Positions 1-63,298 of a stretch of 63,298 nucleotides of DNA are shown here, piece by piece; position 1 is the first letter of the stretch; every line of letters begins with the position of its first letter. The stretch comes from Azolla caroliniana (Eukaryota > Plantae > Polypodiophyta), in the NCBI GenBank assembly GCA_043228905.1, contig JBHGNT010000162.1:1-63298 (forward strand). Reading direction: 5' to 3'. The translations under genes and the position numbers were made by a program. The notes below the pieces were generated by a model. It did no database searches and had not been told where the DNA came from. It worked only from the letters and a program-made list of their open reading frames with translations.

Positions 1-528
1 AACAAGTGCGTCTCCCCAATCGCGCATTACACCCACACGAACGTAAACACGAGCACCAACGTCCCTCCAACACGAACGTAGACACGACCACCAACGTATA
101 GAATTTGCCTATAGGGACCCGCAAACCACCCAAACGGAAAAAAAACATCAAAGCGGAACACCCACCCATACCGCACACGCCACGGCAACGGCTAAGGTCA
201 ACTTGTACACGCGGCGAATGTGAACTTGCATTCCACACTTGCCCGATAGGACAACTCCTAGTGTGGTAGTCCGGTTAGCTTTCCTTGTCGTCGTCGTTAC
301 CAACCCCTCGTCCGAACGAGCGAGTACGGACACCGGTCTATCTACGTTCATCGATGTAGCACACTCGGGAGCCACCACTCGTCCCGCAGTAGCCTCCGCG
401 TGCTTAGTGTCTCGGCACTAGCGCGTGCTAGTTTAATGTGCACGTGCCCGCACACCCCTACGCGCACGCGCGGAAGTGCGCACATCTACCTACGTATGTA
501 TAAATGTTATGTTGCTCGACAAGCTCTC
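1..528 (-). repeat. Inverted copy of the array-unit spacer (reverse complement of 8083-8605)
   Basis: The reverse complement of 1-528 aligns to 8083-8605 with five 1-bp insertions (523+5=528). The spacer ORF MVAPECATSMNVDR appears on - here and on + in the array. Confidence 0.95.
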
Positions 529-984
529 TATTATAGATCATAGTACTAATGTAAGCTTAAGATAAGGATAATGAAAAGATAGATAGAAAGGAGAAAGAGA
601 AAGAAGGGTGCCGAATCCACCCGACCACCCCCGAGCGAAGGGATCGAGACGGACTCGAGCCTCGATCGGCGTCCCATACCACCGTCGTGGCGTCGAGTCG
701 TACCTGGTGCTGGCGCGCTCGCTACAAGAGTTGACCCACCACACGAGCAGAGTCTCGATGTAGTCAAAAGATGATCAAATGAGGGTAGCTAGGCCTCTTA
801 TTTATAGCGAAACCCAAGGCCCCCAGGCAAGTTCACACTTGACCTAATGGGTTGTCTCAATCCCGAGGATTAAAAGTAATCCTCCCCTTCTTTACACTCT
901 CCTTTAACCCTCACACTTATCCACGTGTATAGAATACTACGGTAAATTCTTACCACGGGATATTATATGGTCATGCCCGTAACA
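529..984 (-). repeat. 3' LTR of the Gypsy element (456 bp)
   Basis: Direct repeat of 7092-7546 with about 4 substitutions and one 1-bp indel by eye. Minus strand reads TGTTAC...CTATAATA. Confidence 0.95.
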
Positions 985-3900
985 TACTCCCCCTCTTTAA
1001 AACATTGCACTCTTGCAATGGAAAGTTAGGGAAGTTAGTTCTAAGTGTATTTTCGCGTTCCCATGTGGCATCTTTTATTGATTTATCCATCCATTTTATT
1101 TTGAATTCTCGGATTTCTTTAGTACGTAATTTTTTTGTTTTAACATCGAGAATTCTTTCTGGTACATGTGGTTTAGAAGATAATTCTTCAGAAGTAACCA
1201 GAGTTTCAGTCGTAGCTGTATTGTCGCCAGAACCTAGAAGTTCTTTTAGACGACTCACATGAAAGACTGGATGAATTCCGACACCATCGGGAAGAGCGAG
1301 ACGATAGGCTGATGACCCAATGCGTTTGAGGACTGTAAAAGGTCCACAAAACCGTGGGGCTAACTTAGCGCACTTACCCGTAGACAATGTCTTAGAATTG
1401 TGAGGTACACGTAAAAATACCTTCTGTCCAGGGTTGAATACACGAGGTTGCCTATGATGATCGGCATAAAAACGCGCTCTATCTTGAGCTGTTTTTATAT
1501 TATCTCGTGCAATATGCAACATATCTTGCATATCCTGAAGAAAGTTTTGCGTACTTCGCAACTCATCATGATGTATAGTAACATCAATCGGGGCTCGTGG
1601 CAGAAAACCATACATCAACATAAAAGGACTATATCCCGTCGACGTATGCTTGGAGCTGTTATAAGCAAACTCCAAAATTGGGAGATAACGTTCCCATTTT
1701 GTTGGTTTTGCACCAACGTATGCTCGAAGCATGTCCTCAATAATTTGATTTACTCGTTCTGTCTGTCCATCGGATTGAGGATGATCCGTGGAGCTCATGC
1801 TCAACGTAGTTTCTAACTTCTTAAAGACCTGTGTCCAGAAGTCACTAGTAAACTTTGGATCTCGATCACTCACGATATCCATCGGTAACCCATAAAAACG
1901 AAACAATTCGTCAACGAATTGGTAAGCCAATTCAGGAGCTGTTACCGTGGTTTTAGTAGCAATAAATCTGGCCATTTTAGTTAGTCGATCAACGACAACC
2001 CAGATGGCATCATGACCTTTTTGGGTGCGAGGAAGGCTAACAATAAAATCCATGGATATACTTTCCCACTTATTATTGGGAATGTCCAAGGGATGTAAAA
2101 GTCCTGCGACTTTAAGTCGCTCGGCTTTGTTAACCTGACACTGGTGACATTTAGTCACATAGCTATGTATGTCAGGACGCATCTTAGGCCAATAAAATTG
2201 AGTGGAGATGAGAACGAGTGTACGATGTATTCCAGGGTGCCCTGCTGAGGGTGCATCATGGCATTCAAAAAGAATCCTCTTTTTGACCTCGGGTAAATCT
2301 GGAACACAAACCTTCCCATTACGGTAGAGCAAACCGTTAGCAATGTGGAAGTATTCCTTCGAGGATGTGGTGGTGTCTGTTCCAGACTCAACTCTTGCCC
2401 AGTATTTTGCGAAATAACTGTCATCAGGATACTTTCCTCGAAGGTGATCATAAAGATCTGATGATATTTCAGTGAAGCTAAGCGTGTTAACTTCACGGAT
2501 GCGACTTAGTGCATCAGCGACAGTGTTCATGGAACCTTTACGATATCGTATGGAAAAATCAAAGTCCTGGATGAGATCAGCCCATCGTGCCTTACGACCT
2601 TTCAGGTCTTGTTGGTCACAAAAATATTTCAAGGACTCGTGGTCCGTAGTTACCACAAAGTGATTTCCATAAAGATAATGGCGCCATGTTTTGAGCGCAT
2701 GTATAACTGCAAATAATTCCTTTTCTTGAACGGTATACCGACATTGAGCAGAATCAAGTTTCTTACTCTCGAATGCTATCGGTTTACCATCTTGATACAA
2801 GACAGCACCTATAGCGTAATCGCTGGCATCGGTTTCAACCTCAAAAGGTTTTGAAGGATCGGGTAAAAGAAGTGAAGGAGCCTTGCAAACCAAGTCCTTG
2901 AGTTCCGTAAAGGCAAGGTCTAGTGTAGCATTCCACACAATAGGTTTTGTAGACTTACGCGTTTGACCTTTTAAAAGATCAGTAAACGGCGTCGTCAATT
3001 GGGAGTAATTACGAAGAGACTTTCGCAAAAACCCCACAAAACCAAGGAATGATCGAACTTCTCGAATATTCCGAAGAGTGGGCCAAAGCTTGATTTTCTC
3101 AATGCGAGAAGGATCAATTTCAACTCCTCGTTCGGTTATGAGATGTCCTAGATAAGTAATTGATTTCTTGAAGAACTCACATTTTGAGATCTTCGCATAA
3201 AACTGTTTGTCACGCAATGTTTGTAAAACAAAGCGGACATGTCTAGCATGTTCTTGTAATGTACGGCTATAAACTAAAATATCATCCAAGAAAATAACGA
3301 CAAATTTTCCAAGTTGTTCTCGGAAAATGTCATTCATTTCTTGTTGAAAAGTAGCCGGAGCATTGGTCAAACCAAAAGGCATAACCAAAAACTCGTAATG
3401 GCCATAGCGCGTACGAAATGCCGTTTTAGGAACATCGTCCTCACTTATTCGTATTTGATGGTAGCCAGTACGGAGATCAAGTTTCGTAAAATACCGAGCT
3501 CCCTGGAGACGGTCAATTAGATCGTCAGCCCGGGGCAATGGATACGAATTCTTGATCGTCACTTTATTCAAGCGTCGGTAATTAATACACATACGCCATG
3601 TGCCCTCTTTCTTTTTAACCAAGAGAACTGGTGCACCCCATGGAGATTTACTATAACGTATATAACCCATTCGTAAATAGTCCTTGAGTTGCTTAGATAC
3701 CTCATCTTCTTCGGATCGACTTAAGCGATACGGAGGTATACTTATTGGTGCAACACCAGGTACAATATCTATACGATGGTCTATATTACGTTTAGGAGGT
3801 AACCCATCAGGTAGTTCACTTGGAAAAACATCATGAAAATCATTTAAGATTTCATCAAGTTGTTGTTGTTCAAAATATGTTAATTGAATCGGGACATTAT

Positions 3901-4069
3901 CGATATTGTAAACGTGAATGTCCGGATCAAGTACACAATAAATAACGTAGAACAAGACAACTCGGATATTGATGGACACGAGGAAACAATCGAGAGGGAT
4001 TGTTTTTTTACACATTGAATAAAATGCGTACAATCGTTCAGTACAAAAGAAATGGAATGACGAACCCAA
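971..4069 (-). CDS. pol: Gypsy Pol: reverse transcriptase, RNase H, integrase, chromodomain
   Basis: RT motifs [36 protein letters not shown]. RNase [14 protein letters not shown]. Integrase HHCC ([11 protein letters not shown]...CHQCQ), core ISMDFI/SDRDPKF/GQTERVN and GPF motif. C-terminal chromodomain PERILD...FKIKW...ATWE. The real start is probably by fusion with the upstream ORF; the stop lies inside the 3' LTR. Confidence 0.95.
985..998 (-). other. Polypurine tract (PPT)
   Basis: Minus strand AAAGAGGGGGAGTA immediately before the TGTTAC start of the 3' LTR. Confidence 0.9.
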
Positions 4070-5403
4070 TCAATAAATAAAGAAGAGTTTTTATTATAAA
4101 ACCAGGGATAACCCAGTATTACATCGGTGGTACAAAGATTCATTACATGGAAGTCTACTTCCTCTATATAAGTATCAATAGAAATTCCTAATGAATGAAT
4201 CGCCCCGTTGATGTATTGTACTCTTCCATCAGCCAAGTGCACCGTGTAGGTGTGATCACTTACGGTGGGTTGGATTCCCCATATCTGAACCAAACGATCA
4301 TTCACAAAATTGTGTGAGCTTCCCGAATCAAATAAAAATTGTACGGGAGATCCATTGATATACCCGTTTGCACGTAGTAAATCATTGGGACCCAATACAT
4401 AGTGAGGGAAAGAACATTGACAATTACTTAAATGATGTGTATAGACCTGAAGGACATTAGGAATCTGACCTTTATGGTCTGCAGCTTTAGCTTTGTTGTC
4501 GTGCTCTTTCCGTTGGAGCTTTCGACATTGATCTTTTGTATGACCCTTCTTTTTGCAGAATACACAAAAAGGATGTTGTCGCTTACAATCGCGATCCAGG
4601 AATTCGTTGGGTGTCTTGCGTTTCCCAACAAATTGCGACTGCTTAGTCCCGGGCGCTTCGTTGGGTTTGTTATGGTCCTTCTTCGAAGTGCGTTGATAGC
4701 GAAGAACTATTTCAACGGCCTCTTCGAAGGATTTTGGATCCTTATCGTGCACTATCCAGTGATAGTCCGAATTGGGGATGCCATTGACAAAACAAGCTAT
4801 CAACCAATTGTCCCCTTCTAGACCCGATTTTTGGATTTGGGTTCTAGCATGGTGAACATAGTCTTCTAGCGAGGAAAATTTCCTGCTAGAGAGGTTCATT
4901 AAAGCTTGTGCTGCCTCGGTTCGAGAGGGAGGTTGCAGAAATTGGCCCTTAAAAACCGTGACAAAATCTGTCCAGGTATCGGGCAATTTCCCCATAGTAC
5001 GGAGGCCACGCCACCAGGCGGCGGCCTTACCCCCGAGTTCTCGGCCGACATATGCAATCTTCGTACTATCTGGCGTGGGATAGAGCTCAAAATGAGACTC
5101 CCATCGTCCCAGCCATGTGCAGATTGCTTCTTCGGTTCTTTCCTTTTTGTCTCCCGTAAATGGCTTAACGACAAATGATGGTTCACCTTGTCGCTCATCA
5201 GGTCTATTAGTCTCACGTTGTAGGCTAATGACACGTGCCTCAAGAGCACTCTGAGATTGCCGAAGTTCGGTCATCTGTTGAGCGGTGAAACTAAGGAATT
5301 GGGTTATTTGTGCCAAATACATCTCAGTGGACATTTGTCCAGGAGGATTCCCTTGAGTTCCTTCCGCTTGAGCGGATGACATCGGGTCGTTAATTTGAGC
5401 CAT
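3880..5403 (-). CDS. gag: Gypsy Gag plus aspartic protease
   Basis: Retrotransposon gag core (LGGKAAAWW...[13 protein letters not shown]), CCHC zinc knuckle [14 protein letters not shown], protease active site [11 protein letters not shown], and DVILGYPW. Confidence 0.93.
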
Positions 5404-6584
5404 TAAAGATTATTTCTGGAAAAGAAATAGGATAAGGTCAGAGATATAGTCATAACATCTTGTCGTGATGTAAACATATCATGGGCGAGCATTAATCGAT
5501 ATCATTATCTCACGTCAATACCCCTCTAGACGTATGAGATGAGGTTCAAGATCAGGTTACTATGGTAACACAAAGGTGTTTTAAAAACCATGGGGGTGAC
5601 AAATAAATGTCTTTCCCTGATCTCTATATCGATTTTTTCATGGTGGCTCCCCGAGGCTCAACCATGTATGTTCGCGTCATGAATAGTTTATACACGAAAA
5701 AAAATGTTAACAATAAACTATGTTTCGGTGCCCACATAAGTGGTTTCGGCTCTTTAAGTCCTATTACGAGGACCCCGAGGTGCACTTAGACCTTAAGTCT
5801 AAACATGTGTTATAGTCATATGTATCAAGGATGTTGTATGGTCTTGGTCATATTTGAACTCGAGACCTCGAGAACAAATACATTAAACACTTGAGCCAAC
5901 CAAGTAAGTTGCTCTTCTCGAATGCTTAATGTTTGATGCGTATAAGAGATATGCGAGGCAATTGATCATATACGTTTTTTTAAAAGAACATATATGTCAA
6001 GGGTCCTTATTTCGCCCTCATTTACCAACACTATGTTGGTACGTTACCTAACCTCAAGTCTCGTAATTACGATGGCATATGTCAAAGGGCAACCTAATGG
6101 TCAAGCCAAATGAGCCCTCGTTTCGTAGTAGGCTCACGTGGGCCATCACATGGTCACGTCATTACGAATGCCTCTCGTAAGAACGAGCTCATGGTGGCAT
6201 CGTATCCATGTAACGAGGGAAGGATGTTGGATACGTGCGTCATTGGAGCGACCTCACTTGAAGTGGGTCAAGCCCTACGTACTCAACATCATTTTGGCTA
6301 TTGGCGTTTCTTTACGTAACGAAATCGAGGTCGTCAACGGGGTTATCAACAATAAAAAAATGTTGAAAAAGGGATGGTGACAACGCCATTCTCACAAAAA
6401 TGTGAGGACGGCCACCAACATCCTTTTCCCGATCATGACAACTTTCGATATAATCACATAATAACGAATATACACATATGGTTACTTATCACATATATAC
6501 GATCAAATACGTATATATGTGACCACATATGCCTATATTCAACATATCGTTATAGTAAATAGCCACAAATGATGTGATCGAGAT

Positions 6585-6844
6585 ACGTAATCGAGGTATA
6601 TACCTCTACGCACACGAAATATCCACAAATAAGAGATCATCGTAATACGCAATGGAGGTATTGACCTCTTACGCATACGAGACCAAACGCATATCGTTTA
6701 CAACAAATCAAGGTATTAAACTCATACGCAAACGTAACATATGTTCGTGAACGTAATACGTAATTGAGGTATTAACCTCGTACGCATACGACACTCATCA
6801 CATATTATTAACATGTCAAACGAGGTATTGACCCCGTGCACATA
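6585..6844. repeat. Five degenerate GAGGT-N4-ACCTC hairpin motifs at 55-62 bp spacing in the Gypsy 5' leader
   Basis: Cores start at 6593, 6655, 6710, 6766 and 6822; the first four are followed by TACGCA. Confidence 0.75.
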
Positions 6845-7079
6845 TGTAAACGTTTTAGATAATCAATTAAAGACCACTACAACATCATTGATTTAATGAA
6901 AAAAATTACATATCAACTAAACACATGATTAGATGGGAGAAGAGAGAATAGAAAAAAAAATATGGAAAGAGTTACCGAAGTTCTTTGTTGATCGTTGTCT
7001 GGATCAAGGCCAACCGCACAATGATCGGTCAGCATCAATCAAAAGACAAATGAAAAACAAAGAAACATTAGTAAAAAAA

Positions 7080-7089
7080 TCTGATACCA
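7080..7089 (-). other. Primer binding site (tRNA-iMet)
   Basis: Minus strand TGGTATCAGA, 2 nt after the end of the 5' LTR. Confidence 0.9.
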
Positions 7090-7091
7090 AA

Positions 7092-7546
7092 TATTATAGA
7101 TCATAGTACTAATGTAAGCTTAAGATAAGGATAATGAAAAGATAGATAGAAAGGAGAAAGAGAAAAAAGGGTGCCGATCCACCCGACCACCCCCGAGCGA
7201 AGGGATCGAGACGGACTCGAGCCTCGATCGGCGTCCCATACCACCGCCGTGGCGTCGAGTCGTACCTGGTGCTGGCGCGCTCGCTACAAGAGTTGACCCA
7301 CCACACGAGCAGAGTCTCGATGTAGTCAAAAAATCATCAAATGAGGGTAGCTAGGCCTCTTATTTATAGCGAAACCCAAGGCCCCCAGGCAAGTTCACAC
7401 TTGACCTAATGGGTTGTCTCAATCCCGAGGATTAAAAGTAATCCTCCCCTTCTTTACACTCTCCTTTAACCCTCACACTTATCCACGTGTATAGAATACT
7501 ACGGTAAATTCTTACCACGGGATATTATATGGTCATGCCCGTAACA
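7092..7546 (-). repeat. 5' LTR of the Gypsy element (455 bp)
   Basis: Direct repeat of 529-984, adjacent to the PBS. Contains TATAAATA (7361-7368, minus) and G-box CACGTG (7484-7489). Confidence 0.95.
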
Positions 7547-7804
7547 CCTTTCCTCTTCGGAGTCTCTCTTGTTGTCTCTGTAGCGGCGCCCCTCCTCAAG
7601 GAACCCCTCACGACGTCGCTCGCGCCTCTCGTCATCGCACTCCCCCTCTCGGCGTCGGTCGCGCCTCTCCTCGTCAATGTCTCCCTCACGACGTCGATCG
7701 CGTCGCTCCTCTTCACGGTCCCGCCCTACAGACCTAGCATTGGCCGCGGTACACGCGGCGAGCATGATCACGGCCATGAGGAATACGGAAGTAAGCTTTG
7801 CCAT
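7547..7804 (-). pseudogene. 2S albumin-like gene, copy 0: 5' part (86 codons) cut by the Gypsy 5' LTR
   Basis: Identical to the N-terminus of full copies up to DSEEER, then runs into LTR sequence ([15 protein letters not shown], stop at 7499). Confidence 0.9.
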
Positions 7805-8670
7805 TGCGATTGTCCTTATGATCCCGGTGCTTGTCTCCTAATGGATTGTATTGACATTGCTCCCTCCACCTTTAATATATACACATGGCCATGCAATCAG
7901 AGCACATGCATGTCACTCACCACTCCCATTACCATAACGTGTGTGTCCCTGCGTACAACTCTTGCCCAAGACCCATACCAACTAGTCCACCCTCCCACAC
8001 GTCTAGGCTAGTCCTAGGTGTCGTATTGTCACCAGACAATCTGGGCGCAACCTGTGGCGGGTACTCCTCCTCCTCCTCGCGCGAGAGCTTGTCGAGCAAC
8101 ATAACATTTATACATACGTAGGTAGATGTGCGCACTCGCGCGTGCGCGTAGGGGTGTGCGGGCACGTGCACATTAAACTAGCACGCGCTAGTGCCGAGAC
8201 ACTAAGCACGCGGAGGCTACTGCGGGACGAGTGGTGGCTCCCGAGTGTGCTACATCGATGAACGTAGATAGACCGGTGTCCGTACTCGCTCGTTCGGACG
8301 AGGGGTTGGTAACGACGACGACAAGGAAAGCTAACCGGACTACCACACTAGGAGTGTCCTATCGGGCAAGTGTGGAAGCAAGTTCACATTCGCCGCGTGT
8401 ACAAGTTGACCTTAGCCGTTGCCGTGGCGTGTGCGGTATGGGTGGGTGTTCCGCTTTGATGTTTTTTTTCCGTTTGGGTGGTTTGCGGTCCCTATAGGCA
8501 AATTCTATACGTTGGTGGTCGTGTCTACGTTCGTGTTGGAGGGACGTTGGTGCTCGTGTTTACGTTCGTGTGGGTGTAATGCGCGATTGGGGAGACGCAC
8601 TTGTTCGTAAACACTTACGAGAAATTAGAGAGAGACCACGAGAATAATTTGAACAAGGTTTATGTACTAT

Positions 8671-9456
8671 TTAGAAGCGACGAATACAAGCACGAGGGCG
8701 AAGATCGCACTGTTGGAGTAGGCGGGAGGCGGCGACGCCTAGAGCTCTTTCCTCGTCATCGGCCTTGAATTGGCGACGTTGTTGACGTTCGTCCTCTTGT
8801 CGTCGAGACATGCGGTGGCGGCGTTCGTCACCCTCTCGTCGCTCACGGCTGCTATCTCTCTCGCGCTCCTCGTCCTCTTCCTCCCAGCTACGGTGTTCCC
8901 TTGATTGTTGGCCATGGCGTCGGCCTTCATCATTGCGTCGTTCCTCCTCGTCAGCATACAAGGCATCACGTAGGCGATCGCATCGATCTTCGGCGGGGAT
9001 TCGTTCGACGTTCCTGCAGCACCGTTCCGAGGGTCTTGAGTATCGAGTGTTTTCGATCCATGGGGAGCGACGTCCTTGTTCACCTTCCTCTCTTTCGGAG
9101 CGCTCTTGTAGCTCTCGGATCCGCTTGTCGATGAAATCACCGCACTCTCGCCTCAGTTCCTCGTCACGTGGCTCATCGCGACCACGGCTACGACGTTCCC
9201 TTTCCTCTTCGGAGTCTCTCTTGTTGTCTCTGTAGCGGCGCCCCTCCTCAAGGAACCCCTCACGACGTCGCTCGCGCCTCTCGTCATCGCACTCCCCCTC
9301 TCGGCGTCGGTCGCGCCTCTCCTCGTCAATGTCTCCCTCACGACGTCGATCGCGTCGCTCCTCTTCACGGTCCCGCCCTACAGACCTAGCATTGGCCGCG
9401 GTACACGCGGCGAGCATGATCACGGCCATGAGGAATACGGAAGTAAGCTTTGCCAT
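8671..9456 (-). CDS. Arg/Glu-rich 2S albumin-like storage protein precursor, copy 1 (R112 allele)
   Basis: Signal peptide MAKLTSVFLMAVIMLAACTAANA. Prolamin-type Cys skeleton LRREC..FI / RCCRNVERIP..DRCDRL / ASRLLQQC..PRAC. 68 of 261 residues are Arg. Intronless, with an RY/ABRE promoter. Confidence 0.85.
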   Translation of the reverse strand: MAKLTSVFLMAVIMLAACTAANARSVGRDREEERRDRRREGDIDEERRDRRREGECDDERRERRREGFLEEGRRYRDNKRDSEEERERRSRGRDEPRDEELRRECGDFIDKRIRELQERSEREEGEQGRRSPWIENTRYSRPSERCCRNVERIPAEDRCDRLRDALYADEEERRNDEGRRHGQQSREHRSWEEEDEERERDSSRERREGDERRHRMSRRQEDERQQRRQFKADDEERALGVAASRLLQQCDLRPRACIRRF

Positions 9457-9522
9457 TGCGATTGTCCTTATGATCCCGGTGCTTGTCTCCTAATGGATTG
9501 TATTGACATTGCTCCCTCCACC

Positions 9523-9820
9523 TTTAATATATACACATGGCCATGCAATCAGAGCACATGCATGTCACTCACCACTCCCATTACCATAACGTGTGTGTCC
9601 CTGCGTACAACTCTTGCCCAAGACCCATACCAACTAGTCCACCCTCCCACACGTCTAGGCTAGTCCTAGGTGTCGTATTGTCACCAGACAATCTGGGCGC
9701 AACCTGTGGCGGGTACTCCTCCTCCTCCTCGCGCGAGAGCTTGTCGAGCAACATAACATTTATACATACGTAGGTAGATGTGCGCACTCGCGCGTGCGCG
9801 TAGGGGTGTGCGGGCACGTG
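9523..9820 (-). promoter_or_regulatory. Seed/spore-maturation-type promoter, repeated in every unit: TATA, RY elements, ACGT/ABRE and G-box
   Basis: TATATATTAAA (minus, 9523-9533) about 70 bp upstream of ATG. RY CATGCA 9542-9547 and CATGCATG 9557-9564. ACGTGT 9589-9594, ACACGT 9649-9654, CACGTG 9815-9820. Confidence 0.8.
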
Positions 9821-10322
9821 CACATTAAACTAGCACGCGCTAGTGCCGAGACACTAAGCACGCGGAGGCTACTGCGGGACGAGTGGTGGCTCCCGAGTGT
9901 GCTACATCGATGAACGTAGATAGACCGGTGTCCGTACTCGCTCGTTCGGACGAGGGGTTGGTAACGACGACGACAAGGAAAGCTAACCGGACTACCACAC
10001 TAGGAGTGTCCTATCGGGCAAGTGTGGAAGCAAGTTCACATTCGCCGCGTGTACAAGTTGACCTTAGCCGTTGCCGTGGCGTGTGCGGTATGGGTGGGTG
10101 TTCCGCTTTGATGTTTTTTTTCCGTTTGGGTGGTTTGCGGTCCCTATAGGCAAATTCTATACGTTGGTGGTCGTGTCTACGTTCGTGTTGGAGGGACGTT
10201 GGTGCTCGTGTTTACGTTCGTGTGGGTGTAATGCGCGATTGGGGAGACGCACTTGTTCGTAAACACTTACGAGAAATTAGAGAGAGACCACGAGAATAAT
10301 TTGAACAAGGTTTATGTACTAT

Positions 10323-11085
10323 TTAGAAGCGACGAATACAAGCACGAGGGCGAAGATCGCACTGTTGGAGTAGGCGGGAGGCGGCGACGCCTAGAGCTCT
10401 TTCCTCGTCATCGGCCTTGAATTGGCGACGTTGTTGACGTTCGTCCTCTTGTCGTCGAGACATGCGGTGGCGGCGTTCGTCACCCTCTCTGGCGCTCCTC
10501 GTCCTCTTCCTCCCAGCTACGGTGTTCCCTTGATTGTTGGCCATGGCGTCGGCCTTCATCATTGCGTCGTTCCTCCTCGTCAGCATACAAGGCATCACGT
10601 AGGCGATCGCATCGATCTTCGGCGGGGATTCGTTCGACGTTCCTGCAGCAGCGTTCCGAGGGTCTTGAGTATCGAGTGTTTTCGATCCATGGGGAGCGAC
10701 GTCCTTGTTCACCTTCCTCTCTTTCGGAGCGCTCTTGTAGCTCTCGGATCCGCTTGTCGATGAAATCACCGCACTCTCGCCTCAGTTCCTCGTCACGTGG
10801 CTCATCGCGACCACGGCTACGACGTTCCCTTTCCTCTTCGGAGTCTCTCTTGTTGTCTCTGTAGCGGCGCCCCTCCTCAAGGAACCCCTCACGACGTCGC
10901 TCGCGCCTCTCGTCATCGCACTCCCCCTCTCGGCGTCGGTCGCGCCTCTCCTCGTCAATGTCTCCCTCACGACGTCGATCGCGTCGCTCCTCTTCACGGT
11001 CCCGCCCTACAGACCTAGCATTGGCCGCGGTACACGCGGCGAGCATGATCACGGCCATGAGGAATACGGAAGTAAGCTTTGCCAT
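10323..11085 (-). pseudogene. 2S albumin-like gene, copy 2, frameshifted by a 23-bp deletion (201-aa product)
   Basis: Deletion between CTCTC microhomologies at about 10489. ORF 10480-11085 loses the last two Cys. Confidence 0.9.
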
Positions 11086-11951
11086 TGCGATTGTCCTTAT
11101 GATCCCGGTGCTTGTCTCCTAATGGATTGTATTGACATTGCTCCCTCCACCTTTAATATATACACATGGCCATGCAATCAGAGCACATGCATGTCACTCA
11201 CCACTCCCATTACCATAACGTGTGTGTCCCTGCGTACAACTCTTGCCCAAGACCCATACCAACTAGTCCACCCTCCCACACGTCTAGGCTAGTCCTAGGT
11301 GTCGTATTGTCACCAGACAATCTGGGCGCAACCTGTGGCGGGTACTCCTCCTCCTCCTCGCGCGAGAGCTTGTCGAGCAACATAACATTTATACATACGT
11401 AGGTAGATGTGCGCACTCGCGCGTGCGCGTAGGGGTGTGCGGGCACGTGCACATTAAACTAGCACGCGCTAGTGCCGAGACACTAAGCACGCGGAGGCTA
11501 CTGCGGGACGAGTGGTGGCTCCCGAGTGTGCTACATCGATGAACGTAGATAGACCGGTGTCCGTACTCGCTCGTTCGGACGAGGGGTTGGTAACGACGAC
11601 GACAAGGAAAGCTAACCGGACTACCACACTAGGAGTGTCCTATCGGGCAAGTGTGGAAGCAAGTTCACATTCGCCGCGTGTACAAGTTGACCTTAGCCGT
11701 TGCCGTGGCGTGTGCGGTATGGGTGGGTGTTCCGCTTTGATGTTTTTTTTCCGTTTGGGTGGTTTGCGGTCCCTATAGGGAAATTCTATACGTTGGTGGT
11801 CGTGTCTACGTTCGTGTTGGAGGGACGTTGGTGCTCGTGTTTACGTTCGTGTGGGTGTAATGCGCGATTGGGGAGACGCACTTGTTCGTAAACACTTACG
11901 AGAAATTAGAGAGAGACCACGAGAATAATTTGAACAAGGTTTATGTACTAT

Positions 11952-12714
11952 TTAGAAGCGACGAATACAAGCACGAGGGCGAAGATCGCACTGTTGGAGT
12001 AGGCGGGAGGCGGCGACGCCTAGAGCTCTTTCCTCGTCATCGGCCTTGAATTGGCGACGTTGTTGACGTTCGTCCTCTTGTCGTCGAGACATGCGGTGGC
12101 GGCGTTCGTCACCCTCTCTGGCGCTCCTCGTCCTCTTCCTCCCAGCTACGGTGTTCCCTTGATTGTTGGCCATGGCGTCGGCCTTCATCATTGCGTCGTT
12201 CCTCCTCGTCAGCATACAAGGCATCACGTAGGCGATCGCATCGATCTTCGGCGGGGATTCGTTCGACGTTCCTGCAGCAGCGTTCCGAGGGTCTTGAGTA
12301 TCGAGTGTTTTCGATCCATGGGGAGCGACGTCCTTGTTCACCTTCCTCTCTTTCGGAGCGCTCTTGTAGCTCTCGGATCCGCTTGTCGATGAAATCACCG
12401 CACTCTCGCCTCAGTTCCTCGTCACGTGGCTCATCGCGACCACGGCTACGACGTTCCCTTTCCTCTTCGGAGTCTCTCTTGTTGTCTCTGTAGCGGCGCC
12501 CCTCCTCAAGGAACCCCTCACGACGTCGCTCGCGCCTCTCGTCATCGCACTCCCCCTCTCGGCGTCGGTCGCGCCTCTCCTCGTCAATGTCTCCCTCACG
12601 ACGTCGATCGCGTCGCTCCTCTTCACGGTCCCGCCCTACAGACCTAGCATTGGCCGCGGTACACGCGGCGAGCATGATCACGGCCATGAGGAATACGGAA
12701 GTAAGCTTTGCCAT
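11952..12714 (-). pseudogene. 2S albumin-like gene, copy 3, same 23-bp deletion
   Basis: Identical lesion at about 12118; ORF 12109-12714 is 201 aa. Confidence 0.9.
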
Positions 12715-13580
12715 TGCGATTGTCCTTATGATCCCGGTGCTTGTCTCCTAATGGATTGTATTGACATTGCTCCCTCCACCTTTAATATATACACATGGCC
12801 ATGCAATCAGAGCACATGCATGTCACTCACCACTCCCATTACCATAACGTGTGTGTCCCTGCGTACAACTCTTGCCCAAGACCCATACCAACTAGTCCAC
12901 CCTCCCACACGTCTAGGCTAGTCCTAGGTGTCGTATTGTCACCAGACAATCTGGGCGCAACCTGTGGCGGGTACTCCTCCTCCTCCTCGCGCGAGAGCTT
13001 GTCGAGCAACATAACATTTATACATACGTAGGTAGATGTGCGCACTCGCGCGTGCGCGTAGGGGTGTGCGGGCACGTGCACATTAAACTAGCACGCGCTA
13101 GTGCCGAGACACTAAGCACGCGGAGGCTACTGCGGGACGAGTGGTGGCTCCCGAGTGTGCTACATCGATGAACGTAGATAGACCGGTGTCCGTACTCGCT
13201 CGTTCGGACGAGGGGTTGGTAACGACGACGACAAGGAAAGCTAACCGGACTACCACACTAGGAGTGTCCTATCGGGCAAGTGTGGAAGCAAGTTCACATT
13301 CGCCGCGTGTACAAGTTGACCTTAGCCGTTGCCGTGGCGTGTGCGGTATGGGTGGGTGTTCCGCTTTGATGTTTTTTTTCCGTTTGGGTGGTTTGCGGTC
13401 CCTATAGGCAAATTCTATACGTTGGTGGTCGTGTCTACGTTCGTGTTGGAGGGACGTTGGTGCTCGTGTTTACGTTCGTGTGGGTGTAATGCGCGATTGG
13501 GGAGACGCACTTGTTCGTAAACACTTACGAGAAATTAGAGAGAGACCACGAGAATAATTTGAACAAGGTTTATGTACTAT

Positions 13581-14366
13581 TTAGAAGCGACGAATACAAG
13601 CACGAGGGCGAAGATCGCACTGTTGGAGTAGGCGGGAGGCGGCGACGCCTAGAGCTCTTTCCTCGTCATCGGCCTTGAATTGGCGACGTTGTTGACGTTC
13701 GTCCTCTTGTCGTCGAGACATGCGGTGGCGGCGTTCGTCACCCTCTCGTCGCTCACGGCTGCTATCTCTCTCGCGCTCCTCGTCCTCTTCCTCCCAGCTA
13801 CGGTGTTCCCTTGATTGTTGGCCATGGCGTCGGCCTTCATCATTGCGTCGTTCCTCCTCGTCAGCATACAAGGCATCACGTAGGCGATCGCATCGATCTT
13901 CGGCGGGGATTCGTTCGACGTTCCTGCAGCACCGTTCCGAGGGTCTTGAGTATCGAGTGTTTTCGATCCATGGGGAGCGACGTCCTTGTTCACCTTCCTC
14001 TCTTTCGGAGCGCTCTTGTAGCTCTCGGATCTGCTTGTCGATGAAATCACCGCACTCTCGCCTCAGTTCCTCGTCACGTGGCTCATCGCGACCACGGCTA
14101 CGACGTTCCCTTTCCTCTTCGGAGTCTCTCTTGTTGTCTCTGTAGCGGCGCCCCTCCTCAAGGAACCCCTCACGACGTCGCTCGCGCCTCTCGTCATCGC
14201 ACTCCCCCTCTCGGCGTCGGTCGCGCCTCTCCTCGTCAATGTCTCCCTCACGACGTCGATCGCGTCGCTCCTCTTCACGGTCCCGCCCTACAGACCTAGC
14301 ATTGGCCGCGGTACACGCGGCGAGCATGATCACGGCCATGAGGAATACGGAAGTAAGCTTTGCCAT
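13581..14366 (-). CDS. 2S albumin-like storage protein, copy 4
   Basis: Intact 261-aa ORF, Q112 consensus type. Confidence 0.85.
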   Translation of the reverse strand: MAKLTSVFLMAVIMLAACTAANARSVGRDREEERRDRRREGDIDEERRDRRREGECDDERRERRREGFLEEGRRYRDNKRDSEEERERRSRGRDEPRDEELRRECGDFIDKQIRELQERSEREEGEQGRRSPWIENTRYSRPSERCCRNVERIPAEDRCDRLRDALYADEEERRNDEGRRHGQQSREHRSWEEEDEERERDSSRERREGDERRHRMSRRQEDERQQRRQFKADDEERALGVAASRLLQQCDLRPRACIRRF

Positions 14367-15232
14367 TGCGATTGTCCTTATGATCCCGGTGCTTGTCTCC
14401 TAATGGATTGTATTGACATTGCTCCCTCCACCTTTAATATATACACATGGCCATGCAATCAGAGCACATGCATGTCACTCACCACTCCCATTACCATAAC
14501 GTGTGTGTCCCTGCGTACAACTCTTGCCCAAGACCCATACCAACTAGTCCACCCTCCCACACGTCTAGGCTAGTCCTAGGTGTCGTATTGTCACCAGACA
14601 ATCTGGGCGCAACCTGTGGCGGGTACTCCTCCTCCTCCTCGCGCGAGAGCTTGTCGAGCAACATAACATTTATACATACGTAGGTAGATGTGCGCACTCG
14701 CGCGTGCGCGTAGGGGTGTGCGGGCACGTGCACATTAAACTAGCACGCGCTAGTGCCGAGACACTAAGCACGCGGAGGCTACTGCGGGACGAGTGGTGGC
14801 TCCCGAGTGTGCTACATCGATGAACGTAGATAGACCGGTGTCCGTACTCGCTCGTTCGGACGAGGGGTTGGTAACGACGACGACAAGGAAAGCTAACCGG
14901 ACTACCACACTAGGAGTGTCCTATCGGGCAAGTGTGGAAGCAAGTTCACATTCGCCGCGTGTACAAGTTGACCTTAGCCGTTGCCGTGGCGTGTGCGGTA
15001 TGGGTGGGTGTTCCGCTTTGATGTTTTTTTTCCGTTTGGGTGGTTTGCGGTCCCTATAGGCAAATTCTATACGTTGGTGGTCGTGTCTACGTTCGTGTTG
15101 GAGGGACGTTGGTGCTCGTGTTTACGTTCGTGTGGGTGTAATGCGCGATTGGGGAGACGCACTTGTTCGTAAACACTTACGAGAAATTAGAGAGAGACCA
15201 CGAGAATAATTTGAACAAGGTTTATGTACTAT

Positions 15233-16018
15233 TTAGAAGCGACGAATACAAGCACGAGGGCGAAGATCGCACTGTTGGAGTAGGCGGGAGGCGGCGACGC
15301 CTAGAGCTCTTTCCTCGTCATCGGCCTTGAATTGGCGACGTTGTTGACGTTCGTCCTCTTGTCGTCGAGACATGCGGTGGCGGCGTTCGTCACCCTCTCG
15401 TCGCTCACGGCTGCTATCTCTCTCGCGCTCCTCGTCCTCTTCCTCCCAGCTACGGTGTTCCCTTGATTGTTGGCCATGGCGTCGGCCTTCATCATTGCGT
15501 CGTTCCTCCTCGTCAGCATACAAGGCATCACGTAGGCGATCGCATCGATCTTCGGCGGGGATTCGTTCGACGTTCCTGCAGCACCGTTCCGAGGGTCTTG
15601 AGTATCGAGTGTTTTCGATCCATGGGGAGCGACGTCCTTGTTCACCTTCCTCTCTTTCGGAGCGCTCTTGTAGCTCTCGGATCTGCTTGTCGATGAAATC
15701 ACCGCACTCTCGCCTCAGTTCCTCGTCACGTGGCTCATCGCGACCACGGCTACGACGTTCCCTTTCCTCTTCGGAGTCTCTCTTGTTGTCTCTGTAGCGG
15801 CGCCCCTCCTCAAGGAACCCCTCACGACGTCGCTCGCGCCTCTCGTCATCGCACTCCCCCTCTCGGCGTCGGTCGCGCCTCTCCTCGTCAATGTCTCCCT
15901 CACGACGTCGATCGCGTCGCTCCTCTTCACGGTCCCGCCCTACAGACCTAGCATTGGCCGCGGTACACGCGGCGAGCATGATCACGGCCATGAGGAATAC
16001 GGAAGTAAGCTTTGCCAT
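15233..16018 (-). CDS. 2S albumin-like storage protein, copy 5
   Basis: Intact 261-aa ORF, consensus protein. Confidence 0.85.
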   Translation of the reverse strand: MAKLTSVFLMAVIMLAACTAANARSVGRDREEERRDRRREGDIDEERRDRRREGECDDERRERRREGFLEEGRRYRDNKRDSEEERERRSRGRDEPRDEELRRECGDFIDKQIRELQERSEREEGEQGRRSPWIENTRYSRPSERCCRNVERIPAEDRCDRLRDALYADEEERRNDEGRRHGQQSREHRSWEEEDEERERDSSRERREGDERRHRMSRRQEDERQQRRQFKADDEERALGVAASRLLQQCDLRPRACIRRF

Positions 16019-16884
16019 TGCGATTGTCCTTATGATCCCGGTGCTTGTCTCCTAATGGATTGTATTGACATTGCTCCCTCCACCTTTAATATATACACAT
16101 GGCCATGCAATCAGAGCACATGCATGTCACTCACCACTCCCATTACCATAACGTGTGTGTCCCTGCGTACAACTCTTGCCCAAGACCCATACCAACTAGT
16201 CCACCCTCCCACACGTCTAGGCTAGTCCTAGGTGTCGTATTGTCACCAGACAATCTGGGCGCAACCTGTGGCGGGTACTCCTCCTCCTCCTCGCGCGAGA
16301 GCTTGTCGAGCAACATAACATTTATACATACGTAGGTAGATGTGCGCACTCGCGCGTGCGCGTAGGGGTGTGCGGGCACGTGCACATTAAACTAGCACGC
16401 GCTAGTGCCGAGACACTAAGCACGCGGAGGCTACTGCGGGACGAGTGGTGGCTCCCGAGTGTGCTACATCGATGAACGTAGATAGACCGGTGTCCGTACT
16501 CGCTCGTTCGGACGAGGGGTTGGTAACGACGACGACAAGGAAAGCTAACCGGACTACCACACTAGGAGTGTCCTATCGGGCAAGTGTGGAAGCAAGTTCA
16601 CATTCGCCGCGTGTACAAGTTGACCTTAGCCGTTGCCGTGGCGTGTGCGGTATGGGTGGGTGTTCCGCTTTGATGTTTTTTTTCCGTTTGGGTGGTTTGC
16701 GGTCCCTATAGGCAAATTCTATACGTTGGTGGTCGTGTCTACGTTCGTGTTGGAGGGACGTTGGTGCTCGTGTTTACGTTCGTGTGGGTGTAATGCGCGA
16801 TTGGGGAGACGCACTTGTTCGTAAACACTTACGAGAAATTAGAGAGAGACCACGAGAATAATTTGAACAAGGTTTATGTACTAT

Positions 16885-17670
16885 TTAGAAGCGACGAATA
16901 CAAGCACGAGGGCGAAGATCGCACTGTTGGAGTAGGCGGGAGGCGGCGACGCCTAGAGCTCTTTCCTCGTCATCGGCCTTGAATTGGCGACGTTGTTGAC
17001 GTTCGTCCTCTTGTCGTCGAGACATGCGGTGGCGGCGTTCGTCACCCTCTCGTCGCTCACGGCTGCTATCTCTCTCGCGCTCCTCGTCCTCTTCCTCCCA
17101 GCTACGGTGTTCCCTTGATTGTTGGCCATGGCGTCGGCCTTCATCATTGCGTCGTTCCTCCTCGTCAGCATACAAGGCATCACGTAGGCGATCGCATCGA
17201 TCTTCGGCGGGGATTCGTTCGACGTTCCTGCAGCACCGTTCCGAGGGTCTTGAGTATCGAGTGTTTTCGATCCATGGGGAGCGACGTCCTTGTTCACCTT
17301 CCTCTCTTTCGGAGCGCTCTTGTAGCTCTCGGATCTGCTTGTCGATGAAATCACCGCACTCTCGCCTCAGTTCCTCGTCACGTGGCTCATCGCGACCACG
17401 GCTACGACGTTCCCTTTCCTCTTCGGAGTCTCTCTTGTTGTCTCTGTAGCGGCGCCCCTCCTCAAGGAACCCCTCACGACGTCGCTCGCGCCTCTCGTCA
17501 TCGCACTCCCCCTCTCGGCGTCGGTCGCGCCTCTCCTCGTCAATGTCTCCCTCACGACGTCGATCGCGTCGCTCCTCTTCACGGTCCCGCCCTACAGACC
17601 TAGCATTGGCCGCGGTACACGCGGCGAGCATGATCACGGCCATGAGGAATACGGAAGTAAGCTTTGCCAT
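16885..17670 (-). CDS. 2S albumin-like storage protein, copy 6
   Basis: Intact 261-aa ORF, consensus protein. Confidence 0.85.
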   Translation of the reverse strand: MAKLTSVFLMAVIMLAACTAANARSVGRDREEERRDRRREGDIDEERRDRRREGECDDERRERRREGFLEEGRRYRDNKRDSEEERERRSRGRDEPRDEELRRECGDFIDKQIRELQERSEREEGEQGRRSPWIENTRYSRPSERCCRNVERIPAEDRCDRLRDALYADEEERRNDEGRRHGQQSREHRSWEEEDEERERDSSRERREGDERRHRMSRRQEDERQQRRQFKADDEERALGVAASRLLQQCDLRPRACIRRF

Positions 17671-18536
17671 TGCGATTGTCCTTATGATCCCGGTGCTTGT
17701 CTCCTAATGGATTGTATTGACATTGCTCCCTCCACCTTTAATATATACACATGGCCATGCAATCAGAGCACATGCATGTCACTCACCACTCCCATTACCA
17801 TAACGTGTGTGTCCCTGCGTACAACTCTTGCCCAAGACCCATACCAACTAGTCCACCCTCCCACACGTCTAGGCTAGTCCTAGGTGTCGTATTGTCACCA
17901 GACAATCTGGGCGCAACCTGTGGCGGGTACTCCTCCTCCTCCTCGCGCGAGAGCTTGTCGAGCAACATAACATTTATACATACGTAGGTAGATGTGCGCA
18001 CTCGCGCGTGCGCGTAGGGGTGTGCGGGCACGTGCACATTAAACTAGCACGCGCTAGTGCCGAGACACTAAGCACGCGGAGGCTACTGCGGGACGAGTGG
18101 TGGCTCCCGAGTGTGCTACATCGATGAACGTAGATAGACCGGTGTCCGTACTCGCTCGTTCGGACGAGGGGTTGGTAACGACGACGACAAGGAAAGCTAA
18201 CCGGACTACCACACTAGGAGTGTCCTATCGGGCAAGTGTGGAAGCAAGTTCACATTCGCCGCGTGTACAAGTTGACCTTAGCCGTTGCCGTGGCGTGTGC
18301 GGTATGGGTGGGTGTTCCGCTTTGATGTTTTTTTTCCGTTTGGGTGGTTTGCGGTCCCTATAGGCAAATTCTATACGTTGGTGGTCGTGTCTACGTTCGT
18401 GTTGGAGGGACGTTGGTGCTCGTGTTTACGTTCGTGTGGGTGTAATGCGCGATTGGGGAGACGCACTTGTTCGTAAACACTTACGAGAAATTAGAGAGAG
18501 ACCACGAGAATAATTTGAACAAGGTTTATGTACTAT

Positions 18537-19322
18537 TTAGAAGCGACGAATACAAGCACGAGGGCGAAGATCGCACTGTTGGAGTAGGCGGGAGGCGGCG
18601 ACGCCTAGAGCTCTTTCCTCGTCATCGGCCTTGAATTGGCGACGTTGTTGACGTTCGTCCTCTTGTCGTCGAGACATGCGGTGGCGGCGTTCGTCACCCT
18701 CTCGTCGCTCACGGCTGCTATCTCTCTCGCGCTCCTCGTCCTCTTCCTCCCAGCTACGGTGTTCCCTTGATTGTTGGCCATGGCGTCGGCCTTCATCATT
18801 GCGTCGTTCCTCCTCGTCAGCATACAAGGCATCACGTAGGCGATCGCATCGATCTTCGGCGGGGATTCGTTCGACGTTCCTGCAGCACCGTTCCGAGGGT
18901 CTTGAGTATCGAGTGTTTTCGATCCATGGGGAGCGACGTCCTTGTTCACCTTCCTCTCTTTCGGAGCGCTCTTGTAGCTCTCGGATCTGCTTGTCGATGA
19001 AATCACCGCACTCTCGCCTCAGTTCCTCGTCACGTGGCTCATCGCGACCACGGCTACGACGTTCCCTTTCCTCTTCGGAGTCTCTCTTGTTGTCTCTGTA
19101 GCGGCGCCCCTCCTCAAGGAACCCCTCACGACGTCGCTCGCGCCTCTCGTCATCGCACTCCCCCTCTCGGCGTCGGTCGCGCCTCTCCTCGTCAATGTCT
19201 CCCTCACGACGTCGATCGCGTCGCTCCTCTTCACGGTCCCGCCCTACAGACCTAGCATTGGCCGCGGTACACGCGGCGAGCATGATCACGGCCATGAGGA
19301 ATACGGAAGTAAGCTTTGCCAT
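18537..19322 (-). CDS. 2S albumin-like storage protein, copy 7
   Basis: Intact 261-aa ORF, consensus protein. Confidence 0.85.
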   Translation of the reverse strand: MAKLTSVFLMAVIMLAACTAANARSVGRDREEERRDRRREGDIDEERRDRRREGECDDERRERRREGFLEEGRRYRDNKRDSEEERERRSRGRDEPRDEELRRECGDFIDKQIRELQERSEREEGEQGRRSPWIENTRYSRPSERCCRNVERIPAEDRCDRLRDALYADEEERRNDEGRRHGQQSREHRSWEEEDEERERDSSRERREGDERRHRMSRRQEDERQQRRQFKADDEERALGVAASRLLQQCDLRPRACIRRF

Positions 19323-20188
19323 TGCGATTGTCCTTATGATCCCGGTGCTTGTCTCCTAATGGATTGTATTGACATTGCTCCCTCCACCTTTAATATATAC
19401 ACATGGCCATGCAATCAGAGCACATGCATGTCACTCACCACTCCCATTACCATAACGTGTGTGTCCCTGCGTACAACTCTTGCCCAAGACCCATACCAAC
19501 TAGTCCACCCTCCCACACGTCTAGGCTAGTCCTAGGTGTCGTATTGTCACCAGACAATCTGGGCGCAACCTGTGGCGGGTACTCCTCCTCCTCCTCGCGC
19601 GAGAGCTTGTCGAGCAACATAACATCTATACATACGTAGGTAGATGTGCGCACTCGCGCGTGCGCGTAGGGGTGTGCGGGCACGTGCACATTAAACTAGC
19701 ACGCGCTAGTGCCGAGACACTAAGCACGCGGAGGCTACTGCGGGACGAGTGGTGGCTCCCGAGTGTGCTACATCGATGAACGTAGATAGACCGGTGTCCG
19801 TACTCGCTCGTTCGGACGAGGGGTTGGTAACGACGACGACAAGGAAAGCTAACCGGACTACCACACTAGGAGTGTCCTATCGGGCAAGTGTGGAAGCAAG
19901 TTCACATTCGCCGCGTGTACAAGTTGACCTTAGCCGTTGCCGTGGCGTGTGCGGTATGGGTGGGTGTTCCGCTTTGATGTTTTTTTTCCGTTTGGGTGGT
20001 TTGCGGTCCCTATAGGCAAATTCTATACGTTGGTGGTCGTGTCTACGTTCGTGTTGGAGGGACGTTGGTGCTCGTGTTTACGTTCGTGTGGGTGTAATGC
20101 GCGATTGGGGAGACGCACTTGTTCGTAAACACTTACGAGAAATTAGAGAGAGACCACGAGAATAATTTGAACAAGGTTTATGTACTAT

Positions 20189-20974
20189 TTAGAAGCGACG
20201 AATACAAGCACGAGGGCGAAGATCGCACTGTTGGAGTAGGCGGGAGGCGGCGACGCCTAGAGCTCTTTCCTCGTCATCGGCCTTGAATTGGCGACGTTGT
20301 TGACGTTCGTCCTCTTGTCGTCGAGACATGCGGTGGCGGCGTTCGTCACCCTCTCGTCGCTCACGGATGCTATCTCTCTCGCGCTCCTCGTCCTCTTCCT
20401 CCCAGCTACGGTGTTCCCTTGATTGTTGGCCATGGCGTCGGCCTTCATCATTGCGTCGTTCCTCCTCGTCAGCATACAAGGCATCACGTAGGCGATCGCA
20501 TCGATCTTCGGCGGGGATTCGTTCGACGTTCCTGCAGCACCGTTCCGAGGGTCTTGAGTATCGAGTGTTTTCGATCCATGGGGAGCGACGTCCTTGTTCA
20601 CCTTCCTCTCTTTCGGAGCGCTCTTGTAGCTCTCGGATCTGCTTGTCGATGAAATCACCGCACTCTCGCCTCAGTTCCTCGTCACGTGGCTCATCGCGAC
20701 CACGGCTACGACGTTCCCTTTCCTCTTCGGAGTCTCTCTTGTTGTCTCTGTAGCGGCGCCCCTCCTCAAGGAACCCCTCACGACGTCGCTCGCGCCTCTC
20801 GTCATCGCACTCCCCCTCTCGGCGTCGGTCGCGCCTCTCCTCGTCAATGTCTCCCTCACGACGTCGATCGCGTCGCTCCTCTTCACGGTCCCGCCCTACA
20901 GACCTAGCATTGGCCGCGGTACACGCGGCGAGCATGATCACGGCCATGAGGAATACGGAAGTAAGCTTTGCCAT
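20189..20974 (-). CDS. 2S albumin-like storage protein, copy 8 (S203I)
   Basis: Intact 261-aa ORF, RDSIRE instead of RDSSRE. Confidence 0.85.
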   Translation of the reverse strand: MAKLTSVFLMAVIMLAACTAANARSVGRDREEERRDRRREGDIDEERRDRRREGECDDERRERRREGFLEEGRRYRDNKRDSEEERERRSRGRDEPRDEELRRECGDFIDKQIRELQERSEREEGEQGRRSPWIENTRYSRPSERCCRNVERIPAEDRCDRLRDALYADEEERRNDEGRRHGQQSREHRSWEEEDEERERDSIRERREGDERRHRMSRRQEDERQQRRQFKADDEERALGVAASRLLQQCDLRPRACIRRF

Positions 20975-21840
20975 TGCGATTGTCCTTATGATCCCGGTGC
21001 TTGTCTCCTAATGGATTGTATTGACATTGCTCCCTCCACCTTTAATATATACACATGGCCATGCAATCAGAGCACATGCATGTCACTCACCACTCCCATT
21101 ACCATAACGTGTGTGTCCCTGCGTACAACTCTTGCCCAAGACCCATACCAACTAGTCCACCCTCCCACACGTCTAGGCTAGTCCTAGGTGTCGTATTGTC
21201 ACCAGACAATCTGGGCGCAACCTGTGGCGGGTACTCCTCCTCCTCCTCGCGCGAGAGCTTGTCGAGCAACATAACATCTATACATACGTAGGTAGATGTG
21301 CGCACTCGCGCGTGCGCGTAGGGGTGTGCGGGCACGTGCACATTAAACTAGCACGCGCTAGTGCCGAGACACTAAGCACGCGGAGGCTACTGCGGGACGA
21401 GTGGTGGCTCCCGAGTGTGCTACATCGATGAACGTAGATAGACCGGTGTCCGTACTCGCTCGTTCGGACGAGGGGTTGGTAACGACGACGACAAGGAAAG
21501 CTAACCGGACTACCACACTAGGAGTGTCCTATCGGGCAAGTGTGGAAGCAAGTTCACATTCGCCGCGTGTACAAGTTGACCTTAGCCGTTGCCGTGGCGT
21601 GTGCGGTATGGGTGGGTGTTCCGCTTTGATGTTTTTTTTCCGTTTGGGTGGTTTGCGGTCCCTATAGGCAAATTCTATACGTTGGTGGTCGTGTCTACGT
21701 TCGTGTTGGAGGGACGTTGGTGCTCGTGTTTACGTTCGTGTGGGTGTAATGCGCGATTGGGGAGACGCACTTGTTCGTAAACACTTACGAGAAATTAGAG
21801 AGAGACCACGAGAATAATTTGAACAAGGTTTATGTACTAT

Positions 21841-22626
21841 TTAGAAGCGACGAATACAAGCACGAGGGCGAAGATCGCACTGTTGGAGTAGGCGGGAGGC
21901 GGCGACGCCTAGAGCTCTTTCCTCGTCATCGGCCTTGAATTGGCGACGTTGTTGACGTTCGTCCTCTTGTCGTCGAGACATGCGGTGGCGGCGTTCGTCA
22001 CCCTCTCGTCGCTCACGGCTGCTATCTCTCTCGCGCTCCTCGTCCTCTTCCTCCCAGCTACGGTGTTCCCTTGATTGTTGGCCATGGCGTCGGCCTTCAT
22101 CATTGCGTCGTTCCTCCTCGTCAGCATACAAGGCATCACGTAGGCGATCGCATCGATCTTCGGCGGGGATTCGTTCGACGTTCCTGCAGCACCGTTCCGA
22201 GGGTCTTGAGTATCGAGTGTTTTCGATCCATGGGGAGCGACGTCCTTGTTCACCTTCCTCTCTTTCGGAGCGCTCTTGTAGCTCTCGGATCTGCTTGTCG
22301 ATGAAATCACCGCACTGTCGCCTCAGTTCCTCGTCACGTGGCTCATCGCGACCACGGCTACGACGTTCCCTTTCCTCTTCGGAGTCTCTCTTGTTGTCTC
22401 TGTAGCGGCGCCCCTCCTCAAGGAACCCCTCACGACGTCGCTCGCGCCTCTCGTCATCGCACTCCCCCTCTCGGCGTCGGTCGCGCCTCTCCTCGTCAAT
22501 GTCTCCCTCACGACGTCGATCGCGTCGCTCCTCTTCACGGTCCCGCCCTACAGACCTAGCATTGGCCGCGGTACACGCGGCGAGCATGATCACGGCCATG
22601 AGGAATACGGAAGTAAGCTTTGCCAT
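21841..22626 (-). CDS. 2S albumin-like storage protein, copy 9 (E104Q)
   Basis: Intact 261-aa ORF, LRRQC instead of LRREC. Confidence 0.85.
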   Translation of the reverse strand: MAKLTSVFLMAVIMLAACTAANARSVGRDREEERRDRRREGDIDEERRDRRREGECDDERRERRREGFLEEGRRYRDNKRDSEEERERRSRGRDEPRDEELRRQCGDFIDKQIRELQERSEREEGEQGRRSPWIENTRYSRPSERCCRNVERIPAEDRCDRLRDALYADEEERRNDEGRRHGQQSREHRSWEEEDEERERDSSRERREGDERRHRMSRRQEDERQQRRQFKADDEERALGVAASRLLQQCDLRPRACIRRF

Positions 22627-23467
22627 TGCGATTGTCCTTATGATCCCGGTGCTTGTCTCCTAATGGATTGTATTGACATTGCTCCCTCCACCTTTAATAT
22701 ATACACATGGCCATGCAATCAGAGCACATGCATGTCACTCACCACTCCCATTACCATAACGTGTGTGTCCCTGCGTACAACTCTTGCCCAAGACCCATAC
22801 CAACTAGTCCACCCTCCCACACGTCTAGGCTAGTCCTAGGTGTCGTATTGTCACCAGACAATCTGGGCGCAACCTGTGGCGGGTACTCCTCCTCCTCCTC
22901 GCGCGAGAGCTTGTCGAGCAACATAACATCTATACATACGTAGGTAGATGTGCGCACTCGCGCGTGCGCGTAGGGGTGTGCGGGCACGTGCACATTAAAC
23001 TAGCACGCGCTAGTGCCGAGACACTAAGCACGCGGAGGCTACTGCGGGACGAGTGGTGGCTCCCGAGTGTGCTACATCGATGAACGTAGATAGACCGGTG
23101 TCCGTACTCGCTCGTTCGGACGAGGGGTAAACCGGACTACCACACTAGGAGTGTCCTATCGGGCAAGTGTGGAAGCAAGTTCACATTCGCCGCGTGTACA
23201 AGTTGACCTTAGCCGTTGCCGTGGCGTGTGCGGTATGGGTGGGTGTTCCGCTTTGATGTTTTTTTTCCGTTTGGGTGGTTTGCGGTCCCTATAGGCAAAT
23301 TCTATACGTTGGTGGTCGTGTCTACGTTCGTGTTGGAGGGACGTTGGTGCTCGTGTTTACGTTCGTGTGGGTGTAATGCGCGATTGGGGAGACGCACTTG
23401 TTCGTAAACACTTACGAGAAATTAGAGAGAGACCACGAGAATAATTTGAACAAGGTTTATGTACTAT

Positions 23468-24253
23468 TTAGAAGCGACGAATACAAGCACGAGGGCGAAG
23501 ATCGCACTGTTGGAGTAGGCGGGAGGCGGCGACGCCTAGAGCTCTTTCCTCGTCATCGGCCTTGAATTGGCGACGTTGTTGACGTTCGTCCTCTTGTCGT
23601 CGAGACATGCGGTGGCGGCGTTCGTCACCCTCTCGTCGCTCACGGCTGCTATCTCTCTCGCGCTCCTCGTCCTCTTCCTCCCAGCTACGGTGTTCCCTTG
23701 ATTGTTGGCCATGGCGTCGGCCTTCATCATTGCGTCGTTCCTCCTCGTCAGCATACAAGGCATCACGTAGGCGATCGCATCGATCTTCGGCGGGGATTCG
23801 TTCGACGTTCCTGCAGCACCGTTCCGAGGGTCTTGAGTATCGAGTGTTTTCGATCCATGGGGAGCGACGTCCTTGTTCACCTTCCTCTCTTTCGGAGCGC
23901 TCTTGTAGCTCTCGGATCTGCTTGTCGATGAAATCACCGCACTCTCGCCTCAGTTCCTCGTCACGTGGCTCATCGCGACCACGGCTACGACGTTCCCTTT
24001 CCTCTTCGGAGTCTCTCTTGTTGTCTCTGTAGCGGCGCCCCTCCTCAAGGAACCCCTCACGACGTCGCTCGCGCCTCTCGTCATCGCACTCCCCCTCTCG
24101 GCGTCGGTCGCGCCTCTCCTCGTCAATGTCTCCCTCACGACGTCGATCGCGTCGCTCCTCTTCACGGTCCCGCCCTACAGACCTAGCATTGGCCGCGGTA
24201 CACGCGGCGAGCATGATCACGGCCATGAGGAATACGGAAGTAAGCTTTGCCAT
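23468..24253 (-). CDS. 2S albumin-like storage protein, copy 10
   Basis: Intact 261-aa ORF, consensus protein. Confidence 0.85.
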   Translation of the reverse strand: MAKLTSVFLMAVIMLAACTAANARSVGRDREEERRDRRREGDIDEERRDRRREGECDDERRERRREGFLEEGRRYRDNKRDSEEERERRSRGRDEPRDEELRRECGDFIDKQIRELQERSEREEGEQGRRSPWIENTRYSRPSERCCRNVERIPAEDRCDRLRDALYADEEERRNDEGRRHGQQSREHRSWEEEDEERERDSSRERREGDERRHRMSRRQEDERQQRRQFKADDEERALGVAASRLLQQCDLRPRACIRRF

Positions 24254-25119
24254 TGCGATTGTCCTTATGATCCCGGTGCTTGTCTCCTAATGGATTGTAT
24301 TGACATTGCTCCCTCCACCTTTAATATATACACATGGCCATGCAATCAGAGCACATGCATGTCACTCACCACTCCCATTACCATAACGTGTGTGTCCCTG
24401 CGTACAACTCTTGCCCAAGACCCATACCAACTAGTCCACCCTCCCACACGTCTAGGCTAGTCCTAGGTGTCGTATTGTCACCAGACAATCTGGGCGCAAC
24501 CTGTGGCGGGTACTCCTCCTCCTCCTCGCGCGAGAGCTTGTCGAGCAACATAACATCTATACATACGTAGGTAGATGTGCGCACTCGCGCGTGCGCGTAG
24601 GGGTGTGCGGGCACGTGCACATTAAACTAGCACGCGCTAGTGCCGAGACACTAAGCACGCGGAGGCTACTGCGGGACGAGTGGTGGCTCCCGAGTGTGCT
24701 ACATCGATGAACGTAGATAGACCGGTGTCCGTACTCGCTCGTTCGGACGAGGGGTTGGTAACGACGACGACAAGGAAAGCTAACCGGACTACCACACTAG
24801 GAGTGTCCTATCGGGCAAGTGTGGAAGCAAGTTCACATTCGCCGCGTGTACAAGTTGACCTTAGCCGTTGCCGTGGCGTGTGCGGTATGGGTGGGTGTTC
24901 CGCTTTGATGTTTTTTTTCCGTTTGGGTGGTATGCGGTCCCTATAGGCAAATTCTATACGTTGGTGGTCGTGTCTACGTTCGTGTTGGAGGGACGTTGGT
25001 GCTCGTGTTTACGTTCGTGTGGGTGTAATGCGCGATTGGGGAGACGCACTTGTTCGTAAACACTTACGAGAAATTAGAGAGAGACCACGAGAATAATTTG
25101 AACAAGGTTTATGTACTAT

Positions 25120-25905
25120 TTAGAAGCGACGAATACAAGCACGAGGGCGAAGATCGCACTGTTGGAGTAGGCGGGAGGCGGCGACGCCTAGAGCTCTTTC
25201 CTCGTCATCGGCCTTGAATTGGCGACGTTGTTGACGTTCGTCCTCTTGTCGTCGAGACATGCGGTGGCGGCGTTCGTCACCCTCTCGTCGCTCACGGCTG
25301 CTATCTCTCTCGCGCTCCTCGTCCTCTTCCTCCCAGCTACGGTGTTCCCTTGATTGTTGGCCATGGCGTCGGCCTTCATCATTGCGTCGTTCCTCCTCGT
25401 CAGCATACAAGGCATCACGTAGGCGATCGCATCGATCTTCGGCGGGGATTCGTTCGACGTTCCTGCAGCACCGTTCCGAGGGTCTTGAGTATCGAGTGTT
25501 TTCGATCCATGGGGAGCGACGTCCTTGTTCACCTTCCTCTCTTTCGGAGCGCTCTTGTAGCTCTCGGATCTGCTTGTCGATGAAATCACCGCACTCTCGC
25601 CTCAGTTCCTCGTCACGTGGCTCATCGCGACCACGGCTACGACGTTCCCTTTCCTCTTCGGAGTCTCTCTTGTTGTCTCTGTAGCGGCGCCCCTCCTCAA
25701 GGAACCCCTCACGACGTCGCTCGCGCCTCTCGTCATCGCACTCCCCCTCTCGGCGTCGGTCGCGCCTCTCCTCGTCAATGTCTCCCTCACGACGTCGATC
25801 GCGTCGCTCCTCTTCACGGTCCCGCCCTACAGACCTAGCATTGGCCGCGGTACACGCGGCGAGCATGATCACGGCCATGAGGAATACGGAAGTAAGCTTT
25901 GCCAT
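25120..25905 (-). CDS. 2S albumin-like storage protein, copy 11
   Basis: Intact 261-aa ORF, consensus protein. Confidence 0.85.
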   Translation of the reverse strand: MAKLTSVFLMAVIMLAACTAANARSVGRDREEERRDRRREGDIDEERRDRRREGECDDERRERRREGFLEEGRRYRDNKRDSEEERERRSRGRDEPRDEELRRECGDFIDKQIRELQERSEREEGEQGRRSPWIENTRYSRPSERCCRNVERIPAEDRCDRLRDALYADEEERRNDEGRRHGQQSREHRSWEEEDEERERDSSRERREGDERRHRMSRRQEDERQQRRQFKADDEERALGVAASRLLQQCDLRPRACIRRF

Positions 25906-26771
25906 TGCGATTGTCCTTATGATCCCGGTGCTTGTCTCCTAATGGATTGTATTGACATTGCTCCCTCCACCTTTAATATATGCACATGGCCATGCAATCA
26001 GAGCACATGCATGTCACTCACCACTCCCATTACCATAACGTGTGTGTCCCTGCGTACAACTCTTGCCCAAGACCCATACCAACTAGTCCACCCTCCCACA
26101 CGTCTAGGCTAGTCCTAGGTGTCGTATTGTCACCAGACAATCTGGGCGCAACCTGTGGCGGGTACTCCTCCTCCTCCTCGCGCGAGAGCTTGTCGAGCAA
26201 CATAACATCTATACATACGTAGGTAGATGTGCGCACTCGCGCGTGCGCGTAGGGGTGTGCGGGCACGTGCACATTAAACTAGCACGCGCTAGTGCCGAGA
26301 CACTAAGCACGCGGAGGCTACTGCGGGACGAGTGGTGGCTCCCGAGTGTGCTACATCGATGAACGTAGATAGACCGGTGTCCGTACTCGCTCGTTCGGAC
26401 GAGGGGTTGGTAACGACGACGACAAGGAAAGCTAACCGGACTACCACACTAGGAGTGTCCTATCGGGCAAGTGTGGAAGCAAGTTCACATTCGCCGCGTG
26501 TACAAGTTGACCTTAGCCGTTGCCGTGGCGTGTGCGGTATGGGTGGGTGTTCCGCTTTGATGTTTTTTTTCCGTTTGGGTGGTTTGCGGTCCCTATAGGC
26601 AAATTCTATACGTTGGTGGTCGTGTCTACGTTCGTGTTGGAGGGACGTTGGTGCTCGTGTTTACGTTCGTGTGGGTGTAATGCGCGATTGGGGAGACGCA
26701 CTTGTTCGTAAACACTTACGAGAAATTAGAGAGAGACCACGAGAATAATTTGAACAAGGTTTATGTACTAT

Positions 26772-27557
26772 TTAGAAGCGACGAATACAAGCACGAGGGC
26801 GAAGATCGCACTGTTGGAGTAGGCGGGAGGCGGCGACGCCTAGAGCTCTTTCCTCGTCATCGGCCTTGAATTGGCGACGTTGTTGACGTTCGTCCTCTTG
26901 TCGTCGAGACATGCGGTGGCGGCGTTCGTCACCCTCTCGTCGCTCACGGCTGCTATCTCTCTCGCGCTCCTCGTCCTCTTCCTCCCAGCTACGGTGTTCC
27001 CTTGATTGTTGGCCATGGCGTCGGCCTTCATCATTGCGTCGTTCCTCCTCGTCAGCATACAAGGCATCACGTAGGCGATCGCATCGATCTTCGGCGGGGA
27101 TTCGTTCGACGTTCCTGCAGCACCGTTCCGAGGGTCTTGAGTATCGAGTGTTTTCGATCCATGGGGAGCGACGTCCTTGTTCACCTTCCTCTCTTTCGGA
27201 GCGCTCTTGTAGCTCTCGGATCTGCTTGTCGATGAAATCACCGCACTCTCGCCTCAGTTCCTCGTCACGTGGCTCATCGCGACCACGGCTACGACGTTCC
27301 CTTTCCTCTTCGGAGTCTCTCTTGTTGTCTCTGTAGCGGCGCCCCTCCTCAAGGAACCCCTCACGACGTCGCTCGCGCCTCTCGTCATCGCACTCCCCCT
27401 CTCGGCGTCGGTCGCGCCTCTCCTCGTCAATGTCTCCCTCACGACGTCGATCGCGTCGCTCCTCTTCACGGTCCCGCCCTACAGACCTAGCATTGGCCGC
27501 GGTACACGCGGCGAGCATGATCACGGCCATGAGGAATACGGAAGTAAGCTTTGCCAT
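26772..27557 (-). CDS. 2S albumin-like storage protein, copy 12
   Basis: Intact 261-aa ORF, consensus protein. Confidence 0.85.
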   Translation of the reverse strand: MAKLTSVFLMAVIMLAACTAANARSVGRDREEERRDRRREGDIDEERRDRRREGECDDERRERRREGFLEEGRRYRDNKRDSEEERERRSRGRDEPRDEELRRECGDFIDKQIRELQERSEREEGEQGRRSPWIENTRYSRPSERCCRNVERIPAEDRCDRLRDALYADEEERRNDEGRRHGQQSREHRSWEEEDEERERDSSRERREGDERRHRMSRRQEDERQQRRQFKADDEERALGVAASRLLQQCDLRPRACIRRF

Positions 27558-28423
27558 TGCGATTGTCCTTATGATCCCGGTGCTTGTCTCCTAATGGATT
27601 GTATTGACATTGCTCCCTCCACCTTTAATATATGCACATGGCCATGCAATCAGAGCACATGCATGTCACTCACCACTCCCATTACCATAACGTGTGTGTC
27701 CCTGCGTACAACTCTTGCCCAAGACCCATACCAACTAGTCCACCCTCCCACACGTCTAGGCTAGTCCTAGGTGTCGTATTGTCACCAGACAATCTGGGCG
27801 CAACCTGTGGCGGGTACTCCTCCTCCTCCTCGCGCGAGAGCTTGTCGAGCAACATAACATTTATACATACGTAGGTAGATGTGCGCACTCGCGCGTGCGC
27901 GTAGGGGTGTGCGGGCACGTGCACATTAAACTAGCACGCGCTAGTGCCGAGACACTAAGCACGCGGAGGCTACTGCGGGACGAGTGGTGGCTCCCGAGTG
28001 TGCTACATCGATGAACGTAGATAGACCGGTGTCCGTACTCGCTCGTTCGGACGAGGGGTTGGTAACGACGACGACAAGGAAAGCTAACCGGACTACCACA
28101 CTAGGAGTGTCCTATCGGGCAAGTGTGGAAGCAAGTTCACATTCGCCGCGTGTACAAGTTGACCTTAGCCGTTGCCGTGGCGTGTGCGGTATGGGTGGGT
28201 GTTCCGCTTTGATGTTTTTTTTCCGTTTGGGTGGTTTGCGGTCCCTATAGGCAAATTCTATACGTTGGTGGTCGTGTCTACGTTCGTGTTGGAGGGACGT
28301 TGGTGCTCGTGTTTACGTTCGTGTGGGTGTAATGCGCGATTGGGGAGACGCACTTGTTCGTAAACACTTACGAGAAATTAGAGAGAGACCACGAGAATAA
28401 TTTGAACAAGGTTTATGTACTAT

Positions 28424-29209
28424 TTAGAAGCGACGAATACAAGCACGAGGGCGAAGATCGCACTGTTGGAGTAGGCGGGAGGCGGCGACGCCTAGAGCTC
28501 TTTCCTCGTCATCGGCCTTGAATTGGCGACGTTGTTGACGTTCGTCCTCTTGTCGTCGAGACATGCGGTGGCGGCGTTCGTCACCCTCTCGTCGCTCACG
28601 GCTGCTATCTCTCTCGCGCTCCTCGTCCTCTTCCTCCCAGCTACGGTGTTCCCTTGATTGTTGGCCATGGCGTCGGCCTTCATCATTGCGTCGTTCCTCC
28701 TCGTCAGCATACAAGGCATCACGTAGGCGATCGCATCGATCTTCGGCGGGGATTCGTTCGACGTTCCTGCAGCACCGTTCCGAGGGTCTTGAGTATCGAG
28801 TGTTTTCGATCCATGGGGAGCGACGTCCTTGTTCACCTTCCTCTCTTTCGGAGCGCTCTTGTAGCTCTCGGATCTGCTTGTCGATGAAATCACCGCACTC
28901 TCGCCTCAGTTCCTCGTCACGTGGCTCATCGCGACCACGGCTACGACGTTCCCTTTCCTCTTCGGAGTCTCTCTTGTTGTCTCTGTAGCGGCGCCCCTCC
29001 TCAAGGAACCCCTCACGACGTCGCTCGCGCCTCTCGTCATCGCACTCCCCCTCTCGGCGTCGGTCGCGCCTCTCCTCGTCAATGTCTCCCTCACGACGTC
29101 GATCGCGTCGCTCCTCTTCACGGTCCCGCCCTACAGACCTAGCATTGGCCGCGGTACACGCGGCGAGCATGATCACGGCCATGAGGAATACGGAAGTAAG
29201 CTTTGCCAT
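28424..29209 (-). CDS. 2S albumin-like storage protein, copy 13
   Basis: Intact 261-aa ORF, consensus protein. Confidence 0.85.
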   Translation of the reverse strand: MAKLTSVFLMAVIMLAACTAANARSVGRDREEERRDRRREGDIDEERRDRRREGECDDERRERRREGFLEEGRRYRDNKRDSEEERERRSRGRDEPRDEELRRECGDFIDKQIRELQERSEREEGEQGRRSPWIENTRYSRPSERCCRNVERIPAEDRCDRLRDALYADEEERRNDEGRRHGQQSREHRSWEEEDEERERDSSRERREGDERRHRMSRRQEDERQQRRQFKADDEERALGVAASRLLQQCDLRPRACIRRF

Positions 29210-30075
29210 TGCGATTGTCCTTATGATCCCGGTGCTTGTCTCCTAATGGATTGTATTGACATTGCTCCCTCCACCTTTAATATATGCACATGGCCATGCA
29301 ATCAGAGCACATGCATGTCACTCACCACTCCCATTACCATAACGTGTGTGTCCCTGCGTACAACTCTTGCCCAAGACCCATACCAACTAGTCCACCCTCC
29401 CACACGTCTAGGCTAGTCCTAGGTGTCGTATTGTCACCAGACAATCTGGGCGCAACCTGTGGCGGGTACTCCTCCTCCTCCTCGCGCGAGAGCTTGTCGA
29501 GCAACATAACATTTATACATACGTAGGTGGATGTGCGCACTCGCGCGTGCGCGTAGGGGTGTGCGGGCACGTGCACATTAAACTAGCACGCGCTAGTGCC
29601 GAGACACTAAGCACGCGGAGGCTACTGCGGGACGAGTGGTGGCTCCCGAGTGTGCTACATCGATGAACGTAGATAGACCGGTGTCCGTACTCGCTCGTTC
29701 GGACGAGGGGTTGGTAACGACGACGACAAGGAAAGCTAACCGGACTACCACACTAGGAGTGTCCTATCGGGCAAGTGTGGAAGCAAGTTCACATTCGCCG
29801 CGTGTACAAGTTGACCTTAGCCGTTGCCGTGGCGTGTGCGGTATGGGTGGGTGTTCCGCTTTGATGTTTTTTTTCCGTTTGGGTGGTTTGCGGTCCCTAT
29901 AGGCAAATTCTATACGTTGGTGGTCGTGTCTACGTTCGTGTTGGAGGGACGTTGGTGCTCGTGTTTACGTTCGTGTGGGTGTAATGCGCGATTGGGGAGA
30001 CGCACTTGTTCGTAAACACTTACGAGAAATTAGAGAGAGACCACGAGAATAATTTGAACAAGGTTTATGTACTAT

Positions 30076-30861
30076 TTAGAAGCGACGAATACAAGCACGA
30101 GGGCGAAGATCGCACTGTTGGAGTAGGCGGGAGGCGGCGACGCCTAGAGCTCTTTCCTCGTCATCGGCCTTGAATTGGCGACGTTGTTGACGTTCGTCCT
30201 CTTGTCGTCGAGACATGCGGTGGCGGCGTTCGTCACCCTCTCGTCGCTCACGGCTGCTATCTCTCTCGCGCTCCTCGTCCTCTTCCTCCCAGCTACGGTG
30301 TTCCCTTGATTGTTGGCCATGGCGTCGGCCTTCATCATTGCGTCGTTCCTCCTCGTCAGCATACAAGGCATCACGTAGGCGATCGCATCGATCTTCGGCG
30401 GGGATTCGTTCGACGTTCCTGCAGCACCGTTCCGAGGGTCTTGAGTATCGAGTGTTTTCGATCCATGGGGAGCGACGTCCTTGTTCACCTTCCTCTCTTT
30501 CGGAGCGCTCTTGTAGCTCTCGGATCTGCTTGTCGATGAAATCACCGCACTCTCGCCTCAGTTCCTCGTCACGTGGCTCATCGCGACCACGGCTACGACG
30601 TTCCCTTTCCTCTTCGGAGTCTCTCTTGTTGTCTCTGTAGCGGCGCCCCTCCTCAAGGAACCCCTCACGACGTCGCTCGCGCCTCTCGTCATCGCACTCC
30701 CCCTCTCGGCGTCGGTCGCGCCTCTCCTCGTCAATGTCTCCCTCACGACGTCGATCGCGTCGCTCCTCTTCACGGTCCCGCCCTACAGACCTAGCATTGG
30801 CCGCGGTACACGCGGCGAGCATGATCACGGCCATGAGGAATACGGAAGTAAGCTTTGCCAT
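30076..30861 (-). CDS. 2S albumin-like storage protein, copy 14
   Basis: Intact 261-aa ORF, consensus protein. Confidence 0.85.
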   Translation of the reverse strand: MAKLTSVFLMAVIMLAACTAANARSVGRDREEERRDRRREGDIDEERRDRRREGECDDERRERRREGFLEEGRRYRDNKRDSEEERERRSRGRDEPRDEELRRECGDFIDKQIRELQERSEREEGEQGRRSPWIENTRYSRPSERCCRNVERIPAEDRCDRLRDALYADEEERRNDEGRRHGQQSREHRSWEEEDEERERDSSRERREGDERRHRMSRRQEDERQQRRQFKADDEERALGVAASRLLQQCDLRPRACIRRF

Positions 30862-31727
30862 TGCGATTGTCCTTATGATCCCGGTGCTTGTCTCCTAATG
30901 GATTGTATTGACATTGCTCCCTCCACCTTTAATATATGCACATGGCCATGCAATCAGAGCACATGCATGTCACTCACCACTCCCATTACCATAACGTGTG
31001 TGTCCCTGCGTACAACTCTTGCCCAAGACCCATACCAACTAGTCCACCCTCCCACACGTCTAGGCTAGTCCTAGGTGTCGTATTGTCACCAGACAATCTG
31101 GGCGCAACCTGTGGCGGGTACTCCTCCTCCTCCTCGCGCGAGAGCTTGTCGAGCAACATAACATTTATACATACGTAGGTGGATGTGCGCACTCGCGCGT
31201 GCGCGTAGGGGTGTGCGGGCACGTGCACATTAAACTAGCACGCGCTAGTGCCGAGACACTAAGCACGCGGAGGCTACTGCGGGACGAGTGGTGGCTCCCG
31301 AGTGTGCTACATCGATGAACGTAGATAGACCGGTGTCCGTACTCGCTCGTTCGGACGAGGGGTTGGTAACGACGACGACAAGGAAAGCTAACCGGACTAC
31401 CACACTAGGAGTGTCCTATCGGGCAAGTGTGGAAGCAAGTTCACATTCGCCGCGTGTACAAGTTGACCTTAGCCGTTGCCGTGGCGTGTGCGGTATGGGT
31501 GGGTGTTCCGCTTTGATGTTTTTTTTCCGTTTGGGTGGTTTGCGGTCCCTATAGGCAAATTCTATACGTTGGTGGTCGTGTCTACGTTCGTGTTGGAGGG
31601 ACGTTGGTGCTCGTGTTTACGTTCGTGTGGGTGTAATGCGCGATTGGGGAGACGCACTTGTTCGTAAACACTTACGAGAAATTAGAGAGAGACCACGAGA
31701 ATAATTTGAACAAGGTTTATGTACTAT

Positions 31728-32513
31728 TTAGAAGCGACGAATACAAGCACGAGGGCGAAGATCGCACTGTTGGAGTAGGCGGGAGGCGGCGACGCCTAGA
31801 GCTCTTTCCTCGTCATCGGCCTTGAATTGGCGACGTTGTTGACGTTCGTCCTCTTGTCGTCGAGACATGCGGTGGCGGCGTTCGTCACCCTCTCGTCGCT
31901 CACGGCTGCTATCTCTCTCGCGCTCCTCGTCCTCTTCCTCCCAGCTACGGTGTTCCCTTGATTGTTGGCCATGGCGTCGGCCTTCATCATTGCGTCGTTC
32001 CTCCTCGTCAGCATACAAGGCATCACGTAGGCGATCGCATCGATCTTCGGCGGGGATTCGTTCGACGTTCCTGCAGCACCGTTCCGAGGGTCTTGAGTAT
32101 CGAGTGTTTTCGATCCATGGGGAGCGACGTCCTTGTTCACCTTCCTCTCTTTCGGAGCGCTCTTGTAGCTCTCGGATCTGCTTGTCGATGAAATCACCGC
32201 ACTCTCGCCTCAGTTCCTCGTCACGTGGCTCATCGCGACCACGGCTACGACGTTCCCTTTCCTCTTCGGAGTCTCTCTTGTTGTCTCTGTAGCGGCGCCC
32301 CTCCTCAAGGAACCCCTCACGACGTCGCTCGCGCCTCTCGTCATCGCACTCCCCCTCTCGGCGTCGGTCGCGCCTCTCCTCGTCAATGTCTCCCTCACGA
32401 CGTCGATCGCGTCGCTCCTCTTCACGGTCCCGCCCTACAGACCTAGCATTGGCCGCGGTACACGCGGCGAGCATGATCACGGCCATGAGGAATACGGAAG
32501 TAAGCTTTGCCAT
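31728..32513 (-). CDS. 2S albumin-like storage protein, copy 15
   Basis: Intact 261-aa ORF, consensus protein. Confidence 0.85.
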   Translation of the reverse strand: MAKLTSVFLMAVIMLAACTAANARSVGRDREEERRDRRREGDIDEERRDRRREGECDDERRERRREGFLEEGRRYRDNKRDSEEERERRSRGRDEPRDEELRRECGDFIDKQIRELQERSEREEGEQGRRSPWIENTRYSRPSERCCRNVERIPAEDRCDRLRDALYADEEERRNDEGRRHGQQSREHRSWEEEDEERERDSSRERREGDERRHRMSRRQEDERQQRRQFKADDEERALGVAASRLLQQCDLRPRACIRRF

Positions 32514-33379
32514 TGCGATTGTCCTTATGATCCCGGTGCTTGTCTCCTAATGGATTGTATTGACATTGCTCCCTCCACCTTTAATATATGCACATGGCCA
32601 TGCAATCAGAGCACATGCATGTCACTCACCACTCCCATTACCATAACGTGTGTGTCCCTGCGTACAACTCTTGCCCAAGACCCATACCAACTAGTCCACC
32701 CTCCCACACGTCTAGGCTAGTCCTAGGTGTCGTATTGTCACCAGACAATCTGGGCGCAACCTGTGGCGGGTACTCCTCCTCCTCCTCGCGCGAGAGCTTG
32801 TCGAGCAACATAACATTTATACATACGTAGGTGGATGTGCGCACTCGCGCGTGCGCGTAGGGGTGTGCGGGCACGTGCACATTAAACTAGCACGCGCTAG
32901 TGCCGAGACACTAAGCACGCGGAGGCTACTGCGGGACGAGTGGTGGCTCCCGAGTGTGCTACATCGATGAACGTAGATAGACCGGTGTCCGTACTCGCTC
33001 GTTCGGACGAGGGGTTGGTAACGACGACGACAAGGAAAGCTAACCGGACTACCATACTAGGAGTGTCCTATCGGGCAAGTGTGGAAGCAAGTTCACATTC
33101 GCCGCGTGTACAAGTTGACCTTAGCCGTTGCCGTGGCGTGTGCGGTATGGGTGGGTGTTCCGCTTTGATGTTTTTTTTCCGTTTGGGTGGTTTGCGGTCC
33201 CTATAGGCAAATTCTATACGTTGGTGGTCGTGTCTACGTTCGTGTTGGAGGGACGTTGGTGCTCGTGTTTACGTTCGTGTGGGTGTAATGCGCGATTGGG
33301 GAGACGCACTTGTTCGTAAACACTTACGAGAAATTAGAGAGAGACCACGAGAATAATTTGAACAAGGTTTATGTACTAT

Positions 33380-34165
33380 TTAGAAGCGACGAATACAAGC
33401 ACGAGGGCGAAGATCGCACTGTTGGAGTAGGCGGGAGGCGGCGACGCCTAGAGCTCTTTCCTCGTCATCGGCCTTGAATTGGCGACGTTGTTGACGTTCG
33501 TCCTCTTGTCGTCGAGACATGCGGTGGCGGCGTTCGTCACCCTCTCGTCGCTCACGGCTGCTATCTCTCTCGCGCTCCTCGTCCTCTTCCTCCCAGCTAC
33601 GGTGTTCCCTTGATTGTTGGCCATGGCGTCGGCCTTCATCATTGCGTCGTTCCTCCTCGTCAGCATACAAGGCATCACGTAGGCGATCGCATCGATCTTC
33701 GGCGGGGATTCGTTCGACGTTCCTGCAGCACCGTTCCGAGGGTCTTGAGTATCGAGTGTTTTCGATCCATGGGGAGCGACGTCCTTGTTCACCTTCCTCT
33801 CTTTCGGAGCGCTCTTGTAGCTCTCGGATCTGCTTGTCGATGAAATCACCGCACTCTCGCCTCAGTTCCTCGTCACGTGGCTCATCGCGACCACGGCTAC
33901 GACGTTCCCTTTCCTCTTCGGAGTCTCTCTTGTTGTCTCTGTAGCGGCGCCCCTCCTCAAGGAACCCCTCACGACGTCGCTCGCGCCTCTCGTCATCGCA
34001 CTCCCCCTCTCGGCGTCGGTCGCGCCTCTCCTCGTCAATGTCTCCCTCACGACGTCGATCGCGTCGCTCCTCTTCACGGTCCCGCCCTACAGACCTAGCA
34101 TTGGCCGCGGTACACGCGGCGAGCATGATCACGGCCATGAGGAATACGGAAGTAAGCTTTGCCAT
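33380..34165 (-). CDS. 2S albumin-like storage protein, copy 16
   Basis: Intact 261-aa ORF, consensus protein. Confidence 0.85.
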   Translation of the reverse strand: MAKLTSVFLMAVIMLAACTAANARSVGRDREEERRDRRREGDIDEERRDRRREGECDDERRERRREGFLEEGRRYRDNKRDSEEERERRSRGRDEPRDEELRRECGDFIDKQIRELQERSEREEGEQGRRSPWIENTRYSRPSERCCRNVERIPAEDRCDRLRDALYADEEERRNDEGRRHGQQSREHRSWEEEDEERERDSSRERREGDERRHRMSRRQEDERQQRRQFKADDEERALGVAASRLLQQCDLRPRACIRRF

Positions 34166-35031
34166 TGCGATTGTCCTTATGATCCCGGTGCTTGTCTCCT
34201 AATGGATTGTATTGACATTGCTCCCTCCACCTTTAATATATGCACATGGCCATGCAATCAGAGCACATGCATGTCACTCACCACTCCCATTACCATAACG
34301 TGTGTGTCCCTGCGTACAACTCTTGCCCAAGACCCATACCAACTAGTCCACCCTCCCACACGTCTAGGCTAGTCCTAGGTGTCGTATTGTCACCAGACAA
34401 TCTGGGCGCAACCTGTGGCGGGTACTCCTCCTCCTCCTCGCGCGAGAGCTTGTCGAGCAACATAACATTTATACATACGTAGGTGGATGTGCGCACTCGC
34501 GCGTGCGCGTAGGGGTGTGCGGGCACGTGCACATTAAACTAGCACGCGCTAGTGCCGAGACACTAAGCACGCGGAGGCTACTGCGGGACGAGTGGTGGCT
34601 CCCGAGTGTGCTACATCGATGAACGTAGATAGACCGGTGTCCGTACTCGCTCGTTCGGACGAGGGGTTGGTAACGACGACGACAAGGAAAGCTAACCGGA
34701 CTACCACACTAGGAGTGTCCTATCGGGCAAGTGTGGAAGCAAGTTCACATTCGCCGCGTGTACAAGTTGACCTTAGCCGTTGCCGTGGCGTGTGCGGTAT
34801 GGGTGGGTGTTCCGCTTTGATGTTTTTTTTCCGTTTGGGTGGTTTGCGGTCCCTATAGGCAAATTCTATACGTTGGTGGTCGTGTCTACGTTCGTGTTGG
34901 AGGGACGTTGGTGCTCGTGTTTACGTTCGTGTGGGTGTAATGCGCGATTGGGGAGACGCACTTGTTCGTAAACACTTACGAGAAATTAGAGAGAGACCAC
35001 GAGAATAATTTGAACAAGGTTTATGTACTAT

Positions 35032-35817
35032 TTAGAAGCGACGAATACAAGCACGAGGGCGAAGATCGCACTGTTGGAGTAGGCGGGAGGCGGCGACGCC
35101 TAGAGCTCTTTCCTCGTCATCGGCCTTGAATTGGCGACGTTGTTGACGTTCGTCCTCTTGTCGTCGAGACATGCGGTGGCGGCGTTCGTCACCCTCTCGT
35201 CGCTCACGGCTGCTATCTCTCTCGCGCTCCTCGTCCTCTTCCTCCCAGCTACGGTGTTCCCTTGATTGTTGGCCATGGCGTCGGCCTTCATCATTGCGTC
35301 GTTCCTCCTCGTCAGCATACAAGGCATCACGTAGGCGATCGCATCGATCTTCGGCGGGGATTCGTTCGACGTTCCTGCAGCACCGTTCCGAGGGTCTTGA
35401 GTATCGAGTGTTTTCGATCCATGGGGAGCGACGTCCTTGTTCACCTTCCTCTCTTTCGGAGCGCTCTTGTAGCTCTCGGATCTGCTTGTCGATGAAATCA
35501 CCGCACTCTCGCCTCAGTTCCTCGTCACGTGGCTCATCGCGACCACGGCTACGACGTTCCCTTTCCTCTTCGGAGTCTCTCTTGTTGTCTCTGTAGCGGC
35601 GCCCCTCCTCAAGGAACCCCTCACGACGTCGCTCGCGCCTCTCGTCATCGCACTCCCCCTCTCGGCGTCGGTCGCGCCTCTCCTCGTCAATGTCTCCCTC
35701 ACGACGTCGATCGCGTCGCTCCTCTTCACGGTCCCGCCCTACAGACCTAGCATTGGCCGCGGTACACGCGGCGAGCATGATCACGGCCATGAGGAATACG
35801 GAAGTAAGCTTTGCCAT
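35032..35817 (-). CDS. 2S albumin-like storage protein, copy 17
   Basis: Intact 261-aa ORF, consensus protein. Confidence 0.85.
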   Translation of the reverse strand: MAKLTSVFLMAVIMLAACTAANARSVGRDREEERRDRRREGDIDEERRDRRREGECDDERRERRREGFLEEGRRYRDNKRDSEEERERRSRGRDEPRDEELRRECGDFIDKQIRELQERSEREEGEQGRRSPWIENTRYSRPSERCCRNVERIPAEDRCDRLRDALYADEEERRNDEGRRHGQQSREHRSWEEEDEERERDSSRERREGDERRHRMSRRQEDERQQRRQFKADDEERALGVAASRLLQQCDLRPRACIRRF

Positions 35818-36683
35818 TGCGATTGTCCTTATGATCCCGGTGCTTGTCTCCTAATGGATTGTATTGACATTGCTCCCTCCACCTTTAATATATCCACATG
35901 GCCATGCAATCAGAGCACATGCATGTCACTCACCACTCCCATTACCATAACGTGTGTGTCCCTGCGTACAACTCTTGCCCAAGACCCATACCAACTAGTC
36001 CACCCTCCCACACGTCTAGGCTAGTCCTAGGTGTCGTATTGTCACCAGACAATCTGGGCGCAACCTGTGGCGGGTACTCCTCCTCCTCCTCGCGCGAGAG
36101 CTTGTCGAGCAACATAACATTTATACATACGTAGGTAGATGTGCGCACTCGCGCGTGCGCGTAGGGGTGTGCGGGCACGTGCACATTAAACTAGCACGCG
36201 CTAGTGCCGAGACACTAAGCACGCGGAGGCTACTGCGGGACGAGTGGTGGCTCCCGAGTGTGCTACATCGATGAACGTAGATAGACCGGTGTCCGTACTC
36301 GCTCGTTCGGACGAGGGGTTGGTAACGACGACGACAAGGAAAGCTAACCGGACTACCACACTAGGAGTGTCCTATCGGGCAAGTGTGGAAGCAAGTTCAC
36401 ATTCGCCGCGTGTACAAGTTGACCTTAGCCGTTGCCGTGGCGTGTGCGGTATGGGTGGGTGTTCCGCTTTGATGTTTTTTTTCCGTTTGGGTGGTTTGCG
36501 GTCCCTATAGGCAAATTCTATACGTTGGTGGTCGTGTCTACGTTCGTGTTGGAGGGACGTTGGTGCTCGTGTTTACGTTCGTGTGGGTGTAATGCGCGAT
36601 TGGGGAGACGCACTTGTTCGTAAACACTTACGAGAAATTAGAGAGAGACCACGAGAATAATTTGAACAAGGTTTATGTACTAT

Positions 36684-37469
36684 TTAGAAGCGACGAATAC
36701 AAGCACGAGGGCGAAGATCGCACTGTTGGAGTAGGCGGGAGGCGGCGACGCCTAGAGCTCTTTCCTCGTCATCGGCCTTGAATTGGCGACGTTGTTGACG
36801 TTCGTCCTCTTGTCGTCGAGACATGCGGTGGCGGCGTTCGTCACCCTCTCGTCGCTCACGGCTGCTATCTCTCTCGCGCTCCTCGTCCTCTTCCTCCCAG
36901 CTACGGTGTTCCCTTGATTGTTGGCCATGGCGTCGGCCTTCATCATTGCGTCGTTCCTCCTCGTCAGCATACAAGGCATCACGTAGGCGATCGCATCGAT
37001 CTTCGGCGGGGATTCGTTCGACGTTCCTGCAGCACCGTTCCGAGGGTCTTGAGTATCGAGTGTTTTCGATCCATGGGGAGCGACGTCCTTGTTCACCTTC
37101 CTCTCTTTCGGAGCGCTCTTGTAGCTCTCGGATCTGCTTGTCGATGAAATCACCGCACTCTCGCCTCAGTTCCTCGTCACGTGGCTCATCGCGACCACGG
37201 CTACGACGTTCCCTTTCCTCTTCGGAGTCTCTCTTGTTGTCTCTGTAGCGGCGCCCCTCCTCAAGGAACCCCTCACGACGTCGCTCACGCCTCTCGTCAT
37301 CGCACTCCCCCTCTCGGCGTCGGTCGCGCCTCTCCTCGTCAATGTCTCCCTCACGACGTCGATCGCGTCGCTCCTCTTCACGGTCCCGCCCTACAGACCT
37401 AGCATTGGCCGCGGTACACGCGGCGAGCATGATCACGGCCATGAGGAATACGGAAGTAAGCTTTGCCAT
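36684..37469 (-). CDS. 2S albumin-like storage protein, copy 18
   Basis: Intact 261-aa ORF with one private synonymous change. Confidence 0.85.
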   Translation of the reverse strand: MAKLTSVFLMAVIMLAACTAANARSVGRDREEERRDRRREGDIDEERRDRRREGECDDERRERRREGFLEEGRRYRDNKRDSEEERERRSRGRDEPRDEELRRECGDFIDKQIRELQERSEREEGEQGRRSPWIENTRYSRPSERCCRNVERIPAEDRCDRLRDALYADEEERRNDEGRRHGQQSREHRSWEEEDEERERDSSRERREGDERRHRMSRRQEDERQQRRQFKADDEERALGVAASRLLQQCDLRPRACIRRF

Positions 37470-38335
37470 TGCGATTGTCCTTATGATCCCGGTGCTTGTC
37501 TCCTAATGGATTGTATTGACATTGCTCCCTCCACCTTTAATATATACACATGGCCATGCAATCAGAGCACATGCATGTCACTCACCACTCCCATTACCAT
37601 AACGTGTGTGTCCCTGCGTACAACTCTTGCCCAAGACCCATACCAACTAGTCCACCCTCCCACACGTCTAGGCTAGTCCTAGGTGTCGTATTGTCACCAG
37701 ACAATCTGGGCGCAACCTGTGGCGGGTACTCCTCCTCCTCCTCGCGCGAGAGCTTGTCGAGCAACATAACATTTATACATACGTAGGTAGATGTGCGCAC
37801 TCGCGCGTGCGCGTAGGGGTGTGCGGGCACGTGCACATTAAACTAGCACGCGCTAGTGCCGAGACACTAAGCACGCGGAGGCTACTGCGGGACGAGTGGT
37901 GGCTCCCGAGTGTGCTACATCGATGAACGTAGATAGACCGGTGTCCGTACTCGCTCGTTCGGACGAGGGGTTGGTAACGACGACGACAAGGAAAGCTAAC
38001 CGGACTACCACACTAGGAGTGTCCTATCGGGCAAGTGTGGAAGCAAGTTCACATTCGCCGCGTGTACAAGTTGACCTTAGCCGTTGCCGTGGCGTGTGCG
38101 GTATGGGTGGGTGTTCCGCTTTGATGTTTTTTTTCCGTTTGGGTGGTTTGCGGTCCCTATAGGCAAATTCTATACGTTGGTGGTCGTGTCTACGTTCGTG
38201 TTGGAGGGACGTTGGTGCTCGTGTTTACGTTCGTGTGGGTGTAATGCGCGATTGGGGAGACGCACTTGTTCGTAAACACTTACGAGAAATTAGAGAGAGA
38301 CCACGAGAATAATTTGAACAAGGTTTATGTACTAT

Positions 38336-39121
38336 TTAGAAGCGACGAATACAAGCACGAGGGCGAAGATCGCACTGTTGGAGTAGGCGGGAGGCGGCGA
38401 CGCCTAGAGCTCTTTCCTCGTCATCGGCCTTGAATTGGCGACGTTGTTGACGTTCGTCCTCTTGTCGTCGAGACATGCGGTGGCGGCGTTCGTCACCCTC
38501 TCGTCGCTCACGGCTGCTATCTCTCTCGCGCTCCTCGTCCTCTTCCTCCCAGCTACGGTGTTCCCTTGATTGTTGGCCATGGCGTCGGCCTTCATCATTG
38601 CGTCGTTCCTCCTCGTCAGCATACAAGGCATCACGTAGGCGATCGCATCGATCTTCGGCGGGGATTCGTTCGACGTTCCTGCAGCACCGTTCCGAGGGTC
38701 TTGAGTATCGAGTGTTTTCGATCCATGGGGAGCGACGTCCTTGTTCACCTTCCTCTCTTTCGGAGCGCTCTTGTAGCTCTCGGATCTGCTTGTCGATGAA
38801 ATCACCGCACTCTCGCCTCAGTTCCTCGTCACGTGGCTCATCGCGACCACGGCTACGACGTTCCCTTTCCTCTTCGGAGTCTCTCTTGTTGTCTCTGTAG
38901 CGGCGCCCCTCCTCAAGGAACCCCTCACGACGTCGCTCGCGCCTCTCGTCATCGCACTCCCCCTCTCGGCGTCGGTCGCGCCTCTCCTCGTCAATGTCTC
39001 CCTCACGACGTCGATCGCGTCGCTCCTCTTCACGGTCCCGCCCTACAGACCTAGCATTGGCCGCGGTACACGCGGCGAGCATGATCACGGCCATGAGGAA
39101 TACGGAAGTAAGCTTTGCCAT
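38336..39121 (-). CDS. 2S albumin-like storage protein, copy 19
   Basis: Intact 261-aa ORF, consensus protein. Confidence 0.85.
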   Translation of the reverse strand: MAKLTSVFLMAVIMLAACTAANARSVGRDREEERRDRRREGDIDEERRDRRREGECDDERRERRREGFLEEGRRYRDNKRDSEEERERRSRGRDEPRDEELRRECGDFIDKQIRELQERSEREEGEQGRRSPWIENTRYSRPSERCCRNVERIPAEDRCDRLRDALYADEEERRNDEGRRHGQQSREHRSWEEEDEERERDSSRERREGDERRHRMSRRQEDERQQRRQFKADDEERALGVAASRLLQQCDLRPRACIRRF

Positions 39122-39987
39122 TGCGATTGTCCTTATGATCCCGGTGCTTGTCTCCTAATGGATTGTATTGACATTGCTCCCTCCACCTTTAATATATACA
39201 CATGGCCATGCAATCAGAGCACATGCATGTCACTCACCACTCCCATTACCATAACGTGTGTGTCCCTGCGTACAACTCTTGCCCAAGACCCATACCAACT
39301 AGTCCACCCTCCCACACGTCTAGGCTAGTCCTAGGTGTCGTATTGTCACCAGACAATCTGGGCGCAACCTGTGGCGGGTACTCCTCCTCCTCCTCGCGCG
39401 AGAGCTTGTCGAGCAACATAACATTTATACATACGTAGGTAGATGTGCGCACTCGCGCGTGCGCGTAGGGGTGTGCGGGCACGTGCACATTAAACTAGCA
39501 CGCGCTAGTGCCGAGACACTAAGCACGCGGAGGCTACTGCGGGACGAGTGGTGGCTCCCGAGTGTGCTACATCGATGAACGTAGATAGACCGGTGTCCGT
39601 ACTCGCTCGTTCGGACGAGGGGTTGGTAACGACGACGACAAGGAAAGCTAACCGGACTACCACACTAGGAGTGTCCTATCGGGCAAGTGTGGAAGCAAGT
39701 TCACATTCGCCGCGTGTACAAGTTGACCTTAGCCGTTGCCGTGGCGTGTGCGGTATGGGTGGGTGTTCCGCTTTGATGTTTTTTTTCCGTTTGGGTGGTT
39801 TGCGGTCCCTATAGGCAAATTCTATACGTTGGTGGTCGTGTCTACGTTCGTGTTGGAGGGACGTTGGTGCTCGTGTTTACGTTCGTGTGGGTGTAATGCG
39901 CGATTGGGGAGACGCACTTGTTCGTAAACACTTACGAGAAATTAGAGAGAGACCACGAGAATAATTTGAACAAGGTTTATGTACTAT

Positions 39988-40773
39988 TTAGAAGCGACGA
40001 ATACAAGCACGAGGGCGAAGATCGCACTGTTGGAGTAGGCGGGAGGCGGCGACGCCTAGAGCTCTTTCCTCGTCATCGGCCTTGAATTGGCGACGTTGTT
40101 GACGTTCGTCCTCTTGTCGTCGAGACATGCGGTGGCGGCGTTCGTCACCCTCTCGTCGCTCACGGCTGCTATCTCTCTCGCGCTCCTCGTCCTCTTCCTC
40201 CCAGCTACGGTGTTCCCTTGATTGTTGGCCATGGCGTCGGCCTTCATCATTGCGTCGTTCCTCCTCGTCAGCATACAAGGCATCACGTAGGCGATCGCAT
40301 CGATCTTCGGCGGGGATTCGTTCGACGTTCCTGCAGCACCGTTCCGAGGGTCTTGAGTATCGAGTGTTTTCGATCCATGGGGAGCGACGTCCTTGTTCAC
40401 CTTCCTCTCTTTCGGAGCGCTCTTGTAGCTCTCGGATCTGCTTGTCGATGAAATCACCGCACTCTCGCCTCAGTTCCTCGTCACGTGGCTCATCGCGACC
40501 ACGGCTACGACGTTCCCTTTCCTCTTCGGAGTCTCTCTTGTTGTCTCTGTAGCGGCGCCCCTCCTCAAGGAACCCCTCACGACGTCGCTCGCGCCTCTCG
40601 TCATCGCACTCCCCCTCTCGGCGTCGGTCGCGCCTCTCCTCGTCAATGTCTCCCTCACGACGTCGATCGCGTCGCTCCTCTTCACGGTCCCGCCCTACAG
40701 ACCTAGCATTGGCCGCGGTACACGCGGCGAGCATGATCACGGCCATGAGGAATACGGAAGTAAGCTTTGCCAT
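39988..40773 (-). CDS. 2S albumin-like storage protein, copy 20
   Basis: Intact 261-aa ORF, consensus protein. Confidence 0.85.
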   Translation of the reverse strand: MAKLTSVFLMAVIMLAACTAANARSVGRDREEERRDRRREGDIDEERRDRRREGECDDERRERRREGFLEEGRRYRDNKRDSEEERERRSRGRDEPRDEELRRECGDFIDKQIRELQERSEREEGEQGRRSPWIENTRYSRPSERCCRNVERIPAEDRCDRLRDALYADEEERRNDEGRRHGQQSREHRSWEEEDEERERDSSRERREGDERRHRMSRRQEDERQQRRQFKADDEERALGVAASRLLQQCDLRPRACIRRF

Positions 40774-41639
40774 TGCGATTGTCCTTATGATCCCGGTGCT
40801 TGTCTCCTAATGGATTGTATTGACATTGCTCCCTCCACCTTTAATATATACACATGGCCATGCAATCAGAGCACATGCATGTCACTCACCACTCCCATTA
40901 CCATAACGTGTGTGTCCCTGCGTACAACTCTTGCCCAAGACCCATACCAACTAGTCCACCCTCCCACACGTCTAGGCTAGTCCTAGGTGTCGTATTGTCA
41001 CCAGACAATCTGGGCGCAACCTGTGGCGGGTACTCCTCCTCCTCCTCGCGCGAGAGCTTGTCGAGCAACATAACATTTATACATACGTAGGTAGATGTGC
41101 GCACTCGCGCGTGCGCGTAGGGGTGTGCGGGCACGTGCACATTAAACTAGCACGCGCTAGTGCCGAGACACTAAGCACGCGGAGGCTACTGCGGGACGAG
41201 TGGTGGCTCCCGAGTGTGCTACATCGATGAACGTAGATAGACCGGTGTCCGTACTCGCTCGTTCGGACGAGGGGTTGGTAACGACGACGACAAGGAAAGC
41301 TAACCGGACTACCACACTAGGAGTGTCCTATCGGGCAAGTGTGGAAGCAAGTTCACATTCGCCGCGTGTACAAGTTGACCTTAGCCGTTGCCGTGGCGTG
41401 TGCGGTATGGGTGGGTGTTCCGCTTTGATGTTTTTTTTCCGTTTGGGTGGTTTGCGGTCCCTATAGGCAAATTCTATACGTTGGTGGTCGTGTCTACGTT
41501 CGTGTTGGAGGGACGTTGGTGCTCGTGTTTACGTTCGTGTGGGTGTAATGCGCGATTGGGGAGACGCACTTGTTCGTAAACACTTACGAGAAATTAGAGA
41601 GAGACCACGAGAATAATTTGAACAAGGTTTATGTACTAT

Positions 41640-42425
41640 TTAGAAGCGACGAATACAAGCACGAGGGCGAAGATCGCACTGTTGGAGTAGGCGGGAGGCG
41701 GCGACGCCTAGAGCTCTTTCCTCGTCATCGGCCTTGAATTGGCGACGTTGTTGACGTTCGTCCTCTTGTCGTCGAGACATGCGGTGGCGGCGTTCGTCAC
41801 CCTCTCGTCGCTCACGGCTGCTATCTCTCTCGCGCTCCTCGTCCTCTTCCTCCCAGCTACGGTGTTCCCTTGATTGTTGGCCATGGCGTCGGCCTTCATC
41901 ATTGCGTCGTTCCTCCTCGTCAGCATACAAGGCATCACGTAGGCGATCGCATCGATCTTCGGCGGGGATTCGTTCGACGTTCCTGCAGCACCGTTCCGAG
42001 GGTCTTGAGTATCGAGTGTTTTCGATCCATGGGGAGCGACGTCCTTGTTCACCTTCCTCTCTTTCGGAGCGCTCTTGTAGCTCTCGGATCTGCTTGTCGA
42101 TGAAATCACCGCACTCTCGCCTCAGTTCCTCGTCACGTGGCTCATCGCGACCACGGCTACGACGTTCCCTTTCCTCTTCGGAGTCTCTCTTGTTGTCTCT
42201 GTAGCGGCGCCCCTCCTCAAGGAACCCCTCACGACGTCGCTCGCGCCTCTCGTCATCGCACTCCCCCTCTCGGCGTCGGTCGCGCCTCTCCTCGTCAATG
42301 TCTCCCTCACGACGTCGATCGCGTCGCTCCTCTTCACGGTCCCGCCCTACAGACCTAGCATTGGCCGCGGTACACGCGGCGAGCATGATCACGGCCATGA
42401 GGAATACGGAAGTAAGCTTTGCCAT
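41640..42425 (-). CDS. 2S albumin-like storage protein, copy 21
   Basis: Intact 261-aa ORF, consensus protein. Confidence 0.85.
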   Translation of the reverse strand: MAKLTSVFLMAVIMLAACTAANARSVGRDREEERRDRRREGDIDEERRDRRREGECDDERRERRREGFLEEGRRYRDNKRDSEEERERRSRGRDEPRDEELRRECGDFIDKQIRELQERSEREEGEQGRRSPWIENTRYSRPSERCCRNVERIPAEDRCDRLRDALYADEEERRNDEGRRHGQQSREHRSWEEEDEERERDSSRERREGDERRHRMSRRQEDERQQRRQFKADDEERALGVAASRLLQQCDLRPRACIRRF

Positions 42426-43291
42426 TGCGATTGTCCTTATGATCCCGGTGCTTGTCTCCTAATGGATTGTATTGACATTGCTCCCTCCACCTTTAATATA
42501 TACACATGGCCATGCAATCAGAGCACATGCATGTCACTCACCACTCCCATTACCATAACGTGTGTGTCCCTGCGTACAACTCTTGCCCAAGACCCATACC
42601 AACTAGTCCACCCTCCCACACGTCTAGGCTAGTCCTAGGTGTCGTATTGTCACCAGACAATCTGGGCGCAACCTGTGGCGGGTACTCCTCCTCCTCCTCG
42701 CGCGAGAGCTTGTCGAGCAACATAACATTTATACATACGTAGGTAGATGTGCGCACTCGCGCGTGCGCGTAGGGGTGTGCGGGCACGTGCACATTAAACT
42801 AGCACGCGCTAGCGCCGAGACACTAAGCACGCGGAGGCTACTGCGGGACGAGTGGTGGCTCCCGAGTGTGCTACATCGATGAACGTAGATAGACCGGTGT
42901 CCGTACTCGCTCGTTCGGACGAGGGGTTGGTAACGACGACGACAAGGAAAGCTAACCGGACTACCACACTAGGAGTGTCCTATCGGGCAAGTGTGGAAGC
43001 AAGTTCACATTCGCCGCGTGTACAAGTTGACCTTAGCCGTTGCCGTGGCGTGTGCGGTATGGGTGGGTGTTCCGCTTTGATGTTTTTTTTCCGTTTGGGT
43101 GGTTTGCGGTCCCTATAGGCAAATTCTATACGTTGGTGGTCGTGTCTACGTTCGTGTTGGAGGGACGTTGGTGCTCGTGTTTACGTTCGTGTGGGTGTAA
43201 TGCGCGATTGGGGAGACGCACTTGTTCGTAAACACTTACGAGAAATTAGAGAGAGACCACGAGAATAATTTGAACAAGGTTTATGTACTAT

Positions 43292-44077
43292 TTAGAAGCG
43301 ACGAATACAAGCACGAGGGCGAAGATCGCACTGTTGGAGTAGGCGGGAGGCGGCGACGCCTAGAGCTCTTTCCTCGTCATCGGCCTTGAATTGGCGACGT
43401 TGTTGACGTTCGTCCTCTTGTCGTCGAGACATGCGGTGGCGGCGTTCGTCACCCTCTCGTCGCTCACGGCTGCTATCTCTCTCGCGCTCCTCGTCCTCTT
43501 CCTCCCAGCTACGGTGTTCCCTTGATTGTTGGCCATGGCGTCGGCCTTCATCATTGCGTCGTTCCTCCTCGTCAGCATACAAGGCATCACGTAGGCGATC
43601 GCATCGATCTTCGGCGGGGATTCGTTCGACGTTCCTGCAGCACCGTTCCGAGGGTCTTGAGTATCGAGTGTTTTCGATCCATGGGGAGCGACGTCCTTGT
43701 TCACCTTCCTCTCTTTCGGAGCGCTCTTGTAGCTCTCGGATCTGCTTGTCGATGAAATCACCGCACTCTCGCCTCAGTTCCTCGTCACGTGGCTCATCGC
43801 GACCACGGCTACGACGTTCCCTTTCCTCTTCGGAGTCTCTCTTGTTGTCTCTGTAGCGGCGCCCCTCCTCAAGGAACCCCTCACGACGTCGCTCGCGCCT
43901 CTCGTCATCGCACTCCCCCTCTCGGCGTCGGTCGCGCCTCTCCTCGTCAATGTCTCCCTCACGACGTCGATCGCGTCGCTCCTCTTCACGGTCCCGCCCT
44001 ACAGACCTAGCATTGGCCGCGGTACACGCGGCGAGCATGATCACGGCCATGAGGAATACGGAAGTAAGCTTTGCCAT
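43292..44077 (-). CDS. 2S albumin-like storage protein, copy 22
   Basis: Intact 261-aa ORF, consensus protein. Confidence 0.85.
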   Translation of the reverse strand: MAKLTSVFLMAVIMLAACTAANARSVGRDREEERRDRRREGDIDEERRDRRREGECDDERRERRREGFLEEGRRYRDNKRDSEEERERRSRGRDEPRDEELRRECGDFIDKQIRELQERSEREEGEQGRRSPWIENTRYSRPSERCCRNVERIPAEDRCDRLRDALYADEEERRNDEGRRHGQQSREHRSWEEEDEERERDSSRERREGDERRHRMSRRQEDERQQRRQFKADDEERALGVAASRLLQQCDLRPRACIRRF

Positions 44078-44943
44078 TGCGATTGTCCTTATGATCCCGG
44101 TGCTTGTCTCCTAATGGATTGTATTGACATTGCTCCCTCCACCTTTAATATATACACATGGCCATGCAATCAGAGCACATGCATGTCACTCACCACTCCC
44201 ATTACCATAACGTGTGTGTCCCTGCGTACAACTCTTGCCCAAGACCCATACCAACTAGTCCACCCTCCCACACGTCTAGGCTAGTCCTAGGTGTCGTATT
44301 GTCACCAGACAATCTGGGCGCAACCTGTGGCGGGTACTCCTCCTCCTCCTCGCGCGAGAGCTTGTCGAGCAACATAACATTTATACATACGTAGGTAGAT
44401 GTGCGCACTCGCGCGTGCGCGTAGGGGTGTGCGGGCACGTGCACATTAAACTAGCACGCGCTAGTGCCGAGACACTAAGCACGCGGAGGCTACTGCGGGA
44501 CGAGTGGTGGCTCCCGAGTGTGCTACATCGATGAACGTAGATAGACCGGTGTCCGTACTCGCTCGTTCGGACGAGGGGTTGGTAACGACGACGACAAGGA
44601 AAGCTAACCGGACTACCACACTAGGAGTGTCCTATCGGGCAAGTGTGGAAGCAAGTTCACATTCGCCGCGTGTACAAGTTGACCTTAGCCGTTGCCGTGG
44701 CGTGTGCGGTATGGGTGGGTGTTCCGCTTTGATGTTTTTTTTCCGTTTGGGTGGTTTGCGGTCCCTATAGGCAAATTCTATACGTTGGTGGTCGTGTCTA
44801 CGTTCGTGTTGGAGGGACGTTGGTGCTCGTGTTTACGTTCGTGTGGGTGTAATGCGCGATTGGGGAGACGCACTTGTTCGTAAACACTTACGAGAAATTA
44901 GAGAGAGACCACGAGAATAATTTGAACAAGGTTTATGTACTAT

Positions 44944-45729
44944 TTAGAAGCGACGAATACAAGCACGAGGGCGAAGATCGCACTGTTGGAGTAGGCGGGA
45001 GGCGGCGACGCCTAGAGCTCTTTCCTCGTCATCGGCCTTGAATTGGCGACGTTGTTGACGTTCGTCTTCTTGTCGTCGAGACATGCGGTGGCGGCGTTCG
45101 TCACCCTCTCGTCGCTCACGGCTGCTATCTCTCTCGCGCTCCTCGTCCTCTTCCTCCCAGCTACGGTGTTCCCTTGATTGTTGGCCATGGCGTCGGCCTT
45201 CATCATTGCGTCGTTCCTCCTCGTCAGCATACAAGGCATCACGTAGGCGATCGCATCGATCTTCGGCGGGGATTCGTTCGACGTTCCTGCAGCACCGTTC
45301 CGAGGGTCTTGAGTATCGAGTGTTTTCGATCCATGGGGAGCGACGTCCTTGTTCACCTTCCTCTCTTTCGGAGCGCTCTTGTAGCTCTCGGATCTGCTTG
45401 TCGATGAAATCACCGCACTCTCGCCTCAGTTCCTCGTCACGTGGCTCATCGCGACCACGGCTACGACGTTCCCTTTCCTCTTCGGAGTCTCTCTTGTTGT
45501 CTCTGTAGCGGCGCCCCTCCTCAAGGAACCCCTCACGACGTCGCTCGCGCCTCTCGTCATCGCACTCCCCCTCTCGGCGTCGGTCGCGCCTCTCCTCGTC
45601 AATGTCTCCCTCACGACGTCGATCGCGTCGCTCCTCTTCACGGTCCCGCCCTACAGACCTAGCATTGGCCGCGGTACACGCGGCGAGCATGATCACGGCC
45701 ATGAGGAATACGGAAGTAAGCTTTGCCAT
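44944..45729 (-). CDS. 2S albumin-like storage protein, copy 23
   Basis: Intact 261-aa ORF with one private synonymous change. Confidence 0.85.
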   Translation of the reverse strand: MAKLTSVFLMAVIMLAACTAANARSVGRDREEERRDRRREGDIDEERRDRRREGECDDERRERRREGFLEEGRRYRDNKRDSEEERERRSRGRDEPRDEELRRECGDFIDKQIRELQERSEREEGEQGRRSPWIENTRYSRPSERCCRNVERIPAEDRCDRLRDALYADEEERRNDEGRRHGQQSREHRSWEEEDEERERDSSRERREGDERRHRMSRRQEDERQQRRQFKADDEERALGVAASRLLQQCDLRPRACIRRF

Positions 45730-46595
45730 TGCGATTGTCCTTATGATCCCGGTGCTTGTCTCCTAATGGATTGTATTGACATTGCTCCCTCCACCTTTAA
45801 TATATACACATGGCCATGCAATCAGAGCACATGCATGTCACTCACCACTCCCATTACCATAACGTGTGTGTCCCTGCGTACAACTCTTGCCCAAGACCCA
45901 TACCAACTAGTCCACCCTCCCACACGTCTAGGCTAGTCCTAGGTGTCGTATTGTCACCAGACAATCTGGGCGCAACCTGTGGCGGGTACTCCTCCTCCTC
46001 CTCGCGCGAGAGCTTGTCGAGCAACATAACATTTATACATACGTAGGTAGATGTGCGCACTCGCGCGTGCGCGTAGGGGTGTGCGGGCACGTGCACATTA
46101 AACTAGCACGCGCTAGTGCCGAGACACTAAGCACGCGGAGGCTACTGCGGGACGAGTGGTGGCTCCCGAGTGTGCTACATCGATGAACGTAGATAGACCG
46201 GTGTCCGTACTCGCTCGTTCGGACGAGGGGTTGGTAACGACGACGACAAGGAAAGCTAACCGGACTACCACACTAGGAGTGTCCTATCGGGCAAGTGTGG
46301 AAGCAAGTTCACATTCGCCGCGTGTACAAGTTGACCTTAGCCGTTGCCGTGGCGTGTGCGGTATGGGTGGGTGTTCCGCTTTGATGTTTTTTTTCCGTTT
46401 GGGTGGTTTGCGGTCCCTATAGGCAAATTCTATACGTTGGTGGTCGTGTCTACGTTCGTGTTGGAGGGACGTTGGTGCTCGTGTTTACGTTCGTGTGGGT
46501 GTAATGCGCGATTGGGGAGACGCACTTGTTCGTAAACACTTACGAGAAATTAGAGAGAGACCACGAGAATAATTTGAACAAGGTTTATGTACTAT

Positions 46596-47381
46596 TTAGA
46601 AGCGACGAATACAAGCACGAGGGCGAAGATCGCACTGTTGGAGTAGGCGGGAGGCGGCGACGCCTAGAGCTCTTTCCTCGTCATCGGCCTTGAATTGGCG
46701 ACGTTGTTGACGTTCGTCCTCTTGTCGTCGAGACATGCGGTGGCGGCGTTCGTCACCCTCTCGTCGCTCACGGCTGCTATCTCTCTCGCGCTCCTCGTCC
46801 TCTTCCTCCCAGCTACGGTGTTCCCTTGATTGTTGGCCATGGCGTCGGCCTTCATCATTGCGTCGTTCCTCCTCGTCAGCATACAAGGCATCACGTAGGC
46901 GATCGCATCGATCTTCGGCGGGGATTCGTTCGACGTTCCTGCAGCACCGTTCCGAGGGTCTTGAGTATCGAGTGTTTTCGATCCATGGGGAGCGACGTCC
47001 TTGTTCACCTTCCTCTCTTTCGGAGCGCTCTTGTAGCTCTCGGATCTGCTTGTCGATGAAATCACCGCACTCTCGCCTCAGTTCCTCGTCACGTGGCTCA
47101 TCGCGACCACGGCTACGACGTTCCCTTTCCTCTTCGGAGTCTCTCTTGTTGTCTCTGTAGCGGCGCCCCTCCTCAAGGAACCCCTCACGACGTCGCTCGC
47201 GCCTCTCGTCATCGCACTCCCCCTCTCGGCGTCGATCGCGCCTCTCCTCGTCAATGTCTCCCTCACGACGTCGATCGCGTCGCTCCTCTTCACGGTCCCG
47301 CCCTACAGACCTAGCATTGGCCGCGGTACACGCGGCGAGCATGATCACGGCCATGAGGAATACGGAAGTAAGCTTTGCCAT
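46596..47381 (-). CDS. 2S albumin-like storage protein, copy 24
   Basis: Intact 261-aa ORF; first copy with the synonymous G>A at 47235. Confidence 0.85.
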   Translation of the reverse strand: MAKLTSVFLMAVIMLAACTAANARSVGRDREEERRDRRREGDIDEERRDRRREGECDDERRERRREGFLEEGRRYRDNKRDSEEERERRSRGRDEPRDEELRRECGDFIDKQIRELQERSEREEGEQGRRSPWIENTRYSRPSERCCRNVERIPAEDRCDRLRDALYADEEERRNDEGRRHGQQSREHRSWEEEDEERERDSSRERREGDERRHRMSRRQEDERQQRRQFKADDEERALGVAASRLLQQCDLRPRACIRRF

Positions 47382-48244
47382 TGCGATTGTCCTTATGATC
47401 CCGGTGCTTGTCTCCTAATGGATTGTATTGACATTGCTCCCTCCACCTTTAATATATACACATGGCCATGCAATCAGAGCACATGCATGTCACTCACCAC
47501 TCCCATTACCATAACGTGTGTGTCCCTGCGTACAACTCTTGCCCAAGACCCATACCAACTAGTCCACCCTCCCACACGTCTAGGCTAGTCCTAGGTGTCG
47601 TATTGTCACCAGACAATCTGGGCGCAACCTGTGGCGGGTACTCCTCCTCCTCCTCGCGCGAGAGCTTGTCGAGCAACATAACATTTATACATACGTAGGT
47701 AGATGTGCGCACTCGCGCGTGCGCGTAGGGGTGTGCGGGCACGTGCACATTAAACTAGCACGCGCTAGTGCCGAGACACTAAGCACGCGGAGGCTACTGC
47801 GGGACGAGTGGTGGCTCCCGAGTGTGCTACATCGATGAACGTAGATAGACCGGTGTCCGTACTCGCTCGTTCGGACGAGGGGTTGGTAACGACGACGACA
47901 AGGAAAGCTAACCGGACTACCACACTAGGAGTGTCCTATCGGGCAAGTGTGGAAGCAAGTTCACATTCGCCGCGTGTACAAGTTGACCTTAGCCGTTGCC
48001 GTGGCGTGTGCGGTATGGGTGTTCTGCTTTGATATTTTTTTTCCGTTTGGGTGGTTTGCGGTCCCCTATAGGCAAATTCTATACGTTGGTGGTCGTGTTT
48101 ACGTTCGTGTTGGAGGGACGTTGGTGCTCGTGTTTACGTTCGTGTGGGTGTAATGCGCGATTGGGGAGACGCACTTGTTCGTAAACACTTACGAGAAATT
48201 AGAGAGAGACCACGAGAATAATTTGAACAAGGTTTATGTACTAT

Positions 48245-49030
48245 TTAGAAGCGACGAATACAAGCACGAGGGCGAAGATCGCACTGTTGGAGTAGGCGGG
48301 AGGCGGCGACGCCTAGAGCTCTTTCCTCGTCATCGGCCTTGAATTGGCGACGTTGTTGACGTTCGTCCTCTTGTCGTCGAGACATGCGGTGGCGGCGTTC
48401 GTCACCCTCTCGTCGCTCACGGCTGCTATCTCTCTCGCGCTCCTCGTCCTCTTCCTCCCAGCTACGGTGTTCCCTTGATTGTTGGCCATGGCGTCGGCCT
48501 TCATCATTGCGTCGTTCCTCCTCGTCAGCATACAAGGCATCACGTAGGCGATCGCATCGATCTTCGGCGGGGATTCGTTCGACGTTCCTGCAGCACCGTT
48601 CCGAGGGTCTTGAGTATCGAGTGTTTTCGATCCATGGGGAGCGACGTCCTTGTTCACCTTCCTCTCTTTCGGAGCGCTCTTGTAGCTCTCGGATCTGCTT
48701 GTCGATGAAATCACCGCACTCTCGCCTCAGTTCCTCGTCACGTGGCTCATCGCGACCACGGCTACGACGTTCCCTTTCCTCTTCGGAGTCTCTCTTGTTG
48801 TCTCTGTAGCGGCGCCCCTCCTCAAGGAACCCCTCACGACGTCGCTCGCGCCTCTCGTCATCGCACTCCCCCTCTCGGCGTCGATCGCGCCTCTCCTCGT
48901 CAATGTCTCCCTCACGACGTCGATCGCGTCGCTCCTCTTCACGGTCCCGCCCTACAGACCTAGCATTGGCCGCGGTACACGCGGCGAGCATGATCACGGC
49001 CATGAGGAATACGGAAGTAAGCTTTGCCAT
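48245..49030 (-). CDS. 2S albumin-like storage protein, copy 25
   Basis: Intact 261-aa ORF, 1649-bp subfamily. Confidence 0.85.
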   Translation of the reverse strand: MAKLTSVFLMAVIMLAACTAANARSVGRDREEERRDRRREGDIDEERRDRRREGECDDERRERRREGFLEEGRRYRDNKRDSEEERERRSRGRDEPRDEELRRECGDFIDKQIRELQERSEREEGEQGRRSPWIENTRYSRPSERCCRNVERIPAEDRCDRLRDALYADEEERRNDEGRRHGQQSREHRSWEEEDEERERDSSRERREGDERRHRMSRRQEDERQQRRQFKADDEERALGVAASRLLQQCDLRPRACIRRF

Positions 49031-49893
49031 TGCGATTGTCCTTATGATCCCGGTGCTTGTCTCCTAATGGATTGTATTGACATTGCTCCCTCCACCTTTA
49101 ATATATACACATGGCCATGCAATCAGAGCACATGCATGTCACTCACCACTCCCATTACCATAACGTGTGTGTCCCTGCGTACAACTCTTGCCCAAGACCC
49201 ATACCAACTAGTCCACCCTCCCACACGTCTAGGCTAGTCCTAGGTGTCGTATTGTCACCAGACAATCTGGGCGCAACCTGTGGCGGGTACTCCTCCTCCT
49301 CCTCGCGCGAGAGCTTGTCGAGCAACATAACATTTATACATACGTAGGTAGATGTGCGCACTCGCGCGTGCGCGTAGGGGTGTGCGGGCACGTGCACATT
49401 AAACTAGCACGCGCTAGTGCCGAGACACTAAGCACGCGGAGGCTACTGCGGGACGAGTGGTGGCTCCCGAGTGTGCTACATCGATGAACGTAGATAGACC
49501 GGTGTCCGTACTCGCTCGTTCGGACGAGGGGTTGGTAACGACGACGACAAGGAAAGCTAACCGGACTACCACACTAGGAGTGTCCTATCGGGCAAGTGTG
49601 GAAGCAAGTTCACATTCGCCGCGTGTACAAGTTGACCTTAGCCGTTGCCGTGGCGTGTGCGGTATGGGTGTTCTGCTTTGATATTTTTTTTCCGTTTGGG
49701 TGGTTTGCGGTCCCCTATAGGCAAATTCTATACGTTGGTGGTCGTGTTTACGTTCGTGTTGGAGGGACGTTGGTGCTCGTGTTTACGTTCGTGTGGGTGT
49801 AATGCGCGATTGGGGAGACGCACTTGTTCGTAAACACTTACGAGAAATTAGAGAGAGACCACGAGAATAATTTGAACAAGGTTTATGTACTAT

Positions 49894-50679
49894 TTAGAAG
49901 CGACGAATACAAGCACGAGGGCGAAGATCGCACTGTTGGAGTAGGCGGGAGGCGGCGACGCCTAGAGCTCTTTCCTCGTCATCGGCCTTGAATTGGCGAC
50001 GTTGTTGACGTTCGTCCTCTTGTCGTCGAGACATGCGGTGGCGGCGTTCGTCACCCTCTCGTCGCTCACGGCTGCTATCTCTCTCGCGCTCCTCGTCCTC
50101 TTCCTCCCAGCTACGGTGTTCCCTTGATTGTTGGCCATGGCGTCGGCCTTCATCATTGCGTCGTTCCTCCTCGTCAGCATACAAGGCATCACGTAGGCGA
50201 TCGCATCGATCTTCGGCGGGGATTCGTTCGACGTTCCTGCAGCACCGTTCCGAGGGTCTTGAGTATCGAGTGTTTTCGATCCATGGGGAGCGACGTCCTT
50301 GTTCACCTTCCTCTCTTTCGGAGCGCTCTTGTAGCTCTCGGATCTGCTTGTCGATGAAATCACCGCACTCTCGCCTCAGTTCCTCGTCACGTGGCTCATC
50401 GCGACCACGGCTACGACGTTCCCTTTCCTCTTCGGAGTCTCTCTTGTTGTCTCTGTAGCGGCGCCCCTCCTCAAGGAACCCCTCACGACGTCGCTCGCGC
50501 CTCTCGTCATCGCACTCCCCCTCTCGGCGTCGATCGCGCCTCTCCTCGTCAATGTCTCCCTCACGACGTCGATCGCGTCGCTCCTCTTCACGGTCCCGCC
50601 CTACAGACCTAGCATTGGCCGCGGTACACGCGGCGAGCATGATCACGGCCATGAGGAATACGGAAGTAAGCTTTGCCAT
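49894..50679 (-). CDS. 2S albumin-like storage protein, copy 26
   Basis: Intact 261-aa ORF, 1649-bp subfamily. Confidence 0.85.
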   Translation of the reverse strand: MAKLTSVFLMAVIMLAACTAANARSVGRDREEERRDRRREGDIDEERRDRRREGECDDERRERRREGFLEEGRRYRDNKRDSEEERERRSRGRDEPRDEELRRECGDFIDKQIRELQERSEREEGEQGRRSPWIENTRYSRPSERCCRNVERIPAEDRCDRLRDALYADEEERRNDEGRRHGQQSREHRSWEEEDEERERDSSRERREGDERRHRMSRRQEDERQQRRQFKADDEERALGVAASRLLQQCDLRPRACIRRF

Positions 50680-51542
50680 TGCGATTGTCCTTATGATCCC
50701 GGTGCTTGTCTCCTAATGGATTGTATTGACATTGCTCCCTCCACCTTTAATATATACACATGGCCATGCAATCAGAGCACATGCATGTCACTCACCACTC
50801 CCATTACCATAACGTGTGTGTCCCTGCGTACAACTCTTGCCCAAGACCCATACCAACTAGTCCACCCTCCCACACGTCTAGGCTAGTCCTAGGTGTCGTA
50901 TTGTCACCAGACAATCTGGGCGCAACCTGTGGCGGGTACTCCTCCTCCTCCTCGCGCGAGAGCTTGTCGAGCAACATAACATTTATACATACGTAGGTAG
51001 ATGTGCGCACTCGCGCGTGCGCGTAGGGGTGTGCGGGCACGTGCACATTAAACTAGCACGCGCTAGTGCCGAGACACTAAGCACGCGGAGGCTACTGCGG
51101 GACGAGTGGTGGCTCCCGAGTGTGCTACATCGATGAACGTAGATAGACCGGTGTCCGTACTCGCTCGTTCGGACGAGGGGTTGGTAACGACGACGACAAG
51201 GAAAGCTAACCGGACTACCACACTAGGAGTGTCCTATCGGGCAAGTGTGGAAGCAAGTTCACATTCGCCGCGTGTACAAGTTGACCTTAGCCGTTGCCGT
51301 GGCGTGTGCGGTATGGGTGTTCTGCTTTGATATTTTTTTTCCGTTTGGGTGGTTTGCGGTCCCCTATAGGCAAATTCTATACGTTGGTGGTCGTGTTTAC
51401 GTTCGTGTTGGAGGGACGTTGGTGCTCGTGTTTACGTTCGTGTGGGTGTAATGCGCGATTGGGGAGACGCACTTGTTCGTAAACACTTACGAGAAATTAG
51501 AGAGAGACCACGAGAATAATTTGAACAAGGTTTATGTACTAT

Positions 51543-52328
51543 TTAGAAGCGACGAATACAAGCACGAGGGCGAAGATCGCACTGTTGGAGTAGGCGGGAG
51601 GCGGCGACGCCTAGAGCTCTTTCCTCGTCATCGGCCTTGAATTGGCGACGTTGTTGACGTTCGTCCTCTTGTCGTCGAGACATGCGGTGGCGGCGTTCGT
51701 CACCCTCTCGTCGCTCACGGCTGCTATCTCTCTCGCGCTCCTCGTCCTCTTCCTCCCAGCTACGGTGTTCCCTTGATTGTTGGCCATGGCGTCGGCCTTC
51801 ATCATTGCGTCGTTCCTCCTCGTCAGCATACAAGGCATCACGTAGGCGATCGCATCGATCTTCGGCGGGGATTCGTTCGACGTTCCTGCAGCACCGTTCC
51901 GAGGGTCTTGAGTATCGAGTGTTTTCGATCCATGGGGAGCGACGTCCTTGTTCACCTTCCTCTCTTTCGGAGCGCTCTTGTAGCTCTCGGATCTGCTTGT
52001 CGATGAAATCACCGCACTCTCGCCTCAGTTCCTCGTCACGTGGCTCATCGCGACCACGGCTACGACGTTCCCTTTCCTCTTCGGAGTCTCTCTTGTTGTC
52101 TCTGTAGCGGCGCCCCTCCTCAAGGAACCCCTCACGACGTCGCTCGCGCCTCTCGTCATCGCACTCCCCCTCTCGGCGTCGATCGCGCCTCTCCTCGTCA
52201 ATGTCTCCCTCACGACGTCGATCGCGTCGCTCCTCTTCACGGTCCCGCCCTACAGACCTAGCATTGGCCGCGGTACACGCGGCGAGCATGATCACGGCCA
52301 TGAGGAATACGGAAGTAAGCTTTGCCAT
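51543..52328 (-). CDS. 2S albumin-like storage protein, copy 27
   Basis: Intact 261-aa ORF, 1649-bp subfamily. Confidence 0.85.
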   Translation of the reverse strand: MAKLTSVFLMAVIMLAACTAANARSVGRDREEERRDRRREGDIDEERRDRRREGECDDERRERRREGFLEEGRRYRDNKRDSEEERERRSRGRDEPRDEELRRECGDFIDKQIRELQERSEREEGEQGRRSPWIENTRYSRPSERCCRNVERIPAEDRCDRLRDALYADEEERRNDEGRRHGQQSREHRSWEEEDEERERDSSRERREGDERRHRMSRRQEDERQQRRQFKADDEERALGVAASRLLQQCDLRPRACIRRF

Positions 52329-53191
52329 TGCGATTGTCCTTATGATCCCGGTGCTTGTCTCCTAATGGATTGTATTGACATTGCTCCCTCCACCTTTAAT
52401 ATATACACATGGCCATGCAATCAGAGCACATGCATGTCACTCACCACTCCCATTACCATAACGTGTGTGTCCCTGCGTACAACTCTTGCCCAAGACCCAT
52501 ACCAACTAGTCCACCCTCCCACACGTCTAGGCTAGTCCTAGGTGTCGTATTGTCACCAGACAATCTGGGCGCAACCTGTGGCGGGTACTCCTCCTCCTCC
52601 TCGCGCGAGAGCTTGTCGAGCAACATAACATTTATACATACGTAGGTAGATGTGCGCACTCGCGCGTGCGCGTAGGGGTGTGCGGGCACGTGCACATTAA
52701 ACTAGCACGCGCTAGTGCCGAGACACTAAGCACGCGGAGGCTACTGCGGGACGAGTGGTGGCTCCCGAGTGTGCTACATCGATGAACGTAGATAGACCGG
52801 TGTCCGTACTCGCTCGTTCGGACGAGGGGTTGGTAACGACGACGACAAGGAAAGCTAACCGGACTACCACACTAGGAGTGTCCTATCGGGCAAGTGTGGA
52901 AGCAAGTTCACATTCGCCGCGTGTACAAGTTGACCTTAGCCGTTGCCGTGGCGTGTGCGGTATGGGTGTTCTGCTTTGATATTTTTTTTCCGTTTGGGTG
53001 GTTTGCGGTCCCCTATAGGCAAATTCTATACGTTGGTGGTCGTGTTTACGTTCGTGTTGGAGGGACGTTGGTGCTCGTGTTTACGTTCGTGTGGGTGTAA
53101 TGCGCGATTGGGGAGACGCACTTGTTCGTAAACACTTACGAGAAATTAGAGAGAGACCACGAGAATAATTTGAACAAGGTTTATGTACTAT

Positions 53192-53977
53192 TTAGAAGCG
53201 ACGAATACAAGCACGAGGGCGAAGATCGCACTGTTGGAGTAGGCGGGAGGCGGCGACGCCTAGAGCTCTTTCCTCGTCATCGGCCTTGAATTGGCGACGT
53301 TGTTGACGTTCGTCCTCTTGTCGTCGAGACATGCGGTGGCGGCGTTCGTCACCCTCTCGTCGCTCACGGCTGCTATCTCTCTCGCGCTCCTCGTCCTCTT
53401 CCTCCCAGCTACGGTGTTCCCTTGATTGTTGGCCATGGCGTCGGCCTTCATCATTGCGTCGTTCCTCCTCGTCAGCATACAAGGCATCACGTAGGCGATC
53501 GCATCGATCTTCGGCGGGGATTCGTTCGACGTTCCTGCAGCACCGTTCCGAGGGTCTTGAGTATCGAGTGTTTTCGATCCATGGGGAGCGACGTCCTTGT
53601 TCACCTTCCTCTCTTTCGGAGCGCTCTTGTAGCTCTCGGATCTGCTTGTCGATGAAATCACCGCACTCTCGCCTCAGTTCCTCGTCACGTGGCTCATCGC
53701 GACCACGGCTACGACGTTCCCTTTCCTCTTCGGAGTCTCTCTTGTTGTCTCTGTAGCGGCGCCCCTCCTCAAGGAACCCCTCACGACGTCGCTCGCGCCT
53801 CTCGTCATCGCACTCCCCCTCTCGGCGTCGATCGCGCCTCTCCTCGTCAATGTCTCCCTCACGACGTCGATCGCGTCGCTCCTCTTCACGGTCCCGCCCT
53901 ACAGACCTAGCATTGGCCGCGGTACACGCGGCGAGCATGATCACGGCCATGAGGAATACGGAAGTAAGCTTTGCCAT
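53192..53977 (-). CDS. 2S albumin-like storage protein, copy 28
   Basis: Intact 261-aa ORF, 1649-bp subfamily. Confidence 0.85.
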   Translation of the reverse strand: MAKLTSVFLMAVIMLAACTAANARSVGRDREEERRDRRREGDIDEERRDRRREGECDDERRERRREGFLEEGRRYRDNKRDSEEERERRSRGRDEPRDEELRRECGDFIDKQIRELQERSEREEGEQGRRSPWIENTRYSRPSERCCRNVERIPAEDRCDRLRDALYADEEERRNDEGRRHGQQSREHRSWEEEDEERERDSSRERREGDERRHRMSRRQEDERQQRRQFKADDEERALGVAASRLLQQCDLRPRACIRRF

Positions 53978-54840
53978 TGCGATTGTCCTTATGATCCCGG
54001 TGCTTGTCTCCTAATGGATTGTATTGACATTGCTCCCTCCACCTTTAATATATACACATGGCCATGCAATCAGAGCACATGCATGTCACTCACCACTCCC
54101 ATTACCATAACGTGTGTGTCCCTGCGTACAACTCTTGCCCAAGACCCATACCAACTAGTCCACCCTCCCACACGTCTAGGCTAGTCCTAGGTGTCGTATT
54201 GTCACCAGACAATCTGGGCGCAACCTGTGGCGGGTACTCCTCCTCCTCCTCGCGCGAGAGCTTGTCGAGCAACATAACATTTATACATACGTAGGTAGAT
54301 GTGCGCACTCGCGCGTGCGCGTAGGGGTGTGCGGGCACGTGCACATTAAACTAGCACGCGCTAGTGCCGAGACACTAAGCACGCGGAGGCTACTGCGGGA
54401 CGAGTGGTGGCTCCCGAGTGTGCTACATCGATGAACGTAGATAGACCGGTGTCCGTACTCGCTCGTTCGGACGAGGGGTTGGTAACGACGACGACAAGGA
54501 AAGCTAACCGGACTACCACACTAGGAGTGTCCTATCGGGCAAGTGTGGAAGCAAGTTCACATTCGCCGCGTGTACAAGTTGACCTTAGCCGTTGCCGTGG
54601 CGTGTGCGGTATGGGTGTTCTGCTTTGATATTTTTTTTCCGTTTGGGTGGTTTGCGGTCCCCTATAGGCAAATTCTATACGTTGGTGGTCGTGTTTACGT
54701 TCGTGTTGGAGGGACGTTGGTGCTCGTGTTTACGTTCGTGTGGGTGTAATGCGCGATTGGGGAGACGCACTTGTTCGTAAACACTTACGAGAAATTAGAG
54801 AGAGACCACGAGAATAATTTGAACAAGGTTTATGTACTAT

Positions 54841-55626
54841 TTAGAAGCGACGAATACAAGCACGAGGGCGAAGATCGCACTGTTGGAGTAGGCGGGAGGC
54901 GGCGACGCCTAGAGCTCTTTCCTCGTCATCGGCCTTGAATTGGCGACGTTGTTGACGTTCGTCCTCTTGTCGTCGAGACATGCGGTGGCGGCGTTCGTCA
55001 CCCTCTCGTCGCTCACGGCTGCTATCTCTCTCGCGCTCCTCGTCCTCTTCCTCCCAGCTACGGTGTTCCCTTGATTGTTGGCCATGGCGTCGGCCTTCAT
55101 CATTGCGTCGTTCCTCCTCGTCAGCATACAAGGCATCACGTAGGCGATCGCATCGATCTTCGGCGGGGATTCGTTCGACGTTCCTGCAGCACCGTTCCGA
55201 GGGTCTTGAGTATCGAGTGTTTTCGATCCATGGGGAGCGACGTCCTTGTTCACCTTCCTCTCTTTCGGAGCGCTCTTGTAGCTCTCGGATCTGCTTGTCG
55301 ATGAAATCACCGCACTCTCGCCTCAGTTCCTCGTCACGTGGCTCATCGCGACCACGGCTACGACGTTCCCTTTCCTCTTCGGAGTCTCTCTTGTTGTCTC
55401 TGTAGCGGCGCCCCTCCTCAAGGAACCCCTCACGACGTCGCTCGCGCCTCTCGTCATCGCACTCCCCCTCTCGGCGTCGATCGCGCCTCTCCTCGTCAAT
55501 GTCTCCCTCACGACGTCGATCGCGTCGCTCCTCTTCACGGTCCCGCCCTACAGACCTAGCATTGGCCGCGGTACACGCGGCGAGCATGATCACGGCCATG
55601 AGGAATACGGAAGTAAGCTTTGCCAT
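54841..55626 (-). CDS. 2S albumin-like storage protein, copy 29
   Basis: Intact 261-aa ORF, 1649-bp subfamily. Confidence 0.85.
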   Translation of the reverse strand: MAKLTSVFLMAVIMLAACTAANARSVGRDREEERRDRRREGDIDEERRDRRREGECDDERRERRREGFLEEGRRYRDNKRDSEEERERRSRGRDEPRDEELRRECGDFIDKQIRELQERSEREEGEQGRRSPWIENTRYSRPSERCCRNVERIPAEDRCDRLRDALYADEEERRNDEGRRHGQQSREHRSWEEEDEERERDSSRERREGDERRHRMSRRQEDERQQRRQFKADDEERALGVAASRLLQQCDLRPRACIRRF

Positions 55627-56489
55627 TGCGATTGTCCTTATGATCCCGGTGCTTGTCTCCTAATGGATTGTATTGACATTGCTCCCTCCACCTTTAATAT
55701 ATACACATGGCCATGCAATCAGAGCACATGCATGTCACTCACCACTCCCATTACCATAACGTGTGTGTCCCTGCGTACAACTCTTGCCCAAGACCCATAC
55801 CAACTAGTCCACCCTCCCACACGTCTAGGCTAGTCCTAGGTGTCGTATTGTCACCAGACAATCTGGGCGCAACCTGTGGCGGGTACTCCTCCTCCTCCTC
55901 GCGCGAGAGCTTGTCGAGCAACATAACATTTATACATACGTAGGTAGATGTGCGCACTCGCGCGTGCGCGTAGGGGTGTGCGGGCACGTGCACATTAAAC
56001 TAGCACGCGCTAGTGCCGAGACACTAAGCACGCGGAGGCTACTGCGGGACGAGTGGTGGCTCCCGAGTGTGCTACATCGATGAACGTAGATAGACCGGTG
56101 TCCGTACTCGCTCGTTCGGACGAGGGGTTGGTAACGACGACGACAAGGAAAGCTAACCGGACTACCACACTAGGAGTGTCCTATCGGGCAAGTGTGGAAG
56201 CAAGTTCACATTCGCCGCGTGTACAAGTTGACCTTAGCCGTTGCCGTGGCGTGTGCGGTATGGGTGTTCTGCTTTGATATTTTTTTTCCGTTTGGGTGGT
56301 TTGCGGTCCCCTATAGGCAAATTCTATACGTTGGTGGTCGTGTTTACGTTCGTGTTGGAGGGACGTTGGTGCTCGTGTTTACGTTCGTGTGGGTGTAATG
56401 CGCGATTGGGGAGACGCACTTGTTCGTAAACACTTACGAGAAATTAGAGAGAGACCACGAGAATAATTTGAACAAGGTTTATGTACTAT

Positions 56490-57275
56490 TTAGAAGCGAC
56501 GAATACAAGCACGAGGGCGAAGATCGCACTGTTGGAGTAGGCGGGAGGCGGCGACGCCTAGAGCTCTTTCCTCGTCATCGGCCTTGAATTGGCGACGTTG
56601 TTGACGTTCGTCCTCTTGTCGTCGAGACATGCGGTGGCGGCGTTCGTCACCCTCTCGTCGCTCACGGCTGCTATCTCTCTCGCGCTCCTCGTCCTCTTCC
56701 TCCCAGCTACGGTGTTCCCTTGATTGTTGGCCATGGCGTCGGCCTTCATCATTGCGTCGTTCCTCCTCGTCAGCATACAAGGCATCACGTAGGCGATCGC
56801 ATCGATCTTCGGCGGGGATTCGTTCGACGTTCCTGCAGCACCGTTCCGAGGGTCTTGAGTATCGAGTGTTTTCGATCCATGGGGAGCGACGTCCTTGTTC
56901 ACCTTCCTCTCTTTCGGAGCGCTCTTGTAGCTCTCGGATCTGCTTGTCGATGAAATCACCGCACTCTCGCCTCAGTTCCTCGTCACGTGGCTCATCGCGA
57001 CCACGGCTACGACGTTCCCTTTCCTCTTCGGAGTCTCTCTTGTTGTCTCTGTAGCGGCGCCCCTCCTCAAGGAACCCCTCACGACGTCGCTCGCGCCTCT
57101 CGTCATCGCACTCCCCCTCTCGGCGTCGATCGCGCCTCTCCTCGTCAATGTCTCCCTCACGACGTCGATCGCGTCGCTCCTCTTCACGGTCCCGCCCTAC
57201 AGACCTAGCATTGGCCGCGGTACACGCGGCGAGCATGATCACGGCCATGAGGAATACGGAAGTAAGCTTTGCCAT
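56490..57275 (-). CDS. 2S albumin-like storage protein, copy 30
   Basis: Intact 261-aa ORF, 1649-bp subfamily. Confidence 0.85.
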   Translation of the reverse strand: MAKLTSVFLMAVIMLAACTAANARSVGRDREEERRDRRREGDIDEERRDRRREGECDDERRERRREGFLEEGRRYRDNKRDSEEERERRSRGRDEPRDEELRRECGDFIDKQIRELQERSEREEGEQGRRSPWIENTRYSRPSERCCRNVERIPAEDRCDRLRDALYADEEERRNDEGRRHGQQSREHRSWEEEDEERERDSSRERREGDERRHRMSRRQEDERQQRRQFKADDEERALGVAASRLLQQCDLRPRACIRRF

Positions 57276-58139
57276 TGCGATTGTCCTTATGATCCCGGTG
57301 CTTGTCTCCTAATGGATTGTATTGACATTGCTCCCTCCACCTTTAATATATACACATGGCCATGCAATCAGAGCACATGCATGTCACTCACCACTCCCAT
57401 TACCATAACGTGTGTGTCCCTGCGTACAACTCTTGCCCAAGACCCATACCAACTAGTCCACCCTCCCACACGTCTAGGCTAGTCCTAGGTGTCGTATTGT
57501 CACCAGACAATCTGGGCGCAACCTGTGGCGGGTACTCCTCCTCCTCCTCGCGCGAGAGCTTGTCGAGCAACATAACATTTATACATACGTAGGTAGATGT
57601 GCGCACTCGCGCGTGCGCGTAGGGGTGTGCGGGCACGTGCACATTAAACTAGCACGCGCTAGTGCCGAGACACTAAGCACGCGGAGGCTACTGCGGGACG
57701 AGTGGTGGCTCCCGAGTGTGCTACATCGATGAACGTAGATAGACCGGTGTCCGTACTCGCTCGTTCGGACGAGGGGTTGGTAACGACGACGACAAGGAAA
57801 GCTAACCGGACTACCACACTAGGAGTGTCCTATCGGGCAAGTGTGGAAGCAAGTTCACATTCGCCGCGTGTACAAGTTGACCTTAGCCGTTGCCGTGGCG
57901 TGTGCGGTATGGGTGTTCTGCTTTGATATTTTTTTTCCGTTTGGGTGGTTTGCGGTCCCCTATAGGCAAATTCTATACGTTGGTGGTCGTGTTTACGTTC
58001 GTGTTGGAGGGACGTTGGTGCTCGTGTTTACGTTCGTGTGGGTGTAATGCGCGATTGGGGAGACGCACTTTGTTCGTAAACACTTACGAGAAATTAGAGA
58101 GAGACCACGAGAATAATTTGAACAAGGTTTATGTACTAT

Positions 58140-58925
58140 TTAGAAGCGACGAATACAAGCACGAGGGCGAAGATCGCACTGTTGGAGTAGGCGGGAGGCG
58201 GCGACGCCTAGAGCTCTTTCCTCGTCATCGGCCTTGAATTGGCGACGTTGTTGACGTTCGTCCTCTTGTCGTCGAGACATGCGGTGGCGGCGTTCGTCAC
58301 CCTCTCGTCGCTCACGGCTGCTATCTCTCTCGCGCTCCTCGTCCTCTTCCTCCCAGCTACGGTGTTCCCTTGATTGTTGGCCATGGCGTCGGCCTTCATC
58401 ATTGCGTCGTTCCTCCTCGTCAGCATACAAGGCATCACGTAGGCGATCGCATCGATCTTCGGCGGGGATTCGTTCGACGTTCCTGCAGCACCGTTCCGAG
58501 GGTCTTGAGTATCGAGTGTTTTCGATCCATGGGGAGCGACGTCCTTGTTCACCTTCCTCTCTTTCGGAGCGCTCTTGTAGCTCTCGGATCTGCTTGTCGA
58601 TGAAATCACCGCACTCTCGCCTCAGTTCCTCGTCACGTGGCTCATCGCGACCACGGCTACGACGTTCCCTTTCCTCTTCGGAGTCTCTCTTGTTGTCTCT
58701 GTAGCGGCGCCCCTCCTCAAGGAACCCCTCACGACGTCGCTCGCGCCTCTCGTCATCGCACTCCCCCTCTCGGCGTCGATCGCGCCTCTCCTCGTCAATG
58801 TCTCCCTCACGACGTCGATCGCGTCGCTCCTCTTCACGGTCCCGCCCTACAGACCTAGCATTGGCCGCGGTACACGCGGCGAGCATGATCACGGCCATGA
58901 GGAATACGGAAGTAAGCTTTGCCAT
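58140..58925 (-). CDS. 2S albumin-like storage protein, copy 31
   Basis: Intact 261-aa ORF, 1650-bp variant (extra T in the 3' flank). Confidence 0.85.
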   Translation of the reverse strand: MAKLTSVFLMAVIMLAACTAANARSVGRDREEERRDRRREGDIDEERRDRRREGECDDERRERRREGFLEEGRRYRDNKRDSEEERERRSRGRDEPRDEELRRECGDFIDKQIRELQERSEREEGEQGRRSPWIENTRYSRPSERCCRNVERIPAEDRCDRLRDALYADEEERRNDEGRRHGQQSREHRSWEEEDEERERDSSRERREGDERRHRMSRRQEDERQQRRQFKADDEERALGVAASRLLQQCDLRPRACIRRF

Positions 58926-59789
58926 TGCGATTGTCCTTATGATCCCGGTGCTTGTCTCCTAATGGATTGTATTGACATTGCTCCCTCCACCTTTAATATA
59001 TACACATGGCCATGCAATCAGAGCACATGCATGTCACTCACCACTCCCATTACCATAACGTGTGTGTCCCTGCGTACAACTCTTGCCCAAGACCCATACC
59101 AACTAGTCCACCCTCCCACACGTCTAGGCTAGTCCTAGGTGTCGTATTGTCACCAGACAATCTGGGCGCAACCTGTGGCGGGTACTCCTCCTCCTCCTCG
59201 CGCGAGAGCTTGTCGAGCAACATAACATTTATACATACGTAGGTAGATGTGCGCACTCGCGCGTGCGCGTAGGGGTGTGCGGGCACGTGCACATTAAACT
59301 AGCACGCGCTAGTGCCGAGACACTAAGCACGCGGAGGCTACTGCGGGACGAGTGGTGGCTCCCGAGTGTGCTACATCGATGAACGTAGATAGACCGGTGT
59401 CCGTACTCGCTCGTTCGGACGAGGGGTTGGTAACGACGACGACAAGGAAAGCTAACCGGACTACCACACTAGGAGTGTCCTATCGGGCAAGTGTGGAAGC
59501 AAGTTCACATTCGCCGCATGTACAAGTTGACCTTAGCCGTTGCCGTGGCGTGTGCGGTATGGGTGTTCTGCTTTGATATTTTTTTTCCGTTTGGGTGGTT
59601 TGCGGTCCCCTATAGGCAAATTCTATACGTTGGTGGTCGTGTTTACGTTCGTGTTGGAGGGACGTTGGTGCTCGTGTTTACGTTCGTGTGGGTGTAATGC
59701 GCGATTGGGGAGACGCACTTTGTTCGTAAACACTTACGAGAAATTAGAGAGAGACCACGAGAATAATTTGAACAAGGTTTATGTACTAT

Positions 59790-59902
59790 TTAGAAGCGAC
59801 GAATACAAGCACGAGGGCGAAGATCGCACTGTTGGAGTAGGCGGGAGGCGGCGACGCCTAGAGCTCTTTCCTCGTCATCGGCCTTGAATTGGCGACGTTG
59901 TT
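59790..59902 (-). pseudogene. 2S albumin-like gene, copy 32: 3' end only, interrupted by a Copia insertion
   Basis: Matches the last ~37 codons (QQRRQFKADDEE...CIRRF stop); homology ends at 59902 where the LTR TGTTGGGA starts. Confidence 0.9.
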
Positions 59903-60593
59903 TGTTGGGATTTCGGTCCCTCCGGATGGGATGTCCGGATGATGAAGACCCCGGTTACGGAGCCGGATGAAGAGTACCCGGATACGGATCCGGATGATGA
60001 AGACCCCGGTTACGGAGCCGGATGAAGAGTACCCGGATACGGATCCGGATGATGAAGACCCCGGTTACGGAGCCGGATGAAGAGTACCCGGATACGGATC
60101 CGGATGATGAAGACCCCGGTTACGGAGCCGGATGAAGAGTACCCGGATACGGATTCGGATGCGGGGACATATTTGTGAATATGTTTGCTAAGAGCCCTTG
60201 TGGCTATATTTGTAAATAGCCCGAAAGTCATATATGTATAAATATGACTTAGGGCAAACAGTTTATGATGTTGCTTATTTTTTCATGAGAAGTGAGAGCA
60301 GCCGAGAGAGAGAGAGAGACGAAGAGGTCGTTGCCTCTGTGTATTACCGCCGCCTGTGGCGAAGACAGTGAGCTCAAGGTTGTTGCCTTGTAGCTTCACC
60401 AGTGTACATCCCTGTTCATAGTGATAGTTGGAGTTTGAGGACTCCCGTGGTTTTTCCCATTTAGGGTTTTCCACGTTAATCCCTGTGTCATCGTGTCCTT
60501 CTCTGTATTTCCTATTTTTCTGCTACATTGATCCGCGATTAATCGGTTGTGGCCGAGCGGTGAAGGTAAATCGGGGTGGTCGATTCCCTTACA
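59903..60593 (+). repeat. 5' LTR of the Copia element (~691 bp)
   Basis: Starts TGTTGGGA at the break in array homology and ends TCCCTTACA 3 nt before the PBS. TATAAATA at 60237-60244; (GA)n at about 60304-60319. Confidence 0.88.
59935..60154 (+). repeat. 4 x 55-bp perfect tandem repeat in LTR U3
   Basis: CCGGATGATGAAGACCCCGGTTACGGAGCCGGATGAAGAGTACCCGGATACGGAT starting at 59935, 59990, 60045 and 60100. Confidence 0.95.
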
Positions 60594-60596
60594 AAG

Positions 60597-60608
60597 TGGT
60601 ATCAGAGC
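60597..60608 (+). other. Primer binding site (tRNA-iMet)
   Basis: TGGTATCAGAGC, 3 nt after the LTR-terminal CA. Confidence 0.93.
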
Positions 60609-60622
60609 GACTGTTGCAGAAA

Positions 60623-61753
60623 ATGGAAGGCGGCGGCAGCGGGCAGCCGATGATGATGGTGCTGAATGCACAAAATTACGCCGACTGGAAGATCAAGATG
60701 GAGGATCTTCTGATTGTTCGGGACCTGTACGAACCGATTGACAGGTCGGAAATACCGAAAGGGGTACTTGAGTCGGAGTGGAAGCTCCTGAACCGGAAAG
60801 CCGTAGCGATGATCCGACAATATGTCGACGTAAGCGTCCTACAACATGTGGCGAACGACACCAACGCATACGAAATGTGGAAGAAGCTGTCGGGCCTCTA
60901 TGAGAGGAAGAATGCGTTGAACCGGACCTCCCTGATGAGGAAGATTGTGAATCTCAAGTACCGGGACGGCGAGAGTATGGTGGAACACGTAAGCACGTTC
61001 ATGGGATTCGTGAACCAGCTTGCGGCGATCAAGTTCCCGTTGGAGGATGCAATGCAAGCCATCATCCTGATGTGTACATTGCCGGACAGCTGGGAGAACT
61101 TGGTGGTGACTCTCAGCACCTCCTGCACGGAAGACAACTTGTCCCTACAAACGGTAAAGACAAGTATTCTAAATGAAGAAGCGCGTCGGAGAGATAAAGA
61201 ACCGGCCTCCGACTCGAAGGCGCTGCTTGCCGAATCGGAACGGGGAAGACAATGGAACCGGAGTCCGCAAAGACGGGAGAAGTCGGGGACCCGGTCGCAG
61301 TCAAGAGGAAGACCCACATGCTTCCACTGTGGGAAGCCGGGGCACTTCCGGAAGAATTGTCGGCATTACCGAAAAGACAACGGAGCCGACGACACCGATT
61401 CGAAGAAATCACCGGAGAGAAACGGTGCATACCGGGGAGCCACGGACCGGAGAGGTCCGGATCGGCGAGGGCAGGACCGGAAAGGAACGACGGCACTCGC
61501 GGCAAGTGAAGAAGAGATAATGCTTATTACCGAAGAGAGGGAGCTGAACCTTGCCGGTGTAGAGATGACCTGGGTGGTCGATTCCGGAGCGTCGTTCCAC
61601 CTGACCCCGGAGAAGAAATACTTCTCATCCTACACAGCCGGTGAGCACGGCTGTGTCCGGATGGGAAATGAAGGTACGTGCCGGATAGCCGGCATAGGAG
61701 ACGTGTGGTTGACAACCCCGACCGGATGCAAAATGCTGCTGAAGGATGTCTGA
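60623..61753 (+). CDS. gag: Copia Gag plus protease, ending at a premature TGA
   Basis: LNAQNYADWKIKMEDLL copia gag start, LPDSWENLV, zinc knuckle CFHCGKPGHFRKNC, protease WVVDSGASFH. First ATG after the PBS is at 60623. Confidence 0.88.
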   Translation: MEGGGSGQPMMMVLNAQNYADWKIKMEDLLIVRDLYEPIDRSEIPKGVLESEWKLLNRKAVAMIRQYVDVSVLQHVANDTNAYEMWKKLSGLYERKNALNRTSLMRKIVNLKYRDGESMVEHVSTFMGFVNQLAAIKFPLEDAMQAIILMCTLPDSWENLVVTLSTSCTEDNLSLQTVKTSILNEEARRRDKEPASDSKALLAESERGRQWNRSPQRREKSGTRSQSRGRPTCFHCGKPGHFRKNCRHYRKDNGADDTDSKKSPERNGAYRGATDRRGPDRRGQDRKGTTALAASEEEIMLITEERELNLAGVEMTWVVDSGASFHLTPEKKYFSSYTAGEHGCVRMGNEGTCRIAGIGDVWLTTPTGCKMLLKDV

Positions 61754-63298
61754 CACGTTCCGGAGGTTCGACTGAACCTGATTTCGGCCGGGAGGCTAGA
61801 CGATGAAGGCTACACAGGTAGCATCCGGAACGGTGTCATGAAGTTCAGCAAAGGGAGCTTGATAGTGGCTCGGGCCCGGAAGGTCAACACACTGTACCTG
61901 ATGAATGCCTGGTTATGTCCGGAAGAGCTGAATGTGGCAGCCGACACTGCCGGTGAGCTGTGGCACAAAAGACTGTGCCACATGAGTGAGAAGGGGATGA
62001 AGAGGCTTGCAGAAGACAACCTTATCCCAGTGAAGCATGTGCACCTGGAGAAGTGCACCGATTGCCTGGCCGGTAAACAGAACCGAACCTCCTTCCACTC
62101 AAGGCCACCGACGAGACGTAACGCACCATTGGAGTTGGTGCACACCGATGTGTGTCAGGTAGAAACGAAGTCACATGGCGGAGCCCAGTACTTCGTAACT
62201 TTCATAGATGATCATAGCCGAAGACTGTGGACGGCACCGTTGAAGACAAAGGACCAAGTATTGTCCGTCTTCAAAGAACTCCACGCGAGAGTGGAAAGGG
62301 AATCCGGCAAGAAGCTGAAAGCGATACGAGCGGATAACGGAGGGGAATACCGGGGGCAGTTCCAGGAGTACTGTCGCTCGAAGGGAATCCGACTCGAGTT
62401 TACTGTGCCGAAGACGCCGGAACTGAACGGGCTGGCCGAGAGGATGAACCGGACCATTATGGAGAGGGTCCGGAGTATGCTGGCGCATGCGAAATTACCC
62501 AAGGGGTTTTGGGCTGAGGCAATGTCGACGGCGACATATGTGATAAACAGATCACCCTCAGTACCTTTGGACGGAGACACGCCGCAGAGAGTGTGGACCG
62601 GTAAGGAAGTATCCTACCGGCATCTGAAGGTGTTCGGGTGTCTCGCATACGTGCATGTGGCAAAGGACCGGAGAGGAAAGCTAGATCCAAAGACCCGGCC
62701 ATGCATATTCCTCGGTTACGGCGACGACGAGTTCGGCTACCGAGTATGGGACCCGGTCGACAAGAAGATATTCAGGAGTCGTGATATCATCTTCATGGAG
62801 AACAAGACACTCGCCGACTGGGAGTCGGAGAAGAAGATGAAGAGCTCCAAGTCGACCGGTGAGGATCAACTCTACGAGGAGCAGTCCCGACCGGCAAGGG
62901 ACCGGTTAGCACTCGAGGACCCGGCCGAAGACGGTGAAGAAACAGAACCGGCCGAAGAAGATGAAAACGATACCGGAACCGGCCCCGATCCCGAAATGGA
63001 TTCGGATGAAGAAGAATCGGAAGAACCAGTTACCGAAGCTCCGGAACGGAGATATCCTCTAAGAGAGAGAAGGGCCCCCCGGAGATTTCCGGAACCAGAG
63101 CACGTGCTGCTAACCGACGAAGGGGAGCCGGAGAGCTTTGAAGAAGCAAAGCATGACACCCAGAGCCGCAGGTGGTTGAGTGCCATGCAGGACGAAATGG
63201 ATTCCTTGCATGAGAACCACACATATGAACTTGTGGAGTTGCCGAAAGGAAAGCGGGCACTTCGAAACAAGTGGGTGTTCAAGCTGAAACCGGGAGAT
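61754..63298 (+). pseudogene. pol: Copia Pol continuation (integrase, start of RT), in frame after the stop
   Basis: Manual translation: HVPEVRLNLISAGRL, LWHKRLCHMSEKG...CTDCLAGKQ, LELVHTDVC, FVTFIDDHSR, IRADNGGEY, NGLAERMNRTIME, LKVFGCLAYVHV, WLSAMQDEMDSL...NKWVFKLK. Confidence 0.9.

What the first reader, a model, noticed from the sequence alone, without database searches (positions are those of the whole stretch)
1..7600. Gypsy element without TSD at an orientation switch of the array: probable chimeric element marking an inversion breakpoint
Seen: the left flank is array spacer in reverse orientation, ending at CTCTC (= GAGAG, unit 8083-8087). The right flank is CDS in forward orientation, starting CCTTT. 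The two flanks come from different unit positions and opposite strands, and the LTRs differ at about 5 sites, more than most neighbouring array units differ over 1.65 kb. Known: LTR integration makes a 5-bp TSD, and recombination between two inverted copies swaps flanks. Inferred: two independent insertions of the same family in the array recombined and inverted the block between them.
Basis: partly seen in the sequence, partly recalled or inferred. Interest (0 to 1): 0.7.

Follow-up and report, generated by a model that had tools for sequence, protein, structure and literature searches.

The report
Hybrid retrotransposon flips seed-protein gene array
A jumping gene sits exactly where a long tandem run of albumin-like storage-protein genes reverses direction and lacks the usual insertion footprint, so it is likely a hybrid of two separate insertions marking one end of an inversion, a known kind of event, although the other end is missing from this assembly and an assembly join is not excluded.

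Summary
Observation confirmed. The window is a whole unplaced contig. A 7,018-bp chromodomain Ty3/gypsy element (529-7546, minus strand) has reversed array spacer on its left and forward albumin-like coding sequence on its right, each cut exactly at an LTR end, with no target-site duplication (TSD). Of 41 other two-LTR copies examined, 39 have an exact 5-bp TSD and two have altered ones. The element looks chimeric: its right part shares three alleles with one other copy only, its left LTR lacks that copy's LTR allele, and the LTRs differ at 4 substitutions, against about 0.45 expected from its youth. Whether the join is genomic is open. No reciprocal partner was found in six searches or in the six contigs carrying this array type. 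The contig ends 528 bp past the junction, in a tip with error-like insertions. Short-read contigs showed neither these junctions nor a control insertion. Most likely (about 50%) a real inversion breakpoint from ectopic recombination, with the partner unassembled; about 35% an assembly or single-molecule chimera. This is a known class of event. The scan's notes held nothing like the array unit on other DNA.

The parts
1..528 (-). Array spacer in reverse orientation (= reverse complement of unit stretch 8083-8605, 1652-bp unit type); contig tip with 5 error-like inserted bases
524..528 (+). Left target pentamer CTCTC (GAGAG at 8083-8087 in a forward unit, 279 bp upstream of the start codon)
529..984 (-). 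3' LTR of the element (456 bp with one private insertion); ends TG...TA in element sense
987..998 (-). Polypurine tract, 2 nt from the 3' LTR
   Evidence: sequence
971..4015 (-). pol frame: RT, RNase H, integrase, chromodomain (1014 aa from first ATG)
3880..5403 (-). gag-protease frame (507 aa). The gag-pol frame is broken near 3.9 kb at a site private to this copy; 20 of 31 other copies have one frame over 1400 aa
6458..7166 (.). Stretch with alleles at 6458, 6620 and 6914 shared only with copy L094 (of 35), and 7166 shared only with L093 and L094
7080..7089 (-). Primer-binding site TGGTATCAGA (initiator Met tRNA type; label recalled)
   Evidence: sequence
7092..7546 (-). 5' LTR of the element (455 bp); carries an allele pair at 7332/7335 found once in the whole assembly
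7547..7551 (+). Right target pentamer CCTTT (same site intact at 9199-9203 in the next unit)
7547..7804 (-). First 86 codons of an albumin-like gene cut by the element
7547..59902 (-). Tandem array of 1.65-kb units, each with a 261-aa prolamin-superfamily (2S-albumin-like) gene; 32 promoter-motif copies in this contig
59903..63298 (+). Ty1/copia element that interrupts the array; the contig ends inside it

Best explanation
The element is likely a hybrid of two young copies of one chromodomain Ty3/gypsy family that had inserted in opposite orientation into the albumin-like gene array, and a crossover between them would have inverted the block of units in between, leaving this copy without a target-site duplication at an orientation switch. 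Shown: the orientation switch, both junctions exactly at LTR ends, the missing TSD, and the mosaic alleles. Inferred: two independent integrations (one in a coding sequence at CCTTT, one in the spacer at GAGAG), a homologous crossover inside the internal region (between about 780 and 6458, perhaps 1537-2893), and a reciprocal element with swapped pentamers that was not assembled.
For: No TSD here, against exact 5-bp TSDs in 39 of 41 other two-LTR copies (30 of 31, 9 of 10). The two exceptions have a TSD beyond an added end piece (L093) or 4 of 5 matching bases (L155). The family does insert into this array: C113 and C117 hold copies with TSDs. Alleles at 6458, 6620 and 6914 are shared only with L094 among 35 copies; L094 carries the 7166 allele in both LTRs, while the window has it only in the right LTR. 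At most 3 internal substitutions set this copy apart from its sub-lineage in 6.1 kb, which predicts about 0.45 LTR differences; 4 are seen (Poisson P 0.001, or 0.04 at the upper rate bound). Parsimony (inference): a real inversion needs one lost partner piece, whereas a misjoin needs two separately lost junctions plus a wrong join. The assembly does lose junctions in this array: the Copia's second junction is absent.
Against: No partner junction in G000: 0 hits. The right LTR's private allele pair occurs once, and the variant private to the three adjoining units occurs only there. All 96 marker hits of this unit type lie on six contigs; their array parts were all read and show no other switch. 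The contig ends 528 bp beyond the junction, whereas comparable array flanks run 6.3, 10.0 and 10.2 kb. The tip has 4 singleton events (7.6 per kb, against 0-0.5 per kb in the other stretches), as expected of one uncorrected read, although the start of C430 shows a similar cluster. LTR site 156 changes repeatedly inside TSD-bearing copies, and site 1536 is a CpG; without site 156 the Poisson P is 0.01-0.14. LTR gene conversion can mimic part of the signal (PMC7251063, passages).
Confidence: 0.5

Rival explanations
1. Assembly misjoin or single-molecule chimera: two intact insertions exist in the array in opposite orientation, and the contig tip was joined through their near-identical 7-kb bodies, or rests on one somatic or library-made recombinant molecule.
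For: Only 528 bp of left flank, at a contig end. Error-like insertions are confined to 1-614. The LTR-end motif occurs 1,263 times in the genome, and close copies differ by 18-30 substitutions in 7 kb. The array is broken over many unplaced contigs. No partner is assembled.
Against: Neither of the two flanks that intact elements would need is assembled. Insertions of the same size in the same array were assembled with both flanks (C113, C238). An error cluster also occurs at the tip of pure-array contig C430, so it need not mark a chimera.
Confidence: 0.35
2. Real but non-reciprocal rearrangement: recombination or break-induced copying between two copies gave this hybrid, and the reciprocal product was deleted, segregated away (two array loci) or never formed.
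For: Partner junctions, a direct array-to-array inverted join and the twin of the right LTR are all absent.
Against: C109 holds an array boundary on the gene-downstream side; if it belongs to the same locus and haplotype, a second orientation switch is required. A partner between oppositely oriented blocks cannot be removed by unequal crossover between direct repeats alone (inference).
Confidence: 0.1
3. One aberrant integration: the two ends of a single cDNA were joined to different array units on opposite strands.
For: The family has a non-canonical TA end, and two copies (L093 and the start of C117) carry an inverted piece of the other LTR end, so odd products occur.
Against: One cDNA should start with identical LTRs. 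Here they differ at 4 sites, two of them (75, 244) with both alleles fixed in other copies. The family makes ordinary TSDs in 39 of 41 copies.
Confidence: 0.05

Closest known systems
Inversion by ectopic recombination between two inverted transposon copies: Galileo, Drosophila buzzatii inversion 2z3 (PMC2775673, passages)
   Same: A chimeric copy at an orientation switch with non-matching target pentamers
   Different: There both breakpoint copies were found, in opposite orientation with exchanged TSDs; here only one is assembled. Galileo is a DNA transposon, this is an LTR element, and the flanks here are units of one gene array.
Intact plant LTR elements without TSDs from unequal homologous recombination (PMC7251063 and PMC4079214, passages; 198 intact copies without TSD against 1,175 with TSD for pear Cassandra)
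   Same: Two LTRs, PBS and PPT present, no TSD, LTRs apparently from different parents
   Different: Those are usually read as deletions between co-oriented copies (recalled). Here the repeated flanks reveal opposite orientation, which points to an inversion or a misjoin.
Plant chromoviruses (Ty3/gypsy with an integrase chromodomain)
   Same: Domain order gag, protease, RT, RNase H, integrase, chromodomain; 5-bp TSD in the family
   Different: LTRs end TG...TA, a non-canonical motif reported among plant LTR elements (10.1101/137141, passages; its Supplementary Table S2 not seen). Clade not determined.

Membership tests
Ty3/gypsy chromovirus | Two direct LTRs with PBS and PPT inside | tested here: met
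Ty3/gypsy chromovirus | Order gag-protease-RT-RNase H-integrase | tested here: met
   Pfam
Ty3/gypsy chromovirus | Chromodomain at the integrase C-terminus | tested here: met
   PF00385, 29.3 bits against cut-off 25.1
Ty3/gypsy chromovirus | Clade placement (Tekay, Reina, Tcn1, Galadriel, CRM; names recalled) | not tested
   no RT tree with references was built
Single intact insertion | 5-bp TSD and collinear flanks | tested here: not met
   CTCTC against CCTTT, flanks on opposite strands
Transposon-mediated inversion by ectopic recombination | Element at an orientation switch with non-matching target sites | tested here: met
Transposon-mediated inversion by ectopic recombination | Breakpoint copy is chimeric | tested here: met
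   moderate support; weakened by the recurrent site 156
Transposon-mediated inversion by ectopic recombination | Second copy in opposite orientation with exchanged TSDs | tested here: inconclusive
   0 hits, but the array is fragmented and a control junction is missing too
Transposon-mediated inversion by ectopic recombination | Both junctions on one physical molecule | not testable with these tools
   only short-read contigs were offered; the positive control was not seen
2S albumin / prolamin superfamily (array gene) | Cysteine-pattern storage-protein domain | tested here: inconclusive
   PF00234 at 21.6 bits against cut-off 21.7; Atlas hits to 2S-albumin clusters score under 0.9

The most novel reading that the evidence does not exclude
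A very recent, real inversion inside a tandem array of hundreds of near-identical storage-protein genes, made by an active TG...TA chromovirus family that inserts into the array repeatedly. Such breakpoints would cut the array into oppositely oriented blocks that homogenise separately, which could explain the distinct 1652-, 1649- and 1655-bp unit types and offer a datable test of how giant coding arrays evolve in concert.
Probability: 0.2. Interest if true: 0.55.

Novelty: new member of a known kind. Interest (0 to 1): 0.28.

Why it matters
If real, it is a young example of retrotransposon-driven inversion whose orientation switch is visible only because both flanks are units of one gene array, and it shows how such an array can be rearranged. 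If it is an artefact, it is a warning that TSD-less full-length elements at contig tips in repeat arrays can be assembly chimeras and that their LTR-divergence ages are meaningless. The mechanism itself is established. The array, with 432 promoter-motif copies in the assembly, is the more unusual feature.

Tried and rejected
Partner searches in G000 all gave 0 hits: exact swapped junctions, with up to 25 free bases, and a direct array-to-array inverted join. The right LTR's private allele pair gave 1 hit, the window. The left LTR's allele pair gave 15 hits; the 12 besides C117 and the window lie on chromosome-scale contigs, and none of their flanks is a partner.

Read support: 22 runs were listed, all as Logan contigs. 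Laying 4 runs on 7060-9230 showed no joint for either window junction, either partner junction or the C113 control insertion. Laying 3 runs of sample S1 on 9125-9240 showed no LTR loose end at the CCTTT site or at the C113 control site; 16 of 17 loose ends were shown. The control failed, so this says nothing either way. Those runs carry many alleles of the 1655-bp unit type and may lack this haplotype.

The shared-polymorphism test gave 3 of 4 LTR differences against 3 of 23 in other copies (Fisher P 0.025). It was downgraded because site 156 differed between the two LTRs in 7 of 10 copies picked by that allele. LTR difference alone as proof of chimerism was rejected (TSD copies with 3-5 differences). 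A fold-back read chimera was rejected, since the LTRs are direct and not mirrored. Contig depth was not used as copy number.

Dropped before counting TSDs: 6 of 38 stretches and 10 of 20 held no full LTR pair. Most were the other-side fetch of a counted copy; three had incomplete ends and one LTR on C7 had no mate in range. Of the 284 hits of the 1655-bp unit type, 100 were listed and only parts of five array contigs plus C6 and C61 were read. Literature: searches returned no paper; one search returned two listings unrelated to such an array.

Full report
Observation. The window is the whole unplaced contig G000:C162 of a 523-Mb plant assembly. Bases 1-528 are array spacer in reverse orientation, 529-984 and 7092-7546 are direct LTRs, and 7547-59902 is a forward array of 1.65-kb units. 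The left flank ends CTCTC, equal to GAGAG at 8083-8087 of a forward unit, 279 bp upstream of the start codon. The right flank begins CCTTT inside a coding sequence. The genes of both blocks would point towards the element.

The element. It lies on the minus strand with gag, protease, RT, RNase H, integrase and a chromodomain, a primer-binding site at 7080-7089 and a polypurine tract at 987-998. It is a chromovirus-type Ty3/gypsy element; the clade was not tested. The family is large (1,263 hits of an LTR-end motif) and young, with many identical LTR pairs. Its LTRs end TG...TA, a non-canonical motif already reported (10.1101/137141, passages). This copy's gag-pol frame is broken near 3.9 kb at a private site, while 20 of 31 other copies have one frame over 1400 aa.

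The missing TSD is exceptional. Exact 5-bp TSDs flank 30 of 31 two-LTR copies and 9 of 10. L093 has its TSD beyond an added inverted end piece, and L155 matches at 4 of 5 bases. Most of these copies were picked by likeness to the window's LTR, seven by position. Two copies sit in this same array with normal TSDs (C113, C117), so the array is a repeated target. Both window junctions coincide with the LTR termini, as integrase-made junctions do (inference).

Chimerism. The LTRs differ at 4 substitutions and 1 private insertion. Alleles at 6458, 6620 and 6914 are shared with L094 alone among 35 copies. L094 has the 7166 allele in both LTRs, whereas the window has it only on the right. At most 3 internal substitutions distinguish this copy, predicting about 0.45 LTR differences against 4 observed (P 0.001; 0.04 at the upper rate bound). 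Against this, site 156 mutates repeatedly, and without it P is 0.01-0.14. Site 1536 is a CpG, the right LTR differs from L094 at three sites, TSD-bearing copies with 3-5 differences exist, and gene conversion affects LTRs (PMC7251063, passages). The support is moderate, and an LTR age for this copy would be invalid.

No partner is assembled. Swapped junctions, exact or with free bases, and a direct inverted join gave 0 hits. The window's own junctions gave 1 hit each. The right LTR's private alleles occur once, and a variant of the three adjoining units occurs only there. The array has three unit types: 96 marker hits for 1652 bp, 56 for 1649 bp and 284 for 1655 bp. Both flanks are of the 1652 type, whose six contigs were read over all their array parts and show no other switch. 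The assembly also lacks the second junction of the Copia at 59903, so absence here is weak evidence.

Real or artefact. The contig ends 528 bp past the left junction, while comparable flanks run 6.3-10.2 kb. The first 614 bases hold 6 inserted bases; the flank has 4 singleton events, against 0-0.5 per kb in other array stretches. This suggests a single uncorrected read, although the tip of pure-array contig C430 looks similar. On the other side, a misjoin needs two junctions lost separately plus a wrong join, whereas a real inversion needs one lost piece, and same-sized insertions in C113 and C238 were assembled correctly. Public data did not decide it: only short-read contigs were offered, and neither the test junctions nor the C113 control appeared.

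Mechanism. Most likely (0.5) two insertions in opposite orientation recombined in their internal regions and inverted the units between them, with the reciprocal element unassembled. Rivals are a misjoin or single-molecule chimera (0.35), a non-reciprocal real event (0.1) and one aberrant integration (0.05).

Comparison. The model matches the Galileo inversion 2z3, with chimeric copies and exchanged TSDs (PMC2775673, passages), except that only one breakpoint is in hand. TSD-less intact LTR elements from unequal recombination are a recognised class in plants (PMC7251063 and PMC4079214, passages). Other papers were seen as search listings only. It works like a transposon-mediated inversion, but membership is unproven because the partner test is inconclusive.

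Verdict. A real sequence feature of a known kind, with a substantial chance of being an assembly product. Interest 0.28. The array is more unusual than the breakpoint: 432 promoter-motif copies of a 2S-albumin-like gene. One literature search gave nothing on it, and the scan's notes held no look-alike.

Noticed in passing
window 7547-59902; G000 C109, C113, C238, C304, C315, C316, C364, C426, C430, C487, C585 and unlisted contigs: 432 copies of the promoter motif of a 261-aa 2S-albumin-like gene, in three unit types (1652, 1649, 1655 bp); 98 of the 100 listed lie on small contigs. The 1655 type may be a second haplotype or locus.
   Followed up: partly
L093 (G000:C3:1575006-1582111) and G000:C117:1-419: The element's TA end is extended by an inverted piece of the other LTR end, so that the integrated end reads CA; L093 then has a TSD (GGGAT). 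This looks like aberrant cDNA rescued by a second canonical end.
   Followed up: partly
window 529-534 and the family: LTRs end TG...TA (TG...CTAATA in a diverged subfamily) yet integrate with 5-bp TSDs.
   Followed up: partly
window 59903-63298: A Copia element interrupts the array inside a gene; its LTR holds a 55-bp tandem repeat, it has an in-frame stop near 61751, and its second junction is not assembled.
   Followed up: partly
G000:C238:29510-36777: A different 7.3-kb LTR element is inserted in the array with a short duplication (ACGG, or ACGGT by another cut).
   Followed up: no
window 8671-13580: The three units next to the element share a variant found nowhere else in the assembly; two also share a 23-bp deletion that shortens the frame to 201 aa.
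   Followed up: partly
G000:C117, C6:14815812-14817325, C20:1401155-1401847: Degenerate array pieces mixed with older insertions (C117) and lone copies on chromosome-scale contigs; C6 may lie near the array's true place.
   Followed up: no
L094 (G000:C20:7775759-7782750): The closest relative of the element's right part has a short replaced stretch matching window 6100-6180 and a 27-bp deletion in one LTR.
   Followed up: no

Follow-up and report, generated by a model that had tools for sequence, protein, structure and literature searches.

The window analysed here (positions 1-63,298) is one entire contig (C162) of the 523-Mb fern assembly. That the genome is a fern's agrees with its LEAFY gene, for which the nearest named relatives come from Ceratopteris (84%) and next from other ferns. 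On its minus strand, at 7547..59902, it carries 31 full head-to-tail units of 1627-1652 bp, together with two coding fragments cut by transposable elements (TEs). We call these units family A. An initial annotation had described a 1.65-kb unit repeated with few differences, and this array is indeed real: the 32 HindIII sites in the window, predicted as one per unit, delimit 31 full units of 1.63-1.65 kb between two TE-cut ends.

Each unit is seen to form a complete gene cassette, with an intronless CDS (representative copy at 13581..14366, minus strand, 261 aa) and a spacer (14367..15232, minus strand, 866 bp, 52% GC) that holds the promoter of one copy and the 3′ flank of the next. A 141-aa antisense ORF was put down to the charged nature of the CDS. 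The ATG is present in 32 copies, of which 29 have the 261-aa ORF, two are frameshifted and one is cut by a Ty3 element. Our recount agrees with the earlier one, 26 of the 29 intact ORFs encoding the identical protein, with Q112R, S203I and E104Q found once each. The frameshifted copies, at 10480..11085 (minus strand, 201 aa) and the adjoining 12109..12714 (minus strand), carry the same 23-bp deletion, which indicates that they were duplicated after the mutation arose.

The units are even closer to each other than could be seen initially. The 31 full units fall into 18 haplotypes, with a substitution distance of 0.21% on average and 0.49% at most, and 45 of the 465 pairs show no substitution at all. 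Seven units of 1649/1650 bp at 47370..58913 (minus strand) have linked spacer variants in common, and this unit type fills another contig, C113.

At the left end, the 5′ part of one copy (7547..7804, minus strand) is truncated by a Ty3/gypsy chromodomain retrotransposon (529..7546, minus strand), the LTRs of which (529-984 and 7092-7546) are identical at 451 of 455 aligned bases. On the far side, at 1..528 (plus strand), lies a fragment of array spacer (unit positions 291-813) in the orientation opposite to the main array. No target-site duplication flanks the element, and neither of the two left junctions occurs elsewhere in the assembly. Both ends had been taken as TE insertions into a CDS; the inverted spacer and the lack of a target duplication argue that the left one is instead an inversion junction. 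At the right end, the 3′ fragment of the 33rd copy (59790..59902, minus strand) is truncated by a Ty1/copia retrotransposon (59903..63298, plus strand) that has an in-frame stop after its gag-protease part and runs off the contig. TE insertions elsewhere in the arrays have 5-bp target duplications. Array-specific targeting by the Ty3 family need not be invoked, as the genome contains 2,260 occurrences of its LTR end. The array was expected to extend beyond the window; since the window is the whole contig, it continues on other contigs instead.

Copy number and homogenisation

The initial count of at least 33 copies is surpassed by far. Exact 24-mers from the coding region and the promoter match the assembly 436 and 432 times, respectively, and the reversed controls 0 times. 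There is also a second array family, B, a paralogue 74% identical to A with ~170 copies in units of 2.16-2.20 kb. Family motifs of all families number 615 genome-wide, and the A and B arrays together amount to about 600 copies, which take up ~1.1 Mb, equal to 0.2% of the assembly. The latter has about 22 chromosome-size scaffolds, but the copies are almost all confined to small unplaced contigs. We examined ~110 of the 436 A copies in sequence; 99 of these 110 fetched copies are full-length, as are 46 of 60 B array copies, and each fetched A contig carries private variants.

Read depth was evaluated in three public DNA runs from three studies (X1, X15 and X18), whose units differ from those of the assembly. 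Over the unit, the word depth reaches 702.6 in X1, 4,337-5,595 in X15 and 7,420-7,437 in X18; diverged paralogue contigs in these runs have 2.6-3.2, 8.5-21.1 and 7.2-18.9, respectively. It is important to stress that word depth is not copy number and that the resulting ratio of ~200-1,000 depends on the paralogues being single-copy, as assumed here, and gives the order of magnitude only. With these contigs in the place of the single-copy genes suggested in the initial annotation, the depth check points to a hundreds-fold excess rather than a few-copy level. As the head-to-tail joint is also seen in X1 and X18, the array is no assembly artefact, and there are probably several hundred copies by order of magnitude.

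Relics of family A on scaffold C3 have no gap within 240 kb, so that this family is without a chromosome anchor. Family B relics reach a scaffold gap at C12:13,114,464, which disfavours extrachromosomal circles; a circular contig in X1 was set aside as evidence for circles, since a collapsed tandem repeat gives such a contig. A linked 5S, tRNA or snRNA gene was sought with Rfam and ARAGORN in one A locus and one B locus, with no match.

The mean distance is 0.31% over 101 A units and 0.39% over 50 B units, at a dS of 0.89 between the families. Adjoining units in the window differ by 1.37 events, versus 4.35 for random pairs (0 of 10,000 permutations). The neighbour test is significant in two of three contigs, the second being C113 (2 of 10,000) and the non-significant one C238 (815 of 10,000). 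At five spacer sites a single state is fixed across the core units (101 of 101), and the other state is found in the C3, C20 and C117 relics wherever they cover the site, except for one relic at a single site, and also in the X1 main unit, and in X15 and X18, mostly. The fixed variants thus appear to be derived and the relic state ancestral. Variants swept across whole arrays lie mostly outside the CDS; of the listed full-depth substitutions in X1, 1 of 11 is in the CDS (p 0.009; 2 of 12 in the worst case, p 0.03). Copies at the array edges are seen to escape homogenisation, to acquire TE insertions and to decay.

These neighbour-shared and lineage-fixed variants, together with the high word depth, bear out the rDNA-like concerted evolution proposed initially. 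The proposal of a recent or ongoing dosage amplification needs a qualification. Both families are arrayed at a dS of 0.89 and the array is present, too, in a run that bears another organism label, and old arrays under ongoing homogenisation are therefore the better reading. Unequal crossing-over and gene conversion probably maintain the uniformity of the copies.

C>T changes in the array are enriched at CG and CHG (13 of 316 and 3 of 81, versus 9 of 521 at CHH), and also in the relics, which suggests methylation, perhaps silencing, of the array. GC-biased conversion was also considered: it is favoured by the GC-rich spacers (52% and 48%, versus 38% and 32% around a sister gene on C3) but not by the fourfold sites, whose GC is not raised (0.47, 0.52 and 0.51).

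The encoded protein and its promoter

The 261-aa protein has a hydrophobic N-terminus, Arg/Glu/Asp-rich 13-aa repeats and a six-cysteine prolamin-superfamily core (C105, C146, C147, C159, C250 and C257). It consists of 28.3% R, 20.7% E and 10.5% D, corresponding to 21.9% nitrogen by mass. The N-terminal 24 residues are signal-like by inspection and conserved between A and B (dN/dS 0.14). A weak Conotoxin profile match (E 0.06, below the cut-off) lies over this peptide and was dismissed.

The single intronless ORF and the polar-rich composition are as in 2S albumins. The canonical motif of the latter, in the excerpt of PMC4366206, is C..C../..CC..CxC..C..C, with eight cysteines. Only six of these are found here, the CxC reading D-R-C and the first Cys missing. 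The two absent cysteines normally pair with each other. Families A and B and the C3 sister gene have the identical six. Against the PF00234 profile (cut-off 21.7), the whole protein scores 21.7 bits and the core 23.1, while family B (19.9) and the sister gene (17.1) fall below the cut-off. In the VIA fold comparison of the core model (pLDDT 67.9, pTM 0.54), the top eight rows are all prolamin superfamily, the best being a Moringa 2S albumin with a Z of 6.6, i.e. below 8 (rmsd 3.5, 80 aligned). Foldseek likewise gives 8 of 8 rows in this superfamily, but with E of 3.6-9.3 and none at E <= 0.001; the full-length model (pTM 0.25) gave no Foldseek match. Of the 2S albumin identity assigned initially, the superfamily domain thus stands and the eight-cysteine motif does not, and with six of eight cysteines the protein is best described as 2S-albumin-like rather than as a canonical 2S albumin. 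Protein searches gave 2 relatives among 7,119 candidates, 2 among 7,987 with a profile and 2 in the representative library; Atlas matches are all below 0.9 and serve as leads only.

The proximal promoter block (14438..14474, minus strand) contains a TATA box at -77, an RY-type TGCATG at -91 and CATGCATG at -108. This RY-RY-TATA block lies within the only upstream segment conserved between A and B. Over 254 codons the families differ by a dN of 0.17 and a dS of 0.89, and the ratio of 0.19 points to purifying selection between them; the ORF, the cysteines and the RY/TATA block are kept in both. Within the array, selection is not significant (10 synonymous versus 19 non-synonymous or stop changes, p 0.10; dN/dS about 0.56). 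The C3 sister gene is intact, with RY, G-box and TATA, and with its one motif match looks single-copy. Families A and B are distinguished by repeat-length variation, the proteins ranging over 261-358 aa with long Arg/Glu inserts. We also note that run X19, with a third organism label and guessed to be RNA, contains contigs ~80-95% like the CDS and none over the spacer; given that guess, it was not counted as evidence. No RNA run was listed as holding the unit, a result that has no bearing on expression.

Interpretation

The nitrogen-storage role proposed initially is favoured by the nitrogen content, the conserved promoter block and the purifying selection, albeit for a gene that is only 2S-albumin-like. 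Our preferred reading, to which we give a probability of roughly 0.7, is that several hundred head-to-tail intronless genes for an Arg/Glu-rich, six-Cys 2S-albumin-like protein, likely kept uniform, likely mass-produce a nitrogen-storage protein of the spore. In maturing sporangia, LAFL factors of the ABI3/LEC2 type would activate the RY-RY-TATA block; LAFL genes are reported to be expressed in mature fern sporangia (PMC5379062, in part). The protein would enter the secretory pathway, be stored in vacuoles and, judging from its composition, yield ~2 N atoms per residue at germination. The second paralogue is arrayed on its own, and the arrays may reflect selection for template number within a short filling window. 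More tentatively, the fern, which the small genome and the number of chromosome-size scaffolds suggest to be heterosporous like water ferns, might fill a single-celled megaspore from one haploid nucleus, the template bottleneck being met by two storage genes as ~600-copy rDNA-like arrays, most of them transcribed together in a single burst. In seeds, this demand is met by numerous filling nuclei, often polyploid, that need only a handful of genes.

We have also considered that the arrays are a gene-bearing satellite, mostly methylated and silent and grown by neutral unequal exchange or drive, with a few copies or the sister gene supplying the protein. The CG/CHG-biased C>T spectrum, the TE insertions and inversion inside the arrays, the non-significant within-array dN/dS and the existence of an intact sister gene with RY, G-box and TATA all fit this scenario. 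However, two paralogues have been arrayed separately and both kept ORF, cysteines and promoter block across a dS of 0.89, ~90% of the fetched A copies are intact, and the swept variants avoid the CDS for the most part, which makes it rather unlikely. That the protein is expressed mainly for defence or structure (antifungal or inhibitor, spore wall or massula matrix, desiccation protection) we consider improbable: its closest solved relatives include amylase/trypsin inhibitors and antifungal Moringa 2S albumins, and the long charged low-complexity helices and non-canonical motif would agree with such a role, but the extreme Arg content and the A/B repeat-length variation fit a nitrogen depot, the RY promoter is of maturation type, and 2S storage proteins are reported from fern spores (PMC4973428, in part).

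A small true copy number, inflated by assembly over-expansion or haplotig redundancy, is highly improbable. The placement on unplaced contigs and the assumed depth baseline leave some room for it, as does the fact that contig redundancy was judged among the matches listed, with 336 of the 436 outside. Against it stand the hundreds-fold depth in three independent studies with units of their own, the contig-private and neighbour-shared variants, and the TE insertions with 5-bp target duplications inside the arrays. A two-fold inflation is possible.

Comparison with known systems

By description rather than by sequence, one of the closest analogues of the proposed storage protein is matteuccin, which ostrich fern stores in its spores as a 2.2S protein (Rodin and Rask 1990, as cited in PMC4973428). 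It is likewise a 2S-albumin-related spore storage protein of a fern. We know of no hundreds-copy array for it. Seed 2S albumins (Moringa 5dom, napin, Ara h 6, mabinlin) share PF00234, a predicted helical bundle, a signal-like peptide, intronless polar-rich genes and an RY promoter; the Azolla proteins differ in having six of the eight motif cysteines and, at 261-358 aa, long Arg/Glu inserts. A genome survey (PMC10006428, in part) found no 2S albumin genes outside seed plants and 0-7 in gymnosperms, versus about 600 copies here. The divergent six-cysteine member is useful for tracing 2S albumin origins, and the arrays bear on the relation of spore provisioning to the seed maturation programme.

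Published storage-protein clusters reach tens of copies, e.g. 14-23 in maize z1C1 and 23-36 for teff delta-prolamins (PMC4943188, in part). Such cereal prolamin and alpha-globulin clusters are likewise tandem dosage expansions, in which duplication and unequal crossover have multiplied a storage gene of the prolamin superfamily. The Azolla arrays, in contrast, have 10-30 times more copies, a fixed period of 1.65 or 2.2 kb and a mean divergence of 0.3-0.4%, with spacers homogenised too. Unidirectional tandem copies proposed to raise output are described for single-exon genes, arranged in blocks, of the dinoflagellate Polarella (PMC7245778) and for a vicilin-like array of Cycas (PMC9023351), which represent other lineages or gene families; near-identity over hundreds of units is not stated in the accessible parts of either. 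Our literature search found no description of this array, and repeat masking would conceal arrays on unplaced contigs such as these. A large array of genes for cysteine-rich peptides in near-complete Arabidopsis assemblies may be a precedent; the search gave no match for it.

Arrays of rDNA and replication histones consist of head-to-tail gene-plus-spacer units in hundreds of copies, with lineage-fixed variants, decayed relics at the edges and retrotransposon insertions. The Azolla arrays resemble them in units, copy number, fixed variants, edge decay and retrotransposons, and differ in that each unit holds a storage-type Pol II gene, presumably with developmental timing, rather than a housekeeping RNA or histone gene. 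They make it possible to quantify array-wide sweeps, the decay of edge copies and selection on copy number in a protein-coding system.

Structure and ends of the array

The window is the entire contig C162 of the fern assembly (G000; 523,246,259 bases in 1,503 contigs). Thirty-one full gene units of 1627-1652 bp, here called family A, are bounded by HindIII sites from 7793 to 58914; aligned, they represent 18 haplotypes with a mean substitution distance of 0.21%. The 261-aa protein is encoded by 29 of the 32 ATG-bearing copies, 26 of these being identical; of the other three, two are neighbours frameshifted by a common 23-bp deletion and the third is truncated by a Ty3 element. The copy and reading-frame counts of the initial annotation were thus correct.

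Both ends had also been described as transposable elements inserted into a coding sequence. This holds for the 3' fragment (59790-59902) adjoining a copia element on the right. On the left a copy is cut by the Ty3 element, but this end is not a simple insertion: within 1-7546 the Ty3 chromovirus bridges array DNA of opposite orientations, with an inverted spacer on its far side and no target-site duplication. Since both of its junctions are unique in the assembly, the left end is explained either by a local misjoin or by an inversion involving two copies of the element.

The LTRs of this chromovirus terminate in TG...TA instead of TG...CA, and the LTR ends of its family have 2,260 matches genome-wide. 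Another member, in a coding sequence at G000:C113:68741-75757 (L018-L019), is a very recent insertion: its LTRs are identical to each other, and a 5-bp target duplication flanks it. The copia LTR starts with about four tandem repeats of 55 bp (59903-60160), and the element has an in-frame stop downstream of gag-protease.

Genome-wide extent and copy number

A coding and a promoter 24-mer of family A have 436 and 432 exact matches in the assembly, the reversed controls having none; places were listed for the first 100 matches per search. Contigs C113, C117 and C238, fetched entire, hold more family A array, as do the first 30 kb of C109; it is broken by 7-kb retrotransposons that are flanked in the C113 and C238 arrays by 5-bp target duplications. 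A paralogous family B was found via high-depth foreign contigs in public runs. Its units are 2161-2200 bp long, its proteins (345 or 358 aa) are 74% identical to those of A, and two of its 24-mers match 168 and 171 times. A degenerate C-terminal motif common to both families occurs 615 times, and together they amount to ca 1.09 Mb, or 0.21% of the assembly.

Decayed B copies occupy C12 from 12.98 Mb as far as a scaffold gap of 100 Ns at 13,114,464, where a B array is likely to sit. Family A has decayed copies on C3 (10.38-10.41 Mb), but the surrounding 240 kb are gap-free, and this family is therefore unplaced. Orphan decayed copies were also seen away from the arrays (G000:C20:1.379 Mb, C16:14.247 Mb, C3:8.078 Mb, C21:10.388 Mb); that on C21 is B-type, and the dispersed A-type ones are 80-88% identical.

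The unit is present, whole or partially, in 20 public runs, with at least half of its words in 18. Word depth was examined in 4 of the 24 runs listed. In run X1 a single 1,679-base contig holds the entire unit and a head-to-tail joint at a depth of 702.6, compared to 2.6-3.2 for diverged paralogue contigs; the corresponding values are 4,337-5,595 and 8.5-21.1 in X15, and 7,420-7,437 and 7.2-18.9 in X18, which carries a different organism label. The ratios are ca 200-1,000 if the low-depth contigs are single-copy, and because this baseline is assumed and depth does not equal copy number, we claim only hundreds of copies. The B-to-A depth ratio seems to vary (ca 0.8 in X1, ca 0.4 in X18, 0.39 in the assembly), a hint that copy number has changed from one accession or species to another.

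Homogenisation of the units

The mean distance is 0.31% over 101 A units (two C117 edge units excluded) and 0.39% over 50 B units, while dS between A and B is 0.89. Neighbouring units in C162 are closer than random pairs (1.37 vs 4.35 events; 0 of 10,000 permutations), as they are in C113 (2 of 10,000); the same test on C238 was not significant (815 of 10,000). At window positions 14509, 14618, 14680, 14687 and 14744 all 101 core A units have a single state. Relics on C3, C20 and C117 have the alternative state where covered, except for one core-like state at 14744 and one third base at 14618. The relic state is also that of the main units in X1, X15 and X18. Derived variants have thus gone to fixation across the arrays sampled in this lineage, we infer through unequal exchange and conversion. 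The neighbour-shared variants and array-wide fixed spacer states support the earlier proposal of rDNA-like concerted evolution.

In G000:C238:14647-27930 variants alternate between adjacent units, which suggests two-unit (higher-order) duplications, and one unit there has a 66-bp local duplication. The array spacers (window 14367-15232; L047) are richer in GC (52%, 48%) and CpG (observed/expected 1.12, 0.96) than the flanks of a sister gene on C3 (38%, 32%; 0.59, 0.15); fourfold coding sites are without this enrichment.

Protein, promoter and possible function

The mature part contains 28.3% Arg, 20.7% Glu and 10.5% Asp; nitrogen makes up 21.9% of its mass, at 1.96 atoms per residue. Its identification as a 2S albumin stands as regards the prolamin-superfamily domain PF00234, matched exactly at the cut-off, but not as regards the eight-cysteine motif by which PMC4366206 defines these albumins: families A and B, like the sister gene, have six of the cysteines. 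A Moringa 2S albumin is the best fold match (Z 6.6, rmsd 3.5, 80 aligned) to the core model (pLDDT 67.9), with a score below the level trusted alone; the top eight matches are all prolamin-superfamily folds. We file the protein as a six-cysteine, 2S-albumin-like member of that superfamily.

The sister gene (L054:8410-9180; G000:C3, ca 10.293 Mb) is intact, intronless and His-rich (256 aa), with the same six core cysteines. It lies ca 90 kb from the decayed A copies on C3, occurs once among the motif matches listed, and is 69% identical to the unnamed protein P0002. RY, G-box and TATA elements lie upstream. It provides a natural control without amplification.

The sole upstream segment kept between A and B contains two RY elements and a TATA box. 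In the promoters of seed storage genes, RY elements are the sites recognised by ABI3/LEC2. Mature fern sporangia express LAFL (ABI3/LEC2-type) genes (PMC5379062), and 2S storage proteins are reported from fern spores (PMC4973428). We favor, with a probability of about 0.68, that these are expressed dosage arrays: LAFL factors would turn on the storage genes, homogenisation in the manner of rDNA would keep the copies alike, and their dosage would feed the nitrogen store of the spore. Heterospory of the source fern is inferred. The genome has two LEAFY loci (G000:C1:640737 and C21:595135), and a LEAFY exon has its nearest named match in Ceratopteris (84%), followed by Sceptridium, Angiopteris and Equisetum, which points to a fern and probably a leptosporangiate one.

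A mostly silent, gene-bearing satellite is an unlikely alternative that nevertheless carries some weight. C>T changes are biased to CG/CHG, so many copies may be methylated, and within-array selection was not significant (p 0.10); dN/dS between A and B is 0.19 across 254 codons, and full length is kept by 99 of the 110 A copies fetched and by 46 of the 60 copies from B arrays. A role other than storage is improbable. Inflation of the copy number by assembly is slightly less probable still: haplotigs among unlisted contigs could double the count, each fetched contig has private variants, and the units of X1, X15 and X18, differing at the fixed sites, are not simply those of this assembly.

Our literature search, with subscription journals outside its coverage, found no description of these arrays. 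The survey in PMC10006428 gives 0-7 2S albumin genes in gymnosperms and none in the earlier plant lineages that it covered, which may include only some ferns. Cereal prolamin clusters are given as 14-36 copies (PMC4943188), and tandem dosage arrays are described in Cycas (PMC9023351) and dinoflagellates (PMC7245778). In this one fern, tandem expansion of a storage gene at the scale and uniformity of rDNA is real, and has taken place two times.
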